From NCBI GenBank assembly GCA_964361785.1, contig CAYIBX010000002.1, forward strand, positions 21,160 through 85,159: DNA of 64,000 bases. The letters run 5' to 3'. Below, piece by piece: positions 1-64,000 of the stretch. A program made the translations under genes and the position numbers. Origin of the DNA: an uncultured Gammaproteobacteria bacterium (GTDB lineage Bacteria > Patescibacteriota > Microgenomatia > UBA10105 > UBA927). The notes below the pieces were generated by a model. That model ran no database searches. It saw only the letters and a program-made list of their open reading frames with translations, and was not told the DNA's origin. Position 1 is the stretch's first letter. The number at the start of each line of letters is the position of its first letter.

Positions 1-85
1 GGATAAGAACTAAGATGGATTCTTTTGGCTTTGCAGATTTCGCGCGTGTCACCTTTGATGATTTACGATGAAGTTTCTTTTTCAT
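1..85 (-). CDS. Possible 5' end (N-terminus) of a small basic protein on the minus strand, continuing beyond the window edge (MKKKLHRKSSKVTRAKSAKPKESILVLI...)
   Basis: Reverse-strand ATG at 83-85 followed by an open frame to position 2 with no stop. The translated N-terminus is rich in Lys/Arg. It is not in the ORF track because it is shorter than 60 aa and truncated. Confidence 0.22.
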   Translation of the reverse strand, partial: MKKKLHRKSSKVTRAKSAKPKESILVLI

Positions 86-137
86 ACTGTTAGTGTAGAC
101 GAAAAGAGGGAGTGTTTGTCAAGGGCCTAATTTGTTC

Positions 138-175
138 TTGACATAGTAAGCATATATTCATCATAGTAGTAATAA
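138..175 (+). promoter_or_regulatory. Candidate sigma70-like promoter region upstream of the giant ORF (TTGACA at 138-143, followed by AT-rich TATATT / TAGTAAT-like boxes)
   Basis: TTGACA hexamer followed by an AT-rich stretch containing TATATT (153-158) and TAGTAAT (165-171). Spacing to a canonical -10 box is not ideal (9 bp or about 21 bp), so the call is weak. Confidence 0.2.
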
Positions 176-209
176 GAGACCTGATATTAGATTTTTTTGG
201 GAATATCGG

Positions 210-3200
210 GTGTCGTACATATTCTTGATTAACACATTTCTAACTACACAAAAAACATATGATCAGAAAAACACAAAAGAAGCCTCAAAATCCTCCAGCC
301 TGATCCACTTCTTTATAGATTGTTACCTTCATTATTATAATAAAGCACAATACGGGTTTGCACCAATTTTGGCAATGATCACGATTGCCATCATCGCAAG
401 TAGTATTTTTATCACTGTGCGGGTGCTCCAGACTGGTGGGATTGCTGAGATTCGAAACTTTGCGGCACAAATAAACGATGGTGGAGGAGGGGGTACTGGA
501 AGCGGCGGGGGAGGAAATGCGCGAGGAGGCGGTGGTGCGGCAAAAGAAGATCCAGATGATCCATGTGCTGGCCTTCGGGGAGCTAAAAGAAAATTGTGTT
601 TGGAAGATATAGCCATTCCTGTGACGCCAAAGCCGGCATCAAGAATTGAGATAGATGCTGCAGATCGTGAAAGAGAGAGAATAGCACTAGAAGCTAAAGC
701 TGCAGCAGCAAAAATAAGCGAGTGTACCACAGCAAATGGCATGGTTGAGTACGCGGCTTGTGTAAAAGATAGAGAAGCAGCGGCAACGGAAAAACAAGAA
801 AGAGCGTCTGCTCCCGCAGTAGATGAGGGGAGATTTGGGTGGTGCTATACCTGTAATGGTGGCAAGGGTGCGCCAGCTGCAACTTCTGATTGGGGAAATG
901 CGAGTGTAGAAATAGCAGGTACGTATATCCAAAATGGAAAGCGATATGTGTTAAATATTGCCGATACACAAAAAGCAGCTGCAGAATATGCCGGAAATAA
1001 TCCGGGAATCTTAGATCAAACCATTGCAAACACCGAGTCGTTTGGTTTGAAAGATACCGTGTTGGAAAATCAGCAAAATGCCTACCTTGCTTGTAGAAAT
1101 GCAGGAAAAACTGATGCAGTTTGTTTGCAAGAGATAACAAAAGCACTCTTGGCAGGACAAACAAACGAACTGACGTCTGCTGCAGGCCAGGAGTGGATAA
1201 AAACAATAGAGATAGAACTTGCAAAAAATAAAGCAATTGATGAGTATGCAAGGATTCAAGCTGAACTCGAATCATGTTATGAAACAAATCAAAGCTCTGG
1301 ACCGTGTACAACTCTCGCAACGAAACTTGCGACGGTAAAGACGAATTTAGTTTCTAACTACGGTTTTACTCCGAAAGATGAAAAAGCATTGCAAGTGACT
1401 ATTGCAAAAAATGATGCGATACAAACATACACACAGACGCTCGCTTCGTATTATGAATGTTTAAATACGTGTTCTGATCTGGTAAAAGCTGGTTTAGCAA
1501 AAAAAGTGTCGGAGTTGAAAGCGAGTCTTAAAACAACGTACGATTACGTCCCCTCACTAGAACAAGAAAGGGCTGCACAGAATCAATTAGTGCTAAATGA
1601 TGCGGTTACTGCATATAACGATATAGTAAAAAAGGATGCGGAATGTAAATCTCAGTTGCCAGATTATGGGCGAGGGGTTGACCCAAAGGGTATTTGTACC
1701 CATTTTGCTGTCGAGTTATCAGCGCTTCTTGATAAATACCCGACATTAACTCAAGAAGAGAAAACACTAGTCTCAGATCAAGGATTTCAGCTTCGTGAAT
1801 ATTACAGACTTTCTTCAAAAAGTACGTTGGAGGTTTGTCAGAGTACTGGTTTGACACAACAAACAGTAGATGGTAAAGGGTGTGGAGAAGAAGTGGCGAC
1901 AAAACTTCTCACGAGTGACTTAAAACGCGCGGGGTATACAGAGAAAGAAGCAGAAAAAATAGTTACAATCGACCGTCCGAAGCAATTTGTTTCGATGGTT
2001 CTTAAAGGGAGTCCCGGAAGTCAGGAGTATGTGTGTGGACTGGCTTCTGAAACGTATGCCGATCGGCAGAAATGTTCGACTGATACTACTTTTGCGAATG
2101 AACAGTTTTTATCGTATGTACAAAAAAATGATCCAGCAAATCTTTCTCAAGCAAAGACTCGTTTATTACAGTTTGATATAGCAAATACATTGCTTTATGT
2201 CCCTCCTATTGAAGGCGTGCAGGGCGCTAAAGAAGCATACGTGAAGCAGTGTAAAGACGCGCAAACCCTGCAAACTGGTGCTCTTCGATATATCAATTGT
2301 GATAAAGCAAGCATCGACACGATTTATAGCGCGATGAAGCCAATGGTGCCCAAAGAGTTGAAGCCAGAAGTATTAGCCAAATATTTACCTGATCCATTGA
2401 TACCGCAAGCGTTACGTCCTGATCAACAAGATACTGCATACGGAAAAGGTTTTAAAGACTTTGCGGCCCTTCCAGAAAACAAAGGAAAGTCACAATTTGA
2501 ACTCGCTCAATTGTTTAGTTTTCAGCAGGACAATACGTTAGCTGATCTTTGCGCTGAGCTTGACAACAATGGCTTGTGTGAACAAACAAAAGCGGATTTA
2601 CAGGCTGGAACACTATTAGCCACAGATGTACAAGATGAGTTACACCCGTTAATTCAGGGAAAAGATGGCACGAAGACCCGTATGAATACTGTCGGGCTTA
2701 CCGCATTTTGGGAAAAGACGAAATCAACGCTCACTTCACGATTCGGATATTCAAAAAGTGCAGCAGAAAATAAAGCAATTGGTGTGGCTGCGGATGTGAC
2801 GGGCCCTGACAAGGATAAAATTATTGCAAGTCTTACACAGTTTTACGATAAAAAATCAAAGTTTGAGGCAGCAGGATATTTTCGTGCCAATGACCCCGAC
2901 AGTGAAGCGATTTTTGTAGAGAAACTTAAACGAGGTGAGTTTGATGCGACGATCGAATATAACAAAATCGATGCTGGGACGAAATTGCGGGCAGTTGTTT
3001 TTTCTGATCCAAATACGTGGCTTAGCCAACGGCTCGTGTCTCAAGAATCATTAGACGAAGCCGCAGCACGCGCTTCAAGCATCTATACCAGCGAGTATCG
3101 GCGTAATAATCCTGATTTATTTGCTACGTATGTCAGTGAAGTCGCAGGTGATGCCAACTTTACGAAATTCAAAAGAAATTTACAGGCGGGAACTTCGATA

Positions 3201-6200
3201 GATGATGCCGCAGAAAAATATCTGGAAGAGAATTTGGCCACTGCGTATCTTGAGACGGACAAGATGAACGCGGGAGTGGATTACAAAATAGAAAATAAAG
3301 ATGGGTTGCTGGCGTATGATCCGAAATGGCTGGAAACAGCAGCCCTCAATGGAAAAAATATTTCTACTCTTTCCGATGAATTATCAGTTTGGAATGAAAA
3401 ATATATCACGTTTGAGAATACATATAGCACTGTCGGAAAAGGAAGGGGAGGAGTATCAAAAGAAGTATTAGCAAAACAGCAAGCAGAGAAAGATGCGCTA
3501 TTAAACGAGCAGGCAACGATCATTGCTTCAGAATTTATAGATGCTAAAGGTATCACGGGAGAAGAAAAAACTTCTTTACTGCCTCAAGTTACTACACTCC
3601 TTCGAGATAACGATTTGCAATTCCTCATGAAATCTGGAGGCGTTGATATTACCTTTGACAAGGTGTTGGATGGTACTTATGATGCACACGCTGCATCGTT
3701 AGCCTTAGCTGATGCAAAAAAGAATAACCCACTGGTAGGAGCGGCACTAGCCCTTAATAAATTTGAAAATGGAGGATTTTTAAAGGGAGAATTATTAAAA
3801 CAAGAGTCACGGGCAACGTTATCAGAAAATAATTGTTCGTTTGGTGATCGATTTGCCGATACGACGTGTAGGCAAGCGCAATTAGATAACGCTCGTGCAT
3901 GGACCATGCAAGGAGCAAAGCCCGCTGCAACATTACTTTCTATAGCTATTCCGGGAGGTCAATTAATTCGTGCCATAGGAACAGGCATCGTTTCTTCCAC
4001 AGGTCTTTCTATTGCGGGAAATGCAATGGGGATATATATGACCGGAACGAGTGCGCAGGATACCGCTGAAGTGTGTACGGGAAGAACTGATGCGGATGGT
4101 TGGGCATGTGCGAGATCTATAGGGATGACCGCATTTTCTGGATGGTCATCGCTTGCCGGAATAAAAGGATTCACTGCGTTGAAAAATGTCGCTTTAGCAG
4201 AACAAGGTGGTGTATCTTCAGCTAAAATATTAACTGTCCTTGCTCCAGCAGATGATGCAGTGTTAAAACTTCGTACATTTGCGGATGCAGCGCCAGGTGC
4301 AGGGATGACGGCCCAAGAAATTGCAGCGTCTTCTGATGATGTAGTTCATGGTTTGATACAGAATGTATATAAGCCAGCAGTAGAAAGTGCAGCTGCGCAT
4401 ATTGGTCGTGACACACTGGGAACTTTGGTTTTTACAGCAAACGCTGCTGATACGTGCGGAAAAGCTGGAAGCTTGACGATTGATTGCGCGCTTTCTATTA
4501 GCATGGCTACAGTTATGGGTGCTCGAGCGATTACGGGACTTGCAAGCGTGATTCCAAAAGGATCTCCAATAATTTCACAGACTACAAATACAGCAATAGG
4601 TCGTTTGGATTTGGTTACCAATACAGGACAGGCAGCGGTTGCGTGTGCTGCGGCAGCAATGGGAGAAGTACCGTTTGAACAATGTGCAACGACGGTGATG
4701 ATGGCGGGATTATCAGCAGGGCAGCTGGCACTTACAGAATCCGTTGGGAAGCCAACGACGGTAGATAAGCCATTTATAGAACAAGCGCAGGCAATTGCGG
4801 ACAAAGCTGCACTTTCTAATTTTCAATCAGGGCAGGATTTGACGATAAATGGAGTAAAGGTGACTGACATAAATAGATCGACGATACAGTCTGAAGTGAA
4901 TAATCGTCTTGGGGTGACGACCAATGCAGTAGCTCGTGAGACGCAGCAGCTACTTGCGCTTTCAGAGCAGTTGGCAAAAGAAAAAGGAGTGCCAATTACA
5001 GCAGAGCGACAAAAGTTAATGGATAGTTTAGAAACACTTAAGCGATTTGTTGATGCAGACGGTGTAATAAAACGAACTATTCCTACGGGTGAAACTGAAA
5101 ATCAAGCAGGGTTGCTCGTGCCGGTTGAGCAAATGTTGGCAATACAAAAAGTTGAAGCCGCGCGACTGGCGGTGCGAGCGGCAGAGCAGAGTTACAATGC
5201 AGAAAAAGTAGCACTTAGTGCTCCTGATCGGTCGCTTCTTGATCGATTGACAGGGAGAGAAACCAAAGAACTCGCGGCGTATAGGTTGGCCGCAAAAGAA
5301 CTTTCAGATATAGCAAGTACGGAAGGCATCACGTCTTCTAAATATCTTGCAGCACTTCAGGCGACAGAATTAGCGAAAACAATTGCTACAGAGGCGCGCA
5401 TGACCCCAATTGAGCGGACGATCGCGCAATCTATTCGAGAATTGCAGTATGGTAAGAGTGGTACTGATGGACTTGTCGATTTACTAGCGAAACAAAAACA
5501 GATAGAAGTAGAGAATGAGGTATTAAATGACCCCACTCAATTTACAAAAGTTCGTGACACGTATGCAGAAGCGATAAAGAAAACTTTTGAATATGTCGCG
5601 GAATTAAAAGTCCGCCCCAATGCCCCAGAGTCTGTTATTGTCGAAACCGAGCGACTGTTAACTCGTACGCAAGAAGCGCTTGATTCACTCAATAAATTCG
5701 AAGCCGATGGACTCCTTACGGTCGGTCCAGCACAGAGAAATGCAGCGATCGCCAATAATAAAGTCAGTCAGGTAGAAGCGCTCGCACAAAGTGTCGCGCG
5801 TGTGAATGGAGAAATTGGCATAAAACAAACAGATCTCGCAAAAGCCGGATCGTTTCGAGGGAGAGTTGACTTGGCGACGAAACCAATTCGTGAAGCAATA
5901 AGCGATACCTTAACCGGAAAATCTATTCGTGAAGCGGCATATACATCACGCATTGAATACACCAACGCCTTACAGTTGGTGACCGACGCAAATAACAATA
6001 GACGTGCATTGGTAGAGAAGATCGGAGATGTTCCAACTGCTGAACAGATAAAAGAAATTGAATCATTTGATAAAGCAATTCAAGAATTGACGATAAAAGC
6101 AGATGAAGCGCTAGCAATCGCAAATGCAAAAGACAAATCCTATACATCGAGCTTGAGATATAAGTGGTTTGGACCAAAGGAAATATCGATTGCAAAGCAA

Positions 6201-9200
6201 GTTGCGGTAGCAGAAACGCTGGGTAAATTATCGGTTGTGGCAGATGCACTTACAAAAGAGGGGTTTCACATTGAGAGAAATGCTCAAAAACAATTAGAAC
6301 TGATTGATAATCAGATTAAGGAATCGGGAGTAGGTAGACCACCTTCAGAAGCGGCAAAACAAATGCTTGAAGAGGCGTCAAGCTTCTTGGGTAAAATCGA
6401 AGAAAATTTATCAAAAGCCACAGAAGGAAGAATTTCCGAAATGATAGGGCCAGATCATCCAACGCGCGTTGATCAATCAGAAATATTTATCAAAGCATTA
6501 TTTGACACGGAAATATCTGGTTCTGTAAAAGGAGTCTTATTCAACGGTCAGACAGGGTTAGGCAAGTCGGCATTTCTTCTTAATGCAATCGCTGATGCAA
6601 AAGTAAAGCTTACTGGTACAAAAGTAAACGTACTTGCCACCTCATGGGCTGATGTCTTGGGCATGATGAAAGATTATAGCCCACTAGTACATCACCAAAA
6701 TGGTGTAAAGGCAGTGTATTACAACCCATCAGGGGCCGAAATAATTTATGTCGACGAAGCAGGAGTACAACAGCGATTGTCAAATCATCAAAATGATGTA
6801 CTTGCCAAACAAATTCTTTCTGAAGCAGACGTTATTTATAGTCCGACGCTTGAAACTCCATATGAATTTCATGCATCCAGAAACAATGACCTTCTTACCC
6901 AAGGATTTCGGGAGGGGACAAAAGGCGCCATGCTTCTTATTGACGAGTTTGATGTGATTGCAAATAGCATGCAGTTTTCCTCCGGTGGCGATTCGCGACT
7001 GGCAGCTGATTACGATCCTATACGAACGCAAAAATATCGGGATGTTTTTGCCACAGGTCTTGCAAAAGATTTTATAGACAAAGCGATAACAGTGAAAAAT
7101 GGAGGATCTTTAGGAGAGGATCTTTTTGTACAAAAAGGGCAGAGTGTCGCTTTAGCCGATACAGATTTTGCAAAAGGGTTGTATAAAGAGTTGGTGCTTG
7201 AAGCCGCCAAACAAGCGTATGATAAAGTAAAAGCACAAGGGGAAACTCAAACAGCAGAAGAATTTTTACAAAAAAATAATATTACGCATGATGAGGCAGG
7301 TTTACCTCGTACAAATCCTCGAGATGTCCTTACCGCTCTTGAAAAATATCACCTAGGAAATGAGGCAACGAGTGAATTTAAGTTAGAATTTGGTGACAGG
7401 GCTGGAGTAGCAAACGCTATTGTGGAGACGGCGAGTAGGTCTACAAACGGATACGGATTTGATCCAAAAGGAATACTTGTGTATGGAGATGGTACTGGGA
7501 GACTTCAAAATACTCGTCCACAAGCGCTTTACGAAGCACTAGCGCTTGATACGGTTGGGCAAATGATAAAGAATTCAATACGGAACAAAACGTTTACCCA
7601 CGATCAGGCAATGGCCTTTATCGATAAAGTTACTGTTTCCCTTCAAGGAGAGTCCTCGTCGTGGAAACAGACACTTGGGATGGGTCATTATGCAGATAGA
7701 CTCTACGGATTTACCGGTACTCCAGAGAGTATTATTTTGGATGCACAACTATCTCTAGATATGCAGCTTGTGGTTCCTGGAGCAAAAAAACTTACGTCTA
7801 TTATTCAAATTTTTGGATCAGAGACGATAAAACCTATAAAGAATTCGGAATGGTTTGGGGCAAAAGATGTAGATAACGCGCCTATTACGTTGGGGAAAGA
7901 GGGTGTAGCTCGAATTGTCCTCGAGATGCCTGAATATACAAAAGATGTAACTTTAAAAAGCCTTCAAAAGAAGGTAAATGCATTAGGGGAAGACGTGGAG
8001 TTGATTGTAGTAAACAACGATACAAATATTGCTGAAAATGAAAAAGTAATTATTTACGATCAAGATCATACTATTAAGCGAACAATTGTTGGAGACAATG
8101 AAAAAACAGCAATACAACGATTTGAAGAAGAGTACGCCTATAAAAATAGAGGAACAAAGAGATTTGTTATGATTTTTGATCAAGGGTCTGGAAGAGGAAC
8201 TGATATTCAAGGTGTATTTACACCTACTGATGCGTCATACCTTTTTGGAAGTTCAAAAACGCTTACCCAAACATCCGCAGCCCAAGGCATTGGACGATTT
8301 CGAGAAATTCCAGATACAACCACTGTGTATTTATTTGATGGGCAAGCGGCAGATGGGTTGACAAGAATTCCTTTAGAAGACGCAACAGTTCGGCTTCTTA
8401 CCAACGAAACAGCGAGTACGCAAATCTCAATTACGAATAGTTTGATTCATGGTTATAGCGACATGGTCAAAAACACGATTGATTCGTTGGCGAGTATGGC
8501 AAAGCAGTATGGTGCGGATGATTTTACGATGACGTATGAAGGAAGAGAGATGTCTCTTTCTGATGGACTTAAATTACAATTTGATAAGGTGGGCGGGGTA
8601 AATGATGCACTCACAGAGTCTTCTCAAATAGGCACTGTGGCAATTCAAAAAGCTGCGACACGTGCTCGCGATTTTATAAATAGTATTCGTTCAACGCCTG
8701 AATTTGCTAAATTGCCGATTGAAGTTCGTGAGTATTACCTAAAAAATATTTATAACTATGAAGATGTCCCAATAGCGCTTCAAGCTGGATCACCCACAGA
8801 GTCTACGGTACGGCCAAGTTTGCAGGGAGCGACACGAATTACCGATAGAACAGCGCTTATCAATCAGGCGATATTTGAATCAGATATCGCAGCCACCATT
8901 GGTCGAGAGGGTCGCCAGACACCCACATCGTCCACGCGAGAACAACTTGCACAGATTGAGCGTGCAGCATCTTCAAGAAGCGAGGAAAGTGTAGCGGTTG
9001 CGACAAACGCAATTTCTGAAGCAAAATCAGTAATTGATAGACTTCTTACTGGCAAATCAATTACAAGCGAACAAAGACACATTGTAGCACTTGCCCAACA
9101 AGAACGAGCGAGGCTCGTAGTGCGACAACAGGCATTGGTAGTTCAGAAGTCTTCTGCGCCTCCAGATTCATCTGAATTAGAACAATTGAATACACAAATA

Positions 9201-12200
9201 GCTCAAATTGAAACAATTCTTGCTCCCATAGCAAATAGTACTGACGCGCAAATTATCGATGTGCTGAAAACGGACGCAATGAAACGTTTGAAAGCTTCAC
9301 TTACCAAATCAGGAATACAAAATGTCGATACGTTAAGTGAAGCACAATTAAATATTGCTGTAGCTGCTATGGTTACATATGAAAATGCTGTATCGCTTCG
9401 TACAGGACTTATAGCCACGAATGCACAAAGTGAACAGGCAAAAGTTGCTATCGAAGAACAAACAAAAACAGAAAGAGAAGCATTCACTAAAGCGCTTGAT
9501 GCAATACTTCTTTCATCTGGAGTGACAGCGAAGAATCTTACTTTTGAACGTGCACGATCTGACATGAGTGTCATCACGAATGCACGTGTATCGGAAACAG
9601 TCTTATTTACTGATGGACGACGAGTCCTTATTACTGATGAAGCACAGAAACAGGCGCTTATAAAAGAAAAGCAAGGCGTTATTACAGCGCCACTTTTTAG
9701 TAGTCTGGAAGATGCATCGTTTCAAAAAATTATTGCGTATCAGCAAGAGCGATTGTTGCAGGTATCCAAAGCAACACAGTCAAATAGAATACAAGTATTT
9801 GGACAGTTTGTTGTGAAAAATTGGCAATCGTTTCAGCAGGCATTTCTTCCGCGCTGGGCATCTGTCGTGAATCTATCCCAATTTGGACAAAATCAGACGA
9901 TAAATAATCTCGCTTCCGCAATAAATGCAAAAGATTATATGACTGCGTATGCAATGTTTAATACATTGCGAACAAATGCCAAGAAAAATCCTGATGTATT
10001 TGAAAATGCAGATAGTCTGATGCGCGCTGATGCCGCAGCTCGTTTGAGTATTGTGCTAAACGGCGCAGTAATAAGCCCAAGCGTGACAGAAGTTGAAAAT
10101 ATAGTGTTGTATGAAGCGAGTGCGATTGCGTTTGCACAAAAAGCTTTAAAGAACACCAAAGTGATTGATTATCAAACATTCTTTGAGGCTGCATTTGAGG
10201 ATGATTCTGTGCGTACATCACTTGTAGAAGCGGAAAAGGCATTTGACGCACTTTCTCTTCCACAAGGTATTACGCGGGATAGTTATAACAATGGGTTACG
10301 AGAGGCGATTGATCCAATCATGAATTCTGTATATGCAGTGTTAAAACTTGATGAAAAAATTGCAGCGCGAGATGGGAAGCGATCCACAGTGTCTCAATCT
10401 GGTTCTGTCGATATAAATGTGATTATCACCGGCATCTCTGCATCAGATTATTTAAACGCGTTTTTAGCAATCGACACGCTTGTGGCGGCTGGGGACACAA
10501 CTGGGCGCGACCGAATATCGCAAGCGATACGGGATGATATTAGGGAACGATTAGTGGCACAACAAGTCCCAAGTCCGTCTGAGGAATTAATCACTACCAT
10601 TTTTGATTACCAAAAAGCAGTAGCCAAGAGAGCGTCGGTATGGAAACAAAGCCCGCTTCCGAGTCCAGCGGCGGGGGCAGCGCCAAAAGATTTGTTTAGA
10701 GAGTTTGTAGAAAACGATCCAGAAGTGTTGGCTTCAAAAATAAAGGCTCTTGAGTTATTAAAGGTGGAATTTACTGAATCAAAAGCAGAAGCACTATTTT
10801 TGAGTATCACTGAACCAATTATCGCTTCTACCCGCATTGCAATGGAAAATCGACAACCAAATATTCAAAACGTGACAGGACAAGCTGTACAGCCTGTTCA
10901 ATCTTCCCATCAACCTCGTTTAGAGCCAAATGGGTGGGTGAAATTTGGAAATGTAATTAAGGCAATTATTGCACCGAATGTTTATGCAATTTATGCTAAA
11001 CGTTATTCAACACCTGAATTAACCTTTGCGATCGCAAGCATTATTCCACGATATGCAGCGCCGATAGTGTTTATGGGGCCTGCTGGTATACCGATTTCTC
11101 TTGGAATTGCAGTGTATGATATTGCGCGGACAGCGTTGGAATTACCTTTTTATATAATCGCACATTGGCCGAGAGTGCAGAGTTTCTTTTTGGGAGACAT
11201 ACATATTCTGGATGGATATCCACGTTTGAAAAAATTTGTCGATTGGGTGGTACCGAAAGATGCGCAACAACTAGTGGTAAACGTGTTGGCGGATAGTCGG
11301 GAAGGATATCTTGAGAGTTTAGTAAACGCGACGATGTTTGATGCAGGAAATCCACAGTGGACACCATTAACTTGGTTTACGAGCATATTTACACATACAA
11401 TCACAAGGATTCGCCGTCCCTATTTGTTAGGGTGGGATATATATAGAGCAGAGCGACGGTATGTAGAAGGGGTGACAGGGAAAACTGCAAAGCTTATAGA
11501 CGCCGGATATGAAAAGCCTGACTACTGGAACAGAGGTGGACGCATGTTTGGTCTAGCACCAAGGCGGTTGATCAATGCGACGCCGACGAATGATTCACTT
11601 ATTTGGTGGACAACTCGCGGGCCAGCGATAGTTCTTCTAATTGCCGGAATTGCGACGTGGTGGATACCAGGAGCACCGCTTGTTATTGGTTTAGCAGCGA
11701 CTATTTTAGGTCTGACAACGGGTCCATTTTGGCATTATGATGCACATCGATTCTTTTATGGCGATGGATGGAAAAGTTTGGGATACGCAGCTACATATAA
11801 TCCTCTCGATTGGAAATGGTTGCCACCTCCTGAAATTGCACCTGTTCAAGCACCTTCACAACCAATGCAACAGGTTGCTACTCCTGTCGTCCAACCAACA
11901 CCTGCTCGCGTTAGTTGGACTCGTCGAACGGATGGATTATTTCAGTTTATCAATGCTACACCACAGGGGAGTTGGAGGAAATATTTTGGATCGCGAGCAA
12001 TAGTGATACTTTCACCAGCACCGATACCATCATTGTCATTTTATACAACCAGCGTTATCGCTCGTGCAGCATTTGTAGGAGTATATGACGGATTCCGTTT
12101 GATTCGGTATGTATGGGAAAGTACAAGAAAACCAGTGCAACAGACATCCGTTATTGCTCCCACAGCCCAAGCTCCAGTTGCAGTGACACCGATAGATTTG

Positions 12201-15200
12201 AGTCTTTATGAGCTTTTAGGAACTGTATTTGAAAATCAAGTTATATATTTTGGGCTAGATGTATCTGGGGCATTGATACTAACTACAGTCCAGTCTGACT
12301 TACAGACGCAGTATGGCCACACCAACTGGAGAGATGATGGCACAATAGCGTCACTATTTTTCACTATAGATCGTTTTGGGATAAAGGATTCACAGGGATT
12401 TGATATTCCCACAAATTCTGAATTAGAAATTGTGCAAGATCAAATACAATTTCAGATAAATAACCAAAAAACGGTGTTTGCAAGAAATAGTGATAGCTCA
12501 TATTCTGTCTACAAAGAAAAGGTGAGCGTGCCAGCAACAGACGAGTTTGCTCGTAAAAAAAAGGAATCTCTTGATAGACTCAATGCACTTATCGAAAATG
12601 AATTAGACTATCGAGGGATCCCAGAATCCACGAGGCGTGAGGCTGACAAATATACAGATGCACTTATTGATCAACTCAAACAATTTGTGCAATACGGTCC
12701 AAATTGGAAACAGGAGCTCGCAAAACAATATCCGAGAACATTGGAGCTATTGGGAGCATTACGTTTGCGAAATGTCACGTGGATCGATCAGCCTGTATTA
12801 ACCAATGCTATTTTAGATCACGAAGCGATTCGTCCAGTGGTTGTTGGTGGATTGGCACGGCTGTTTAACGCAGTAGATCAGATACCAAGTGGCACGAAAG
12901 AAATAGCTGATCGATATAACCAACAAGTCATAGCGTTGGATAATACATACAACGTACAAGGATTAAGCGATGTTGAATTGGAGGAATTTGAAGCAGGGTC
13001 CTTACAAACTGTAGCAGAATTTGCGCCCGGTGCTGATGGAGTATTTCTTAGAAAATTTGAGCGAGCGTTGTTGGGAGTAAGCGAACAACCAAGTAAAGAG
13101 TGGATTGCACGGTTAAACCTTCATGAGAACATTCATAAAGGACAAGCAATAGGGCCAAGAGGGCAGCAATATAAAGAATTAGGGGCAATTTATGTAGAGT
13201 GGAAGTTGACCGGAAGCCACACATCTTATGGCGATTTGCGTTGGGAAAATAAACTTCAACGGCTCGATGCATTATTTGGCGAAGGAGTAATATGGCGGTT
13301 TGCCAGAACTGGAGATCCATCCGAATTGGTAAAAATTATATCGGAAAAACGATGGGGCACTCTTGCATCAGTTTTAAAGCAAGAAGGATTTTTAACTGAT
13401 AGAGAAATTGATCAACTTTATTATGGCGAAGCAGATCAAGCAGCAGCATCAGTACAACCGCGCGTGCCGATTGACCAAACGCAGCCAATTGTAGAACCTG
13501 TAGTGCCGCAACCAGCACCTGTATCAAGATATAACTATATAGAAGGGGCTACGAATATATCTCTTCAATTACCGGCTAATGGTCAGATTGGTGAGGGCGT
13601 AGAAGTGTTTGTGACCTATTCAATAGGAGGAAGTGAGCTTACAGAAATTGCAACAGTAATAAATAATGAGGGAGTTGAAGGTGTTCCAACAAGTTGGATA
13701 GTGAAGTTACAAAGTGAAGAAAAGTTTCTGAAAGTTTTAGCAGAAAATGTTGTGTTCCCTGCGACAGTAGCAGAGGTTTCATTAAAGAGTGTATATACAC
13801 AAGCGCGATCATTAGCTTCGTTTCTCGCATTTGCAGATGCTGATCCGTATCTGAATTCAACGCCTTTTGATCTTGTTGAGCAAGATGGATCTACACGAGT
13901 AGTTACGGCTTCACAGGCGTTACAGTTGTATGCGGAATATGAATTAGATGCGTCCACTGATCGTCAAAAGGAGCGGCCGATAAATTTGACAGAGTCAATA
14001 AGAACGATATTAAATCTTTATGACGGACGCGTAACGAATTGGTTTGGTACGCTCATGAGTCACGAGAGAAAACTTCAAAAAAGAGATGCTGAATCAGCAG
14101 AACAAAAACAAGAAATTCTGTCAGATCATCATTTTGCTATTACCAGATTCAGTGGTGATTCAGAACCATTACATGCGCTGATTGATACAGGAGATTATAG
14201 ACTTCTAGATACAAATTTTTCTGGTTGGATGTATGCAAAACAAAATACAGGATTACCGCAGGTAATTACAGAGTATGAAGATAAAACCTTTGATTATACG
14301 CATGACTTAGTATATAAGCTGCATGTTGCCTTAGACGAACGTGATTTCTCCACTGCTCTCCCTGAAATTACTCAATTCCTTCGGTCACAAAATTTCCAAC
14401 ATAAAGTAATGGCGAATAAAAGTGTTATTGATAAGGAAGGAAAGTCTATCACTATTATATTTTCTTCTGCGCAAGAGGCAAAATTGATCATAGAGTATTT
14501 CAAGAATTTGGCAAAAAGAAATGTTCAAGGTATTACACCAGTGTATGCAAAAGATAAAGGTATGATGTTGCAGTATGAATTACCGATTCCAGAAACGAAT
14601 AATCTTTTATACTATACGATCGAATCGGTGGCTGGAACATACTTAGGGTCTGGGCTTACTGAAGGGGTCATCGTTGATGGTCAAACATATAAAGGAGGAT
14701 ATACAGATCGGTTGATACTCATGCAGCGTTTTTGGGGGCATGGTCCGATAGATGATTTATGGCCACAGGATCCCTTCATTGATAGACAAGAGCCGGTATT
14801 AGTCGAGGTTAAGAAGCCTAGAATAGCAATTGATCAACCGCAAGGTCAGTCACAAGATGTCAAAGATCAAATTATTGAAATTAATTCGATTTTGATAAAA
14901 ATATTGGCGGCAGTTTCAGAAGTTGAACTTTCACATCTTCATGATTCAATGTCTCAGTCAAACGTTGAATTATTACTGTCACTATTTAAAGACTCGTTTG
15001 GTAAAGCAAATATCGAAGTATTCCCTGAAGCAACTTCACTGTATGGGTTATTGCAAGCGCTTAAATCTGACACGTTTCAAAAGGATGTCAGTGCAATTAC
15101 AGATCCAGTAGTGGCAACGAAATTAATTATAGAATTGAACGTTGTACTTTCGGGATTAGATAAGGTGAATGCACAAATAGCAAAAGAGCAAGGATCAATT

Positions 15201-18200
15201 CCATCACGAGTTACACAATTGGTAGATAAAGGGATAGAAGCTCTCCAGCAGCCACTTGAGAATAATGCACAAGTAATTGCATTGTTGCAGCAAGTATTAG
15301 ATGAGTTTAAAAAGTCTGGCGGAGTTGTTCCCGTTCAACCAATAAAGACGGTTGATCAGGCAGTGACTGCGTTATCTGATCCTGTAACATATGCAGGAAT
15401 GACAGGATATGTTGGAGATGTTTCTACATTGATGACAGTTGCAATTTCTGCAATGGAAAAAACTTCTCTACTGAAAAAAGAAGCAGCGCAGTTGAAAAAA
15501 GTAGTGCCACTTTTGGAAGCTGGATTTATGCCAGTCGCGCTGTTACCAGCTCACGCAACGCCTGTTTCTACAAAAACTACAACAGAGACTGCGTCAGACC
15601 AATTTGAACGTATTGCGAGAGAGGGTGAGCTAGAGCGCTTACAACTGCTTACAGATTTGCCATTGTTAGGTTTTCAAAAAGGAATTGGTTGTTCGGATTG
15701 CCAAAAATTCGTAGAGAAAATCACGGCATTATTTAAGCATGTTGAAAAATATTCAAGTGCAAAAAATTATAACCTTGTCTTCCGTATATTGGATATTATT
15801 CAAAAAAATATAGATGCAGAACACGACCTACAGCTTGATCCAGACAATCCGGTCATAAAGAATGAATTTGTCTTTACAGCGCTCAATATGTATGTGGCAG
15901 ACAGACGCGTGCAACTTTTGCGTGCGCAGGATGCTACTGCAAATGCGCAAGCGATAGCATTACAAGAATCATTACAAAAGAGATTTAAAAAGGCCTTATT
16001 TGACCGAATTACAGATGTACTTGATGTAAGTAAGACGCCTGATGCAGAGTATAGTAGGCTTACTCCTGATCGTTTGAAACTTAACGCTTTTCAGGCATAT
16101 ATGGACACAGTGGTGCGCGTTGGAATACCTACAGACATTCTATCGGTAGAACAATTTGTAGACACATCACCACCTGTAACCAAGCACGTGTGGCCAACTA
16201 TAGGTGAGTTTGATGGAAAGCAAATACTCGTGCTGACTGATACAGAAGACAATAACAGGCAGGTTGGCTTTCTTGCATTTTCAAGGGTGGGTGAAGACAT
16301 AGTGATCTCACATCTTTTTGTAGACATCGGGTATCGAATGGGAGCAACAAGCAGACTGCTTCAGATGGTACGCGCACTGAACGAAGATGCCAAAAGTATC
16401 CAGTTTGATCCACAAACATTTAGTGCGATAGGGGTAGAAGTAGGGAAAAATGGGGATGAAGATACAAAAGCGCTTATAAAACAGTTGGATGAGTTTGGAA
16501 TACAAAATACGCCAGTGGAGTCTTTGGATGCGCCTCTTATTGCTCCTGTGGTAGCCCAAGCTGCCATAGAAGAACTTCAGGTGGCGATTATGGATGGGAA
16601 ACTGGATCAGAAAGATCTTGATGCGCTTGGTGGGTTGGCGATAGAAGTCTGGAGTGAAGGGCTGAAGACAATAACAGATTATGTCAAAATCATAGTGGAA
16701 AAGCCATTTGTCTACACGGATCCAGATGGTGAAATTACATCGCTTCTTGCAGCCAAAAATGCGCCGAAGAAATCAAGCATGGACATTCAGGCGGATGCGG
16801 TTCGTGCCGCGTATCTGACCGAAGACGCAAAAGATCTCACGGCTTTCGGGACTCTAAAGAAATTATTTTCTATGGATACTGTATTTGCATCATGGGTAAG
16901 AGCGATAGAAGGGGGAGACACCTTTGCTCCAACGAGAACCCAAAAGGAACTTACAAATTTTGCATCGACACTTGTGGATATGTGGTTGGTTGAAGGCCGT
17001 AAGACTATTACGGATCTTAACGCGATAGATACACAAGCCCAAAAGGCTGCCAAGATCATAGTAAAAGACTTACGCGCTCTTATAGATCCAAAGGGCGATC
17101 TACCGATGAGTGAGACAAAATTGTTAGAGGTTCTTTCTACGCTGACTGGAAAGACTACTTTTGATACTCTTGAACAATTTGTTACCTACTTACTTATTGG
17201 AGATGAAAATTTGAAGGCAGATCTTGATTTGCGGTTATCAACTGCAGCTCAAATAGCAAGTAATGTGAGAAGTTCTTTGACTACGGGAATAATTGCTCAA
17301 ATGTTACCTACGATTTATAAGGTGCAACAAGATATACAGGCTGTACCTGTGGGAGCGACTGAAGCTGATTCAACGACAGCGTTATTGTTACAAACCATCA
17401 CAAACTATAACAAAATTGCACCAAAGAACTTTCGATATGTAGAGGCAGATCGGGTTATTCTCAATTCTATACAAGATCGTATCAATGCATTCGTTTTGTT
17501 TTTGAGAACAAATAACGTGTGGAATGGTGAAGAATCTATACCTGCTCCAGAAAATGTACAAAGTCTAAAAGTTCCTGGATTTTTTCGTTTAGCGTCGTTA
17601 GTGACGAGACCGTCAGTACTACTGCCATCGTTGGAAGAAATGGATAGTAGTCAGTCATTTAACGCAGCTATCAGACAAGCATTTTTTGCAGGAGTAGCGC
17701 CAGTAGTAAATCCAATAATTGAACTTGGAGCCGTACGATCTATGAGTATGTTGCGGAAATTAGACGCAATTGAAAATCTTTTTTTAGCTGCAAATGAAAT
17801 TGTGTCCGACCGACAACTTCGAGTGCTTGCTTTACAAGGCGCATCAGATATAGCGCTTGAGGAGCGAATATTCAATCTTCTCGATACAACATGGCAACTG
17901 ACTCCTGAAGAGTTTACAGATGCAGGGACGGATAGATCCTCGTGGATGACACAAGTAATTGCAGCCGTTCGCCAAACGTACGCCACAGAGCGATTGGCAC
18001 AGATAGAAAAAGAAGATCAGGAATTACAAGCAAAACTTGATACATTTTTTGCAACCTTAGACGTACAAGAACAAAAGCGTTTACAGATAATCGTAGATCA
18101 AGAGGAAAAATTGAGAGCTGCAGAAAAAAGATCTGTTCAGCGAGAGGAACTTCGACAACAAATAGCAGAACGTAGGGCACAAATATCACCACTCGTGCAA

Positions 18201-21200
18201 GGATTACAGTCTCTTGCTGACCGTATGGCTCTATTCCCATCATCAAACACCACTCGCATAGCAACGAGAGCGCTAAAAAGTGTACTCAATACAGCAGGGT
18301 TGTCGGTGACAAAAGAGACTCCATTAGCACTTTTAGAAGAGCTTGGGAAGCTACGTGGATTACCAAAGGATTTGGAAAAATTAGAAAAAATATCAGAGGC
18401 ACTACTCGCGTTTGAACAAGCGTTACAATCGCAGCGGCCTATATATGAGCGTCAGGTGACGAAAAAATTCAATGCTATTGTCGAGAAAGCAATACGAGAT
18501 GAGATTGCCACGCAAGTCGCTCGCAATACGCCACATCTTGCTATAGATAGGCAAATAGAAGAGTCTGAAAAAGAGACAGAGTTGTTGTTGGAGCTGGTTA
18601 GGTTGAGAGCAGAACAAGCGAGACTCGCTGATTTTCAAGGAATACTTGATGTGGAAGCGGAAAAATTAGCAGAGGCCGACAAATTAGTTCTCAATCCTAG
18701 CTTGATAGGGAAGGCTTTGGAGTCACCGAAAGATGATGATAACGTGAAAAGAATTGTTCTCAATGGAAGTGCTTCTCAATTACACTTACAAGTGCTTCGA
18801 AGAATAGGTGGAGGGGCAGAAGGAGTTGTTTATCTCGTGGAAGTGTTATCTGATTCGCAACGAAACGATGTCCCTCAATATATAGCCGCAAAAGTATTGC
18901 TAGATACCAATTCTATGGAGCCAATGTTGGCAGAAATGGTCTATGAAATAGTGGAAGCAAATGAAGATGCAGACTTGTTTGTTGATACAAATCATCACTA
19001 TGTCTATGCAAATTATTCCAATTTAGAAGATGGAGTGGTTCTTATGGAATATATTCCTGGGAAATCCATTTATGATTCACAGTTAAGTATTAAGGATATA
19101 GAAATAGCACTAGCAGAATATGTTCATTATTTATATTTATTATCTCAACAATCTATAGTGAATATGGATCCTAAAATGGAAGCGACGTATTGGGATGAAT
19201 CTGCAAAAATGATTCGAATATTAGATGTGGGTGGGATGCGATATGTTGAATTAACTACCGAAGAATATGCTGAAGTTTATAAAGAAGATAAACCAGATGC
19301 GGTTACGATTGCTAAAAAAATGAACAGCGCAATAATGGCAATCCCGAATATATTTGAAAGCCAATTGTTAGACGAGAGAGGAAATTATAATGGATATTTA
19401 TATGAAAAAGCTAAGTTGCGAAAAGCAATGGTGGATCAATTTATTACAATATTGTCTAATCGAGGTGCAGCGCTTACCAATGAACAAAAACAACAAATTA
19501 AGCAGTTAATAAACTCTGATCAGTTTAAAAATGAAACTAAATTTTATAAATATATATTTCTTAAATCATTTGGATTACTCGAGGAGAAAAATTCACGTTT
19601 TTCACCTGCATGGTATCGAGAGTTTCTTTTTGATATTCGTTCTCAAGCTTTAGATAAGAGTGTTTTGCCTCCATCGCTTCAGTTTACTTATACTGCTCAG
19701 GAGGGTGTCCAATCTCTTGAAAGAATAGATAAATATACCGTAATTAATTTGGATATAGACAAGTCAGATGATAAAAAAAGTTCAGTCTTGCAAACAGAAC
19801 AGATGAAAGCGATTGTGCAATCAGTCATCAAATCCTTTGCTACACGGTTTGGATTGGTTACTGGTCAAGAAAAGATTGTGGATGATGCAGTAAAGATTGT
19901 GAGTCAAGCAGGATTGGCGGCGACATTACCAAGCGTGAAGATGATTACAGATGTGCTGGATGCGAGTACAGAGTGGGAAGCGACACAACCATTAATTGCT
20001 AAACAATTTGATGGGATTACCAACCAAGCCCAACTTCTAGCTATTTACGTTCGTGTTGCATTAGCAGTTGATGTGAGCCATATCAAATTAGTTCCTACTG
20101 TACTAACTCAAACACAATTAGCCATCGAGGCGTTAGAGAAAAATACGAGTCTTCCAAAATTGAAACAAAAATATACGTCCTCTGATGCATTCCTCAAAGA
20201 TCCTCAAGTTACACAAATAATTCAAATCGCACTTTTTAACGCGCTTCTTGGCAAAGATGTTACAGAAAACGAACTCACAAATCTTGCCTTGATTGATACG
20301 AAATTTGGCATAAATAGTAAAGAATTTACCATTCTTATTAACTTTGTTGGGGAGTATGTTTTTAACCTACCCAAGAAGAATGGGGCGACACCACCAGAAG
20401 GAGATGGAGCGCGGGGTGGAGGCGTGAAGACTAGTGGAGAAGGAGGATTGACTGCATTAGAAATTGCTGCGGCAAAATTAGCAGAGAAAAACAAACTTCT
20501 CCTTCAACTTGAAGAAGAAATGATAGCATTTGAAAAATCGAATGTGGCAAAAGACAAAGCGAAGAGGGAAGCTATAACCTCTCTGGTTATCAAGATTCAG
20601 AAAGAGGAGAAGGCTCAGGAAGAACAATTTGCCAATTTTGCAAATGCTGATTTAGCCAATCGTATCGCAGAAACATTAACAGACAAGCGGCTTGCAGAGT
20701 TCCTTACTACACCATTGGGTCAACTCGTTACCCTTGACAGTAAGGCGGTCGATCAGAGCACGTTGACTGTGAATATTCGAGATGTCCATGCGCTTCTTGA
20801 GAACCTTTCTCAACAACAAAATGTCCAAGAAGCACAGCGATTTAAGTTAGCACTCTCTCGAATGGATGAAATGCTTCGTCTCCAAGATGAACGGATAAAA
20901 GAAGAACTTAGGTTTCAAAGGATAGCAGAAGAGAGCGCTGAAAAGACTGCATTTAACAATGGTATTGCTCAAATTTCTCAAGTAGTTCAGGTTCAACAAC
21001 AAAGGGTATTACAAGAGCTATTACGAAAGAACCAACGCACAGAAGAGTTACAAGCAAAAATTTTATCTGTATTAATTATGGCAACGGGAAATGAAAACGC
21101 CATAGCAAAAGCATATCGTGGAGGAGTGGGGATAGACAAATTGAGGCAAGAAATCAAGCGTTTATTGAATGCAAACAAGTTGACCGACAGACTGCTTACC

Positions 21201-24200
21201 CAGTATGAAACCGGCTCTACTCAGGATACGCTTATAGAAGAGATGCTTCTTGTTCTTGATGAACTGTATCAAGAATATCGTGATGTAGTGCTTACGAATC
21301 CGCAGTATCAATCAACGCTTTCGTTTAAAAAACAGGTTAAAAAGAATGTAGAAGAGGTGCTCTCTCTCACCTCAGGTCAGGCAATTCGCATAGCACAACA
21401 AGTGGAAAAAGATGCACAGTCGTTAGACTCAAAGTCCCAAAAGGATGACCTGAGGTCTTTTGCACAGGATTTGACAGTTCGCGCGAGGCTACAGGCTGTC
21501 GCAGCAGAAGTACTTGCAGATGAAAAAGTAGGAAATGCCTATATTGGGAATATTGATGATCTAACTGTTCGTTCACTTATTTTTGATGCCATTATGTCGC
21601 GATTAGGTGAAAATGCGGAAGAAATATTTGCGGACGCAGGGACAACACTTCAGGATATGAGTTTTGAAATCTTCGGTAACCTCGATGCAAAATACAGGGA
21701 AAGTAGAGCTTCCGTGAGAAAACGACAGGATGAGGCATGGAGACTGTCTATTTTTAATGTGCAAAAAACCACAGTGGTTGAGCGAGTTCAAACGCTCATG
21801 GGAGTCACACTTCCAGAAGCAGTAAATCTGGCTCCCATTGACGTTGCCTCGTTTATTTTAAGAATTTCTCGAGATAGAGGCACTATTGGACGATACAGGA
21901 AAAAATTAGAAAAACGATTGATGGTCGATAGTCGCATTCATGAGATGTTAGTTCAGGGAAACGGTATAAGTGAGGCTACTGAAGCGGTGAGAGATTTTAT
22001 ACATGAGACGTATCCTGAGTATCGCGCATTAGGGGTGGTTAATGATACATGGATTGATGACGTGGTAAAAACACTAAGAAAAAATACAGAAAAGGAGCGG
22101 CTTGTCTATTTGAGACAATTAGCAGCTCTTCGAAAAAAAGAGCAAGCGGAAAATGCGACAGCTGCTAAGCAGTCAGCAATAGAACGAACGAAAGAACAGC
22201 GGCTTAATGAGTTTAACGTCATGTTGGAGTCGATACAGAAAATTGGATGGATTGCATTTGAGAAAAACAATTATGAAGCAATTCCTGACATATTACGCAC
22301 CACCCTGTTTAGACCGGATGAGTATGATTCTCTTCGATTTCCAGAATTAGCTGTGTTAGACGATATCATTAGTCGGTTTGTATCGAATGCGATACAAAAT
22401 GGAAACGTTAATAATTTGCAATGGAATATAGCAGAAAATGAATTGTTTAAAAATTCTCTTTTTGTTGATCAATATGTGACAAGTGCTGAGCGAACAGCGG
22501 CTATAGAAATTATGAGATACCTTTTTGCCGTGCATGTACAGACTGAACTCAATGATCTTAAACGAACCTTAATACAAAAAAATCCTGTCAAGCAGTCTGG
22601 TGCAGTATATGCAGTGTTGGATTCCTTAAGGTTCGTCTCTTTTAAGCTCAATAGTATTAAGTCATCCAGAGACGGTTTGGTGTTTAACAGATTTGTTTCA
22701 AAAACTGATGTAGCTGCGATGTTTTTGTCAAAGTCTTTATTTGTAACGTTTGATCCGTATGTTCATCAAGAGGTAGGTAATGAGTCGATGATAGTGTATG
22801 TGGGACGAGAACGTGTGTCGATAAGAACAGATGAAAAACGAGATATTCGTTTACCTAACGGAAACATTGCCATAGTGAGCCTGAAACGCATGTTTTCGAA
22901 ATCGTATGAAGTATCTATTACAACAGGAAATAATACCGTCATGATTCCAATTCACTACGAAAAAGCACTTTCTTCTTATTTACCACAGCAGAAAAAAGCT
23001 CCTTGGGGAGCATATGTTTTTGCGGGCATTATGTTGGCAAGTGTCGTAGTTGGATTTCTAACTTTTGGAGGTTCTGTGCCGTTCACATTAGGTCTTCCGA
23101 TGATTGGTGGATTATTGATGACTGGCATCCTATACACGCCAAATCTATCAGCGTTTATTCATCCCACTGAGTGGTCTCAATTGCCTGATTCCTCAGCATA
23201 TACGACAGAAAAAATGCTCGCAGCAGCACCAGTAGTTCCTGTTACACAATCAAGTGTAGCAAATCAGACTGATCGATTAGCTACCGTTAAGATTCAAACG
23301 CAAGGGGTTGCACGGCCAGCAGGGGGCTCCAGTAGTGTTGTCACGGATACTGCACAAGTTGTATCAACTAACGTTAACGAACAACTAATGAAAAATCGTG
23401 ATCAACAAGTCACACTCATTCGATCATCAGCCCTATCATTTGCTACTACAATACAGTCAATAGCACAGGCGTATGTGGGCATTGAATTATCTGAATCTGA
23501 AGCAGATGACCTAGTGTTAGTTTCGCAGGATATCAATACTCTTTCTTCAGTAGATGCAATTGACGTCATAAAAATAACCGAACGAGTTAATTCGTTCATC
23601 GCAACGCCCCTTGGTCAAAAGACTATTGGTCTCATGCAACACGTAAGTCAAGCAGACTCTGTGCGGGCAAATAATTATTCCAATATGAATACTTCAATTG
23701 AGGCGATGAGTTCTGATATTTCTCAGCATTATTTTGGTGGTACTCAAGGAGTCGTGGAGATGAGTGTAGTGAATTTGGATACAGGCGAAACATTTGGGAC
23801 TCAACAACAAACAAAAGTTCAAATGAAATCTAATCTAAATATAGTACAAGTTTATGTGTTGATATCTTTGCTTGAGCAGCAAGGTCATACAGGTGCCGAA
23901 TTATTGTCATTTACACCAGAGGGAATAGGAGGCCTGACTGTTCAGCAAATTATAGACACGTTGTTAACAGAGCATCAAGATTTAGAAGGTAAGATAGCAG
24001 CAAAGCTGCGGATATATTTAAGTGACCCTTCTAGAGAAGAAGCTGTCACTGCTTCTTTATCAAAGACGGGACTTCTTAACACTGATTTAAAGACAAGTAC
24101 TTCAACTGTATCTGATATTTCTACATTTTGGGCATTTGTAAATACAAATGGATTTCCAGATGATGCAGCTTCAAAAGCTATTGTTCGTGCTCTTACTACT

Positions 24201-27200
24201 ATTAATAAGGAAGATGTGAAATCTCGAGCCTTTTCTTACTATAAACAGGATGGACAAGGGCTAGCACTTCCCCTGATGTATTACTCACGAGCGTTTGATC
24301 CCAATGATGCAGATTCAATGAAGCCGATGTTTAAAAATGGTCCGATAGAGACGCTTAATACAAAGGATCCGTTTGTGATAAATATGTTCTCATCAAATTC
24401 GGACTCATCCACAAATAAAGCGACTGTCAATAATAGCGGTATCGTGCAGCTACCAAATGGTCAAAGATATGTCATAGTAATGTCCTTGACCGGTACGATA
24501 TCAGAGCAATCAAACGGCTTTGGTTTTAACGTTTGGGATTTGGAAGATGAAACGACGCATCTGGCAAATATTGCGCATATGTCTTTTGATGCAGGCATGG
24601 CACAAACATATGCTGACAAGACGCAAACTAGCACTGCATATTTTGACGCTAAGGCTACAATAGGGTGGGGAAAGTTAAATAACGTTGCTGATACGGCAAG
24701 TAGAATTAATGGAACTATAATTGAACCAGGCAAGGCTGTAGATATCGCGGCCCTTGCATGGGGATACGATTCAGGTGGAAATCATCACATTAGTTATCAT
24801 GGTGAAATTGGTAGCGGCATGTGTGCAGATGCTTCTACATTAGGTGATGCCATAGATGGATACGGCAATCCTCAAGTGCGTGTATTGGAAGGGACGGCAC
24901 ATCATGATCCATCGATTCATGTTCCGTTTAACCCAGGGATGTATGGCAATATCGCTAATTATTCGTTTAGCCCTGGAAATTCTTATAATATTGCAAATGA
25001 GACTGATAAGCGGTTAAAAATAGTATACACGAGTAATTATTTTACTCTTGACGAGAGTAATCCTGAAAATGTTACGTTAAATTCATGGTTTGCACAGAAC
25101 GGATATGTTTTAGGAAATAATTCACCCAATGATCCACATAATGGGGATTATCCAAATGCACTAGATGTGCTGGGTGAAGATGCATTTACTGTGACTGCAT
25201 GGGTGCTTGAAGTGGATGAGCAGGGTAATCCGATTGCAAATGCGCCAGCCAATGCGTCATATTTTGCTTCAATAAATAAGGCTTCTACGCTTGTGGATGT
25301 AAACACAATCCAGAGCGTGAAAGATATAAATAATGCAATAGCAAGTCTTGATTTGATCAACCAACAATTACAAAAAAATCCAATAGAGACAGAAGGCACC
25401 ATTGAATCAAAACAACAAGTTGACTTAACCAATAATGAGGTGACGAAATATTCTCCTACAGAGCCGTATGATGCTATCATTCCTCAAATTGCAAACATGA
25501 GTATTGATATACCAGAGTCGTATGTACCTGAAGATATCGCAAATTTAGCAGATCGAGCGAATATATATTCGTCGTCTTCTGTGCAAAGTAAATCAATAAA
25601 GACCCCTAGTTTGAATCCAACACTATTGGCAACTATTGTCTCATCTGGTCCTATATTTATGACCCCGCTGGGAGAGAGGATTATTCAATATAATAACGCG
25701 TATTATAACGCAGATACGGGCGAGTTTATTACTAATAATCCTCAGGATATGTTTGTGCAAGTATCTAATGCAAGCATGTTTAATTTTTCGTTGAAAGCTC
25801 CTACAAAACCAAATACTATTGTGGATGAAAAAGATTTACAAAGTAAAGAGTGGAAGGGGCTCATAAATTCCATTGATGCAGAACTCTATGTGATTGGCGC
25901 AAAGGAGAATAAAGATTTTTCAAGAGAAACCATTATACAGATATTTAAGTCTGGTACGACTGAACAAAAAATAGACGCACTAAACGCAATTCATTTAGCT
26001 CTTGCGATTGTCAACCCATACACACAGGACGATAAGACCATGGTTTACGACAAGTACGGTTCATATCACCTCACTGATTTAATTGGAAAAGGGACTTGTA
26101 TGGAGCAAACTGTATTGGCACAGATATATTTATCGTCACTGCAGATATCTTCTGTTGCAACGGAGACTGTTACGACAGGATTTTCTGCAAATGAAGAAAA
26201 GAAAAGCACGTTTGCTCATGCATTCGTAACAGTGGTCATTGACGGTGTACGATATGCGATTGAGTTTTCAAGTGAAGCATACGTTCGTCCAGCAGATACA
26301 ACATCAAATATAGAATATCTGCGTCAAGCATATCCAAACTACACCATGGCGAGTCGAGAATATGCGCTTCGATCAAATACGAAAGATACAAAAACCGTAT
26401 ATAACGTTGTGACACTGCCACTCGATGTCTATTTGCGAAATATTTACTTGGATAATAAAAAAGACGCAGGAGTAACGGATATTCAACTAAAGATATTTGA
26501 ATACGGTGTCGGGAAGATGTTTGCACCAATTTCAGAAGTGGATACAGTAAAAATAGAGCAGTATAAACAAGCTATATCACAATTTGGTCACACAGAATTT
26601 ATTCGTTTTGTACTAGCTAACGAATGGCTACAAGGTCGTATTTTAAACGATATGAAGAGACAAATGGAGGCATTTCGTTCAGGATTCAGTTTAGCGACTC
26701 TCAAAACGCGAGCAACAACTATCTCTACACGTTTAAGAACGACTTTTTCTCGATCCGTTAGTTCCATAAGAATGCGTTTTACAGGATTATTTGTTCGATT
26801 AACTTCAGCCCAACGGCTTACTGTTTCAGATTCTATAGGAACGCATAATAGAGTAAATCAAGAAGTGGTCACTTACAGTGTGCGCGATCAGAGGAATATC
26901 ACAACACAGATTCAGGGTGAATTTGCTTCGGAGTTGTCCTTTGTGAAACAAGTTGAAAAGGAGCGTGTACAGGTGAAACAAGCAAATATTTCCGTATCAA
27001 GCTCTATAGCGAAAATTATCAATGATTTTTCGACATTATCTCCTGATGTTATTAATTCTGATTTGGAAGCATTATATGCGCGCGCCACAGTCGTGTTTGA
27101 ACGTGTATTATCGGATAAAAAAGGCATAAATTCATTTACCGACGCTCAGATCATAGCTATCGTCAGAGCGCTAATGCATGGTGGAAATATTGCGATAGAA

Positions 27201-30200
27201 TTACCAACAGGTACCGGCAAAACTTATGCTACAGCGTTTGTAGGACTTATGGAGTCGCTTCGGGGACGTCCAGTATTGGTTAGTTCTGCAAATGCTGACT
27301 TGGCAGAGCGAGATCTGAAAAATGTATCAGATTTGTTTACTGCATTTGGAGTGGTTTCGGGAGTAGCAGGCAAAGGACAATATTTAAATCTTCAAGTTCA
27401 AATCACCTATGGTAAATTATCTGATCTAGTTTCATCGTACTCACAGGCATTGCGGCAAGGGATAGACATTCCGATAGCTCAATATGTGTTGATACCTGAT
27501 GAGGGTGATAAGAGTTTACTTCAAGAAGCATTAACTCCCATTGTTATGTCTGAAAGTTTTGGAGATCAAGCAAAGATTACAGATGGAGAAGGGCGACTGC
27601 TCGTTTCTCTCGCCAGAAAAATGCGTAATTGGTCAGGTGATGAATTATATTTGGAAACGGAAATTTCTGATAAGCGGTTGTCTGCCTTGACCCCAAGGGC
27701 TATTGAAGAATTAGCCATGTTGAAGCCGGATTCGCTCAATCAAGATGAATTTAACAGGTATGTTGAATTTGCCAGACAGGCGACGCTTATGACAGAAGGT
27801 ATAGATTATCTTTATGATCCTTATACAGAGGAAATTACCCTTTTGGATAGCGAACAGATGTCTGACTTGGATAAAAAGTTTGAGTCGTCGCTTCAACATG
27901 CGTTGGAAGTCAAACATGGGAGAGCGCATAATTTTTCGGATGTTCATGATGTAGTTGTCGACAAACATACGACGATGGCATTTGTACGACAAGTTGGTAA
28001 AGTGATTGTGTTTACAGCGACAGCATTTGATGAAATAAAAGAATTGGACACATATTATGAACTAGACCTTGCATCAATACCAAGTCCACTTTTGATATCT
28101 CTTGCTAAACAGAACACAGAAGATTCACTTCGATTAGTGCAGTTTTTCCATGCTGAAAGTAACCAGTGGATCTACGCCATTGCACAACGGCAGAATAATA
28201 CATGGGTATTAATTGAAAAAAATCGTGTGGATTATGCACCGAGATTTTTTGTAACTGACGATGCAAAAAAAGAAGGAGTTCTACAAGATGTGAAAGACAT
28301 TCAAACAAATAATCAAGCGGTACTTATTGCAGCGAAAAACGAGGGGTATATGGAAACGCTTGCTGAGGCGATTCCTAATGCGTTAGTCATATCGGAACGT
28401 AATCAATCAAAAAAACAAGAAAGCATACTACAGGCATCAGGTAGTCGTTCAGTCGCTATTGGGACAGCAAACATTGGACGTGGTATTAACTTTCAACCAA
28501 GTCAGGCTTTGCAGGAAGCTGGTGGATTTTTTGGCATGATTACCAGCATTTTAAAGCCAAGCACCTTGTCACAAGTGCGTGGTCGTGTCGCTCGATTAAC
28601 AGTACCTCAGCTTGATTCTTTGTCGTTGCGCGCGTGGGGTGCAACGCGGCAATACCTTTCATTAACTGATCTAAAGGAAGTTCTTGGTAAAAACGACCCT
28701 CGGATATTACGGTTAGAGTATCCTTCTGGCGAAATATTGCCAACAGATAAACGATATAACACGCTTCTTTCATTGCTTACAGAAGCGGAACAAAAGCTTC
28801 AGCAGCAGGAAAAAGTTGCTCGTGATTCTCAGTTTCATCTTGACCATACGTCAGATCGTATTACGTCAACCAAGCGCGCTTTGGCACTCTCTGGATTTGG
28901 CGCTGCTCGTCAGACATACGATTGGATGTTGCGTCGGTTAGCTCAGTTACCAAATCAGAGTCAGGCAGCAGTATATCGAGAACAGATAGAAGCAGCATGG
29001 AAACAGTACTTGCTTGATCTTGAGTACTTGAAGACCACCGCATGGTTAGGAGTGATGGAGGAAAAAATTGAATTTGATGTGTTCTATCAGAAAGAGTCAG
29101 CGAGTTTGTTGCGTCAGATGATTACGACACTTTCTCAAGAAGTACCGGTAGAAGTCTTAACGCCGACTATAAGTATATTAGAAAACGATACTTGTGCAGG
29201 ATCACGTGGAAATTGTGTAGCTGAGGCTCTATTAACTGAGCGTGCTATCGATTCAATTCTTACCAGTAATCTTTCTGTGGTGGATAAAAGTAACTTGCTT
29301 GATGGGTATATCCCAAGTAAGGAAGCAATGCCAGCTCATCAATACGCACAGCATGTAGCTATGCTTGAGCTTGCAAAAACTCAAATTAATCCAAAGATGG
29401 GACAAAAGGCGTCTCAAATAGTGACCTCTGCGATGCAGTATATCAATGCAATACTCGATGGGAATATTACTGTTGCTGATAGGGATGTAACAACAGCTGT
29501 AAAGAAGCGAATGCAAAATATTATAAATGCATTGCAACTGAAGGTGGATTTTGAATCTAAAAATGCAAAAATACGAATAGTAATTACCACTGAGCAACCA
29601 CCTGATCGATTTGCAGCTATCCGTGCTTGGATGCCAGCGCCAGAGACAATTCTTCAAAATCCATTTTTGAAATGGGCGACGCCATTTTTTGCGAGACTTG
29701 GATTGGGTGTCGTACCTCCTTCAAGAGATAATAGTGAAGCTCGAATTGTGATTGATCAGCAGCAACTTTCATCAGGAGCTGATTCAAATACAATAGCACA
29801 ACTTAGTTTGGATGATTTTTTGAAACAGTTCTCTACTATTTCACAGTTGTCATTACAAGGAAAGCGTTTTGAACTTACTGGTCAAATAAGCGTAGAGTCA
29901 CTTATTCGTTTACACACAGAATTATCGTATGAAGCTACCGTATTACTTCTTAAAGACGGGAGACGCATATTGATTGTCGGTAACGAAGAATTTGCAGCTA
30001 AAGAGACGTCTGTAGATAGTTTACTTACAGAATTCGGTGAAGATCAGATAGTTTTGAAGCTTCATTCACATATCGATACAGATCATACACCTATATCTAT
30101 AGGAGATCTTGTCGCGTATGAAGAAATTTTTGGAACACATGTTGTTATCAATGATGATGGCATCATGACATACGCAGTTCCAAACGAGGCCAAGAACGAA

Positions 30201-33200
30201 GACATGAGAGATTATGCTATGGAATTAGTGCAACAAGCGCTTACCAAACAAGGAAGTGGGCTTACAGCATTTAATTTATTATTTGACGACACTTTAGAAT
30301 TTACGAGATTACTAATTATTGAATTACCTAGGGGTAGTTATCAAGAGGATAGTAACGCTGTTATTGAGTTATTTAATAGAAATACTCGAGGAATTAATGA
30401 GCAAAGTGGGGTAAATAAGGAGCAAATCCAATCCGCCGCAGAACAGGTCATGGATACGGTAGAAAAAGTTGCTGAAGTTACCGATCCAACCAAAGACAGT
30501 TGCACCAATTGTCTCAAATTTGCCCACGATTTGCGAGTGTTTCTGGAGAAAGCGTTAAACAAGGATACGCCCGCACGTGAGAAGAGAGAAGCTCTTCAGA
30601 GTGCAAAGAATCTTGTTGACCAACATAACAATGCCAAAAATAGAATTGTGTTAGAAACAGAAGATGCTCTGGCGGAGGTGACAGAGGGAGAGTTGGTTGG
30701 TACAAAAGAAGAATGGGAACAGGCGATTTCAGCAATTGATGAAGCGCTTTCAGAAATTACCAAAGGGTATGATGCGCAATCCGCAGAAGCAAAGGCGATG
30801 CTTACTGCGTTGAAGACGGATTTAGAAAAGTTATTGGGTGCTATCCGTTTTGCGATTATTGCCTCTCCAGCCCCAACTAACAAACTCAATAGTAATAACA
30901 TCAAAGCTCTGAAACTTTCCAATCCTATTTTGAGGTCTGATGGGGATTATCGACAAGCGGCAACTGTAATAGCAAAAGATATCGTAGCGTTTCTCTCTGA
31001 GCTCAAAATCAATTCAGTAGATACAAGTAATAGTCCAGACATTGCGACCTTCATCACTGAGAGGGTAACGCGAGCGGGTATTTCATCAACAGGCGTACAA
31101 TCAACATTTAACGATTTCTTAAGCGACGCCATTCTCGTTGAAGCTGCTAGGCAAGGACTAAATGTAGCGGTTGTTACTGATATACCCCATGAAAACAAAA
31201 AAATCAGAGCAAGAATATCTACTAAGTTCAAACCAAATCTCATAACAACAATCACGAGTGCTTTCAAGAAACTATTGTTAGGCCAGCAACCCACTGAATC
31301 CACTCCCTCATTCTTCCTTCAGCTTTCGTTTGGTTCTACGGGTTCCGAGACACAAGATTTTCAAAAGAATACTTGGTTTTATAACGAATTTTTACATCAG
31401 ATTAAAATTTTCAACCCAGAAAGCTCTCAGATTGAGTATTCCTATTATTCCGGTGAAGTCAATGAGCCAAATCTTGGAGCACCATTAGAGGGTATAGTTG
31501 CAGCTATTCGTAATTGGGCTACGTCATTTTTTGGGAGATTTGGATTGGGTGTTACATCTTCTTTAGAAGATACTGGCGTTCCTCGCATTGTTATTGATGC
31601 AGAGCAGGGGATAGTACTAGAATCACCAATAAAACCAAAAAATCTCCTTTCGGAGATTTTGGTACGCCTAGCAGGTTTGCGTATTGACTGGTCTGATAAC
31701 CTAACGAAAAGGTTACCATTTATCTCACCGTTTGTCAAGTTTTTGGGTGTGGACTCGCCGAGAGTTGAACTCGGTAGACTTGGGTTATCAGACCAGTCTA
31801 GCAAACCTGCCGAGCCCACACCAAAATTAAGTATAGCACAGCAATTCCTCAACGCCATTTTGCCCGCCAATGCACCATGGGCGCGGCCAATACGCGCCTT
31901 TCTTGGCAGGTTCTCACCAAGCTTTTTGACACCACCTCCTCCGGCTATACCGGAACCCACAGGCTTGTCTCCACCATTCTCAGAAAATGATTCGTTCCGT
32001 ATTCAGCAGCGGGAATCCGTGGCAGCGACTATTGTACAGGCATTTCTTACCTTTACCGGCAGGAGCCCTGCTGATCCGTTGGCAAACACATTCAAAACAC
32101 TTCTTTTGGGTGATCCTGCGGTTCTCACACTGTTTACCGAACATTTTTTTGATCCATTACATCAAAAGTCGTTGCCTCCGCTTACCCGCGATATGTTTGA
32201 CAAAAAAGCCTTAGCACAGTTGTCTGATCCCGATATTTGGTTAGCAGAGATGAATACAGCAGGACAAACGCCACAGATGACCTATCGATCTCAAGTATGG
32301 TTACTGTTGGAAGCACTCGGTTGGCGAGTGCTCAGGGTAGATGATGTCCAAGAACTTTATAACGCCAATAATACCGCCAAAAACGTACGAGATCAGCATA
32401 CGATAGGCGATCATCTTCTCAAAATGATTATGGGGATATTTGATAAAGCACGAGACACGATAGATGACGGATCCCGTCAGTATGCGTATCTTCGTGTCAC
32501 GGGGGACAAATATGCCATCATCGTACGGGATATAAACGCGGTAAAAAATGCATCCAACCCTTTGGCACAAGCGTTTGATACGTTGCTGTCTAATCAAAAG
32601 ATGTTGTATCAAAAGGATCGTATAGTATCACTCCCGATAGGACTTCATACATCATTTGAAGAAGAGCTTAGTCTAGAAGATCTGACTCGCATTGACAGGC
32701 AGAAATTTATGCAGGCAGCAAAAAATCAGAAACCGTATACAGGAGAGCAGCTTCAAAATTATCGAAAGACGCACCCTAGGCTCAATGCTATTTTAGACTC
32801 TATTGATACATTAGACACAAATGATGAAGGATTTAAAACGTTTTTGACACAGGTGGTGGCGACGCTGATGGTAGATGATCTGCTTGAGGATACAGCTAAC
32901 GATGTGCAGTCGGCATTGCAGAAAGAAAATCCCGATGAAACACTTCGTGTGTTTCCTGATGTCGCTAGTGTCATTGAGACGGTGCGTACAACCAAAGGCT
33001 ACGGGAATGCGGTGCGCATGTTGCGAGTCGGATTTGCGGGAGTCTTAAAGCATGTCAATACAGATTTTGAAAAAACTCTGGGAGATGCGGCTGGCGATGA
33101 GCTGATTAAGAACCAGTTTCGCCCTGTTGTCGAGTATGTGACGCGGGAGATCCTCCGAAAGACGGGGATCACGGCACAAATCGTATTTCATCCATCGGCT

Positions 33201-36200
33201 AATGATTTTATCATCATGCTGCCGCAAGGTACTCTGGTCGATATCGGAGTGCTCCGTACCGCGTTAGTAAACGCGCTCAATGATCTTTCTATTGGGGGTG
33301 TTTCGTATTATTCTCATCCTTCTTTGTCTATAACAGATGTAGTATTTACAGATGTGGGGTCGCCTTTGGAGCAAGAGGCGGAAAATTTTGTACGTATAGA
33401 TAACGCGTTTGCAGTGCTGGGGGAAGCATCTAATCAAGACGCGCTGAGTTCTATAGATACTCATTTCTATCTAAATGGATTGCCGCAGCAGGGTTTGCCC
33501 GTGCACCATTGGGACTGGCTGAGACGCTATCTTTCTACCAATGTCGTATTAGAAAAGCGCGGACCAATTCGATTGGCAGAATTAGGGGTTACGGAAAAGG
33601 AACGATTGAAACTAGTATCAATTGAGCCAGAAAATAAGTTTGAAAAAGACGAAGATGTGTTAGCCGCCGCAGCATGGCAGAAATCGATCGGTGGATTTGT
33701 AGAGAGGTATGCCAAAAAAGATTTGCCTTGGTGGCAGAGGGCGTTGAAGTGGGTGAGTGATCGCATACCAACTCGGGGTGCTCCAGCCACACCGATACCA
33801 GGTCAAGCGGTGGTGCAGTTATTAGCACCATTTGCAGGTGGTGATCATTTTATAGATTTGCCTCGTGTTCAATCAGCTATTTTTCATCCAACCAGTGCGT
33901 CGCAAGGCACATATGTTCTTGCTTTAGCATCAGGCGAAACTGCGACAGTGAACGGAGTTGCATTATCTTTAAGTGAGCGCATGGAGCTCAATGATCTTGA
34001 TGAAATCTTGATAACAAGAGGTGACTTGCGAGTTCGAGGTGTAATATTTTTCTTTGGACCGTTGGAACCATTGTTTATCCAAACCAGAATTCCAGTACTT
34101 GATGAGACCAAAGAGAAGCAGTTTCCAAGAGAGCAAATAGAGCAACAGTGGAAGCTCATAACTGAAGCAATAAAGAGAAGAATACCGGAAAATCCCCAAT
34201 TACAAAAAGTTATGTTAGCTTTTGAAGCTCGACCTGTAAGTGAAACCATGCCGCTCGAGATGATTCAGGCTGCTGCAAGCGTGGATCAATTAATCCAACA
34301 ACTGTACACGAGATATACGTCTACACTTGTTGCTTATTTATCATTATCGAAAGTACCGAGTGAGGTTATTGGTTTGGACTTACACAAAGCGCCAATTTTA
34401 GAAAACATGTCGTGGTATCGAGAAAAGGATACATGGTCGTACATACTCCATGAGGCAATAAAAATCGATCCTGAGCTCGCATCAGTATTTAAACCATCTC
34501 AATCATACGTTATCGCCAGTTGGTTTATGAATCCGACGAAATATTTGTTACCGACCGTTGATAACCCGAATATCGACGTTGAGCAGTTGTTGTTGGCAAA
34601 TGAGACAATTAAACGGGGGACGGCGTTATTTACCTCAGATACATGGAGGCAGTTACGGGATAGCATTGACTACCATGAAGCAACAACAAAATCAGAGGAG
34701 TTGATGGGATTGGATCCGTTTGAGTTTCATATGATAGCGCAGCGGTATCGCTTTGCTCGGGAAGTAAAATTATTAGCACTTTCTGCAGAATTAAACACTC
34801 AGGCCTCCGATATAGCTCCTGGAAAACCCACACGCCTTTTAAGCGGTGTTGAGGTTACTCTTATAGATGCTTTGCTTTCCAAATCAGTTGATTTTTTGAA
34901 TCCACAAGTATGGGAGGGAAAAACATTAATGAGTTCTAGCAACGATAGAATTTATCGGATTACCGTTGCAGGCCGAGAGTATTTGCTTAAGGAACAGCGT
35001 AGCGCAATGCATCAGAACAGGATTCTTCAGGGTCCGTTCATGGATCGCAATACCAGTCAAATAGAGTTTGAGACGGCTGAGTATATGCGCGAACATGCTG
35101 TAGGCGAGTATGGAGATATCCACGTTAATTGGGAGAGTCCTGTAGGGTTTGTGACATTCCCTGATGGGTACCAATTTGCGGTATTTTTGTATGAGAAAAA
35201 TTTGGAATCACCTGTTACCGATTTTGTCGGTATTCGCAATATGGAAAATAGTAGAGTAAGTGAAATCTATTTGAGAGAGGAAGATACCATTAAGAAATTG
35301 GGCGACGTAATTGTCGCACATCGTGAGCAATTTGAGGGTGAGTTTCAAGCAAGTATTGAGGGATTATCAGAGGAGATAACATTTGCAGACTTTGCAAAGT
35401 CAAAGGCACGATTGATGTACGAGGACGCTGTTCTTTTGATGGAGTTTCTTCCTATTTCTCAAGGGTATTACGTAGGCGATCTTGACGGGTATGATTTTCG
35501 TATCGTTACCAATCCGCGTGTAGCGCTCGAAGTGGTTGGATTTGATTTTGAGATATTTTATCGTTTTGATGGAGAGAAAATGCCAATTGGGTGGGATTAT
35601 CGTACTCAGGAATATATGTATGAGTCCAGAACACAGAAAGAATATTTACAATCATATCTGGATAATTTTGTGACATATAGAAACGGAAGAATATCTGCGG
35701 GGCTATCAAAGAATCTTGATGATGGTGGATCACGCGCTGTATACAAAGTGCTCGTGCAAAAGGATCAAACACAGATGGACATGATCTCTGAAGTGGAGCA
35801 GATGATTAAAGAGCAATCTACTCCTGCCCGTTCTGGTCCGCGACGATTTAGTATCACAGAAGAAAACAAATTACCAGAACTCATCGTCACAAATCCATCG
35901 AGAAATGCATGGTATGAGGAGGTCATGCAAAGAGTAAAAAAATGGTGGGGAGATCGGCAAATTTTATATCTCATACCACCACAACTACAGCCATTTGTTG
36001 GTTCATCTGATGATTCAAATAAGGGAAATGCTGCAAATATAAAGAAGCCTATCACAACAGGGATGCGTTCGGCTATATCTTTCATAGACCAATTATCCCA
36101 ACAACAGCAAGGGAAGGTACAGACAATTCTACAGAGTCGTGAATTTTTTGATTCAGTATTAGTAGGAAAGAGTAATGCTGGAGAATACCTTCAAAAGAAA

Positions 36201-39200
36201 ATTCAACTACTTGTGGGATCACAGCTTACTGTAGGAGAGATTGATGAAATCATTGCGTCCATCCTACAGGAGTATCAAATAGGATGGCGAGTACAACGAA
36301 GGATTCAGGAAGTCCAATCTGGATTGTACCAGCCATATTCACAAGTTGTTTTCAAACAAAAACCTTTTCGACTACTCATAACATACGATTCAAATAATAT
36401 AGATGAGATAAAAAACGGAACGACGCAACAGAAGGAATTTACGTTGCCAGAAGAGTTTATACGTACTGTTCGTCAACGAGGGTATAGTATAGCCTCGGCA
36501 ATGATGATACCGAAGAAAAATGGCGGACTCATGACGGACGTAAGTCAAATTATTGCTGGGATAGCAGCGGCATTGGATGATGCAGATAGTTCATTGGGGA
36601 ATGATCAACGAAGTGTATTAAATATATTGAGTGTAAATGGAGATAATGCTGGCGGGCAAGTATCTCCACTGGTGCAAGATTTTTTTCAAGCTGGGGGTCG
36701 CCCTGAAGATTTACCTCGTTTGTTTACACATCTTCTCGCACTTAACTACAGCCGATATGAAATGTATAAAGATTTTTGGGAACCCGTATTAGCAATGTAT
36801 AACAACACTATTTTACCCACGTTACGTACAAAGGTAGGGGATCAAGCGAAAGGGTTTGATGATGTAACACCGGATAGTATATTTTGGTCGGAATATGAAG
36901 ATCGTATAGGAGTGCTTGGGTCTTATGGCGTTTCATTTGATCTCAAAAATGCTGGTACGTCATATTTTTCGATTTCACCCCAACTTTCTCGTTTAGGAAG
37001 TAATATTGCTACAGTTAGTCATTTTGATAACTCCTCTCAATATCAAACGGTACGAGATGGGCGAATACCTTCTGCCGAAAGAAATATGGCGTTAGGCGTG
37101 TTGATGCATGAGCATATACACGAACAACGCCGACACGAACTAGGAACCATATCGATTCCAATTGGTGATGCGCAAGCTGTCGGTATTTTAGAAGCTCTTA
37201 CCGAGGATGAACAGGTGCGATTAACGGATGAGGTTTATGCTATACATCCAGAGATTTATGGTGCATATGCACGATCTTCCACATACGAAGATGAGCGTGC
37301 TATTAACTCAAAATTTACAGAACTATTTTATATACCAACATCCGTTCAGGAAACATATGCGCGTGCACAAGACCCTATAGGATATATCCAATATATGGAT
37401 CAGCGATTGCATAGCTTGACTCAAGAAGAATATAACAGCTTTATTACACGTCTCTATACTCGTATTCAGATAGGACCGCTACAACGAGATCTACTACTAC
37501 AAAAGCGTGCCGAATCTATCCTTGATATTCGCGAAATGGTAGTAGCTTGGCAAGGATCTTTTTTGCAAAATGTTCAAAATTTGCAAGATATGCAGGATAT
37601 ATCTGGCATTCCGATATCTATAGCAAAGACACAAGATGGTTTGTCACACTGGTGGGAACAAGAGCACTTAGAAGCGCTTATTGAAAACGGATATTTACCC
37701 CAGATTTATTATAGCCAAACATGGGCAGGAAAATACTTGATGAATTTCCAAAAATTAGAAGAGCAAGGACAAATATCTCCGCCTTGGTGGCAGCGGGTAT
37801 GGGGCAATGTGAAAAAATGGTGGGGAGATCAGCAGGTGTTATATCTTGTGCCTCCGCAGTTGCAACCGCTTGATGGTTCATCAAATAGTTTTAATCAGAG
37901 AGGTTCAAATACTATGACTACAATTGAACTCGCCGATGAAGCACCAGTAGCGCACATGCAGCAGTTGTTTCGTAACGACGCCAGTCGTGATTGGCGGGGA
38001 ATTACTGATTTTGATATTCGAAATATTACGGATGGGTCTTCCCGAGCGTATATTGCGAAAGATATGCAAAGTAATCCTGTGGGACTGGCAATTGTGAATG
38101 TTTCACTCGGAAATCCTGACGTACAAGGACAGGTTGCATTATCTGAACTAGCTGTACTTCCAACTGCGCAAGATACTGGGATTGGGACTCAGCTCGTTTT
38201 ACATATACAAACTATTTATCCGTCTATACGATTGCAAATAGGAGAAAATTTGGGTATTCCGAAAGATATTCAGGCGGTTGAAAACACTTCGCGTAATTAT
38301 TTGATACAACAAGCTGAACGGCTACGTTCGTTTTATGAAAATCTTGGTTTTCGAGAAGTTCCTAATTCAATAGGCGGTATGGTTTGGGATGCAACGCAAA
38401 AAACATGGCTCCAAACCCTCGTGACATCAGATTTTCTCGAGTCTTTGCGTCCTGCATTGGAGCAAAAATTAGATGGGAAACCAATCACCATAGATGATTG
38501 GGTAGCGGCAGTGGAGGGGACGAAGGAGTATCAGGCACTTCTTACCAATAGCCCTAATGTAGATGAAATTTCACTTCATGAATATCTTCTCCCCGTACTC
38601 AAAGAACGACAGGAAGTACTTTATGAAAATAATTCCAAAAAAATTCATCAAATTTCGAATGTAAATTCATTATCAGATATATTTGATCAGTTGAAGCTGA
38701 TGGTAGACAAAATTGTCGCAGTGTATGTATTCGAGATTTCAAATATAGCGACGTACGTGGTGGGTAAAGTTTTTGATGAAATAGGATCAGGTTATTTTCA
38801 GGCAATGGAAAACACGCCGCGTTTTGGGCAATTCATGGATTGGTATAGTGGTTGGTTGCACGGTATACCAAATTTCTTTATTCCTGGAATATTTTATTTT
38901 TGGTATCTTTCTAGTTTTGCAGGAGCATTATGGTTTTTGGCATTGGTGACGTTCATTCAAAGAGCTGTGAGAGGATTTGATATAAGAATTTTAACGATTC
39001 AAGAAAAAATATTTGAGAATGGTTTGTCAATACTAGCGATGCTTATTGGAGGTATGTATATTGAATGGCATTCGCATGGAGAAGTTATTGAAGGTATATT
39101 TTTAGATAAAAATGACTGGGGTCAATATATAGCGGCAATTCTTGTCTTTGTGGTAACTCCGTATATATATTCAATATTTCAATCAAAGGGATGGTCTATA

Positions 39201-40616
39201 AAAAATGGCCTTAAAGCGCTGTGGCGATGGGTGCGTAGCAAATGGCGGGGGATGACGATGCTTCTTTTGGCCGGCGTGCTGGCTGGAGCGGTGGCGATGC
39301 AGAGTATAGCTGTGCGAAAAACAAATGAACAGAATACTATAATGCCGTACCAAAATGTACAGGTCATTCATGTAAACCTCTTGGAGAAAACAGCCTATCC
39401 ATTTGCACAGAATATAGCGATTCATCTTAAAGATTTGTCAAACACTATGGAAAATCAGTGTCTAGTCGGGATACCAACGGGTCGTGTGTTTGCCGTAGAA
39501 TTAAACAGTGCTTCTGTTATGTCCGTTGGCGCTTTGTGTGGTATATCCCAAGCCTTGTCTCCTCAAGTGGCCGCTGCCGGATCATGGGTAGGCTCGTATG
39601 GATATTTTATGCCAAACCGTACAGCTGGTCTTTATGCGAACAATTTACTTCAGGGGTTAGATTGGGAATATGGTTATAAAACACTTCTCGGTTGGCTCCC
39701 AAATATTCCTCCACCGACACCTGATACAGCAGCAGCCACAGCATTTACTGAGGTATACTGTTCAGCTGACGGGGATTCAACATCAGTGTACCGAAAAGAA
39801 ATAGATTTGGATCGAAGTATTCGGGGGATAAAACCATCCGGCACAGTCAACGTTGAATTAGTGAAAACCTGTTCAAATGGATGCGCGCGCGGTGCCTGTT
39901 TAGAACCACCTGCAGGAAGCGCATGCAAAGAAGGAGAAGTCTACTTAAGGGCTGATTCGAAGTGTTTTGTCACATGCACAAACGGCGTTTTGGTTTCCGG
40001 AAGCACATGTGATCATGTCGATGTACTTTCGAGCAACAACATGCTCTTTGCTCAAACACATCAGGCGCTCTCGCAATTACCACCAGAGATGTTTGAAGGA
40101 ATAAGAGTGCCATATCTAATTAATTCTACGCGGTTTAATTCGTATGATCACGGTCAATATTCTTATAAGGACTGTATGGATCTTTTTATCGGTGATTTAC
40201 CATGTTATCCATATGCAGAAGTCCGACTTGGTCTCTCAAAAAGCCCATATGATCCCTATTGGAAATTTCGGTATGTTGCTGTTCATGAATTTTTTCATAT
40301 ATGGAGTGAATCACAATACCAAACAAATTATGCAGCGTTTGAACGGTATGTAAAAAAGACAGGATGTTCTAGGTCTTTGGACGACTCTTTTGTGTATGGG
40401 GAGGGGTTTGCGCCTGTAACTGGATATAATACGAATCCGATGCATATTCCTTGTGGGGAGGATTTTGCAGATACAGCAGCTTGGTATGTGGATTTATCCT
40501 GTGAATTGCGTAATCGTTCAGAAGAAGTAAATCAATCACAGGATCGATACGAATTTATGCGCGAGGAGGTGTTTGGCGGTAAAGAATATCTACCCCCTGA
40601 AGGGTGTTCAAAATAA
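210..40616 (+). CDS. Giant multidomain membrane-anchored protein (about 13,468 aa). It has an N-terminal signal-anchor helix, coiled-coil regions, two SecA-like / SF2 P-loop ATPase modules, a protein-kinase-like module, two GNAT-like modules, a transglutaminase-like module, several TM clusters and a C-terminal Cys-rich HExxH module
   Basis: A single open frame of 40,407 nt with no stop in roughly 40% GC DNA, which cannot plausibly arise by chance. The track start is GTG at 210, and an alternative in-frame ATG at 375 ([15 protein letters not shown]...) lies directly before the first hydrophobic helix. Codon usage appears uniform throughout. Recognisable motifs are listed in the findings. Confidence 0.85.
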   Translation: [13468 protein letters not shown]

Positions 40617-40626
40617 ATCTGAAAAT

Positions 40627-40656
40627 CTATGAATACTTTGAAAGAAGTATTCATAG
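40627..40656. terminator. Perfect 11-bp-stem hairpin (CTATGAATACT-ttgaaaga-AGTATTCATAG) between the convergent giant gene and the toxin gene. Candidate bidirectional terminator
   Basis: The inverted repeat read directly in the sequence at 40627-40637 and 40646-40656. It lies 10 nt after the giant-gene stop and about 40 nt after the toxin stop on the other strand. On the minus-strand side it is followed by a T-rich tract (reverse complement of 40610-40626). Confidence 0.4.
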
Positions 40657-40696
40657 AGAACGCAGAAGACGATAGATGGATTTACTGGTTGAGCGA

Positions 40697-40957
40697 TTAA
40701 TACGCCTCATCATGTGAGCCGATGTCGAGAAGATAGCATGTGTCTTTATCTCGGTGAAATACTATCCGAATGGATTGATCGATAGAAATCGCATGTTCAT
40801 TTTCTCGATTGGATAGTTTGTGAAGACGAAGTTGTGGATGAAACGGAGATTCTTGTAGAAGTTCGAGTCTACGAGTGATAAGAGAATAATAATCAGGACG
40901 GCTTTTTATAAATTTACCAAGCGCGCGAATATATCTAGGTGTCGCAACAATTTTCAT
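40697..40957 (-). CDS. Type II toxin of the RelE/ParE/YafQ superfamily (mRNA interferase-like)
   Basis: An 86-aa protein. Its C-terminal half, LHKLSNRENEHAISIDQSIRIVFHRDKDTCYLLDIGSHDEAY, matches the RelE/YafQ pattern (H.L.g...r.c.I..d.rliy......l.L...G.H...Y). It sits 3 nt downstream of a small RHH gene, the classic antitoxin-toxin order. Confidence 0.65.
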   Translation of the reverse strand: MKIVATPRYIRALGKFIKSRPDYYSLITRRLELLQESPFHPQLRLHKLSNRENEHAISIDQSIRIVFHRDKDTCYLLDIGSHDEAY

Positions 40958-40960
40958 GTG

Positions 40961-41203
40961 TCATTTTGGTTTGAATTGAGCCATGAATGTATGAATATCT
41001 TTTTTTGTACGTAATACTGTTCCTCGTCCCGCTTTATAATCTGCTTTTGCCTCAGCTACCATGCGATCGAGTTTGTGATCACGAAGAATCTGACGTAATG
41101 CAGTACGAGCTAGATCGCTAAACGACGCATAGTGCCCATCTGCAATAGCTGCATCAGCTTCTTTTTTGAGAACGTCTGGAAGAGAAATGTTTATAGTAGT
41201 CAT
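40961..41203 (-). CDS. Ribbon-helix-helix (ParD/CopG-like) antitoxin. The probable start is the internal Met (MTTINISLPDVL...); the track ORF extends to 41221
   Basis: A beta-strand followed by a helix, INISLPDVLKKEADAAIADGHYASFSDLARTALRQIL, typical of RHH antitoxins. It is an 80-86 aa protein immediately upstream (3 nt gap) of the RelE-like toxin. Confidence 0.55.
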   Translation of the reverse strand: MTTINISLPDVLKKEADAAIADGHYASFSDLARTALRQILRDHKLDRMVAEAKADYKAGRGTVLRTKKDIHTFMAQFKPK

Positions 41204-43436
41204 ATGTATGAATAATAGCAAAAGTCATACAAAGTGTCAAAGAGACGAAAAGAAGAAGTTTTTTAAGCATCGAAGGCTCGTAGGAAAAAACGATCTCTTG
41301 TGTGCCGGCTGATTCTAACTTTACTGCAGTGTAGAAAGGGAAAACGATAAGCGTTTCCGCGGATTTCCCATCAATCGTTGCCTTCCAAGACGGGTGATAG
41401 GTCTGGTGGAGAATGACGAGGCACTCGGAACAGCCTTCTTTAGCCTCGACAGTGGCGCGGAAGACCATATCGCTATCTTGCGACTGGGAGGTTATTTTCA
41501 TTAGGTCACCTAAGTTACCTAGGGGGCTTAGGTAAAGAGGGGGCTCAGAAAAAAGATTGTGCCGAGTACCATCAGGAATTTGATACGTCACCTCGTCTAT
41601 CATTCGAAAATTTGGGAGTCCAGTGTTTTTGGGATAGTCTTTATCAAAAGTGAGTTTTGGGTATAAGCCTTTGGTATGTGTGTCTGATTGGATCCATAGG
41701 CGGACGACGTTGGTAAAATTTTGTTTGGAGCTGGAGATGATGGCTGGACGAATGCCTGTGGAGATATACCCATACGATAGGTTACCTATGTTGCCTAGGT
41801 GACTTGGGTCGCCTACATCAACAGTGTAAAGACGCCACGTTTTTCCGGTCATCAGAGGCTTCCAGAAGGGTTGGATGTTATCTTTGGGTAAATCGATAGG
41901 TGTCACGACATATTTTATATTGTAGAGGCGATAGTGGGCAGCTACATCTTCAGAAAAATACTGTTCGGTATCTGAATTTGGAGACCACGTTTCTGGAAGC
42001 CATGTAAGCGTCGGGATGCCAAAGGTAGACATATAAAGATACATTGGTGTTTCTGCTACGCGAAAATCTTTGCCCCACCCACCACCGCGACCAAAGTAAA
42101 CACGACTGGGATTAGTTTGTAGTTTATCGTTGATGGTTGAGAGTAAGAGAGAAGTATCGGCGTCAACGTTGGTAAAATTGTCGTTGGCTTGTTTGATAAG
42201 CGTATCGTTGTAGCTGCTGTATCGCAATGTTTGGGGGTAGACCGAAAAGATAAGAGATAAGACCAACAAGACACATAGGACTGATAAGACCAATTTGTTT
42301 AGTAATGTTGTTTTTTCAAAAATCCAATCAATTCCTATTGGGATTAAGAATAGCCCTGTGATATGGAGGCCCACGATAAAACGGGAAAGATGAAACTCTT
42401 CCATGCTGGGGATAAGGTTTACCAGTCCCCCCCATGTCGTACGGCCAAAGTAGAAAAGAAGCCAGAAGACAAACAAAATGCCAAATGCAAAATGCTGAAT
42501 GCTAAATAATGCAACAAATATGCCGACGAATACGAGAAGTGTTAGAATGGGGAAGCGGCTGAAATCAAATAGGTCGCCGTTAAAAAGATTTTTAAGCACT
42601 TCCCGATAGCCGTAGGAGTCAAATTTCCATATCGGATCCCAGACTGATATGTTGTGATAGTTGCTCCCAAGAAGAATAGGGATAATCCAGTATCCCAGAA
42701 GCAGTAAGACGCCGCCGTAAATAATAGGAAGTTTTTTTAGATGTTTGAATCCGACGATAGCAATACTAAAAAACGCTATGATTCCGATTCCCAGATGTCC
42801 TGTTGTCGTGAGGGCAAGGGTGAGTATTGCAGGCTTTATTTTTCCACGAAATGCATACGCTATTGCCAAAGGCAACCAAATCATAGCAAAAAGTTGACTC
42901 GAGAGGCCATATCCACGCCACAGAAATGATGCAGGATCTAATCCATATAACCCATCTGTGGAAAGATGGGACGCGATGAGCGCGCCGATACCTGCAGAAA
43001 TCCAAGAGAGTCCGATGATACGAAGTGCAACAAAAAGAGATAAAGGGAAAAGACAAAGCAAGAGATAGATCACGTAGTGATAATATTGAAAGAGCGATCC
43101 AAAGTGAAAAATGCGCCATGATGCGACTATGGTTATTTGGGGAAGGTGTGAGTAATAGTAGGGGAGGTTATAACCTTGTGCCCAGTTGGGGACCCAGTGG
43201 TCTGTTAAGTAAGAGAGTGAACAGAAAATAGTAAATAGTGAATGTGGACAGGTTTTGTTTGCAAAGTCCCATATTTGGTTTGTCCTATAAACGAGAGCGT
43301 ATTGAAACGTATTGTCATTTGGATCTAGTTTGGCTGTGGGCTCCTGTCGATATGTCCATAGGTTAAACCCAATGGCAAAAAGAACCATAATAATGCCAAT
43401 AAGTCTCATTAGTTTTATGTGTCCAATAGGTCTCAT
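41154..43436 (-). CDS. Large polytopic membrane protein with a C-terminal extracytoplasmic domain (GT-C-type / YfhO-like putative glycosyltransferase). Possible starts are 43496, 43436 or 43409
   Basis: Many hydrophobic helices in the N-terminal 420 aa are followed by a roughly 350 aa soluble domain. The N-terminus, MRPIGHIKLMRLIGII, is itself built from the 9-bp repeat family. Starting at 43436 leaves a 4 nt gap to the upstream gene stop at 43441. Confidence 0.45.
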   Translation of the reverse strand: MRPIGHIKLMRLIGIIMVLFAIGFNLWTYRQEPTAKLDPNDNTFQYALVYRTNQIWDFANKTCPHSLFTIFCSLSYLTDHWVPNWAQGYNLPYYYSHLPQITIVASWRIFHFGSLFQYYHYVIYLLLCLFPLSLFVALRIIGLSWISAGIGALIASHLSTDGLYGLDPASFLWRGYGLSSQLFAMIWLPLAIAYAFRGKIKPAILTLALTTTGHLGIGIIAFFSIAIVGFKHLKKLPIIYGGVLLLLGYWIIPILLGSNYHNISVWDPIWKFDSYGYREVLKNLFNGDLFDFSRFPILTLLVFVGIFVALFSIQHFAFGILFVFWLLFYFGRTTWGGLVNLIPSMEEFHLSRFIVGLHITGLFLIPIGIDWIFEKTTLLNKLVLSVLCVLLVLSLIFSVYPQTLRYSSYNDTLIKQANDNFTNVDADTSLLLSTINDKLQTNPSRVYFGRGGGWGKDFRVAETPMYLYMSTFGIPTLTWLPETWSPNSDTEQYFSEDVAAHYRLYNIKYVVTPIDLPKDNIQPFWKPLMTGKTWRLYTVDVGDPSHLGNIGNLSYGYISTGIRPAIISSSKQNFTNVVRLWIQSDTHTKGLYPKLTFDKDYPKNTGLPNFRMIDEVTYQIPDGTRHNLFSEPPLYLSPLGNLGDLMKITSQSQDSDMVFRATVEAKEGCSECLVILHQTYHPSWKATIDGKSAETLIVFPFYTAVKLESAGTQEIVFSYEPSMLKKLLLFVSLTLCMTFAIIHTYDYYKHFSSRRSQKRS
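41501..41537. repeat. In-frame 9-bp-periodic repeat copy (TTAGGTCACC TAAGTTACC TAGGGGGC TTAGGTAAAG) inside CDS 41154..43436
   Basis: Tandem degenerate 9-mers of the TAGGTNNCC / TAAGTNNCC type, read directly from the sequence. They encode ...SPLGNLGDLMK... on the minus strand. Confidence 0.5.
41777..41816. repeat. In-frame 9-bp-periodic repeat copy (ATAGGTTACC TATGTTGCC TAGGTGACT TGGGTCGCC TAC) inside CDS 41154..43436
   Basis: Four consecutive 9-mers matching TAGGTNNCC. They encode ...HLGNIGNLSYG.... Confidence 0.5.
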
Positions 43437-43440
43437 ATGA
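43395..43440. repeat. Repeat-derived sequence (CCAATAAGTCTCAT ... CCAATAGGTCTCATATG) that forms the N-terminal codons of CDS 41154..43436 (MRPIGHIKLMRLIGI)
   Basis: Two direct copies of CCAATARGTCTCAT. The ATAAGTCT / ATAGGTCT cores match the family seen elsewhere in the window. Confidence 0.4.
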
Positions 43441-45276
43441 TTATGGAAACAGTTTTGGATTGAGCCAATCCGTATGGTCATCAGTATTGCCGTCACCAGC
43501 GTCGGTCGTTTTCAGGGTAAGATTGGTTATCCCCGACACGTTGACACTCGTATGTTTCGGCAAATCAAACCGTCCCATTTTTTTTGACTGAAAAAGAAGT
43601 TTGTCATCCCCATAAATTTCAAAAATTGCCGATGCTTTGGTGCCTGATTCAGTGTCTATGCCGAAATCCGTTTCAAAGCGGGTAAAATTTTTGTTGATAT
43701 TGTATGTATATTTTGAAGGAGCATGCGAGCCCAAACCAGTGTTATAAAATGCATATTGTACGGATAATCGCGTCCAGCTATTTGGTCCTCCAAACGAGCT
43801 TTGGACCGTGCGATTAGTTTGTCTGGTGCCGTAGCTTTGTTCACTTACATACGGCGTGAGTGAGTTTAACGAAATAGGTTTTTTTGTGAATAACGGCAGG
43901 TTAAGAAAGATTAGCCCTCCTGTTATTATACTAACTGATAACAGTAAACAGTTAACCGTTAACCGTGAAGATTTGATGAGTGTGAAAAGAAAGACTCCAA
44001 AGAGCCCAAGAAGAACAAACGATGTGGTGATCGTGAAAATTGGCCCAGTAAGAAGGGACAGAAAGGGAATACCATTATTGGGATAGTTGACCACAAGCGC
44101 GGTATGTAGGTTGTAGAAATACAATACGGTAAATATTGAATAAAAGATAATAAAAAGTTTTTTATTGCGTATAAATGGTGCCCAAAGGAGGAGAAAGACA
44201 GAGAGCGGGAACGCGTAGCGGTCGTGGGATTGCGTTTGGAAAAGAAAAAAGCTCGCGTTTATGATGATGATGCCTTCAAGAAAGGTTTTTAATAGGACTA
44301 ATTTGTCTAATTTGACTGATAAGGCTAATTGGCGTATTACCGCGAATAAATAGAAACAAGAAAATAGTAGGAGCCCGACGGTTTTCGCATTCACCATACC
44401 GATGACGCTTAATTTATCTGAAGTCGCCATGCCTTTGGCCCCTGTGACGATCCACCAGAGGTTATACGCGTTTAAACTCATCCACGGGAAGTAATCGTAA
44501 TTTTCGGTAAGGGATGCAAAAATACGATCAGCATTTTTGGTAAGAATAAATTCGATGTTTAATCCGACAAAGCTTGTGAGAGCGCCGGCAATTGTTTGAA
44601 TTAAAAATTTGAAACCGCCATATTGGAACGCAAAAAGAAAAAAGAGGGGCGCATAAATCATGTTTTGCAGTTTCGTCATCATAGAAAGCATGAAGATGAG
44701 ACCTGCGACAAAGGACCAACGTTTCAGTAACGCAAGGAACGCGAGTAAGAAAATAAAAAGTCCCACACTATCCACCTGTCCCCATACAGCTCCATCGATG
44801 ATTGAAATGGGGTTTAGTAAATATCCAATACTCAATACCCAATATCCAATGGAGGGCACGGTGGGAAACCCTAGTTCTTTTGTATTCTTTCCTATATAGA
44901 GAATAATCCCTGCGATACCTATGTCAGCGAGTATGGGAAAGAGTTTGCTAATGGTAAGAAACAGAAGATTGGTATTTTTCCAGAAATCATTAAATATGTG
45001 GGGATCTTTAAAGAAGCTGTATAGTTTGACCATCGCTCCTAAGCTATACGCAAACGGCGTAGGGTAGTTATTATTCGTTGCCTTCATGCCCTCCACAATC
45101 CCTTTGTCGTATGTGGCTAGCCCCCATGATTTCCAAAACGAAATATCCGCTTCAAAGCCAGGGTTGGGGATGAGGGCTAAGCGAATGATTATCGCGAGAA
45201 CAAAGAGTAAACTGTAAATTGTTAACTGTTTCTTATCGCGCATGATTCTATCATACGAAATATGGTGCGCCTCCAC
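43441..45276 (-). CDS. GT-C fold membrane glycosyltransferase-like protein (PMT/ArnT-like) with a C-terminal NPCBM-like carbohydrate-binding domain
   Basis: A polytopic N-terminal region carries a first-loop acidic motif (PGFEADISFWKSWG). The C-terminal approximately 110 aa (FEIYGDDKLLFQ...VSGITNLTLKTTDAGDGNTDDHTDWLNPKLF) resembles NPCBM / F5-8-type lectin modules (D..DW.nP.L). Confidence 0.45.
   Translation of the reverse strand: MEAHHISYDRIMRDKKQLTIYSLLFVLAIIIRLALIPNPGFEADISFWKSWGLATYDKGIVEGMKATNNNYPTPFAYSLGAMVKLYSFFKDPHIFNDFWKNTNLLFLTISKLFPILADIGIAGIILYIGKNTKELGFPTVPSIGYWVLSIGYLLNPISIIDGAVWGQVDSVGLFIFLLAFLALLKRWSFVAGLIFMLSMMTKLQNMIYAPLFFLFAFQYGGFKFLIQTIAGALTSFVGLNIEFILTKNADRIFASLTENYDYFPWMSLNAYNLWWIVTGAKGMATSDKLSVIGMVNAKTVGLLLFSCFYLFAVIRQLALSVKLDKLVLLKTFLEGIIIINASFFLFQTQSHDRYAFPLSVFLLLWAPFIRNKKLFIIFYSIFTVLYFYNLHTALVVNYPNNGIPFLSLLTGPIFTITTSFVLLGLFGVFLFTLIKSSRLTVNCLLLSVSIITGGLIFLNLPLFTKKPISLNSLTPYVSEQSYGTRQTNRTVQSSFGGPNSWTRLSVQYAFYNTGLGSHAPSKYTYNINKNFTRFETDFGIDTESGTKASAIFEIYGDDKLLFQSKKMGRFDLPKHTSVNVSGITNLTLKTTDAGDGNTDDHTDWLNPKLFP
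44821..44850. repeat. Unrelated in-frame short direct repeat (ATATCCAATACTCAATACCCAATATCCAATGG) inside CDS 43441..45276, encoding SIGYWVLSIGYLLN
   Basis: Direct CCAATAYYCAATA repeats seen in the sequence. The peptide repeat SIGY(W/L)(V/L)L is visible in the translation. Confidence 0.4.
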
Positions 45277-45284
45277 TAGTGTCG

Positions 45285-46079
45285 TTATGCAGGTTTTTTG
45301 GCGTATGGTGATATGCCTAAATCACGCAATTGCTTTAAGTCATGTACTCGATTGACGAGCAAATTATCAATTCCTGATAATATATGAAACGTCGAATGTA
45401 ACTGTTCGTTTGTTGGTTCTCTTATGTATGGTGATCCATCTGGATTTTTGGCAGATTCTAGAAATGACGCAAGAATTTGATCTTCTATTTGATGATTTTT
45501 TTGGCTTTTTCCTTGCCCAAAGCGATAATTGTATTTAAGTATCGTAATAGTGAGGAGTTTATCAAGAGGAATACCCAGTGCACTGGCTATTTCTTCCATG
45601 TATTGGGTGTAGGCCAAAGGCGCTAATTTATCAAGTGAGGTGAGATTTGCCAAACAATAGATGACGTCACTTATCTCGTTTATAGGTCCAATTTTGGATG
45701 GTGCGGGCAGATTGCGCTCATGGTTATCAGCATAGGTTTCAAACCAGCTGCTGATTGAGCTAAATGCTTCCGGTATTTCTCCTAATTTGGGTGAGGGATC
45801 TTTGGGTTTGGTGATGTAGCGGGTGTGTATCGGAAGGCCGTCAAAGTCTACGGCTTTGGTCACATCTTTTAGCTTGCCGCCCGTCAGAAATTGGATTTTT
45901 CCTTCCGGTGCAATTTGGGGAAGCCCATGAATTTCTCGAAGATATTTGTGTTCTAACGATAACGCATGATTTGCGAGCCAATCGAGCTTATCTTCCTTGC
46001 TTATTGAGAGGACATCGAGGTTAAACCGAAGCTGTTCGTAGGGCACGTGTACAGGTGTAATTTCAGGCATACTCATCAA
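45285..46079 (-). CDS. Hypothetical soluble protein of 264 aa
   Basis: A long ORF packed inside a same-strand operon with 8 nt and 31 nt gaps. I recognise no motif. Confidence 0.5.
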   Translation of the reverse strand: MMSMPEITPVHVPYEQLRFNLDVLSISKEDKLDWLANHALSLEHKYLREIHGLPQIAPEGKIQFLTGGKLKDVTKAVDFDGLPIHTRYITKPKDPSPKLGEIPEAFSSISSWFETYADNHERNLPAPSKIGPINEISDVIYCLANLTSLDKLAPLAYTQYMEEIASALGIPLDKLLTITILKYNYRFGQGKSQKNHQIEDQILASFLESAKNPDGSPYIREPTNEQLHSTFHILSGIDNLLVNRVHDLKQLRDLGISPYAKKPA

Positions 46080-46110
46080 GTATAAAGTGTAACAGATTTA
46101 CTATAGGTTT

Positions 46111-47637
46111 TCAAGGATATAATTCTACTTTGTACACTATTAAATAGTCTGTTTCTTTGACTGGCTCAAGGTATGATATCTGTTTGAGATTCGTTTGCCA
46201 AGAGTAGGCGATGATGTAGCGGATAGTATTGTTGATCAAGAATTCCTTTTGTTGTGCACTCGTCATCGTTTGATCGAAATACGCTTGCGCGTTGACATCT
46301 TTTTCTGAAGGGTGGATGGTGAGAAGTGGGTGTCCATTATAGCTTCTTTGACCCGTAAGGGCAGGAATTATGCTGTTATACGGCCAGAGTACAAGAAACG
46401 TATCAGATGGATTGCCTATGGTTGTCAGTGATGTCAAAAATTTTACGTCATCTTTTGAGAGGTACTCGTACGCATTAGCTGGGTTGAACTCAGTGGCAAG
46501 GAGGAGAGTTTGCATGTGATTAGGAAGTAAAAGAGTGGTGAGAAAGAGAGTAAGTGCAAAAAATAGAATGCGAGGAAAGCGGCGTTGTATTGCGTACAAT
46601 CCTTCTGTGGCGATACATGAAATACAGAGAATAGTAAGGGTAGACATAAAGCGAATATTGGTGAGATGAAGCATTTGCGGAATTGGCGACATAAGAAAAG
46701 TTAGAGACAAGAGAGCGAAAATGAAAATAATGAGCCGTTCATACGTGCGTTTCGAAAGAAAGATGTACAGACTAAGGAGTGCGATGATAAAGATGGGCCC
46801 CATAGCAAGGAAAAAACCTGTGATCTGTAAAGGTACTTGCTGACTTGCTTCCCAAATTTTTAATTGAGAAAAAGGAAGTGTGGAAAATATTTTATTCAGG
46901 TAGATTGCCGCAGGAAGGCCGGAGAGCATGAGAATAAGAGTGGGAAAGATTGATCGACGTTTGATAAGAGAAACGATTCCACAAGAGGCTGTGACAAGAA
47001 GCCATAAAACAGGCTGCAGGCTTGCTAATAAGAATGCAGATAGCGCCATAAGCAGCCGTTTTTTTTGTAGGAGAAGTGAGAGTGTAAAGACTGAGAGAGT
47101 ATTGAGGAGTAATTGGTGTGGTACGCCGCCAAACCTTACACGAGGAACAGAAAAATTGTTCCAGTAGTCAGCGTACGTCCAGTGATTGTCGCGAAAGATT
47201 GGAAAGGCATGATAAAGGACAAAGAGAACAAGGGAGAGGAGTGCCTTGTGTTTGTCTTTCAAAATAAGGAGAGCTAATTTGTATGCGGAAAGACACAAAA
47301 GAAAGGTCCATATGGCGATGCTTATCTGATAGGCAGGAATGGCAGGTATACTTAAGAGCCAAAAAAGGTGGCCGGTGAGCACATTTGACCAACCCACAAA
47401 GGTGTCAGGCGTTATTTCTGACGTATAAAGGTTTGTCGTGGTAAGCCATCGAGTCGCACCCTGTGTAAATTGTGATAGGTAGTAGAAGTAGTCATTGGGG
47501 TGGTGCACAGTGCCTAAAAAGACTGCATTGGCAGGAGTTTGTTGAAAGCCCATGATACTTGGAAGTATATTTTCAAGGGTTGCCACAAGAGAGATGATGA
47601 TGACAAGAAAAAGGTGCATACAATCACATTGTCGCAC
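46111..47637 (-). CDS. Polytopic membrane protein, member of a three-paralog family in this window (with 49025..50662 and 56446..58056). Putative GT-C-type glycosyltransferase
   Basis: About 12 predicted hydrophobic helices. The three paralogs share an N-terminal motif H(H/Y)xxDYxFYLSxIxxGxxGxWxxxxxYTSE (here VHHPNDYFYYLSQFTQGATRWLTTTNLYTSE). The true start may be the internal Met at 47619. Confidence 0.5.
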   Translation of the reverse strand: MRQCDCMHLFLVIIISLVATLENILPSIMGFQQTPANAVFLGTVHHPNDYFYYLSQFTQGATRWLTTTNLYTSEITPDTFVGWSNVLTGHLFWLLSIPAIPAYQISIAIWTFLLCLSAYKLALLILKDKHKALLSLVLFVLYHAFPIFRDNHWTYADYWNNFSVPRVRFGGVPHQLLLNTLSVFTLSLLLQKKRLLMALSAFLLASLQPVLWLLVTASCGIVSLIKRRSIFPTLILMLSGLPAAIYLNKIFSTLPFSQLKIWEASQQVPLQITGFFLAMGPIFIIALLSLYIFLSKRTYERLIIFIFALLSLTFLMSPIPQMLHLTNIRFMSTLTILCISCIATEGLYAIQRRFPRILFFALTLFLTTLLLPNHMQTLLLATEFNPANAYEYLSKDDVKFLTSLTTIGNPSDTFLVLWPYNSIIPALTGQRSYNGHPLLTIHPSEKDVNAQAYFDQTMTSAQQKEFLINNTIRYIIAYSWQTNLKQISYLEPVKETDYLIVYKVELYP

Positions 47638-47680
47638 GTGAGTTTAGTCTTCACAATTATTTGAACGTATATCTGAATGG

Positions 47681-47724
47681 CTGCTACAAAATTTATACGC
47701 TATAGCGTAGAGATTTTGTAGCAG
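47681..47724. terminator. Nested hairpin. Outer 12-bp arms CTGCTACAAAAT / ATTTTGTAGCAG enclose an inner palindrome TACGCTATAGCGTA. It lies downstream (minus sense) of gene 47748..48419
   Basis: Both inverted repeats are read directly from the sequence. The element lies in the 110-bp intergenic gap between two minus-strand genes. No clear U-tract follows, so it could be a terminator, an RNA-processing site or a protein-binding site. Confidence 0.3.
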
Positions 47725-47747
47725 AAGATAGTGTCTTGAGTTCGAAA

Positions 47748-48419
47748 TTATTTCCAACTAACTGAATCAACGAGTTTATCAAATATACTCGGTTCAAAGA
47801 GTTTGCCACTGATCCAGATAATAAGATTACTATCCGTGGGCACTTCAAAAAAGACGTGGTCGTATGGAGTTTTTCCATTTTCATCAAGATACTTGGCTCG
47901 GTAGCCTTTTAGCCCCTGACTATTGGTAAAAGCTGTGACAGATGAAACGCCCGACCATCGGTAGTCTTTGTACCAGTTTTGGGCGTACTCCATGGGTTTT
48001 CCAATGTATTCTTTTTTGTTTATGGTCGTGAGATTTTCGACTCTGAAAAATAAATTTTCTTGCGGACTCGTATTGCCATAAAAGATTGTGACCCCATCAA
48101 ATGGATCATCGGTGAATACACCAAGGGAGAATGTTTTGGGATAAGAGAACGAGTAGGGAAATTGTTTGCCTTCATTGGTGGCCCACACGTCATCAGCGGG
48201 CACAGGGATAATGCGTGCTTCTAACCCTGAAAAGCGGATATCCGGCTTTCCTGCCGTAGGTGTAGGACCCAAGTATGTGCCGCCAGCCGGAAGGACAATG
48301 TTTCCTTGATTTTTCGTCGCATTTAAAAAAGAAAGAAAAACACCTGCGATAAGAATGACACTAATGATCAGGGCTGTTCCAATCGTTTTTGTATTCGGAG
48401 ATTCTTCCATATCATACAC
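47748..48419 (-). CDS. Hypothetical membrane-anchored protein (single N-terminal TM helix followed by a soluble domain)
   Basis: The hydrophobic segment IGTALIISVILIAGVFLSFL is followed by about 180 aa of mixed, aromatic-rich sequence. Its start abuts the stop of the upstream RmlC-like gene (48419/48420). Confidence 0.5.
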   Translation of the reverse strand: MYDMEESPNTKTIGTALIISVILIAGVFLSFLNATKNQGNIVLPAGGTYLGPTPTAGKPDIRFSGLEARIIPVPADDVWATNEGKQFPYSFSYPKTFSLGVFTDDPFDGVTIFYGNTSPQENLFFRVENLTTINKKEYIGKPMEYAQNWYKDYRWSGVSSVTAFTNSQGLKGYRAKYLDENGKTPYDHVFFEVPTDSNLIIWISGKLFEPSIFDKLVDSVSWK

Positions 48420-48980
48420 TTATTCTTTTGGTGCTTCCCAGAACTTTTTTCCTGCCGCGTCCCATGGTAATCGGTGCTCGTCAGGCTGAGCCTGATTAAA
48501 TTGATTGTTCACAAAGTAATACACATTTGCTTTTTTACCAGAGAAATTTGTTGCCCCATGCGCTACGCCGCGGGGGATATAAACAGCTATTGAATTGCCC
48601 CCGCCTAACGGAATTTTTTGAAGAACACCTTTTGTGAGAGAACCTTCGCGTACGTCCCAGAGACCCAACAGGAGATGTTCATCAGGAGGTACGTACCAGA
48701 TTTCGTCTTGTTTGTAATGAAGATGCCATGCTTTGACGGCTTTGTTGTATTGTTTACTTCTATTGATTTGGCGTACATGAAACCCTTTGATAAGTTCGGA
48801 TTCTCCCGATTCAGTTAATCGTAAGAGTTCAGAAAAGTCGCCATTCTCGCCGATGTAGTTGCGGATTTTTAACATTTGGACACCATTAATTGTCGGTTTT
48901 GGTGAATAATCCTGCTCGTATATGTTCTCTTTAAGATTTGTATCTATTGCATCGTTTGAGAGAATGCTCATGTAAAGCAT
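48420..48980 (-). CDS. rfbC: dTDP-4-dehydrorhamnose 3,5-epimerase-like cupin (RmlC/RfbC family)
   Basis: Catalytic-region motifs HLHYKQDEIWYV...LWDVREGSLTKG...IPRGVAHGATNF...YYFVNNQFN...DEHRLPWD match the RmlC pattern (His-dyad, IP.G.AHGF, Y..d..Y..e.E....dD). Confidence 0.65.
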   Translation of the reverse strand: MLYMSILSNDAIDTNLKENIYEQDYSPKPTINGVQMLKIRNYIGENGDFSELLRLTESGESELIKGFHVRQINRSKQYNKAVKAWHLHYKQDEIWYVPPDEHLLLGLWDVREGSLTKGVLQKIPLGGGNSIAVYIPRGVAHGATNFSGKKANVYYFVNNQFNQAQPDEHRLPWDAAGKKFWEAPKE

Positions 48981-49024
48981 TATCCCAATTGCGCACCTTT
49001 AAAGTCAACTCCCATACAGATAGA

Positions 49025-50662
49025 ATGAGAACTATGGTAAGAACATACATATGGAGTGTGTTGATTGTAGGGTTTTTGTTTTTTTCTCTGTCGTCGACGT
49101 TTTATGAATTGAAGCGATCAGGGGATTTGCAGCCGGATCGTCAGTTTGAACTCGTACATAATTTCCCAACGGATTATAATTTTTATCTTTCGCGCATTCG
49201 TGAAGGGTTAGAAGGCAACTGGACGAGTGTAGAGCGCTATACTTCAGAGTCCCACAGCGGGTCGTTTATTCACGAAATGTATATTCTGATGGGTCACGTG
49301 GGGACGTGGGTAAGGGTGCCGTGGCATAGGGCTGGGGATATTTATCATGTGGCACGGGTGGTTCTTTCCTTTACCTTGTTGGCGCTTATTGCAGAGTTTT
49401 GTAAGGAAAGTTTGGGAGGTAAGAGATATTGGGGCGTTTTGGGATTTATGTTGGCAGTGACTGCCTCATCATGGTCAAAGCTTGTATATGTAGACGGGGT
49501 AGCCAGATTTGGTGGCTACATGCCGTGGTGGTCTGTCATGGATAGTTTGCAGCGAATTACCTTTATCCCACATCTTTTGGCAGGACAGGCGCTTATCGTT
49601 TTTCTTATTATGACGCTTGCGACCAACAAGTTACTAAGATCCGGCAATAGTATCTTTTTGGGAATTTTGGCGTTTGTATTAGGGTTAGTGTTTCCGCCCG
49701 GACTTCTCTTTGTATATTGTGTGATGGGAGTGTATGCATTATTTCAAGGCAAGGGTATGTGGAAATTAGTCACACCATATATACTTGTTTTTCTTATTAG
49801 TGTGCCCTCTCTTGTGTATTTAGGGCTTATGACTCAGGTTTATCCGTGGAAGCGGTTAGTGGAGGTAGATACTATACGGCCGTTGCCTTTTGACTATATA
49901 GAATACGCAAAAGCTATAGGGCCTATGGGCCCCATAGGACTCATAGGACTTATATGGGCGCTTTTTCGGAAAGAAAAAGCTATGTATCCGGTAGTCGCGT
50001 GGGTGATTTCGTGGATAAGCCTCCTTTTCGTATTTAAGTTTGTCCCTGCGCAGAGTCCTTTGCGATTTTCTGAAATGATCCCGCATATTCCTCTAGGGAT
50101 TTTGAGTGCGTATTTATGTTATCAGATAGGTCACTTAGGTCGCCTAAGCTACCTAAGTAGCTTAATGAAGACAATGCCGATGGTCCTAATAGCTTTTGGG
50201 CTTTTCCATATGTATTCTTCGTTTCTTTGGCAGAAAGACTTCATAGATCATAAAATACGCGCTACGACTCCTCTGGTGCCTACAGGAAGTTATGTGATGT
50301 ACCCTTTAAAAGATTTCATCGCGGCCATAGTATTTATCCAAGATTCGACTTTAAGAGATGCTATCATTCTTTCAGAATCAACTGCAGGAAATTATATTCC
50401 TGTGTATAGCGGCAATCGTGTTTATTTGGGGCATGATAATACGGTCCGCTTTGAGTCAAAAAAAGAAGAAGCGAAGCAATTTTTTTCAGGTATTATGTCA
50501 GTCTCACAAGCGAAAGTCTGGCTTAACGAAAAGGGGATTTCGCGTGTATATTATGGCCCGCAAGAACAAGAAGATGCAGGGTTTAAAGACCTGAGCACTA
50601 AATACCCATTTTTAATCAATCGATACACTAATCCTCATGTGACGGTCTATTCTATGGAATAA
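49025..50662 (+). CDS. Polytopic membrane protein, paralog of 46111..47637 and 56446..58056 (putative GT-C-type glycosyltransferase). The track ORF starts at 48938 but overlaps the divergent rfbC-like gene
   Basis: The shared N-terminal motif is present (VHNFPTDYNFYLSRIREGLEGNWTSVERYTSE), along with many hydrophobic helices. It contains two in-frame copies of the 9-bp-periodic repeat (49922-49954 and 50126-50167). Confidence 0.5.
   Translation: MRTMVRTYIWSVLIVGFLFFSLSSTFYELKRSGDLQPDRQFELVHNFPTDYNFYLSRIREGLEGNWTSVERYTSESHSGSFIHEMYILMGHVGTWVRVPWHRAGDIYHVARVVLSFTLLALIAEFCKESLGGKRYWGVLGFMLAVTASSWSKLVYVDGVARFGGYMPWWSVMDSLQRITFIPHLLAGQALIVFLIMTLATNKLLRSGNSIFLGILAFVLGLVFPPGLLFVYCVMGVYALFQGKGMWKLVTPYILVFLISVPSLVYLGLMTQVYPWKRLVEVDTIRPLPFDYIEYAKAIGPMGPIGLIGLIWALFRKEKAMYPVVAWVISWISLLFVFKFVPAQSPLRFSEMIPHIPLGILSAYLCYQIGHLGRLSYLSSLMKTMPMVLIAFGLFHMYSSFLWQKDFIDHKIRATTPLVPTGSYVMYPLKDFIAAIVFIQDSTLRDAIILSESTAGNYIPVYSGNRVYLGHDNTVRFESKKEEAKQFFSGIMSVSQAKVWLNEKGISRVYYGPQEQEDAGFKDLSTKYPFLINRYTNPHVTVYSME
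49922..49954. repeat. In-frame palindromic repeat copy (CCTATGG-gcc-CCATAGG ACTCATAGGACTTATA) inside CDS 49025..50662, encoding IGPMGPIGLIGLI
   Basis: A 7-bp inverted repeat plus ATAGGACTY direct units, read directly from the sequence. Confidence 0.5.
50126..50167. repeat. In-frame 9-bp-periodic repeat copy (ATAGGTCAC TTAGGTCGCC TAAGCTACC TAAGTAGC TTAATG) inside CDS 49025..50662, encoding IGHLGRLSYLSSLM
   Basis: Consecutive 9-mers of TAGGTNNCC / TAAGNNNCC type. It contains the inner palindrome AAGCTAC-ctaa-GTAGCTT. Confidence 0.5.
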
Positions 50663-50664
50663 CT

Positions 50665-51417
50665 ATGTCACACACGTATCCATCATCTCTGTACACAACG
50701 ATTGCTTCTATAGAAGATGATCATTTTTGGTTTACGTCAAGAAACCGAATGATTGCTTCACTTATTCGTGCAAATATTAGAGAACCGTACACGACAAAGT
50801 CGTTTTTAGAGATAGGGTGTGGGACGGGTATAGTAATGGCCGTACTTGAAGGGCTAGGGTTTATCGCAACTGGACTTGATGTAAATACAAAAGCGCTATC
50901 ATATGCGGTCAAAAGAACGAAGGGCAAGCTGATTCGACAATCGATATTTGGATTTAAACCAAAGAAGTATTATGACATCGTTGGAGCGTTTGATGTGCTT
51001 GAGCATATACAAGATGATATGGGCTTTTTGCGCGCAAGTTATCATTTACTTTCTCCTGACGGTTATTTATTACTTACCGTTCCTGCAGGGATGCACTTGT
51101 GGTCGCCCGTTGATGTCGCTTCGGGTCATGTGCGACGGTATGCATATGAGGAACTTTCAACAAAGCTAAAAGAAGCAGGGTTTACGATACAAACCATACA
51201 GTATTGGAATTCGTTATTGCTGCCGGTATATAAACTATGGCATCAGAAGACGGGAGACAAAAAAGATGTCGTCGCGTCCCACCTTCAAAAAATGCCATAC
51301 GCCATAAACATGGTATTGAAGTGGATTTTTTTGGGAGAACTTTTTCTATCGCGATTCATACAATTCCCTAGAGGGGCAACCCTCGTTGTGTGTGCACGGA
51401 AAGGCAACGTGAAATGA
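50665..51417 (+). CDS. Class I SAM-dependent methyltransferase
   Basis: Motif I LEIGCGTGIV and a post-I acidic residue (GLDVN). Motif II/III region YDIVGAFDVLEHIQDD. About 250 aa. Confidence 0.75.
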   Translation: MSHTYPSSLYTTIASIEDDHFWFTSRNRMIASLIRANIREPYTTKSFLEIGCGTGIVMAVLEGLGFIATGLDVNTKALSYAVKRTKGKLIRQSIFGFKPKKYYDIVGAFDVLEHIQDDMGFLRASYHLLSPDGYLLLTVPAGMHLWSPVDVASGHVRRYAYEELSTKLKEAGFTIQTIQYWNSLLLPVYKLWHQKTGDKKDVVASHLQKMPYAINMVLKWIFLGELFLSRFIQFPRGATLVVCARKGNVK

Positions 51418-53435
51418 TAAAACACCGCGTTTTTATACTGGCAATCGTTGGATACTGTATCCTTGTTGGTCTTGTATTTGGCCGAGCGCTCACTCCATCT
51501 TACGGCATGATGATTTTTGGCGATGACATACACAGGCAATATTATTTTTACCGAGAGTTTTTTAATCATTGGATTTCACAGGGCGTCTTTCCATGGTGGA
51601 ATCCGTATCTATTCGGCGGAGAGCCATTCATCGCAAATCCTGTGGTAAATATATGGTATCCGCCGAATTGGTTGTTTTCTCTGTTGCCTCTAAACGTTGC
51701 ATATTCGTGGCATGTAGCACTTCACGTGTTTTGGGCGTGCCTTGGAATGTATCTCTTATTAATTCAAATTGGTCCGATAGGTCTTATACGGCCAATAAGA
51801 CCTATAAGCGCATTTGTAGGAGGATGTATTTTTGGATTGTCTGGATTTTTTATGGCGAGGACGTTTGCAGGACACGTGGATGTGATTGCTGCCGCAAGTT
51901 TTATGCCGTGGGTTGTGGGAGCGTTTTGGAGGCTTATTTCATTACCATTGATCAAATTACAGCGGCCGCAGAGTTTTGGTCAAGAGGGTGTGATAGCTAC
52001 ACTAGTATTTGCATTACAGCTTTTGGCAGGGTATCAGACGATGGCGTTTTTTACGGTCATAGCAGTTGGAATCATTGCGCTGATTTATGCAATACAGATA
52101 AAGAGTCTTATTCCTTTATTACGAGCGTGTCTGGCTGGTGCGTTGGGTGTCGCTCTTTCCGCTATACAAATTCTTCCGGCAGCAGAGTTTTTTGGGCGTA
52201 GTATCCGTACCTTTGAGTTTCCCTACAGTTGGCATTCGTATGGGTCGCTTGAGTGGAAAAGTTTATTACAATTTATTAATCCTTTTCAGTTTGGCAATCA
52301 GTATACGTACACTGGCCCGCCGCCAAATTTTATAGAACACAGTGCATTTTTGGGAGTAGGGGGGTTGATGCTGGCGATGATAGGAATCATAAGTCTGATA
52401 AGACATATGAGACCGATAAGGGGAGTATTTTTTGTGATTGCTTTTTTTGGTCTCTGGGTTTCGTTAGGACCAAACGCACCGATTGATTTACAGAAAATTC
52501 TTTGGCAATTTGTGCCGATGTATCACTATCTTCGGATTCCTCCTCGGCATCTTATTCTGGTCGTGTTTGGATTGGCTGGACTTGCGGGGATTGGATTTGA
52601 TAGGTTGCCTAAGTCACCTAGGGTACTTAGGTCACTTATAGTAGGAGTGATTGTGGCGGAAATGGTGGTGTTTGCACGAAATTTTATTGAACTTAAACCT
52701 ATTCCGGAAACGCGTCATGACAAAGAACTTATCGCATTGTTAAAAAAAGACACGCAGCCATATCGATTGCTGCAAAATTTTGGCGCATGGCTTCCTCAGC
52801 GTGACGGTTTAGATTTTGACGGTGTTATGGCGTATGGCATACATTCAGCGACAGGTTATGATCCGTCGATACTTCGGACTTATTACGAATTTATAGCTCT
52901 TGCTTCCGGCAAAAGTGGAGAGACAGCGGTACTTAATGCTGATGTTCAGGTGCCATATCTTTCCGCAAGTTCTGCAAGTGCTATTGATATGTTAAATATT
53001 AAATACCTTATGGTGCCCATTGCCTACGATCCATTCGCAAATAACAGTCGATACATACTGCGACGTGAAGACAAAAAACAAGAGTATCGACTTTACGAAA
53101 ATACGACCGTTTTTCCACGCTTTTATTACGCCCAAAAAGAGTGCGGCACGGCAAACGTGACCTCATATACACCCAATAGAATTGAATTAACCGTCGCATC
53201 TACGTGTGACGATACACTGCTTAGTTCTGAAAACTGGTATCTCGGATGGCACGCGACTATAGATGGGGAAGAAGTCACTATTGGTAAGCTGAATAATACT
53301 TTTCGAACACTTTTTGTTTTGAAAGGAAGGCATACAATTATTTTTGAATATAAGCCGATTATTTTTCTGTGGGGCGCTCTGATAAGTAGTATTGCGATAC
53401 TGTCGCTTGTATTTTTTTCACTCCGTAGACTGTGA
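51414..53435 (+). CDS. YfhO-like polytopic membrane protein (putative GT-C glycosyltransferase)
   Basis: N-terminal signature FGDDIHRQYYFYREFFNHWISQGVFPWWNPYLFGGEPFIANP is typical of the YfhO family. About 14 hydrophobic helices are followed by a C-terminal soluble domain and a final TM. The start ATG at 51414 overlaps the upstream stop in an ATGA arrangement (51414-51417), suggesting translational coupling. It contains three in-frame repeat copies. Confidence 0.55.
   Translation: MIKHRVFILAIVGYCILVGLVFGRALTPSYGMMIFGDDIHRQYYFYREFFNHWISQGVFPWWNPYLFGGEPFIANPVVNIWYPPNWLFSLLPLNVAYSWHVALHVFWACLGMYLLLIQIGPIGLIRPIRPISAFVGGCIFGLSGFFMARTFAGHVDVIAAASFMPWVVGAFWRLISLPLIKLQRPQSFGQEGVIATLVFALQLLAGYQTMAFFTVIAVGIIALIYAIQIKSLIPLLRACLAGALGVALSAIQILPAAEFFGRSIRTFEFPYSWHSYGSLEWKSLLQFINPFQFGNQYTYTGPPPNFIEHSAFLGVGGLMLAMIGIISLIRHMRPIRGVFFVIAFFGLWVSLGPNAPIDLQKILWQFVPMYHYLRIPPRHLILVVFGLAGLAGIGFDRLPKSPRVLRSLIVGVIVAEMVVFARNFIELKPIPETRHDKELIALLKKDTQPYRLLQNFGAWLPQRDGLDFDGVMAYGIHSATGYDPSILRTYYEFIALASGKSGETAVLNADVQVPYLSASSASAIDMLNIKYLMVPIAYDPFANNSRYILRREDKKQEYRLYENTTVFPRFYYAQKECGTANVTSYTPNRIELTVASTCDDTLLSSENWYLGWHATIDGEEVTIGKLNNTFRTLFVLKGRHTIIFEYKPIIFLWGALISSIAILSLVFFSLRRL
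51775..51807. repeat. In-frame palindromic repeat copy (ATAGGTCTTAT-acggcca-ATAAGACCTAT) inside CDS 51414..53435, encoding IGPIGLIRPIRPI
   Basis: A perfect 11-bp inverted repeat with a 7-bp spacer, total 33 bp (a multiple of 3), with no stop in the frame used. Confidence 0.55.
52380..52421. repeat. Degenerate in-frame repeat copy (ATAGGAATC ATAAGTCTG ATAAGACAT ATGAGACCG ATAAGG) inside CDS 51414..53435, encoding IGIISLIRHMRPIRG
   Basis: Five consecutive ATARGNNNN 9-mers sharing the ATAAGAC / ATAGG cores of the family. Confidence 0.45.
52599..52641. repeat. In-frame 9-bp-periodic repeat copy (GATAGGTTGCC TAAGTCACC TAGGGTAC TTAGGTCAC TTATAG) inside CDS 51414..53435, encoding DRLPKSPRVLRSLI
   Basis: TAAGTCACC / TTAGGTCAC units identical to those in the 41501 and 61721 copies. 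Confidence 0.5.
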
Positions 53436-54771
53436 TGATAATCATGAGAGGGTAATATGGAATAAGATACCGGGATTCCGTCATGGAAAGATAGGAAATT
53501 GGGACAAGATTTATAAGATACATGATGCTATAGAATCGAACGCGAGAGCGCTTATCTATAAGTGTAATGATTAGTGATGGCAAAAATAAGAATAGAAAAA
53601 TAGACGGCATGAACGTATCATAAAGCGTTCGGGATATTGATACATACGCATTCCATAGAGGATATGACGCGGTAGTTTTTATGATCGGCTGACAAAAGGT
53701 AATTGTCCCTAACGAATCACAATACAACGGTTGGACAGGATCAACAGCACCGAATGTTTGTACATTCTGCCACCACGGAGCGCGATGGGTGAGAGTTTTG
53801 ACAAAAATACGGATGCCGTTGAATACGTATTCCGCTGGGTGTGTTTTTATAGCTGCTAACCCTACGTTTCCCAATGCTGTATCTACTGCTTGCCAGTCTC
53901 TCTTTGTGTAGGGCAAGATATAATCTTGCAGGTCCCAATACTCTGCATATTTATCGGTAGAGTTGGGGACAAATCGGCGAAGTGCTATGACGGATGGATC
54001 GGATTTATTGGGATAGTAGTGGCCATCCCATACAAAATTTGTGTAAAATGGCATTTTTTTCGTATCAGAAAGCCCCCAGACTCCGGTGATTGCATGATTG
54101 GTAACAATCCAGAAAACGATAATGATGAGGCCGGTAATTACTGAGAATACTAATGGTTTTTTTGGGCTCGTATGCTTATAGAGTTGCCATAGCGCTATAA
54201 CGCCTGTCATAAGAAAAAGAATACTGAATTGATACTTAAGAAGTGTCATAATGGCAGAAAGAAGCAGTGCGTATGATAGTAGTGTGTTATCGCGGGTTTT
54301 GAAAAATTTAGTCATGAAAAATATGTAGGTAGCGACAGTAGTCTGGGCGGGTATTTCGGTCATCATAGAACTGGTATAGATAACGTTTGTTGGGAATATA
54401 AGAAAAAGAAAACTTAATAAAGCCGCAGTCTTTTCTGATACCACATCTTTTAGCAGGGCAAAAAGAAGAAGTGTTGTAGTCGCCATGAGAGTTAACTGGA
54501 TTATATGAAGAAGGATATCGCCACGCGCTAACGATCCGACAATCGATAAGAATACTCCATAGAGAGGAGGTGAAATAGTAGTGGGTTTACTATACACAAA
54601 CGGCGCGATAAAAGGATAGATACCGGTTTTGAAATATTGGCCAATGGCCCAGTAGAAATAGCCATCGATATTGGTATATATCCACAAAAACAGCATATGA
54701 AAAAGAAGATAAAAAATGCCAAGTGCCGCAAAGATTTTTATGAATTGGTGTGAAGATAAAGTGTGTTTCAT
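53359..54771 (-). CDS. GT39/GT83-like (ArnT/PMT family) membrane glycosyltransferase
   Basis: A polytopic protein with YSKPTTISPPLYG (KPPL-like motif of the ArnT/PMT family) and an N-terminal DGYFYWAIGQYF loop. There is a 4-nt gap to the upstream gene. Confidence 0.5.
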   Translation of the reverse strand: MKHTLSSHQFIKIFAALGIFYLLFHMLFLWIYTNIDGYFYWAIGQYFKTGIYPFIAPFVYSKPTTISPPLYGVFLSIVGSLARGDILLHIIQLTLMATTTLLLFALLKDVVSEKTAALLSFLFLIFPTNVIYTSSMMTEIPAQTTVATYIFFMTKFFKTRDNTLLSYALLLSAIMTLLKYQFSILFLMTGVIALWQLYKHTSPKKPLVFSVITGLIIIVFWIVTNHAITGVWGLSDTKKMPFYTNFVWDGHYYPNKSDPSVIALRRFVPNSTDKYAEYWDLQDYILPYTKRDWQAVDTALGNVGLAAIKTHPAEYVFNGIRIFVKTLTHRAPWWQNVQTFGAVDPVQPLYCDSLGTITFCQPIIKTTASYPLWNAYVSISRTLYDTFMPSIFLFLFLPSLIITLIDKRSRVRFYSIMYLINLVPISYLSMTESRYLIPYYPLMIIITVYGVKKIQATVSQYYLSERPTEK

Positions 54772-54775
54772 AGGA

Positions 54776-56404
54776 TTACCAATATTTTATAATGCAGGGG
54801 TCCTCACCCTTCCACCACGGCGTTTGGCGAGGTGTTTTATTATCCGTTCGGTTATCAAAGATCCAAACAAGTGGCGCGTTTTGTACTGTGATTGTTTTTG
54901 TCGGTGTGTGATGTAACAGGTATTCGTATGCATACGCAAAACGATAAAAGAATGATTGACGATTAAGAAGGATGACATAGTCTGAATCGTCGTACCCATA
55001 CGTATTGAGATTAGTCAGTAAATCTGGTCGCAAATATCGAGCGGCTACATCTGCTGCCATGACAATGTGTACTGTTGCGTTTATTGGGGCGTGATCGTTT
55101 ATCCATTCGACTGCATGTTTTTGTGATCCGCCCCAATAGTCGAGATCATACTTGCCAAAAGCCCCCTTGACGCCACCGACGAGCTCATTAAAGTAGGTAA
55201 TTTGAAATGGGTGATAAGAGTAAAGAGTAAAGAGAAAAGAGAAAAGAGTAGAAAAAATAAGAATAGGACCAATAAGACGAATTGGTCTTATATGATGTAT
55301 TTGTCGTATGACAACATCAAATCCTATTGCGGCGATTGCTGAAAGCGGGAAAAGCACTTCTTCAAAATGTCTGATGCCGTCAATAACCCCGATGTGGGGC
55401 AATAGATAGCGGGAAAGAGGGAGGAAGAGCCAGAGAAACAAAAGAATACCAATAGGTCTTATATGTCTTATAAGACCAATAAGTCCTATAAGGAATAATA
55501 ATAAAATTGGAATCGGCGTGGTGATACCTAAATACCAAAATGGGTAATACCATGGAACATTTGTTCCTGAGCAGTACCAAGTGCCGTTGAGAAGCACTTC
55601 TATGTTATTGGTGCCTATGGCAAACGTGCGGTAGGCGTGATCTAGCTGTGCGATAGGATTAGGCCAGAAAAACCACCAGAGAAGAAAAGCGGCAACGGGA
55701 GAGAGAAAGAAGTACCATAGCAAAGGCGTAGAGAAGCGTAGTAGGTTTCGTAGTTTAGTAAAAGAAAAATTTAAAAACAAGAGCCACGCTGCAAAAATTA
55801 CAGGGATAAAAATACTGTTAATTTTGACATTGAACGCCACGGCAAACCCCAGTGCCGCTAAAAGGAGGTCAGAGAGTCGTTTATATCTTACAAGTCGCCA
55901 TAATAGCCATATGTTGATCGCAAAAATAGCAGCTGAAGGCACATCTTTCATATTGTTATGCAGGTCGCTAAAAAATCGAGGCATGACACTTAAAAAGAAT
56001 GCAGCAAAGAGAGCGACACGTTTGTTTATCGCTTTCTTTAACAATCCATATAACGCGAGTATTCCTCCAATTCCCCAAAGAATGATGGGAAGATGGTATG
56101 CGCTATCTTGCGGGAGTATTTGTAAGAATTTATAGAGAAAAAGATAAGAGGCGACCGGAGGGATAGACATAAGCGGACCGTATGGCAAGCTCCACGCGTT
56201 TCTAGGATCCGGCTCAACGTACGGCAATATTCTTGGTTCTAGTTGTTGCCAAGAAAGCCCTAAGAGTTTTCCACCGCCGAAAAGGTGAAAGTGGAAGTCC
56301 CACGTGAGGCCATAGTCATTGATGATAAAAATGTGAACAGCAATAAGAACTGTAAAAATAACGAGAGCAGTATGCTTAGATATCCAGCGAGTAATTATAT
56401 TCAT
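54776..56404 (-). CDS. GT-C fold polytopic membrane protein (ArnT/PMT-like)
   Basis: The first-loop acidic/aromatic motif DYGLTWDFHFHLFGG is followed by more than 10 hydrophobic helices. It carries two in-frame repeat copies (55262-55295 and 55450-55491) and a purine-rich low-complexity stretch at 55200-55260. Confidence 0.5.
   Translation of the reverse strand: MNIITRWISKHTALVIFTVLIAVHIFIINDYGLTWDFHFHLFGGGKLLGLSWQQLEPRILPYVEPDPRNAWSLPYGPLMSIPPVASYLFLYKFLQILPQDSAYHLPIILWGIGGILALYGLLKKAINKRVALFAAFFLSVMPRFFSDLHNNMKDVPSAAIFAINIWLLWRLVRYKRLSDLLLAALGFAVAFNVKINSIFIPVIFAAWLLFLNFSFTKLRNLLRFSTPLLWYFFLSPVAAFLLWWFFWPNPIAQLDHAYRTFAIGTNNIEVLLNGTWYCSGTNVPWYYPFWYLGITTPIPILLLFLIGLIGLIRHIRPIGILLFLWLFLPLSRYLLPHIGVIDGIRHFEEVLFPLSAIAAIGFDVVIRQIHHIRPIRLIGPILIFSTLFSFLFTLYSYHPFQITYFNELVGGVKGAFGKYDLDYWGGSQKHAVEWINDHAPINATVHIVMAADVAARYLRPDLLTNLNTYGYDDSDYVILLNRQSFFYRFAYAYEYLLHHTPTKTITVQNAPLVWIFDNRTDNKTPRQTPWWKGEDPCIIKYW
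55262..55295. repeat. In-frame palindromic repeat copy (AATAGGACC AATAAGAC-gaattg-GTCTTATATG) inside CDS 54776..56404
   Basis: A 7-bp inverted repeat ATAAGAC / GTCTTAT flanked by an ATAGGACC unit. Confidence 0.45.
55450..55491. repeat. In-frame palindromic repeat copy (ATAGGTCTTAT ATGTCTTATAAGACC AATAAGTCCTATAAGG) inside CDS 54776..56404, encoding LIGLIRHIRPIGI on the minus strand
   Basis: Contains the 12-bp perfect palindrome GTCTTATAAGAC, the ATAGGTCTTAT arm and the ATAAGTCCTAT arm. Confidence 0.55.
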
Positions 56405-56445
56405 ATGTATGAATGTATTAGCATGTTACCATGCTAATACGTGTG

Positions 56446-58056
<1,611 letters not shown>

Positions 58057-58105
58057 AGGGACATTGTATGCAATTTTTTTGTATCATGACAGTATGGGAG
58101 AACAG

Positions 58106-59611
58106 ATGAGAACAAAGTTTCTTGAAAGGGTGGCCATGTTTGTTAGCCTTTTGGTTCTTGGTGCGTTGTTGTGGTATACGCTCCAGTTGGGATTAGTGCG
58201 ATACTTTGACGCGGATGAATTGGCATATCTTCACTGGGCGCACAACGTATTTATAGGAGAGCGGCCGTATTATGACTTTTTTTCTTACGTGCCCAGTGGT
58301 TTTATGTATGTTTTGGCTCCACTTTTTTTGTTTGTCAAAGGTGCAGAAATTTTGACTCTAGCACGATGGTTTGCATTTTTGGTAGAGCTTGGGATGGTTA
58401 TATGTCTTATAGTGATCTATAAAAATTGGCGCGGATCCTTTTTTGGGATAGTAGCCGCGATAGTTTTTTTGTTTCTCCCAATTCCTCAAGACAAATTGAT
58501 AGAAGTACGACCTGATAATCTGGCGATGCTTATTGGGCTTATGGGGCTTATAAGTCAAATAAGACTTATAGAATTTCAAAAACAACGGAGTGCGTTTTGG
58601 GCGGGATTGTTTTATGGATTGTCCCTTATTATTCTTCCAAAGACCTTGCCGCACGTTGTCTTTGCGGCAGCCATAACATTGTTGTGGTGGCGTGAGGATT
58701 GGAAAAATCGCTGGGTGTATGTACGTGAGTTTATTGTGGGCGGTATAACGCCGGTTGTTGTATTTGTGCTGTTTCAACTGGTCACTGCAAAAAGTATGGC
58801 CGAGCTTAGTACGCTTCTTTATTCACTGACAAAGCTCCCCTTTGAAGTAAATAGAATTGCAGAACAGTTTTTCATGCAACCAGATTTATTTTTTTATCCT
58901 AATAGTATCTATTATGGCGTAGGGGGCGTACATGCAGGGCTTATCGCAAATCATGCTCTTTGGCTTCTGGGACTCCTGTTTGGCGTGTATAGATTGTTTA
59001 CCCCATTTGTGCCCAATGGGAAAAAGGGGATGTTTACAGAACTTCTTCTCTCCGGATCATTCTTTATTTACGTGGCAACGTTTATACTCTGGTATCCTAT
59101 GCGGCACGCGCAGTACCTTATCCCCATTGCGCTTTTTGTGTCCCTCTACGTTGCGGACGGGATAGAACAGGCATGGAAAAAAGCGAAAACGCATACAGTA
59201 TACAAAGGAGTTTTTTGGGCATTCAGTGTTGTGAGCATAGTGTTTGGTTGGCAAATTTACCTCACGGTAACCATGCCAAAAATGGCCATGACAAACAGAG
59301 AAGACATGCGTGTCATTTACCAGAGTCAACACATGATACCAAAGGAAAGTTATGTGTTGGATTTTGTAGGATCAACGATATATTTTCGTGATCCGTATTA
59401 TGTCAGTGCGCTTCCGTTTGGACAGTACCCTTCATATCTTTCGCGACCATTGCCAACACTAAGCCGTATTCTTTCTCACACAAATACCCCGTATATCTAT
59501 GAAGGGAGATTGGATCGTATGCAGACGTTGTCCATAGAGGACCAAGTGTATATTCGTATGCATTATATTCCTTTAGAAGCTACACACTTTTGGAAAGCGA
59601 AAGGATTATAG
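58106..59611 (+). CDS. GT39/GT83-like (ArnT/PMT family) membrane glycosyltransferase. The track ORF begins at 58064, but the start at 58106 is supported by a Shine-Dalgarno-like sequence
   Basis: The DE-loop motif FDADELAYLHWAHNV is typical of PMT/ArnT-type GT-C enzymes. GGGAG at 58096-58100 sits 5 nt upstream of the ATG at 58106. A start at 58064 would lie only 7 nt from the divergent gene start at 58056. It contains an in-frame repeat at 58529-58571. Confidence 0.55.
   Translation: MRTKFLERVAMFVSLLVLGALLWYTLQLGLVRYFDADELAYLHWAHNVFIGERPYYDFFSYVPSGFMYVLAPLFLFVKGAEILTLARWFAFLVELGMVICLIVIYKNWRGSFFGIVAAIVFLFLPIPQDKLIEVRPDNLAMLIGLMGLISQIRLIEFQKQRSAFWAGLFYGLSLIILPKTLPHVVFAAAITLLWWREDWKNRWVYVREFIVGGITPVVVFVLFQLVTAKSMAELSTLLYSLTKLPFEVNRIAEQFFMQPDLFFYPNSIYYGVGGVHAGLIANHALWLLGLLFGVYRLFTPFVPNGKKGMFTELLLSGSFFIYVATFILWYPMRHAQYLIPIALFVSLYVADGIEQAWKKAKTHTVYKGVFWAFSVVSIVFGWQIYLTVTMPKMAMTNREDMRVIYQSQHMIPKESYVLDFVGSTIYFRDPYYVSALPFGQYPSYLSRPLPTLSRILSHTNTPYIYEGRLDRMQTLSIEDQVYIRMHYIPLEATHFWKAKGL
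58529..58571. repeat. In-frame repeat copy (CTTATTGGGCTTATGGGGCTTATAAGTC-aaat-AAGACTTATAG) inside CDS 58106..59611, encoding LIGLMGLISQIRLI
   Basis: Direct GGGCTTATG units plus the inverted repeat ATAAGTC / GACTTAT. Confidence 0.5.
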
Positions 59612-59654
59612 ATTCAATTGTCTAAATGGAGAAAACGTCGTATCATACCGTGTA

Positions 59655-60371
59655 ATGACTACTCAACCGATTGCATTCTCTCTTATACTTCCCTGCTATA
59701 ACGAACAGAGGCTGATTAAGGAGAGTACAGAGAGAATTATGAGCGCACTAGATGCCGGCGCGTTTACATACGAGATTATTTTCGTGGATGATAAAAGTTT
59801 TGACAAAACAGCACAGTACATAAAAAAAATCTGTAAACGATATTCGTTTTGTCGCGCTGTATTTCACGAGACGAATATGGGACGCGGGAGATCGGTCATG
59901 GATGGGATCGCGAAAGCACGGGCCGAAATAGTAGGGTATATAGATATAGATTGTGAAGTGTCTCCTGTGTATTTGCCATTTATGGTCTCTCTCGTTACAG
60001 AAAAAAAGAGCGATGTGGTTATCGGAAAGCGTTTTTATCGTTCTACCTTAGGATCAATAATGAGGGAAGTGTTTAGTCGCGGGTATCGCTGGCTAGCAGA
60101 CACCATGGTAGAGACGGGAGGAGTAGATACAGAGTCAGGATTTAAGGTGTTTCGAAAGAAAAAAATTGTACCCATTTTTGAATCTATAGAGCATCAGGGA
60201 TGGTTTTGGGATACAGAAATTATGGTGTATGCCAAACGGGCGGGATTAAAAATATCAGAAGTGCCGGTACTTTTCCTTCGCCGGTTTGATAAACATTCAT
60301 CCGTCAATATAGTCAAAGATACAGTAGAATATCTTATACAGCTTATTCGGTTTTCTAGGTCGCTTAAGTAA
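59655..60371 (+). CDS. GT2 polyprenol-phosphate glycosyltransferase (DPM1/GtrB/ArnC-like)
   Basis: FSLILPCYNE, EIIFVDDKSFDKT, GRGRSVMDGIAKA and GYIDIDCEV correspond to the GT-A DxD and acceptor-loop motifs of Dpm1/GtrB-type enzymes. Such enzymes make the lipid-linked sugar donors used by GT-C enzymes. Confidence 0.75.
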   Translation: MTTQPIAFSLILPCYNEQRLIKESTERIMSALDAGAFTYEIIFVDDKSFDKTAQYIKKICKRYSFCRAVFHETNMGRGRSVMDGIAKARAEIVGYIDIDCEVSPVYLPFMVSLVTEKKSDVVIGKRFYRSTLGSIMREVFSRGYRWLADTMVETGGVDTESGFKVFRKKKIVPIFESIEHQGWFWDTEIMVYAKRAGLKISEVPVLFLRRFDKHSSVNIVKDTVEYLIQLIRFSRSLK

Positions 60372-60395
60372 CCTAGGTAGCCTAAGCGACCTATA
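60356..60395. repeat. Palindromic repeat copy spanning the stop codon of the GT2 gene and the whole intergenic spacer up to the start of the acetyltransferase gene (CTAGGTCGCTTAAG-taacctaggtagc-CTAAGCGACCTAT)
   Basis: A 12-bp inverted repeat AGGTCGCTTAAG / CTAAGCGACCT with one mismatch, and an inner CCTAGG palindrome. The TAA stop at 60369-60371 lies inside the element. The last six codons of the GT2 protein (RFSRSLK) are element-encoded. Confidence 0.55.
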
Positions 60396-60928
60396 TGAAA
60401 GCATTACAAACAATAGGTATTTGGCAGGCTTTGCGTTTTGTATGGTTTCAGTGGTATGGATTTCTCATCCACGTTTCTTTGCCGCCAGTACGTGTGTGGC
60501 TATTGCGATGGGCAGGAGCGACGGTGGGGAAGGATACTGTGATTATGGATGTACGGTTTGTCAATATCCATCAACACGGGTTTTCTCGACTTTCTATTGG
60601 GAACAGATGTTTTATAGGAGATGAGGCGATGCTTGATGTGAGAGGCGGTATACGCCTAGAGGATGATGTAACTATTTCAAATAGAGCGTCTATCGTGACG
60701 CATATAAACGTGGGGTTTCCTGACCATCCGTTGCAAAAAATGTATCCGATGAAGGAATCACATGTTTTGGTAAAAAAAGGTGCGTATGTAGCAACCGGAG
60801 TGATTGTATTGCCAAATGTTTCGATAGGGAAAGAGAGTGTGGTGGCAGCAGGGGCCGTCGTCACAAAATCAGTTTCTGATCATGTATTGGTAGCTGGTGT
60901 GCCGGCGGTGGTGAAGAAAAAGTTATAA
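60395..60928 (+). CDS. Left-handed beta-helix (hexapeptide repeat) acyl/acetyltransferase
   Basis: The C-terminal hexapeptide repeats VTISNRASIVTH...GAYVATGVIVLPNVSIGKESVVAAGAVVTKSV...LVAGVPAVV are typical of sugar O- or N-acetyltransferases (WbbJ/PglD/NeuD-like). Confidence 0.7.
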   Translation: MKALQTIGIWQALRFVWFQWYGFLIHVSLPPVRVWLLRWAGATVGKDTVIMDVRFVNIHQHGFSRLSIGNRCFIGDEAMLDVRGGIRLEDDVTISNRASIVTHINVGFPDHPLQKMYPMKESHVLVKKGAYVATGVIVLPNVSIGKESVVAAGAVVTKSVSDHVLVAGVPAVVKKKL

Positions 60929-60967
60929 TAGCATTATTCCTTCCAAAACTGCCTCATAAAAAATGCC

Positions 60968-61924
60968 ATGAAACCATATTTGTCTGTCATTATTCCCTAT
61001 TATAATTCTCCAGAAAAGTTGGAGAGACTTCTTCTATCAATTGCGAAAAGTAAAAAGGCGCTGCCATATGAAATTATTATTGTCGATGACGGCTCAATAG
61101 AAAAATTTAAAACAAAACTAAAAATTATTCGACTTCCTCATAATAAAGGTCCGGCAATTGCAAGAAATAGAGGGGTAGAAGCGGCAAAGGGAGAGTTTGT
61201 CGTGTTTTTGGATGGTGATGTAGAGGTGTTTGCCGATACCCTTTGTGAGATCGGCAAAGTATTTACTGATGACCCTGATGTGGTGGCTCTAACCGGCGTA
61301 TGGGTGAAGGAGCAACAGTCCAAAGATTTTTTCCCCAACTTTAAAGCGCTTCGGGATTGGAGTTACTGGATAAACGAGCGGGATAAAAGTGGGTATTATT
61401 TTCTTTTCTCTACGCGCATTGCAGCGATTAAAAAGGCGGTGTTTTTGCGTTTGGGTGGGTTTGATGAGACGTATCCAGCTCCACTAGTAGAAGATATAGA
61501 GCTCACGTATAGAATTGCGCGTCGATACGCAATAATTTTTGCGCCACAAGTGCGGGTTCGGCATGAATTCGAGAGTTTCTGGCCGATAGCAAAGAAATAT
61601 TTCTTACGAGCATACTACTGGACTAAGCTGTATACGAAGCGTAAAAAATTTGATCCGGTCGCTACCACGCTTGCTGAGGCCTTAACGACTCTATCTGGTG
61701 TAGGGGTAGTCCTTGTGTTTATAGGTTATCTAAGTCACCTAAGATACCTAGGTTACCTATGGGCGGTAGTGTTGGTGTTCCACATCCTCCTCGTGCGGAA
61801 ATTTTTGGTCTTTGTCTATCACGAAAAAGGATTGGTATTTATGCTCAAAAGTTTTGTGATCGGACTTTTTCTTTACTGTTTTATCTTTTCAGGCGTTTTG
61901 ATGGGGAAAATCAAGAGCCGTTAG
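60968..61924 (+). CDS. GT2 family glycosyltransferase with a C-terminal membrane segment
   Basis: LSVIIPYYNSPEKLERLLLSI, YEIIIVDDGS, LPHNKGPAIARNRGVEAAKGEFVVFLDGDV. Two hydrophobic helices at the C-terminus contain a 9-bp-periodic repeat copy (61721-61762). Confidence 0.75.
   Translation: MKPYLSVIIPYYNSPEKLERLLLSIAKSKKALPYEIIIVDDGSIEKFKTKLKIIRLPHNKGPAIARNRGVEAAKGEFVVFLDGDVEVFADTLCEIGKVFTDDPDVVALTGVWVKEQQSKDFFPNFKALRDWSYWINERDKSGYYFLFSTRIAAIKKAVFLRLGGFDETYPAPLVEDIELTYRIARRYAIIFAPQVRVRHEFESFWPIAKKYFLRAYYWTKLYTKRKKFDPVATTLAEALTTLSGVGVVLVFIGYLSHLRYLGYLWAVVLVFHILLVRKFLVFVYHEKGLVFMLKSFVIGLFLYCFIFSGVLMGKIKSR
61721..61762. repeat. In-frame 9-bp-periodic repeat copy (ATAGGTTATC TAAGTCACC TAAGATACC TAGGTTACC TATGG) inside CDS 60968..61924, encoding IGYLSHLRYLGYLW
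   Basis: Four consecutive TARGNNACC 9-mers. The outer ATAGGTTA ... TTACCTAT arms are near-inverted. Confidence 0.5.
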
Positions 61925-63849
61925 CGTAAGGCGCTTTTTGGCGTGGGAGTGGGCTTAGGTACTTTGGATTTGATGGTTTCTAGCTCAGTTTTGATGCGAG
62001 GGAGATCTGGGTCTGTGTCTTTTAAGAGACTCACCACTTTTTGCATAGTACGTGCTGCATTTTCGTATTCACCGACAGATTCGAGTAATTTGGAGAGATT
62101 GTAATACGCTGCCGGATAATCAGGTTTCATCTGGATAGCGGTTTGGAATTCAGCGACTGCACGATTTACATACGCTGATTGTGCTTCTTTATCTTTCGAG
62201 TTTGTGGCAAGTTGCACTAGTACAGAACCAAATTCGGTTCGTAACGTTGGGTTACTTCTGTCTAGAGCGATAGCTTGTAGATATGCATTGAGTGCCATTT
62301 GATCAGCGTCTTTGGTAATAGAAAGAAGATTAGCATAGACGTTAGCAAGATATTGCCACGTGCGCGCATCATGCGGACGAAGTGTAGTAGCAGTGTTGCC
62401 TTCAGAGATAGCGAGTGAGACGAGTTGGTTTATTTGTTGTTTTTCAATATCCGTAAGGTCGGATTTTTGTAAGAGGTTTGTAGCCAACGAGAGATTGACC
62501 TGAGAAAAAGATATGTGATAGTTGGTCATGGTGGGAACCAGTTGTACGGCTTTGAGACTGTATTTATAGACGTTGGTAGCATCTTTTTCTGATAGAGCAT
62601 TTTGGGCCTTCTGCATAGCATATTCTGCGCGGACATATTGTGTAAGGTAATATCCACAGTAACCGATAGCAACAAGAAGGATAAGAGAGAGTATGTAGCT
62701 TGTATTTTTTGGGATTTCGGTAGGTTTATTTCCTTGTGCCGTCAGAAGGCCGAGCGACACAAAGAAAAGTAGATACATAGGTACAGACCCTGATGAAAAA
62801 AAGAAGGTGAGTATCGAAAGTATAAAAACGACATTTATCGGTGTAAATTTAGATTTACTTATACTCATTTGTTTAAATCCTATGGCGAAAAGATAAAAAA
62901 ATGTTGCTGTACCGAGTAACCCCATAGTGGTAATCCACTGAAAGATTTCAGTAGTAGCTGAACTAGGAAGCACATTCCAAAATGGTGTGGCGTTTAAAAA
63001 CATCGGTTTTGCTGCTGTGTAGAGTGTGGAGAAGTTGGCTATCCCGACGCCAAAAAAGACGTTGTGAGCGCTTTTTAGTGCGTCAAGTGTTATATTCCAA
63101 GAGGCGCTAAAGGGAAGAATTGTCGTAGAGATAAAACCTTCAGTCGTTAAAAGATACACATGGATCATTGCCGTACCTAGCGTGAGAACGCTACAGGCAA
63201 ACGTGAGATACTTAAAAAGAGAAGATTTTTGATCCTTTGCTTTTATGAAAGCAACGATACTTGCGATAGTCAGTATACTCACGGTGATAAGTGGACTGCC
63301 GGTTGGGGTAAAGCCTTTGTTTTGCATGAAGCTTGGTAGCATAGTTAAACGGTAAAGAACAGCGAGCTGCAACATGCCGTGGATAGAAAGAAGGACGGAC
63401 GAGGCTATGATAGCAGTGATACAGCGTGATACGAGTTTTGTGGATTGGGGAAGTAAACTTAGGCAAAAACTGAGCACAGACAGTGCAATCAAAAGCGAGC
63501 CTAAGCCGATGATACTTTCAGTTCTTCCTTCAGGATTGAGCGAGAGATTCGTGATGATTGCTCCTCCAAAAAGGACGAGAGGAAGGCGAAGCGGTGATAC
63601 GCTTACAGGGACCGTTTGGTGTAACAGCATATCAAGAGTAAGTCCCACGAGGAGTATGAGGGAAATGGCGATGATAAATAGTTGCTTTGGTGTACCAAAA
63701 AAGTTTGTAAAAACAGGGAGAAAAAGAAGGGGAGTAATAAAAAGGGTGAGGGGAGTAAGGAATTCAACCAGCGTAACGGTAATAGATTTATTTTGCATGC
63801 CTGTTTTATCGTACAGAGAATACGAAAAAAACACAACATCTTTATCCAC
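61921..63849 (-). CDS. O-antigen ligase / Wzy-like polytopic membrane protein with a C-terminal TPR repeat domain
   Basis: The N-terminal roughly 400 aa contain about 10-12 hydrophobic helices. The C-terminal roughly 200 aa carry TPR-like repeats (e.g. AYLQAIALDRSNPTLRTEFGSVL..., AEFQTAIQMKPDYPAAYYNLSKLLESVGEYENA). Confidence 0.55.
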   Translation of the reverse strand: MDKDVVFFSYSLYDKTGMQNKSITVTLVEFLTPLTLFITPLLFLPVFTNFFGTPKQLFIIAISLILLVGLTLDMLLHQTVPVSVSPLRLPLVLFGGAIITNLSLNPEGRTESIIGLGSLLIALSVLSFCLSLLPQSTKLVSRCITAIIASSVLLSIHGMLQLAVLYRLTMLPSFMQNKGFTPTGSPLITVSILTIASIVAFIKAKDQKSSLFKYLTFACSVLTLGTAMIHVYLLTTEGFISTTILPFSASWNITLDALKSAHNVFFGVGIANFSTLYTAAKPMFLNATPFWNVLPSSATTEIFQWITTMGLLGTATFFYLFAIGFKQMSISKSKFTPINVVFILSILTFFFSSGSVPMYLLFFVSLGLLTAQGNKPTEIPKNTSYILSLILLVAIGYCGYYLTQYVRAEYAMQKAQNALSEKDATNVYKYSLKAVQLVPTMTNYHISFSQVNLSLATNLLQKSDLTDIEKQQINQLVSLAISEGNTATTLRPHDARTWQYLANVYANLLSITKDADQMALNAYLQAIALDRSNPTLRTEFGSVLVQLATNSKDKEAQSAYVNRAVAEFQTAIQMKPDYPAAYYNLSKLLESVGEYENAARTMQKVVSLLKDTDPDLPRIKTELETIKSKVPKPTPTPKSALR

Positions 63850-63933
63850 CCCGTCAACGATTCAGCTTTTTGGTCGTAAACTGGTACTATGTTTGAACGA
63901 AATATTGAAAAATCCTTAAAACATAAACGTTAA

Positions 63934-63959
63934 ATTGTAGGTCTTATTGTAGGTCATAT
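63934..63959. repeat. Intergenic direct-repeat copy of the family core (ATTGTAGGTCTTAT TGTAGGTCATAT)
   Basis: Two tandem TGTAGGTCWTAT units lie in the non-coding region after the last gene. They show the element family exists outside coding frames. Confidence 0.4.
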
Positions 63960-64000
63960 AAATCAGCTTGTTCGTATATCGTCGGGAATGAAGCTTAATT

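Follow-up and report, generated by a model that had tools for sequence, protein, structure and literature searches.

A vertically conserved gene cluster in Gottesmanbacteria encodes nine GT-C-fold proteins and a candidate pathway for surface glycosylation

The 64,000-nucleotide stretch of DNA analysed here (the window), which comes from a tiny groundwater bacterium whose contig occurs in Hainich H43 samples, carries 17 genes at 41154..63849 (∼23 kb), nine of which encode polytopic GT-C-fold glycosyltransferases of four structural types: a YfhO-like pair, three proteins of PMT_2/ArnT type, an ALG/PimE-like protein that carries a CBM51 domain, and an STT3/AglB-like trio (Table 1; proteins are named below by their first coordinate). 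Considering their folds, family memberships, conserved loop acids, and conserved synteny, we think it likely that the cluster glycosylates a surface glycoconjugate step by step, outside the membrane and from polyprenol-phosphate-sugar donors. Neither the cluster nor its STT3-like protein family is described in the literature we searched on GT-C, OST, YfhO, and mannosyltransferase proteins in CPR, Patescibacteria, Microgenomates, and Gottesmanbacteria.

The original prediction for this locus, made from the sequence alone, was a cell-envelope glycosylation island with at least eight polytopic GT-C paralogs beside a giant protein. The ORFs it named are all real, and their positions are exact or off by a few codons; our ORF calls agree with gene calls on identical public contigs. 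The count holds, with nine polytopic GT-C proteins, but paralogy among them is demonstrable by BLASTP and hhalign only for the trio 46111, 48938, and 56446.

Table 1. Genes of the cluster and the neighbouring giant gene, with positions counted from the first letter of the window
Position	Strand	Feature	Remarks
210..40616	+	Giant gene	13,468 codons; ORF; convergent to cluster
41154..43496	-	YfhO-like GT-C	751-780 aa by start; called starts near 43409 or 43436
43441..45276	-	GT-C_B glycosyltransferase (GT87/ALG6/ALG3/PimE-like)	C-terminal CBM51 (NPCBM) lectin domain
45285..46079	-	Conserved soluble protein	264 aa; always between GT87-like and STT3-like genes
46111..47637	-	STT3/AglB-like GT-C, paralog A	502-508 aa
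47748..48419	-	Conserved single-pass membrane protein	223 aa; one TM segment
48420..48980	-	RmlC-like cupin, sugar-nucleotide epimerase type	PF00908 39.2 bits (cut-off 27)
48938..50662	+	STT3/AglB-like GT-C, paralog B	542 aa as called, from near 49034
50665..51417	+	SAM-dependent methyltransferase	Methyltransf_23 68.6 bits
51390..53435	+	YfhO-family GT-C	673 aa as called, from near 51414; ∼11 TM segments
53359..54771	-	PMT_2-type GT-C (GT39/GT83-like)	470 aa
54776..56404	-	PMT_2-type GT-C	542 aa; clearest PMT_2 member
56446..58056	-	STT3/AglB-like GT-C, paralog C	536 aa
58064..59611	+	PMT_2-like GT-C	DADE loop motif; weak match; start possibly 58106
59655..60371	+	Soluble GT2	Candidate polyprenol-phosphate-sugar synthase (Dpm1/ArnC/GtrB type)
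60395..60928	+	Hexapeptide-repeat acetyltransferase, WcaF-like	Hexapep 35.1 bits; WcaF subfamily 79.6, below cut-off
60968..61924	+	Second GT2	Three C-terminal TM segments (235-307); PF00535 94.1 bits
61921..63849	-	∼9-TM protein with C-terminal TPR domain	TPR match only

Gene content and conservation of the cluster

GC content is uniform across the cluster (0.40–0.43), and the comparison with related genomes that the original prediction had called for revealed conserved gene order in at least ten Gottesmanbacteria species whose proteins are 40–65% identical. Because composition is uniform and synteny vertically conserved, the locus is not an island; a horizontally acquired or mobile element is ruled out on these grounds, and the same sequence comparisons indicate a cluster that is vertically inherited and lineage-wide in Gottesmanbacteria, which belong to the Candidate Phyla Radiation (CPR). 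Each of the nine GT-C enzymes persists as its own orthologous group across at least ten species, which argues for nine distinct, non-redundant steps. Tracts of 9-bp and 7-bp repeats do not resemble phase-variable sites: no indels were found between 38001 and 57619 among five near-identical contigs from different samples.

The genes are spread over the two strands and form at least six transcription blocks, and a second locus arrangement in other Gottesmanbacteria (loci L018, L022-L027, L032, and L035) shares only part of the gene set, while one further locus (L039) keeps a GT-C gene pair without a giant neighbour. Such features would suit nine GT-C proteins that belong to no single pathway, serving unrelated envelope processes and lying adjacent through slow rearrangement of CPR genomes, with the giant gene unrelated. 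We judge this quite improbable, since a 13-gene order is common to the species representatives even at protein identities down to 35–60%, and since genes for donor supply and for tailoring lie scattered among those for the GT-C proteins.

The soluble GT2 (59655) had been predicted to be Dpm1/GtrB-like, and database matches agree. It matches PF00535 at 85.4 bits, and its best PDB match is the Dol-P-Man synthase of P. furiosus (5mlz, E 3e-12, residues 4–232), followed by ArnC (9e-9) and GtrB (1.4e-6); its top NCBIfam matches (PgfS, ArnC, AglJ, and PpgS) are all under their cut-offs (PgfS 65 vs 500 bits). No TM segment that could serve as a membrane anchor appeared in its hydropathy scan; eukaryotic DPM1 can also lack one.

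Pfam matches likewise bear out the predicted second GT2, RmlC-like cupin, SAM methyltransferase, hexapeptide acyltransferase, and NPCBM tail. Orthologs of the second GT2 (48–56% identical) are found where Gottesmanbacteria have the second locus arrangement. No gene of the cluster is more conserved than the cupin, whose orthologs are 74–88% identical; it scores 33 bits against TIGR01221, far under the equivalog cut-off. Genes of the RmlC-like, methyltransferase, and WcaF-like acetyltransferase kinds are typical of glycan loci.

Two further proteins are conserved without a family assignment. The 264-aa soluble protein (45285) has no Pfam, NCBIfam, or PDB match and has syntenic orthologs at 42–44% identity in at least nine loci; the 223-aa membrane protein (47748), with no family match, has syntenic orthologs 35–82% identical and is duplicated in locus L006. 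Synteny gave no functional hint for either. The ‘Wzy-like’ label given to the TPR protein (61921) was dropped, along with assignment to the Wzy/O-antigen ligase family (PF04932): the TPR part alone matches, neither its first 416 aa nor two orthologs match Pfam even at E ≤ 10, and hhalign detected no relation to the nine GT-C families. Among the 17 ORFs that reach 170 aa and a TA pair of shorter ones, we recognised no flippase of the GtrA, small MDR, MATE, or Wzx type in the window, nor was an initiating phosphoglycosyl transferase found there.

Families, folds, and loop acids of the GT-C proteins

Each of the nine large proteins is polytopic: a simple hydropathy scan, a crude measure that undercounts TM helices, finds 6–11 hydrophobic segments. 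At least one test of GT-C identity was positive for every one of them, and AF2 models of two show full GT-C cores. By sequence, several of these assignments are weak or transitive (the PMT_2-like 58064 and the C-terminal YfhO matches described below), and sequence searches of solved structures returned no match for the GT-C proteins except for the CBM51 tail of 43441.

A lack of conserved acidic loop residues had been named beforehand as evidence against the GT-C reading. Instead, a D or E in the first external loop (EL1) is invariant or near-invariant among orthologs in all nine families. These acids lie in ND in 41154 (part of an ND..FQY that is invariant in orthologs), in GDD in 51390 (kept in orthologs), in NID in 53359, in DY..WDF in 54776, in FD.DE in 58064 (invariant in 12 orthologs), at E31/D33 in 43441, and at D43 in the STT3-like trio.

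Both proteins predicted to be YfhO-like keep that name on C-terminal or transitive matches. The match of 51390 to PF09586 (32.8 bits, cut-off 28.5) covers model positions 756–835 of 835 only, and its last 80–90 residues also match PgfM1 and PgfM2 of NCBIfam weakly, far below the cut-offs (27 vs 1,400 bits). The candidate 41154, with at least ∼8 TM segments and another at its C-terminus, has no Pfam match itself; PF09586 is found in 39 of the 120 listed homologs (421 homologs in all), one of which is named as YfhO family, and hhalign relates the protein to the C-terminus of 51390 with 95.5% probability over 80 C-terminal columns, the only part that the two share.

The four proteins originally called PMT/ArnT-like fared differently when scored against PF13231 (cut-off 26.1 bits). 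The match is clear for 54776 (53.1 bits; orthologs 57–67% identical) and marginal for 53359 (27.2 bits; orthologs 27.3 and 23.2), whereas 58064 falls below the cut-off at 18.8 bits, with three of five orthologs scoring 31.9, 28.2, and 24.3. The fourth, 43441, is not PMT/ArnT-like and is better described as a GT-C_B enzyme (ALG/PimE/GT87-like) with CBM51. Both an HMM match and the fold place it in GT87/GT-C_B (PF09594; the fold of ALG6, ALG3, PIG-M, and PimE), its class being resolved only via the Pfam matches of orthologs and a structure model, and profile–profile comparison of ortholog alignments linked it to no other GT-C family. Its tail (aa 470–611) scores above the cut-off for CBM51/NPCBM (PF08305) and has the CBM51 fold.

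The trio 46111, 48938, and 56446 had been grouped by the motif H..DYxFYxSxIxxG, and it is indeed one family: BLASTP E values are 1e-16 for 48938 vs 46111, 2e-11 for 48938 vs 56446, and 4e-37 for 56446 vs 46111, and hhalign gives 100% for all pairs. The hhalign comparison extends to the PMT_2 protein 54776 (91.8% over 364 columns for 48938 and 93% for 56446). What the original prediction missed is the predicted fold, which is closest to STT3/AglB/PglB (GT66, PF02516) and includes the C-terminal OST-type extracytoplasmic domain. The likeness is confined to fold and C-terminal domain; no sequence similarity was detected, with no match to PF02516 and none at E ≤ 10 when the family profile was searched against the PDB. 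Chains of STT3, PglB, and the long AglB are also longer (683–867 residues vs ∼500–575 aa), and the trio's family occurs as 2–4 paralogs per Gottesmanbacteria locus.

Clustered at 50% identity, this family has 5,317 or more clusters, every named source being Patescibacteria, and no Pfam or NCBIfam model matches either the three proteins or 39 divergent members. Among 52 sequences, D43 (52/52), D151 (41/52), E257 (50/52), and R323 (52/52) are candidates for the catalytic set of oligosaccharyltransferases (an EL1 Asp, an EL2 acidic pair, an EL5 Glu, and an Arg). R162 and H168 are also invariant, and W256-E257, in a later loop, is near-invariant.

From the modelled fold, the trio could be read as true oligosaccharyltransferases that transfer a lipid-linked oligosaccharide en bloc to protein, with ALG-, PMT-, and Dpm1-like helpers, in an archaeal/eukaryote-style N- or O-glycosylation. 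The invariant EL1 D43, R162, and R323 and the near-invariant W256-E257 would fit such enzymes, as would the presence, in the same cluster, of an enzyme like ALG6/ALG3 and a GT2 like Dol-P-Man synthase. In oligosaccharyltransferases, however, WWDYG binds the +2 Ser/Thr of the sequon, and this motif is not conserved here: the family has W-P-Y/F-N at the candidate position (W in 39/52, P in 48/52), 46111 has WPYN, and 48938 (S-T-A-G) and 56446 (T-P-L-D) have nothing comparable. The failure to match PF02516 or any PDB chain, together with the absence of a phosphoglycosyl transferase or Wzx-type flippase from the window, also counts against this reading, which we consider improbable. The same low probability attaches to its wider form, in which the family would be a third bacterial lineage of true oligosaccharyltransferases and CPR bacteria would possess protein glycosylation of the archaeal/ER-lumen type, built from Dpm1-like, ALG-like, PMT-like, and STT3-like enzymes, with products coating surface proteins, among them those extracytoplasmic parts of the giant neighbour that may take part in host contact.

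Proposed pathway, acceptor, and known systems

For stepwise assembly of a surface glycoconjugate, the reading we favour, we infer the donor, step order, acceptor, and flippase as follows. In the cytoplasm, the soluble GT2 would load a sugar derived from a nucleotide sugar onto polyprenol phosphate, and the RmlC-like cupin may tailor the nucleotide sugar before loading. A flippase would carry the lipid-linked sugar across the membrane, where each of the nine GT-C enzymes would be responsible for a particular residue or linkage in the glycoconjugate. The CBM51 lectin of the ALG/PimE-like enzyme would hold the glycan acceptor, and the methyltransferase and acetyltransferase would add non-sugar decorations. 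GT-C density, the GT2, and the tailoring genes support the originally proposed decoration of the cell envelope, as extracytoplasmic glycosylation; the choice of the giant protein as ‘obvious’ substrate does not stand. Our tentative preference for the acceptor is a cell-envelope glycopolymer or lipoglycan, which seems somewhat likelier than proteins, the giant neighbour included, although these form a serious second possibility.

The giant protein has an N-terminal TM segment and four more hydrophobic clusters, Walker A/DEFD, DEGD, and three HExxH motifs, two ATPase-type modules, one a divergent SecA_DEAD (57.7 bits vs cut-off 24.6), and a weak GNAT match. Giant genes (7,176–13,555 aa) lie convergent to the [GT87+CBM51]-[YfhO-like] pair in ∼11 related genomes, their products being 26–34% identical in the C-terminal part; a conserved link of glycosylation genes with a giant SecA-domain protein was not found in the literature searched.

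In the Pgf system of Streptococcus mutans (PgfS, PgfM1, PgfM2, and PgfE), a GT2, a YfhO-type GT-C, and an epimerase are encoded beside their adhesin substrate. By analogy, the cluster might be dedicated to protein glycosylation, with the 13,468-residue neighbour as main acceptor: it too combines a GT2, a YfhO-type GT-C, and an epimerase beside a large protein, its top NCBIfam matches include PgfS (the best for the GT2) and, for 51390, PgfM1 and PgfM2, the convergent arrangement recurs in the window and ∼11 genomes, and the closest folds to the STT3-like trio are protein glycosyltransferases. The Pgf scores, however, are far under the equivalog cut-offs given above, and the neighbour is a multi-spanning 13-kaa protein rather than a wall-anchored adhesin. 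Convergent orientation means that giant gene and cluster are not co-transcribed, and locus L039 shows the gene pair without a giant. The protein is not Ser/Thr-rich (13.8% Ser+Thr) and has 0–8 NxS/T sequons per 500 residues. Its TM-cluster spacing and two ATPase-type modules suggest that large parts may be cytoplasmic and beyond the reach of GT-C enzymes. A dedicated system of this kind is therefore unlikely in our estimate. Adjacency, conserved in ∼11 genomes, is the one argument for an obvious substrate; being multi-spanning, SecA-like, and not Ser/Thr-rich, the giant protein is a possible acceptor, not an obvious one.

With its length of more than 13,000 aa, TM clusters, divergent SecA_DEAD, weak GNAT match, and mostly unannotatable sequence, it resembles the Omnitrophota giants (bioRxiv 10.1101/2023.11.21.568195), which exceed 7,000 aa and have several TM regions and a divergent SecA_DEAD. 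It differs in belonging to another phylum, in being shorter than the >30,000-aa cases reported there, and in lying next to a GT-C cluster, whereas many Omnitrophota giant genes are, according to the preprint's abstract, near type II secretion/pilus homologs. In term searches of the preprint, CPR appear in the introduction and references only, with no tie to giant genes.

Surface glycosylation from polyprenol-linked donors would relate the cluster to three-component systems (GtrA/GtrB/Gtr*, CsbB/GtcA/YfhO, ArnC/ArnE-F/ArnT, and GT136 of PMC11127046), with which it shares a GT2 paired with GT-C enzymes, an auxiliary epimerase, and a GT-C with a C-terminal carbohydrate-binding module, a substrate-binding arrangement with published precedent in a three-component system (PMC11127046). 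It departs from them in having one or two GT2 for nine GT-C, an unanchored GT2, and no flippase in the window. The GT-C arrays of mycobacteria (PimE/GT87, AftA-D, and EmbA-C, for arabinogalactan and lipoarabinomannan) are another close known system; the cluster differs in occupying one locus of a ∼1.2-Mb genome in a CPR bacterium and in its CBM51 fusion, and genes for decaprenyl-phospho-arabinose were not seen in it.

CPR/Patescibacteria account for much of the diversity of bacteria and live attached to other cells. Cluster and giant gene together take up ∼63 kb, or ∼5% of a ∼1.2-Mb genome as judged from related near-complete contigs, and the way of life of these bacteria therefore probably depends heavily on the surface structure that results. 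With the galactose-type specificity of CBM51 domains, the acceptor glycan of the CBM51 fusion is predicted to carry a galactose-type epitope. The STT3-like family is large and invisible to curated annotation, and D43, R162, H168, E257, and R323 offer mutable handles on it; if its members are protein glycosyltransferases, OST-type enzymes would be far more widely distributed among Bacteria than now known.

GT-C enzymes of the cluster

Seventeen genes fill 41154..63849, and nine of the 17 products are large polytopic proteins (genes are referred to by coordinates or start position). The ORFs of the original prediction are present, and independent gene calls on identical public contigs concur. 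Pfam gave the matches listed in the table and none for 41154..43496, 46111..47637, 48938..50662, and 56446..58056, to which NCBIfam likewise added nothing. Orthologs of 58064 reach 24–32 bits on PMT_2 in three of five cases. The majority of the 421 homologs of 41154 are >50% identical to it; PF09586 is precomputed for 39 of the 120 listed, one bears the name "YfhO family protein", and the ortholog profile of 41154 matches 51390 at 95.5% probability over the C-terminal 80 columns, the link between these YfhO-like proteins being confined to their C-termini. A lack of conserved acidic loop residues had been named in advance as evidence against GT-C identity; acidic residues are kept among orthologs in the first external loop in all nine families. 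The nine large proteins are GT-C enzymes of four structural types.

Features of the cluster and its surroundings
Feature	Coordinates	Strand	Evidence or description
Giant ORF	210..40616	+	13,468 codons
NPCBM domain	C-terminus of 43441..45276		Pfam
Conserved soluble protein	45285..46079	-	264 aa; always accompanies cluster
Conserved single-pass protein	47748..48419	-	223 aa; always accompanies cluster
RmlC-like cupin	48420..48980		39.2 bits
SAM methyltransferase	50665..51417
YfhO	51390..53435		Pfam 32.8 bits, solely over final 80 model positions
PMT_2	53359..54771		Pfam 27.2 bits (cut-off 26.1), marginal
PMT_2	54776..56404		Pfam 53.1 bits, clear
PMT_2	58064..59611		Pfam 18.8 bits, sub-threshold
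Soluble GT2	59655..60371		Solved relatives: Pyrococcus Dol-P-Man synthase closest (nearly full-length match at E 3e-12), then ArnC, GtrB
WcaF-like hexapeptide acetyltransferase	60395..60928
Second GT2	60968..61924		Three C-terminal TM segments
TPR-domain membrane protein	61921..63849		~Nine TM segments
9-bp motif sites	42257-42294, 43387-43445, 49916-49954, 51759-51815, 52386-52424, 55254-55300, 55433-55492, 58528-58575, 63934-63959

The enzymes had been described as eight paralogs. Three of them (46111, 48938, and 56446), which share an H..DYxFYxSxIxxG motif, are truly paralogous (BLASTP E 4e-37, 1e-16, and 2e-11; hhalign 100%), but BLASTP found no similar pair among the nine outside this trio, so that the description was overstated. 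Profile comparison remotely links the trio to the PMT_2 protein 54776 (92–93% probability over 278–364 columns) and, weakly, the three PMT_2-type proteins to each other (48–61%), with no relation of 43441 or the TPR protein to any other family.

The trio belongs to a very large family: an exhaustive profile search recovered at least 5,317 cluster representatives with E ≤ 1e-3 as the limit, 1,310 of which also pass E ≤ 1e-30. All 89 homologs from a word-indexed search are unnamed and lack a Pfam domain, Pfam matched none of 39 divergent members (22–26% identical to the query) at E ≤ 0.01, and the family profile has 0 matches to PDB sequences even at E ≤ 10. The AlphaFold model of 46111..47637 is very confident (pLDDT 96.3, pTM 0.93), and, independently, Foldseek ranks 1–7 are oligosaccharyltransferase (OST) catalytic subunits (E 8e-9 to 1e-7, query TM-score 0.52–0.60). 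To the invariant or near-invariant residues the first external loop contributes D43, Y44, and Y47; the others are R162, P167, H168, W256-E257, and R323. Conservation does not extend to WWDYG, the hallmark of OSTs: members of the 46111 group carry W-P-Y/F-N, and 48938 and 56446 have nothing comparable. Given the Foldseek ranking, the missing sequence match, and the unconserved hallmark, we describe the family as STT3/AglB-like in fold and do not assign it to GT66; AftA, which glycosylates polysaccharide, is nearly as close to the model as the OSTs in the membrane core.

Conservation and gene content of the locus

A scan of species-representative genomes, examined by tblastn with the window proteins, yielded 27 loci (L-numbers below). 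The order 58064-56446-54776-(53359)-51390-(methyltransferase)-48938-RmlC-47748-46111-45285-43441-41154 is kept in at least ten species (L008, L011, L013-L017, L026, L028, L029, L036), with GT-C identities of 40–67%, and a more distant 1.22 Mb genome (L006) carries a rearranged version at 31–49% identity. A second Gottesmanbacteria group (L018, L022-L025, L027, L032, L035) has a different locus, comprising two to four STT3-like paralogs and a 58064-like gene, together with a 60968-like GT2 in 7/8 and a 61921-like TPR gene in 6/8. The nine enzymes fall into nine separate orthologous groups; the duplications are therefore old and the copies not redundant. GC content is 0.40–0.43 in the cluster, inside the window range of 0.38–0.46, and thus does not set the region apart. 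Uniform composition and an order conserved across at least ten species argue against the "island" of the original prediction, and on this comparative evidence the cluster is a lineage trait.

The accessory set proposed earlier (a Dpm1/GtrB-like GT2, a second GT2, and RmlC-like, methyltransferase, hexapeptide acyltransferase, and NPCBM functions) agrees with the family matches. The best NCBIfam models for 59655..60371 are PgfS, ArnC, AglJ, and PpgS, each under its cut-off. The cupin is the most conserved cluster gene (74–88% ortholog identity), and family searches with 61921..63849 matched the TPR domain alone and nothing in its membrane part, so that the "Wzy-like" label proposed for it stays putative. 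Neither a flippase nor an initiating phosphoglycosyl transferase was recognised among the 17 genes of 41154..63849. Synteny of the 264-aa and 223-aa protein genes is as strict as that of the glycosyltransferases, and the 223-aa gene is duplicated in L006; the two products may be hitherto unrecognised pathway subunits or chaperones.

Relatives have envelope genes added beside the cluster (L039 11800-13932, L008 16901-17740, L037 8495-9418). Their products are a protein of DUF2298, itself a GT-C-like family, a peptidase of LysM/M23 type, and, encoded between the YfhO-like and giant genes, a PIG-L deacetylase.

Contigs identical to the window come from Hainich groundwater assemblies (well H43, 0.1 and 0.2 µm filter fractions), and all named relatives of its proteins are Patescibacteria, most of them Candidatus Gottesmanbacteria. 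Several species-representative MAGs titled "uncultured Gammaproteobacteria" carry the Gottesmanbacteria-type cluster (L010, L013, L018, L019, L021, L023, L026, L028, L031), with 30–82% identity to the STT3-like query protein. Their gene content marks these records as CPR bins with titles that are almost certainly wrong.

A periodic 9-bp motif (ATAAGACCN, counted together with its complement) occurs 15 times (≤ 1 mismatch) versus 1.24 expected: 13 of the 15 lie within 42284 to 58569, one in the giant gene, and one just beyond the cluster (63937). Inverted pairs are frequent (51777/51795; 55452-55489). The motif translates as IRP, IGL, or IGP tripeptide repeats, which fall in the loops of several membrane proteins that are not related to one another. 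In orthologs these loops are hypervariable and the motif is absent; among five near-identical contigs its length does not vary. Heptanucleotide tandem tracts also occur at 55216-55250 (AAGAGTA x5, inside a PMT_2 gene) and 57414-57452 (AAATGAC x5.6, inside 56446..58056). Such tracts could give rise to frameshift switching; the three near-identical contigs that span both have no indels there.

The giant neighbouring gene

The giant ORF ends 538 bp from the stop codon of 41154..43496, in convergent orientation. At the corresponding position the identical contigs also have a giant gene (13,413 aa), as do relatives (12,315, 9,454, 13,555, and 7,176 aa), and in eight species loci stop-free frames of >1,100 codons run past the locus end there, six of the eight having 26–34% identity to the C-terminal 1,500 residues of the window giant. 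In L039, the GT87-YfhO pair is present without a giant neighbour.

About 95% of the giant protein's length has no Pfam match. It contains an N-terminal TM segment (aa 50-68) and further hydrophobic clusters (~3604-3635, 3797-3840, 7601-7641, and 12894-13035). Walker A and DEFD motifs form one module at ~aa 2113-2245; SecA_DEAD scores 57.7 bits at ~aa 8936-9280, where P-loop_SecA and Helicase_C also match weakly. HExxH occurs three times (aa 4305, 12300, and 13359), and GNAT gives a weak match. Multiple TM segments, SecA_DEAD, and the weak GNAT match fit the published account of the Omnitrophota giants, in which multi-TM architectures, divergent SecA DEAD domains, and GNAT acetyltransferases are common; in a term search of that account, CPR bacteria figure in the introduction and reference list alone and are not tied to giant genes (10.1101/2023.11.21.568195).

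Cysteines concentrate in the N-terminal 1,500 and C-terminal 470 residues, and the topology signal from where these Cys-rich parts lie conflicts with that from the placement of the ATPase modules. GT-C enzymes work on the outer side of the membrane, which limits any glycosylation of the giant to its extracytoplasmic segments. Conserved adjacency makes a functional link between giant gene and cluster plausible, but calling the giant an "obvious substrate" was too strong, given the convergent orientation, the ATPase modules, and a Ser+Thr content of 13.8% without Ser/Thr-rich regions.

The interval from the giant gene to the cluster contains two ORFs of 86 codons each, 40697-40957 (-) and 40961-41221 (-), which form a candidate type II toxin-antitoxin pair; one resembles a YafQ/ParE-like toxin (22.4 bits) and the other an RHH/ParD-like antitoxin (22.1 bits), both sub-cut-off. 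In L008 and L037 this place is taken by a PIG-L family deacetylase, and L038 has a HicAB pair, there upstream of the NPCBM gene.

Proposed glycosylation pathway

The enzyme classes are known already, and we claim no new chemistry. Three features appear to lack a description in the searchable literature: a very large GT-C family of CPR bacteria that is unmodelled and has an OST-like fold; the gathering of nine GT-C enzymes, representing four types, at a single conserved locus in a ~1.2 Mb genome; and the conserved place of this cluster beside a giant SecA-domain gene.

GT-C enzymes use polyprenol-phosphate-linked donors at the extracytoplasmic face, a pattern common to the Gtr, CsbB/YfhO, ArnC/ArnT, mycobacterial Emb/Aft/PimE, and ER ALG/PMT/STT3 systems. 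By analogy, the cluster probably serves extracytoplasmic glycosylation fed by polyprenol-P-sugars. The GT2 59655 would load sugar onto polyprenol phosphate, the lipid-linked sugar would be flipped across the membrane, and each of the nine GT-C enzymes would make a transfer of its own to a surface glycoconjugate. The CBM51 could hold the glycan acceptor for the GT-C_B enzyme 43441, a GT-C with a substrate-binding CBM being documented in the three-component GT136 system (PMC11127046). Methyl and acetyl decoration would follow. Within this mechanism, a wall glycopolymer or lipoglycan is our tentative assignment for the acceptor, with proteins somewhat less likely; were proteins the acceptor, the giant neighbour is unlikely to be the main one.

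Follow-up and report, generated by a model that had tools for sequence, protein, structure and literature searches.

Tandem 9-bp palindrome arrays within membrane-protein genes of a groundwater CPR bacterium

Relation to described palindromic repeats

Rickettsia palindromic elements (RPE) are, in the accounts of Ogata et al. (2000) given in PMC2996958 and PMC3733652, palindromic repeats that lie in frame within functional genes, in segments that tolerate them; related protein-coding palindromic repeats occur in Wolbachia and Methanocaldococcus jannaschii. The arrays described here, found in the window (the whole 64,000-nucleotide stretch of DNA that was analysed, which comes from a groundwater candidate-phyla-radiation (CPR) bacterium), resemble RPE in being in-frame palindromic repeats able to form a stem-loop, present in several copies per genome and distributed in a lineage-specific manner. 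RPE, however, are about 100-150 bp long and are true insertions with a family consensus, whereas the present arrays measure 27-45 bp, are tandem and 9-bp-periodic, have only a degenerate 9-bp unit in common, mostly replace orthologous sequence of equal length and keep their slot across orthologues. REP/BIME sequences, which are associated with RAYT transposases, carry a conserved GTAG or CGTC tag at one end (Di Nocera et al. 2013, PMC3733652), and occasional intragenic REPs are read in frame and encode 20-30 residues (PMC3733652). As imperfect palindromes of 20-40 bp that form species-specific families at gene ends and between co-directional genes they are akin to our arrays, but they are mainly extragenic and downstream of genes, whereas the window arrays are almost all intragenic with an internal 9-bp periodicity, and the orthologous slots of the arrays are conserved with compensatory change. 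Inspection of the flanks of all 12 arrays revealed no GTAG or CGTC tag, and Pfam searches of the 17 non-giant ORFs (~70 kb of genome) gave no match to a transposase or RAYT. PARCEL repeats (DUF285/TIGR02167; 2010, PMC2996958), which are defined by a protein HMM, have a unit of 25 residues (75 nt) and are strung together in long tracts that account for most of the ORF, whose function is unknown. They too are tandem coding repeats with dyad symmetry in the DNA, in membrane-targeted proteins and with a punctate phylogenetic distribution; the unit here, by contrast, has 3 residues (9 nt) and is repeated 3-5 times within otherwise ordinary enzymes, and Pfam scans of all host proteins gave no match to DUF285.

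Ribbon-helix-helix proteins also have targets made of short palindromic or oriented units that adjoin one another at fixed spacing: dimeric MetJ binds cooperatively to met-boxes (8-bp palindromes in 2-5 copies), and the omega-repressor recognizes heptad operator arrays. This likeness is an analogy only, in which symmetric half-sites change together if the specificity of the reader shifts; the MetJ and omega arrays are promoter operators outside coding sequence, whereas the spacing here is 9 bp and a stretch of 22 kb holds a dozen arrays. DNA uptake sequences (USS/DUS) are single 9-12-mers that occur about once per kb in a roughly even spread and evolve by molecular drive, and competence machinery is present in CPR bacteria. 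Again by analogy only, such motifs accumulate in situ in coding regions, in tolerant frames and with no change in length, and form inverted pairs at gene ends, but the arrays described here comprise 3-5 units, cluster in membrane-protein genes and are absent from a 40-kb gene.

Arrays and host genes in the window

Each array consists of 3-5 units of 9 bp, in which a degenerate palindrome is joined to a single spacer base, and is therefore self-complementary DNA. Type A units have the form CTTATAAG+N (CT-TATA-AG+N) and are read L/P-I-G/R, type B units have the form ACYTARGT+N (AC-YTAR-GT+N) and are read L-S/G-x, and the only sequence common to the copies is the degenerate unit TARGNCYTA or TARGTNACY. 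Stems of 11-16 bp are predicted in arrays of 35-45 nt. The best complementarity in the type A arrays of the window lies between units rather than within each 8-mer, and the spacer bases of type B arrays are complementary at mirror positions in only 2 of 28 cases (5-6.7 expected). Defining an array as TARG at an exact 9-bp period in three or more of 4 units, with either strand allowed, we counted 12 in the window against 0.025 +/- 0.16 expected from Markov-3 simulations, and a peptide-pattern search blind to the DNA recovered the array sites only, so that a genome-wide codon-bias artefact is rejected. The palindromic 9-bp arrays are a real feature of the window. All 12 lie within 41.5-61.8 kb, with none in the 40.4-kb giant ORF (0/12, binomial p=5.7e-6) and none in the 6.4 kb past the end of the window, in agreement with the clustering that had been proposed; 11 are entirely within a CDS, the remaining one being the gene-junction copy at 60356.

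The original prediction had listed 14 loci, with cores, peptides and an in-frame reading that are correct for the window. Eleven of these loci (41501, 41777, 49922, 50126, 51775, 52380, 52599, 55450, 58529, 60356 and 61721) pass the TARG criterion or are clear members. On the minus strand, the 780-aa polytopic membrane ORF at 41154..43496 contains a type B array at 41502..41546 with a TARG run of 4 (units TAGGTCACC TAAGTTACC TAGGGGGCT TAGG...; peptide EPPLYLSPLGNLGDL), whose folding z relative to synonymous recodings is -1.7 for the sense and -2.9 for the antisense strand, and a degenerate type B array at 41777..41820 (peptide VDVGDPSHLGNIGNLS; folding z -3.0). At the N-terminus of the same ORF, 43395..43440 (units ATGAGACCT ATTGGACAC ATAAAACTA ATGAGACTT ATTGGC) is a degenerate relative that has the peptide periodicity MRPIGHIKLMRLIG but zero TARG units and no excess folding (z=+1.0). 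Two minus-strand candidates were absent from the earlier list: 42258..42293 (peptide LVLSVLCVLLVL, inside a TM helix) passes the criterion through TARG at 9-bp period on the plus strand (TAAGACCAA CAAGACACA TAGGACTGA TAAGACCAA) and is a weak candidate, which has no hairpin and shows no excess folding relative to synonymous recodings (z=+0.5), and 44288..44332, in an NPCBM-domain membrane protein, was picked up by a generalised unit scan as a possible AATTAG-variant array of low confidence (units CCAATTAGC CTTATCAGT CAAATTAGA CAAATTAGT; third frame, peptide RQLALSVKLDKLVLLK), with no excess folding of the sense strand (z=+1.4).

Most of the remaining arrays are on the plus strand. The 574-aa membrane ORF at 48938..50662 carries a type A array at 49917..49955 (peptide IGPMGPIGLIGLIW), conserved together with its peptide in orthologues L128 and L152, and a type B array at 50126..50171 (peptide IGHLGRLSYLSSL; TARG run of 4, both strands), whose folding (z=-3.6) was equalled in 0/500 recodings and whose site reads ISDLSHLRYLGKL in L128, while L152 lacks the array and has ~27 gap columns across the site. 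Three arrays occupy the YfhO-like ORF at 51390..53435: a type A array at 51775..51813 (peptide PIGLIRPIRPIS; z=-2.0) with a perfect 11-bp stem (ATAGGTCTTAT / ATAAGACCTAT), replaced in L128 and L126 by unrelated sequence of equal length; a type A array at 52381..52425 (peptide IGIISLIRHMRPIRG; z=-1.5) in a loop that is hypervariable in L129 and L152; and a type B array at 52599..52645 (TARG run of 4, both strands), which is read in an alternative frame (peptide DRLPKSPRVLRSL), shows the strongest folding excess of all (z=-4.0) and has counterparts in the use of an alternative frame in homologues L144, L150, L154 and L160. The GT39/PMT_2 gene at 54776..56404, on the minus strand, has two type A arrays, termed site 1 (55450..55500; peptide LLFLIGLIGLIRHIRPIG) and site 2 (55262..55300; peptide IHHIRPIRLIGPI); the latter belongs to the family and is hairpin-forming, but has only two TARG units. 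Further along the plus strand, a type A array lies at 58524..58570 in a 515-aa membrane ORF (58064..59611; peptide AMLIGLMGLISQIRLI) and a type B array at 61721..61766 in the C-terminal TM region of the GT2 gene at 60968..61924 (peptide IGYLSHLRYLGYL).

Between these two, the type B array at 60356..60395 links the GT2 gene at 59655..60371 to a hexapeptide-transferase gene on the plus strand. It had been described as intergenic, yet the final five codons (SRSLK) of the GT2 gene and its TAA stop (60369-60371) lie in the array, which stops 2 nt short of the next gene's ATG (60395) and has a predicted hairpin of -23.4 kcal/mol. The other copy described as intergenic, at 63934..63959 upstream of a TPR gene, is a 13-bp-period direct repeat, ATTGTAGGTC(TT)ATTGTAGGTC, that fails the periodicity test, has only the 10-mer TAGGTCTTAT in common with the type A core and was rejected as a member.

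The host proteins match PMT_2, YfhO, GT2 and NPCBM only in Pfam, and the earlier statement that copies are always within membrane glycosyltransferase-like proteins describes the window, where the host genes encode polytopic membrane proteins, but not other CPR genomes, in which arrays also occur in soluble four-helix-bundle proteins, secreted proteins and intergenic spacers, the last accounting for about one-third of them. Related arrays are present across many CPR lineages, with a patchy distribution, and a YTARGTNAC array recurs in distant CPR classes. In several genomes, arrays at gene junctions extend from the stop of the first gene to the ATG of the second and take the place of the Shine-Dalgarno spacer. 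In an AlphaFold model of the GT39 protein (pLDDT 81, the only host protein that was modelled), each of the two arrays corresponds to a helix end, a basic turn and a helix start: at site 1 helix 298-313 ends, the turn RHI follows and helix 317-334 begins, and at site 2 a helix end leads through an IRPIR turn to the next helix.

Replacement in place and constraint on the DNA

The copies had been predicted to be inserted in frame in the manner of RPE. Syntenic orthologues L128 and L126, however, hold sequence of the same length at 7 CDS array sites, the host proteins do not exceed their array-free orthologues in length, and some replaced sites keep conserved residues, as at 58524, where the equal-length orthologous sequences have G-L..Q-I-R in common. 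Within coding sequence the indels relative to L152 are limited to 50126, 52381 and part of 55450, which lie in hypervariable loops, and the junction copy at 60356 is the only one that is clearly extra DNA. Judged from these alignments, the arrays are mostly not insertions. Most orthologous clusters contain 0-2 arrays per 21 kb, compared with 12-14 per 22 kb here, and some copies (L131, L138 and L096) look decayed. Close orthologues differ at site 2 by one-unit (3-aa) indels, and such indels were seen only between species. The source groundwater well yielded six contigs with identical sequence over 10.8-14.3 kb of the array region (five are at 100%, while L002 has 3 substitutions), so that no ongoing array activity is visible; a contingency locus or VNTR-type coding microsatellite was rejected on this identity and on the differences between the units of an array.

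One slot can be written differently from genome to genome. The GT2 C-terminal slot (61721) holds a type B array in the window, type A-TATA in L129 and type A-AATT in L142, and at the GT2/hexapeptide junction (60356) the window has type B and L129 has type A, the two genes overlap at ATGA in L152 and L128, and a plain 17-nt spacer separates them in L126 (20 nt from the first stop-codon base to ATG). Genomes differ in the dialect of the central tetramer, which is TATA, AATT or CATG; in L142, 4/4 arrays use AATT, although elsewhere in its locus CTA, CCA and ATT make up 5%, 18% and 41% of their codon families. Concordance of dialect within genomes reached 27 of 34 pairs (15.7 expected, p=0.005) in 7 genomes with manual class calls, L144 and L140 being mixed and the window having one possible AATT array (44288). 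L169 carries three near-identical intergenic copies.

The original prediction also placed the element at the DNA level, with no dependence on protein selection, and here the alternative frame at 52599, the stop-to-start copy at 60356, rare codons, folding and compensatory synonymous changes all agree with it. Codon usage is skewed in arrays compared with sequence outside them (ATA 72% versus 30%, AGR 84% versus 21%, CTA 33% versus 9%), and 11 of 13 arrays fold better than their synonymous recodings (Stouffer Z=-5.6). At site 1, where the array can be followed with gradual compensatory change into orthologues with as little as 53% protein identity to the window protein, the same hairpin is present in 13 distinct orthologues, with 83% of cells paired (28-37% in slid controls) and a covariation score of 0.284 against 0.128 in shuffles (0/500). 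Third-codon columns there change on both sides, as in CTT-ATA-AG, CTA-ATT-AG and CTC-ATG-AG, the last including a change from Ile to Met, and through such compensatory changes orthologues retain the palindrome as CTTATAAG, CTAATTAG or CTCATGAG. Mismatches of the G.T and A.C kind are balanced on the sense strand (112 versus 108 over 96 CDS arrays, p=0.84; 11 versus 12 at site 1 alone), and sense and antisense strands fold equally well; because the sense strand has no bias of G.U over A.C, the constraint looks symmetric and DNA-level. Rfam covariance models gave no match to an array in 41-64 kb at E<=1. Orthologues with the same peptide and no palindrome had been named beforehand as evidence for an ordinary protein motif: the same peptide does recur at the same position at 55450, 49917 and 50126, but many of these orthologues carry a different palindromic solution, and the peptide is kept at only 3 of about 12 array sites. 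The conserved peptide of site 1 shows that protein selection acts there too. We conclude that constraint on the DNA, and not protein selection, maintains the palindromes, and we hold with good confidence that the arrays are palindromic features of the DNA rather than insertions or a protein motif.

Explanations for the arrays

Our best explanation, description and mechanism together, has a probability of about 0.45 in our estimate. The mechanism taken by itself, which we hold slightly more tentatively, is a trans-acting, symmetry-reading DNA process that would create, homogenise or select arrays genome-wide, while replication slippage would add or remove whole 9-bp units. The simplest reader would be a homodimeric sequence-specific DNA-binding protein, or an enzyme specific for both structure and sequence of DNA, whose target would be tandem palindromic sites 9 bp apart; a DNA-level target of a sequence-specific protein, one of the alternatives in the original prediction, is the reading now favoured. 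None of the 17 non-giant ORFs (~70 kb of genome) resembles a DNA-binding protein or transposase, and the between-unit complementarity of the type A arrays in the window is more in keeping with a real hairpin than with tandem dimer sites, which counts against this mechanism. Protein selection at site 1, the identity of the same-well contigs and the size of the dialect sample (7 genomes) are likewise counted against it, as is the confinement of arrays to membrane-protein genes in the window, which could simply reflect where the peptide is tolerated.

A selfish mini-element of RPE or REP type, its hairpin copied by a cognate enzyme such as RAYT or an IS200-type HUH transposase into new sites and over older copies in the same permissive slots, and persisting where the in-frame peptide is harmless, is unlikely. 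It would account for the extra DNA of the junction copy relative to the ATGA overlap of L152 and L128, the presence or absence of some CDS copies relative to L152, the different array types in one slot of close relatives, the genome-specific sequence families reminiscent of REP/RAYT pairs and the near-identical copies of L169, and REPs within genes are on record from other bacteria (PMC3733652); but most CDS copies replace equal-length sequence while keeping residues (G-L..Q-I-R at 58524), host proteins are not lengthened, the copies have only the degenerate 9-mer in common, with neither a consensus nor terminal inverted repeats, target-site duplications or a GTAG/CGTC tag, the 17 scanned ORFs include no transposase, and the array of site 1 changes gradually and in a compensatory fashion down to 53% identity. 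That the arrays are instead functional mRNA hairpins, which might pause ribosomes at TM-turn-TM boundaries, couple translation of the GT2 and hexapeptide genes or stabilise the mRNA, is quite unlikely: the folding beyond synonymous recodings, the covarying hairpin, the structural boundaries in the one modelled host protein, the abundance of rare codons such as AGG and CTA and the replacement of Shine-Dalgarno spacers by stop-to-ATG arrays in several genomes would all suit it, yet G.U and A.C are equally frequent (112 versus 108; 11 versus 12 at site 1), both strands fold equally, spacer bases avoid complementarity and genome-specific dialects are not predicted by an RNA-structure function. Most orthologous clusters, moreover, have no arrays at these positions, so that expression of these genes does not depend on arrays.

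Equally improbable, in our judgement, is a local mutational by-product of hairpin-promoted slippage and quasi-palindrome template switching that has neither trans-acting specificity nor function. One-unit indels among close orthologues, the location in hypervariable loops, the patchy distribution with decayed-looking copies (L131, L138, L096) and perfect Watson-Crick complementarity free of G.T bias, as template switching would give, count in its favour; on the other side, the units within an array differ at spacer and R/Y positions and are therefore not recent slippage products, the arrays draw on no more than two or three palindrome families where many other stop-free palindromes would be tolerable, non-homologous arrays of one genome have a common dialect, and the YTARGTNAC array recurs across distant CPR classes. 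An ordinary conserved protein motif or codon-bias artefact with no meaning at the nucleic-acid level is largely refuted and very improbable. The conservation of F-L-I-G-L-I-x-L-I-R-x-x-R-P-I-G at site 1 in many orthologues, some of them with non-palindromic codons (L131, L138, L154), and the mapping of arrays to a defined structural element would be explained by it, whereas the alternative-frame copy (52599), the junction copy (60356), codon choice that opposes genome usage, compensatory third-position changes that include Ile to Met, folding beyond synonymous recodings (Z=-5.6) and unrelated peptides in orthologues at most array sites would not.

Under the favoured reading of a symmetry-reading DNA process, arrays would fill a limited set of permissive slots, one of which is the stop-to-start gene junction. 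They stay in frame because 9 is a multiple of three and because the palindromes happen to spell Leu/Ile/Pro-Ile-Gly/Arg/Ser. The peptide would be a tolerated by-product that protein selection may fine-tune, with Gly in the membrane half and Arg or His in the turn.

Nonamer arrays in a surface-glycosylation cluster

The window is contained in the groundwater metagenome contig Hain_H43_01um_R2_47 (ENA ERZ1292632, 116.5 kb, Hainich well H43), and its 49.7-64.0 kb portion is matched by six independently assembled contigs, each over 10.8-14.3 kb, of which five agree at 100% and the sixth, with three substitutions, at 99.98%; among these six Hainich well H43 contigs we saw no phase or length variation and no rearrangement between arrays. 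Homologues of the GT39 protein carry the labels Woesebacteria, Gottesmanbacteria or Patescibacteria, indicating that the host is a Microgenomates-type bacterium of the candidate phyla radiation (CPR). The first 40 kb are filled by an uninterrupted giant ORF of 13,468 aa (210-40616, + strand) without palindromic nonamer arrays, and the surface-glycosylation cluster at 41-64 kb is rich in polytopic GT-C-like proteins; its products include PMT_2, YfhO, GT2 with C-terminal transmembrane (TM) helices and an NPCBM-domain membrane protein. Just past the window end, downstream of this cluster, the stretch L001 (14309-20717) holds Fic, AbiEii and three AAA_14/DUF4143 ATPase genes and resembles a defence or toxin-antitoxin neighbourhood, from which arrays are absent.

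Every array comprises 3-5 units and is self-complementary, with predicted stems of 11-16 bp. Type A arrays read (CTTATAAG+N)n, equivalent to the 9-bp degenerate palindrome TARGNCYTA, and encode L/P/H-I-G/R/S, and type B arrays read (ACYTARGT+N)n and encode L-S/G-[N/D/H/Y]. The array at 51775 has a perfect 11-bp stem, and the one at the gene junction at 60356 has a predicted folding energy of -23.4 kcal/mol. In the type A arrays of the window the best pairing falls between units, not inside them; because complementarity there is largely between units, unit-level 8-mer palindrome detectors, both strict and wobble-tolerant, miss the window arrays. A hairpin scan allowing only Watson-Crick pairs recovered only three arrays, plus terminator-like intergenic palindromes. 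Near-perfect intergenic palindromes at gene ends (40626-40657, 47681-47724 and 56413-56442; stems 12-18 bp, loops 4 nt) look like terminator or REP-like hairpins and are unrelated to the arrays in sequence; the palindrome at 47681 gave rise to a spurious Rfam miRNA match.

Three or more TARG tetranucleotides spaced exactly 9 bp apart form 13 runs when both strands are counted, against 0 in Markov simulations, and a relaxed objective criterion (≥3/4 units, either strand) returned 12 arrays versus 0.025 expected. All array positions in the window fall at 41.5-61.8 kb, with none in the giant ORF (binomial p=5.7e-6) and none in the 6.4 kb past the window end. The original prediction had listed 14 loci, of which 11 proved to be clear members and 55262 a weaker one; 43395 retains peptide periodicity only, and 63934 is a 13-bp-period direct repeat that does not belong. 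Two further weak candidates, at 42258 and 44288, lie outside that list. Array density is very uneven, with 12-14 per 22 kb in the window and 6 per 15 kb in the compared stretch L160, and most orthologous clusters have 0-2 per 21 kb; the total is 26 arrays in 500 kb, nearly all of them within polytopic membrane proteins.

Orthologue comparison and constraint at the nucleotide level

We compared the window with the recovered clusters L128, which is fully syntenic (~68% amino-acid identity), L126, L127, L129 and L152. The parallel originally drawn with in-frame Rickettsia palindromic elements (RPEs) did not survive this comparison, since at seven array sites the orthologue sequence is equal in length and different in content, and the host proteins are no longer than array-free orthologues. 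Some copies are indels relative to L152, within loops of family-wide hypervariable length, and the junction copy at 60356 is clearly extra DNA, the corresponding position being an ATGA stop/start overlap in L152 and L128 and a plain 17-nt spacer in L126. On the idea that arrays mark recombination breakpoints, BLAST identity profiles against L129, L152 and L128, which resolve poorly, displayed no obvious mosaic boundaries at arrays. The same loops (columns ~225-290 and 357-435 of the GT39 orthologue alignment) contain, in other orthologues, different inserts that are low in complexity and variable in length, such as 'NTKHEILNKN...FHLNLVKFSD' and 'AARFPSLKRG...AAEQNNF', which suggests further in-frame repeat DNA families in CPR membrane-protein loops.

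The claim that the feature exists at the DNA level, by contrast with a protein motif, was borne out by several observations. The 52599 copy is translated in another frame, giving DRLPKSPRVLRSL, and the 60356 copy provides the stop of the upstream gene and terminates 2 nt short of the ATG of the next. In-array codons are skewed to the palindrome (ATA 72% vs 30%, AGA/AGG 84% vs 21%, CTA 33% vs 9%), and folding is more stable than in 500 synonymous recodings of the same peptide in 11 of 13 arrays (combined Z=-5.6). Further evidence comes from site 1, the array at 55450-55500 in the GT39/PMT_2 gene (54776..56404), whose peptide F-L-I-G-L-I-x-L-I-R-x-x-R-P-I-G is found again in many orthologues, diverged down to ~53% identity with the window protein, and is encoded by three palindromic codon solutions, CTT-ATA-AG, CTA-ATT-AG and CTC-ATG-AG, the last of which turns Ile into Met. 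Across the gap-free alignment of 13 distinct orthologues, 83% of cells were paired in one hairpin versus 28-37% with slid partners, the covariation score was 0.284 versus 0.128 +/- 0.021 in shuffles (0/500), and both-sided, compensatory changes fell at third-codon columns; we conclude that the palindrome is maintained at the nucleotide level. A DNA-blind search for the peptide pattern returned only these array sites, with none in the 13,468 residues of the giant protein. Although the site 1 peptide recurs among orthologues, we find it very hard to credit that the arrays are a protein motif and nothing else; within cell-surface glycosylation enzymes, nucleotide-level constraint overrides codon usage, even to the point of replacing Ile with Met.

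We mapped both arrays of the GT39 gene onto an AlphaFold model of its protein (mean pLDDT 81, pTM 0.86). Site 1 encodes the last part of helix 298-313, the R-H-I turn and the first part of helix 317-334; site 2, the array at 55262-55300 in the same gene, leads from a helix that ends at residue 371 through the turn I-R-P-I-R into the helix that begins at residue 378. Hydropathy puts the remaining arrays at the boundaries of hydrophobic segments or close to them, save 41502 and 41777, which sit in a region without predicted TM segments. From the positive-inside rule we infer that the array-encoded basic turns are cytoplasmic, and the placement of Gly in the membrane half and of Arg/His in the turn would be set by protein selection. 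The mechanical GTG start (43496) of a 780-aa ORF runs into the upstream gene, and its true start is likely the ATG at ~43431-43433, inside a degenerate array (MRPIGH...). For the hexapeptide gene that follows the 60356 array, gene callers differ on the start (177 aa vs 134 aa). Arrays yield spurious 'low-complexity' peptides and can blur the calling of starts and stops (the junction at 60356 and the N-terminus at 43395 are examples), which CPR annotation pipelines should heed.

Genome-specific dialects and wider distribution

Among close relatives, one position may carry different array types. The slot in the C-terminal TM region of GT2 is occupied by a type B array in the window (61721); L129 and L142, another relative, have type A arrays there, with TATA and AATT cores respectively. 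At the GT2-to-hexapeptide junction, the counterpart of the window's type B array is a type A array in L129 (81% nucleotide identity). Non-homologous arrays of one genome tend to have their central tetramer in common: L142 has four AATT arrays, including one in a soluble protein of 638 aa, two CATG arrays are present in L144, and ATA-type cores occur in the window, L129, L151 and L155. Within-genome tetramer concordance reached 27 of 34 pairs versus 15.7 expected (p=0.005). Codon usage does not explain the shared tetramers, since in L142 the codon-family shares of CTA, CCA and ATT are 5%, 18% and 41% outside arrays and essentially 100% inside.

Scanning one genome per species with the type B unit, we found that the CPR lineages with imperfect arrays are many (Gottesman-, Davies-, Levy-, Shapiro-, Roizman-, Collier-, Chisholm-, Berkel- and Saccharibacteria) and that one Shewanella and several MAGs titled 'uncultured Gammaproteobacteria' have them too; the scan also picked up unrelated perfect 9-bp microsatellites in other phyla. 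The arrays lie in polytopic membrane proteins and secreted proteins, and some take up the whole spacer separating two co-directional genes; the first unit then contains the stop of the upstream gene, and the array finishes at the ATG of the downstream one. In several CPR lineages (L008, L010, L013, L019, L031, L068, L096 and L117), a ~200-aa soluble four-helix-bundle-suffix protein (TIGR04258 + PF05635) has two type B arrays (LSNLSNL-like), both placed at conserved positions in its loops. In L068 the frame of this protein extends across a third array and into an N-terminal segment that resembles a pilin, and an O-antigen-ligase-like TPR membrane protein (2577-4688, - strand) on the same stretch has different repeated peptides, SPNLNQSP / ISTNLHLS / ISPNLHLSPSISINLHQS, probably another in-frame DNA repeat. 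A distant relative, L169, holds three near-identical AATTAG-period-9 arrays (ATTAGAAATTAGGTCAATTAGGTTAATTAG...; 8051-8083, 15017-15047 and 17813-17844) that are probably non-coding, being covered only by stop-free stretches of 12-36 aa, and act as a dispersed, REP-like repeat would, their flanks being conserved. The MAG CAYHCX01 ('uncultured Acidobacterium sp.'; L028, L069, L070, L107 and L049) contains perfect (TARGGTGCC)n 9-bp tandem repeats, at or within ~50 bp of contig base 1 in four stretches and ~1.7 kb in on the fifth, which may be assembly-breaking or terminal repeats; they are unrelated to the imperfect arrays.

An Rfam scan of 41-64 kb at E<=1 returned no family covering the arrays, and our literature search retrieved no prior description of them in CPR and nothing relevant for 'four helix bundle suffix'. 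The known systems closest in concept are RPEs, intragenic REPs (RAYT-associated palindromes; PMC3733652) and PARCELs (DUF285 coding repeats; PMC2996958), from each of which the window arrays depart in at least one tested defining feature; we class them among 'protein-coding palindromic repeats', as a variant new to that kind. GTAG/CGTC tags were looked for at arrays and not found. A phage origin is unlikely, as imperfect arrays account for only 5 of 97 type B pattern matches in viral contigs. We dropped a DGR-type origin, with NAC codons variable at their first position, because the template's other adenines do not vary; in the scanned ORFs we noted no gene for a reverse transcriptase. An uptake-sequence reading was rejected as the main explanation because the 40-kb gene lacks arrays.

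Competing explanations and implications

We conclude, with a probability of about 0.8, that the arrays are a DNA-level family of tandem palindromic nonamers in permissive coding slots and a gene junction, neither an ordinary protein motif nor RPE-type insertions. Predicted folding could suggest functional mRNA hairpins, which would tolerate G.U and avoid A.C on the sense strand; across 96 distinct CDS-embedded arrays, however, no sense-strand bias was found (G.T 112 vs A.C 108, p=0.84), nor at site 1 (G.T 11, A.C 12). Sense and antisense strands fold equally well, the MFE asymmetry tracking the G-rich + strand and being uninformative, and mirror-position spacer bases of type B are not complementary (2/28 vs 5-6.7 expected; not enriched, if anything depleted). 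The lack of strand bias, the equal folding and the non-complementary spacers make the constraint look symmetric and DNA-level, and we judge mRNA hairpins quite improbable. The constraint looks to act on palindromic cores, not on maximal hairpin stability, with between-unit pairing in the window type A arrays as the counterpoint.

A REP/RPE-like mobile hairpin element limited to tolerant slots, a reading to be set beside both the extra DNA at 60356 and the equal-length orthologue sites, is in our view unlikely. Purely local slippage with template switching, to be weighed against both the 9-bp indels and the tetramers shared by non-homologous arrays, appears decidedly so. The mechanism that we favour, tentatively and at somewhat short of even odds, is a genome-specific, symmetry-reading, trans-acting DNA process that would create, homogenise or select arrays; the candidate reader would be a dimeric binder or a structure-plus-sequence-specific enzyme, and the 9-bp indels would arise by slippage of whole units. 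More speculative, and rather doubtful, is an undescribed CPR sequence-specific DNA system in which a fast co-evolving symmetric reader, either a dimeric DNA-binding protein or a hairpin-plus-motif-specific nuclease/recombinase, recognizes tandem palindromic nonamer sites in lineage-specific dialects, with sites placed on purpose at gene junctions and within genes for membrane proteins and four-helix-bundle proteins. If true, such a system might serve chromosome-to-membrane organisation or cassette recombination in surface-glycosylation islands.

A large part of bacterial diversity belongs to the CPR/Patescibacteria, whose cis-acting DNA elements are almost unstudied. Should a trans-acting reader exist, it would constitute a new system, DNA-protein or DNA-enzyme, that is confined to one major uncultivated radiation, and the genome-specific dialects would let phylogenetic profiling find it. 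If there is no reader, the arrays would be a clean natural case of palindrome-driven evolution shaping membrane-protein turns, in which a DNA hairpin encodes a helical hairpin.

Follow-up and report, generated by a model that had tools for sequence, protein, structure and literature searches.

In a CPR bacterium from groundwater, a 40-base palindromic repeat array has replaced the ancient four-base overlap of two genes of a sugar pathway

Introduction

Small repeats that overlap the ends of genes are well known, and a single junction of this kind would be unremarkable on its own. Among the described systems, the MIRUs of mycobacteria, which measure ~40-100 bp and are direct rather than strongly palindromic, fill the intercistronic spacers of operons with their ends overlapping the flanking stop and start codons (PMC12548453, PMC3184786), and they are thought to insert at start codons so that translational coupling is preserved (PMC12548453). 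REP and BIME sequences are imperfect palindromes of 20-40 bp, dispersed in many copies at gene ends, for which roles in mRNA stability or termination have been proposed (PMC3733652). Rickettsia palindromic elements (RPEs) are palindromic repeats that are tolerated in frame in coding genes, some of them extending gene 3′ ends (PMC3184786). PARCELs are tandem coding repeats with DNA dyad symmetry, enriched in membrane-targeted proteins, whose units of 25 residues (75 nt) form long tracts in proteins of unknown function (PMC2996958). The tandem repeats of Borgs arise independently in spacers and ORFs while keeping the frame, favour extracellular or membrane proteins and conserved hotspots, and are perfect, direct and A-rich, forming disordered regions (PMC9879509).

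The array considered here lies in a 64,000-nucleotide stretch of DNA (the window) and occupies the junction between two genes:

59655-60371 (+), GT2 glycosyltransferase gene, upstream cistron, an ORF of 238 aa whose product ends ...RFSRSLK
60355-60394 (+), nonamer-palindrome array of 40 nt (sequence, inverted repeat, fold, TARG spacing)
60356-60368 (+), left hairpin arm, GT2 codons S-R-S-L-K (TCT AGG TCG CTT AAG), with A60367 bulged
60369-60371 (+), GT2 stop codon TAA, formed by the first reverse-oriented unit's spacer triplet and located where the loop has its 5′ edge
60382-60393 (+), right hairpin arm CTAAGCGACCTA, wholly intergenic
60395-60398 (+), ATGA, in which ATG is the acetyltransferase start and the overlapping TGA (60396-98) is in the GT2 frame
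60395-60928 (+), hexapeptide-repeat acetyltransferase gene, downstream cistron, an ORF of 177 aa

As in a MIRU, the upstream stop lies inside the array and the downstream ATG follows 0-1 nt after it, a geometry shared by most of the 22 junction arrays tabulated in this study; arrays have also been gained repeatedly at this ATGA overlap, with an in-frame ATGA left at the 3′ end of the junction copy. MIRUs carry a small internal ORF coupled at -4 nt, whereas the junction array has no start codon of its own: between the TAA at 60369 and the ATG at 60395 there is no ATG, GTG or TTG in the GT2 frame, only the terminal TGA of ATGA. Its length of 40 nt, its palindromic 9-mers, its mostly intragenic copies and the different phylum further set it apart by description. 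With 40 nt and a 12-pair stem it is of REP size, but the GTAG/CGTC end tag is absent (window copies end CTAGG/ATAGG...CCTAT, and the sole GTAG of the junction copy lies in its loop), 12 of 13 arrays in the window lie in ORFs rather than outside genes, and the internal 9-nt tandem periodicity is foreign to REPs. REPs are associated with a RAYT (IS200/IS605-like) transposase in the genome, and none is known for the present arrays. RPEs are discrete insertions of about 100-150 bp, whereas the present arrays measure ~40 nt, and comparison with orthologs shows that several of them are not clean indels. The units are of 9 nt (3 residues), occur four to five per array and are also intergenic, unlike those of PARCELs, and Borg repeats differ from the arrays in that the latter are palindromic, degenerate and placed at turns between transmembrane helices. 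The G+C-rich stem and U-tract of an intrinsic terminator are both lacking from the junction array. Integron attC sites span 57-141 bp and have R''/L''...L'/R' cores (RYYYAAC...GTTRRRY); at 40 nt and without a GTTRRRY core, the junction array was rejected as such a site. A limited literature search found no published description of arrays of this type in CPR.

Results

Anatomy of the junction array

The 40-nt palindrome was confirmed at 60355-60394 (+) and reads C-TAGG-TCG-CTTAAG-TAA-CCTAGG-TAG-CCTAAG-CGA-CCTAT. The initial annotation had placed its start one base late, at 60356; the end of the palindrome, the TAA stop at 60369-60371 and the ATG at 60395 were all as annotated. The left arm TAGGTCGCTTA (60356-60366) has its exact reverse complement at 60383-60393, giving perfect arms of 11 bp, and bulging of A60367 lets G60368 pair with C60382, which brings the stem to 12 pairs. 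An inverted-repeat search with the arm returned six matches at no more than one mismatch against 0.62 expected, a number that none of 100 shuffles reached. Folded as RNA, positions 60345-60405 gave -24.3 kcal/mol, compared to -11.3 ± 2.6 for shuffled sequences (z = -5.05; 0/200), while the antisense RNA of the array gave -22.6, and DNA folding parameters -10.8 and -11.2 (z of about -3.5).

The acetyltransferase start at 60395 is confirmed by the N-terminus MKALQTIG, which is conserved among orthologs, and the spacer of 23 nt between the GT2 stop and this start lies entirely within the array. The 9-nt periodicity runs for 23 nt beyond the GT2 stop, in a region without peptide constraint. No Shine-Dalgarno motifs were seen upstream of the genes of the window, no Rfam family matched at or above gathering score anywhere in the window, and a terminator consensus scan made no call at 60355-60400, where the sequence after the stem, TATGAAAGC, contains no U-tract.

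The ancestral junction and the GT2 tail

In element-free orthologs the GT2 stop overlaps the next start by 4 nt, as ATGA or, in L044, as GTGA. This arrangement was found in L011, L012, L014-16, L018, L022-23, L038, L040, L044, L045, L048, L070 and L072; they include the nearest element-free ortholog (L011, 73% identical and from the same aquifer) and outgroups from other phyla, namely L044 (Acidobacteriota) and L048 (Omnitrophota). Tight linkage of the two genes is itself seen across phyla. The occurrence of the overlap in both element-free orthologs and outgroups indicates that the stop codon and the 23-nt spacer of the window are secondary, which bears out the proposal that the element supplies the GT2 stop and the whole spacer. 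Judged by this comparison, the 40-base repeat has replaced an ancient 4-base overlap between two sugar-pathway genes.

The accompanying proposal, that the element supplies the C-terminal tail as a novelty, is not supported in that wording, as array-free orthologs already end KFRRKLYS, KFRKRLHL or RFRKQLASRI. The window terminus ...RFSRSLK has the same F, the same R two residues on and the same L four residues on; this R is encoded by AGG in both the window and L011, and the window tail is one residue shorter than that of L011. The tail residues (RF.R.L.) thus have an ancestral character, and the terminus of the protein has hardly been remodelled. Comparison with element-free orthologs, which had been put forward as the means of refuting the remodelling of gene terminus and junction, therefore comes close to doing so for the protein, where the F, R and L are shared, and upholds it for the junction, where an overlap is found instead of the spacer. 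The in-frame TGA of the ATGA at 60395-98 may be a relic of the ancestral stop/start overlap, a weak indication given that it would arise by chance in one case in three, and the ATGA at the 3′ end of the array is not kept in L007 or L005.

Repeated gain of arrays at the junction

Array-bearing junctions were found in the window, L005, L007, L008/L211, L021, L212 and L035, and L009/L010 have an array of a second flavour at the same position. In the GT2 tree these junctions are interleaved with overlap junctions: the clade containing the window (bootstrap 60/60) has four different junction states, and L035 groups with L019 (58/60). This distribution indicates that arrays have been gained repeatedly at the GT2/acetyltransferase junction. 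L009/L010 retain a KLY tail of the L011 type before the array, and L010 and L011 resemble a filled and an empty site, with ~35 nt between the Tyr codon and TCATGA and without a clear target-site duplication. A MITE would have terminal inverted repeats flanked by a target-site duplication, and empty sites in relatives. The ends of the array are inverted (TAGG...CCTA) and flanked by TA, but both of these belong to the unit itself, and other array sites are not clean indels.

At all eight array junctions examined, the ORF, in the frame that reads Leu-Lys/Arg-Ser, is ended by the first TAA/TGA spacer triplet (TAA in the window, L007, L008, L035, L211 and L021; TGA in L005 and L212). Read-through of extra units lengthens the GT2 tail of relatives by ~6-9 residues, as in L005 (+SPKYLR), L212 (SLKSLKLLK) and L021 (SPRSPKSPR). 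Hairpins at the junction are weak in some relatives (-5.7 in L009, -8.3 in L021 and -11.9 in L008).

A family of 9-nt arrays in the window

The designation of the palindrome as a repeat element proved justified, given the TARG runs at 9-nt spacing, the lag-9 self-identity and five related copies in the window. Each array consists of four to five tandem copies of a degenerate 9-nt unit, CYTARG+NNN (equivalently ARGTNACYT), and because this unit has a palindromic core each array is at once 9-nt periodic and self-complementary. The part of the window from 41 to 62 kb contains at least 13 such arrays; 12 of the 13 are in frame inside membrane glycosyltransferase genes, and the junction copy is the sole exception. 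The intragenic arrays, for which no strand is assigned beyond that of the ORF where given, are:

61718-61760, family copy in frame (IGYLSHLRYLGYL) in a second GT2 gene, in a hypervariable loop between transmembrane segments (repeat search)
52597-52639, family copy in frame (DRLPKSPRVLRSLI) in a YfhO-like gene (repeat search)
50123-50165, family copy in frame (IGHLGRLSYLSSL) in ORF 48938-50662 (repeat search)
41774-41816, family copy in ORF 41154-43496 (-) (repeat search)
41489-41540, family copy in ORF 41154-43496 (-) (repeat search, TARG spacing)
55434-55501, second-flavour array (ATAGGTCTTAT...ATAAGACCTAT type) in a PMT_2 gene loop (LIGLIGLIRHIRPIG) (repeat search, lag-9)
55236-55309, second-flavour array in the same PMT_2 gene (repeat search)
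51756-51808, second-flavour array in a YfhO-like gene (IGPIGLIRPIRPIS) (repeat search, lag-9)
52367-52426, second-flavour array in a YfhO-like gene (repeat search, lag-9)
58525-58572, second-flavour array in ORF 58064-59611 (LIGLMGLISQIRLIE), not itself an indel relative to orthologs (lag-9)
49907-49960, 9-nt periodic array (IGPMGPIGLIGLI) in ORF 48938-50662 (repeat search, lag-9)
44283-44333, 9-nt periodic array in ORF 43441-45276 (-) (repeat search, lag-9)
42248-42298, 9-nt periodic array in ORF 41154-43496 (-) (repeat search, lag-9)

The repeat search grouped the junction copy with those at 41489, 41774, 50123, 52597 and 61718, and these six loci have a common TARG phase, a similar unit composition and a length of ~40 nt, the copies of the family in the window being only ~60-80% alike. 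Runs of at least three TARG at 9-nt spacing number seven in the window against 0.07 expected, and lag-9 self-identity is exceptional when set against lags 3, 6, 12, 15 and 18. The exact 9-mer CYTARGTYR is not enriched window-wide (6 found, 5.2 expected), and the notion of a sharply defined 9-nt unit was dropped on this account.

The arrays are read in three reading frames and orientations, and what remains constant is TARG every 9 nt and no fixed peptide; the architecture is open in four of the six reading frames. Their codons are rare (CTA makes up 8-10% of Leu codons, AGG 6-8% of Arg codons and AAG 22-30% of Lys codons). Synonymous recoding of three intragenic copies of the junction flavour yielded folds of equal stability in only 1-2 of 500 recodings, and lag-9 identity was above that of synonymous recodings (p<0.05) in 11 of 13 arrays. 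A peptide-driven origin was rejected on the three frames and orientations together with the excess over synonymous recodings.

The intragenic arrays sit at turns between transmembrane helices. Neither a target-site duplication nor a transposase was seen for the arrays, the Pfam matches of the window and L001 (~71 kb of genome) include no transposase domain, and several intragenic arrays are not clean indels when compared to orthologs; together with the divergence of the copies and the unenriched 9-mer, this weakens a reading of the array as a mobile element. The arrays are clustered, with none in the 40-kb giant ORF and none in the 8.6 kb downstream; a DNA uptake sequence was rejected on this account, as this would be evenly spread.

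Similar arrays at other junctions

A metagenome scan returned at least ~25 matches of the junction-array type, most of the matches listed being ordinary 9-nt tandem repeats of other organisms; the contigs that bear arrays are called CPR-like from sequence and gene context only. Arrays of the junction flavour recur at unrelated loci in many of these contigs, with a conserved motif and variable spacer bases. An upstream long ORF stops between -14 and +37 of the array start in 17 of the 22 tabulated junction arrays, and a downstream start was found for 18 of the 22, in 17 cases an ATG 0-10 nt past the array. Stop-to-start examples include rplB-rpsS (L154), an M16 peptidase pair (L185) and a sugar kinase/epimerase pair (L179). 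L154 is a contig that uses Shine-Dalgarno sequences; its rpsS lacks an upstream GGAGG, and several neighbouring genes have one. Other spacers of L154 contain heptamer repeats.

When 21 junction arrays were folded, 12 favoured the sense and 8 the antisense strand. As both fold equally well, the folds give no reason to prefer RNA to DNA as the molecule on which the arrays act, and RNA strand asymmetry arising from G-U pairs was set aside as uninformative (12 versus 8 of 21; -24.3 versus -22.6 for the window copy).

Discussion

With moderate confidence, we read the junction array as a MIRU-like or REP-like repeat between cistrons, with a hairpin that links downstream to upstream translation, a function that we infer. 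The array was acquired secondarily at the ancient ATGA overlap (4 nt) of the GT2 stop with the acetyltransferase start, in the frame in which forward units read Leu-Lys/Arg-Ser. The GT2 ORF accordingly stops at the earliest TAA/TGA spacer triplet, and what follows of the array has become the 23-nt spacer. The leftmost unit re-uses codons of the ancestral tail, which leaves the protein with its basic R..L terminus. When transcribed into the polycistronic mRNA, the array is predicted to fold into a hairpin of about -22 to -24 kcal/mol that would position the GT2 stop at the 5′ edge of its loop and bury positions -13 to -2 before the downstream AUG. Free 30S subunits would presumably initiate poorly at the acetyltransferase AUG, and a ribosome finishing GT2 would melt the hairpin and so provide the main route to acetyltransferase translation; RNA unfolding is an established model of translational coupling (PMC12548453). 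The acetyltransferase:GT2 translation ratio would probably be lower than with the ancestral overlap. Coupling is reported to be negatively correlated with structure immediately after the upstream stop, and extra spacing of less than 20 nt can lower it (PMC12548453); the array may therefore simply weaken coupling.

Arrival by insertion and growth in place are both to be weighed as the origin of the array. In the latter case it would be a neutral by-product of local mutation, built by nine-nucleotide (three-codon) slippage and inverted duplication or template switching of the GT2 3′ end, functionless and persisting as harmless in frame; we consider this possible, albeit tentatively. It is favoured by L033, which has at the same junction a perfect 14-bp hairpin made of its own ancestral-type tail codons (FRKRLNLA) and not 9-periodic, by the PMT_2 loop, which grew from one ancestral I-G-L...R-P seed in two lineages that employed different 9-nt units (CTTATAAGA in the window, CTAATTAGA in L032), by an unrelated tandem duplication in L209/L210 that takes in the AAATGA junction, and by the heptamers in the spacers of L154. 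The left arm of the window array retains the ancestral AGG and Leu, the copies are divergent with no target-site duplication seen, and Borg repeats offer a precedent for repeats that form independently and in place, within genes as well as spacers (PMC9879509). On the other side, seeds that are local and arbitrary would not give the same flavour at unrelated loci in many contigs, nor six loci in the window with the same TARG phase, similar composition and ~40 nt length; hairpin stability and lag-9 identity exceed those of synonymous recodings, and L010 versus L011 looks like a discrete insertion of ~35 nt. That the palindrome and its periodicity arose by chance, or as a consequence of codon usage and of a tail that is basic and rich in Leu, is vanishingly improbable. 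The tail codons AGG/CTT/AAG alone do yield one CYTARG-like unit, and the exact 9-mer consensus is not enriched, but the shuffles, the TARG runs and the synonymous recodings effectively refute this explanation; in addition, the periodicity continues past the stop, and the codons used are rare in the genome.

Other explanations concern what the array does. TRAP and HutP read (G/U)AG repeats and MetJ binds met-boxes, and the arrays could be binding sites of a sequence-specific oligomeric protein, either an RNA-binding protein reading UAG/UAA-G triplets at fixed spacing or a DNA-binding dimer array on tandem palindromic boxes, the junction copy serving as a translational or transcriptional operator. 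The constancy of TARG at exact 9-nt spacing rather than of a peptide, its conservation across diverse contigs while spacer bases vary, and the position of arrays directly on translation start regions are consistent with this proposal, which is nevertheless very unlikely: no candidate factor was identified, most window copies lie deep in ORFs, where an operator makes little sense, and dyad symmetry puts the TARG periodicity on both strands, hiding any strand preference. The hairpin could also terminate or attenuate transcription within the operon, or serve as a site of RNase processing or 3′-end stabilisation; an attenuator or RNA-processing site was suggested initially. A stable hairpin does lie between two cistrons, and REP hairpins are hypothesised to act in transcription termination and mRNA stabilisation (PMC3733652). 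Such a role is highly improbable here in view of the absent U-tract and terminator call, an A/U-rich, bulged stem with 5 G-C of 12 pairs, and a start codon that follows directly in a gene pair that is co-transcribed and tightly linked across phyla. RNase III prefers about two helical turns, and 12 pairs are short for it. A broader conjecture, which we regard as unlikely, is that TARG-nonamer arrays are an undescribed CPR-wide system with a dedicated trans-acting partner, shaping junctions and glycosyltransferase loops; such a partner might regulate by binding RNA or DNA as an oligomer, or it might be a nuclease or transposase that makes 9-bp staggered cuts, the repair footprints of which build the arrays. 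If so, stop/start overlaps and Shine-Dalgarno regions would have been replaced by it, even in the rplB-rpsS spacer.

The unusual feature of these arrays is their architecture of tandem palindromic 9-mers, periodic and self-complementary at once. They have been gained repeatedly at one ancient ATGA overlap, and they are present in intercistronic spacers, among them one of a ribosomal-protein operon, as well as at transmembrane-helix turns of surface-glycosylation enzymes. To our knowledge, almost nothing is known about translation initiation or operon regulation in CPR/Patescibacteria. If the arrays act on translation, they would offer a handle on cistron coupling in CPR genomes poor in Shine-Dalgarno sequences, and if they are mutational footprints, they would point to an unusual bias of repair or replication in reduced genomes. 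For annotation, they account for the variable C-termini of these gene families and for their 3-residue indels in loops.

Shine-Dalgarno mimicry by the AGGTGA of reversed units was considered and rejected, as its distance of 11-22 nt from the ATG is too far. GGTNACC, CCTAGG and CTTAAG were likewise considered as putative restriction sites. A scan of viral contigs with (YTARGTNAY)x3 gave 63 matches, nearly all of them perfect coding tandem repeats of AT-rich viruses, with a few (L215/L224, L263 and L264) that resemble the arrays described here.

The junction array and its flanking genes

Direct reading of the sequence places an array of the form C-TAGG-TCG-CTTAAG-TAA-CCTAGG-TAG-CCTAAG-CGA-CCTAT across the end of the GT2 gene and the space that follows it.

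59655-60371 (+): GT2 glycosyltransferase ORF (PF00535), ending RFSRSLK-TAA with its stop at 60369-71
60355-60394: the 40-nt junction array
60395-60928 (+): hexapeptide-repeat acetyltransferase ORF, whose N-terminus MKALQTIG is kept in orthologs

The initial annotation had started this palindrome one base late (at 60356, not 60355) but was otherwise accurate in its details, and sequence reading confirmed a palindrome that encloses the GT2 stop and is followed by the acetyltransferase ATG at 60395. The left arm TAGGTCGCTTA (60356-66) has its exact reverse complement at 60383-93, and a search with TAGGTCGCTTA returned six matches with at most one mismatch, against 0.62 expected. The RNA spanning 60345-60405 folds at -24.3 kcal/mol compared to -11.3 +/- 2.6 for shuffled sequences (z = -5.05; 0/200), while the antisense RNA reaches -22.6 and DNA folding parameters give about -11 (z about -3.5). 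In this hairpin the GT2 stop lies at the 5' edge of the loop, and the bases from -13 to -2 ahead of the acetyltransferase AUG are paired. No Shine-Dalgarno motif was found upstream of the window genes, and neither a terminator signature nor an Rfam family was found.

A family of nonamer arrays

The array is more than a simple inverted repeat, as it consists of four to five tandem copies of a degenerate 9-nt unit, namely a palindromic hexamer core, CYTARG, plus three variable bases; shifted to the other phase, the same unit reads as a 9-bp palindrome, ARGTNACYT. A tandem arrangement of palindromes accounts for the array's 9-nt periodicity and its self-complementarity alike. In the window, three or more TARG motifs follow one another at 9-nt spacing in seven places (0.07 expected), and the lag-9 self-identity of the arrays is exceptional when compared to lags 3, 6, 12, 15 and 18. 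Over the whole window the exact 9-mer CYTARGTYR shows no enrichment (6 against 5.2 expected), and all six matches fall within arrays.

At least 13 arrays are present, all between 41 and 62 kb, with none in the 8.6 kb 3' of the last one. Six copies, including that at the junction, are of a first flavour (...CCTAGGTNA...) and about seven of a second (...GTCTTATAAGAC...), copies being only about 60-80% alike. All but the junction copy lie in frame within genes for multi-pass membrane proteins (PMT_2, YfhO-like, the C-terminal membrane part of a second GT2, and others), mostly at the turn between two hydrophobic segments. They are translated in three frame/orientation combinations (I/L-G/S/R-x, L-K/R-x and x-L-x), which rules out a single peptide motif as their cause. 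When 500 synonymous recodings were generated using the cluster's own codon usage, the folding of three first-flavour copies was equalled by only one to two of the 500, and 11 of the 13 arrays had a lag-9 identity above that of the recodings (p<0.05); furthermore, the codons CTA, AGG and AAG are rare in the genome and abundant in arrays. It is therefore at the nucleotide level that the pattern is constrained or generated. Of 14,346 positions compared between the window and a population variant (L002), three differ (50602, 50630 and 52612), the last falling inside the array at 52597-52648.

Ancestral state and recurrent gain at the junction

The GT2 3' end and junction were read in 80 genome loci plus eight metagenome contigs. 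An identical GT2 protein is encoded on contigs of up to about 120 kb from the Hainich aquifer (well H43), the nearest named relatives are from Gottesmanbacteria, Woesebacteria and Patescibacteria MAGs, and most related loci share the GT2-acetyltransferase pair in synteny. In array-free orthologs the GT2 stop overlaps the next start as ATGA (GTGA in L044). This holds for L011 (73% identical, same aquifer), L012, L014-16, L018, L022-23, L038 and L040, and for the outgroup loci L044, L045, L048, L070 and L072 (assigned to Acidobacteriota, Planctomycetales and Omnitrophota), so that the overlap is ancestral and the TAA stop and 23-nt spacer of the window are derived. Array-free GT2 proteins end in ...KFRRKLYS, ...KFRKRLHL or ...RFRKQLASRI; the window tail, one residue shorter than that of L011, keeps F, R at +2 (an AGG codon, as in L011) and L at +4. 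The left hairpin arm is thus coding sequence of ancestral origin that was either recruited or retained. The proposal that the element remodelled the gene terminus consequently stands for the junction, stop and spacer, where element-free orthologs have the ATGA overlap and no spacer, but not for the tail, similar residues of which occur without any array; that the repeat "provides" the C-terminus is true only insofar as tail codons of ancestral type now conform to it.

Translated in the GT2 frame, a forward unit gives Leu-Lys/Arg-Ser, and a spacer triplet that is TAA or TGA acts as stop. The first such triplet ends the ORF in all eight array junctions examined, tail length being set by how many forward units precede it (SRSLK in the window, SKSLKSPKYLR in L005, SQSLKSLKLLK in L212 and SQLLKSPRSPKSPR in L021).

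On the GT2 tree, array-bearing junctions are interleaved with overlap junctions. The window clade (60/60 bootstraps) alone includes four junction states: a first-flavour array (window, L005, L007), a second-flavour array (L009/L010), an ATGA overlap without any array (L011) and a tandem duplication of the junction that is unrelated to the arrays (L209/L210). L009/L010 retain the L011-type ...KLY ahead of their array, which implies an overlap in the common ancestor. L035, with an array, falls among L019 and L036, which have none (58/60), and L211 and L008 form another array clade (49/60). The junction has thus gained arrays on several occasions.

In L209 (1368-1437) and L210 (2266-2296) the orthologous junction carries a tandem repeat of another kind, built of AAATGACAAATCTAC units that contain the ATGA overlap itself, leaving a 70-nt spacer in L209. 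The GT2/acetyltransferase junction is a general hotspot of short duplication.

Similar arrays in metagenome contigs

When metagenome contigs were scanned with a degenerate pattern, at least 120 matches came back, and about 25 among the matches listed are of the TARG-array type, several from other Hainich wells; the contigs bearing them appear CPR-like by sequence and gene context. Twenty-two junction arrays were tabulated. In 17 of them a long upstream ORF stops between -14 and +37 relative to the array start, and for 18 a downstream start was found, in 17 cases an ATG 0-10 nt past the array. Arrays lie between an M16 peptidase pair (L185), between a sugar kinase/epimerase pair (L179) and between rplB and rpsS of a ribosomal-protein operon (L154 7071-7110), where the array fills the spacer and occupies the place of the GGAGG that rpsS lacks and several neighbouring genes possess as Shine-Dalgarno. 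Other spacers of this operon carry heptamer repeats (CACTTTT x3, GAAATTA x4) just 5' of their Shine-Dalgarno sequences. Further metagenomic copies are in frame in membrane proteins, e.g. DUF6580. In contig L143 (2998-3620), a 185-aa ORF weakly matching the 23S rRNA intervening-sequence protein family has an array on each side and a third inside, a cassette-like arrangement.

Origin of the arrays

Some evidence favours a dispersed, insertional element: phase, composition and a length of about 40 nt are common to unrelated loci and contigs, L010 compared to L011 resembles a ~35-nt insert between a Tyr codon and TCATGA, and gains recur at one site, as is known for MIRUs, which "insert themselves at start codons" (PMC12548453). 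Other evidence favours growth in place. Neither a TSD nor a transposase was seen. In L033 the lineage's own tail codons, of ancestral type, form a perfect 14-bp hairpin that is not 9-periodic. Compared with orthologs, ORF 58064-59611 has no indel at its array. One hypervariable loop of the second GT2 gene houses first-flavour arrays in some lineages and second-flavour arrays in others; in distant orthologs this loop is longer and non-periodic. The PMT_2 loop likewise shows the same I-G-L...R-P seed expanded with different 9-nt units in two lineages. These units, CTTATAAGA and CTAATTAGA (window 55434-55501 versus the distant L032), lie between transmembrane segments and both have 8-nt palindromic cores.

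Possible function and resemblance to known elements

Under the RNA-unfolding model of translational coupling (PMC12548453), the simplest expectation would be that the hairpin permits only poor independent initiation at the acetyltransferase AUG, translation of which would then depend on ribosomes finishing GT2. Coupling can be lowered by structure just past the upstream stop, and even by less than 20 nt of extra spacing (PMC12548453), so the array may on balance reduce the downstream-to-upstream ratio and would then be a translational attenuator. That the array has no role, or a selfish or mutational one, is a serious rival reading. Among 21 junction arrays folded, sense and antisense strands performed equally well (12 versus 8), and RNA is therefore not favoured over DNA as the level of action.

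The array would work most like a MIRU, being intercistronic, overlapping stop and start and compatible with coupling, although it is without the internal ORF of MIRUs. It resembles REPs in size and palindromy but lacks their GTAG/CGTC tag and extragenic location; in-frame tolerance is common to arrays, RPEs and PARCELs, and hotspot behaviour to arrays and Borg tandem repeats. Taken singly, the remodelling of a gene junction by a small repeat is nothing out of the ordinary. The family to which this repeat belongs is unusual in architecture and distribution, and apparently undescribed; our literature searches yielded no account of 9-nt palindromic arrays in CPR.

From CPR to Acidobacteriota and Omnitrophota, the GT2/acetyltransferase pair is conserved together with its 4-nt start/stop overlap, and the acetyltransferase has a hydrophobic N-terminal extension (MKALQTIGIWQALRFVWFQWYGFLIHV...; window 60395-60520 and orthologs). 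Together these features suggest a tightly co-expressed, membrane-associated pair.

Other features of the window and its flanks

Just past the 3' end of the window, after the glycosylation cluster, locus L001 (14309-20717) encodes a Fic domain protein, AbiEii and three AAA_14/DUF4143 ATPases, and contains no 9-nt arrays. The first 40 kb of the window are occupied by one 13,468-aa ORF (210-40616, +), in which a scan of two segments of ~5,000 aa gave a SecA_DEAD-like helicase domain (~27.0-28.0 kb) as the sole Pfam match. This ORF has no TARG array; it contains internal paralogous segments ~1.85 kb apart (29670/31512 and 35934/37809) and a single, unrelated 9-nt periodic stretch (TTTGCAAAATGTTCAAAATTTGCAAGATATGCAGGATAT) at 37559-37605.
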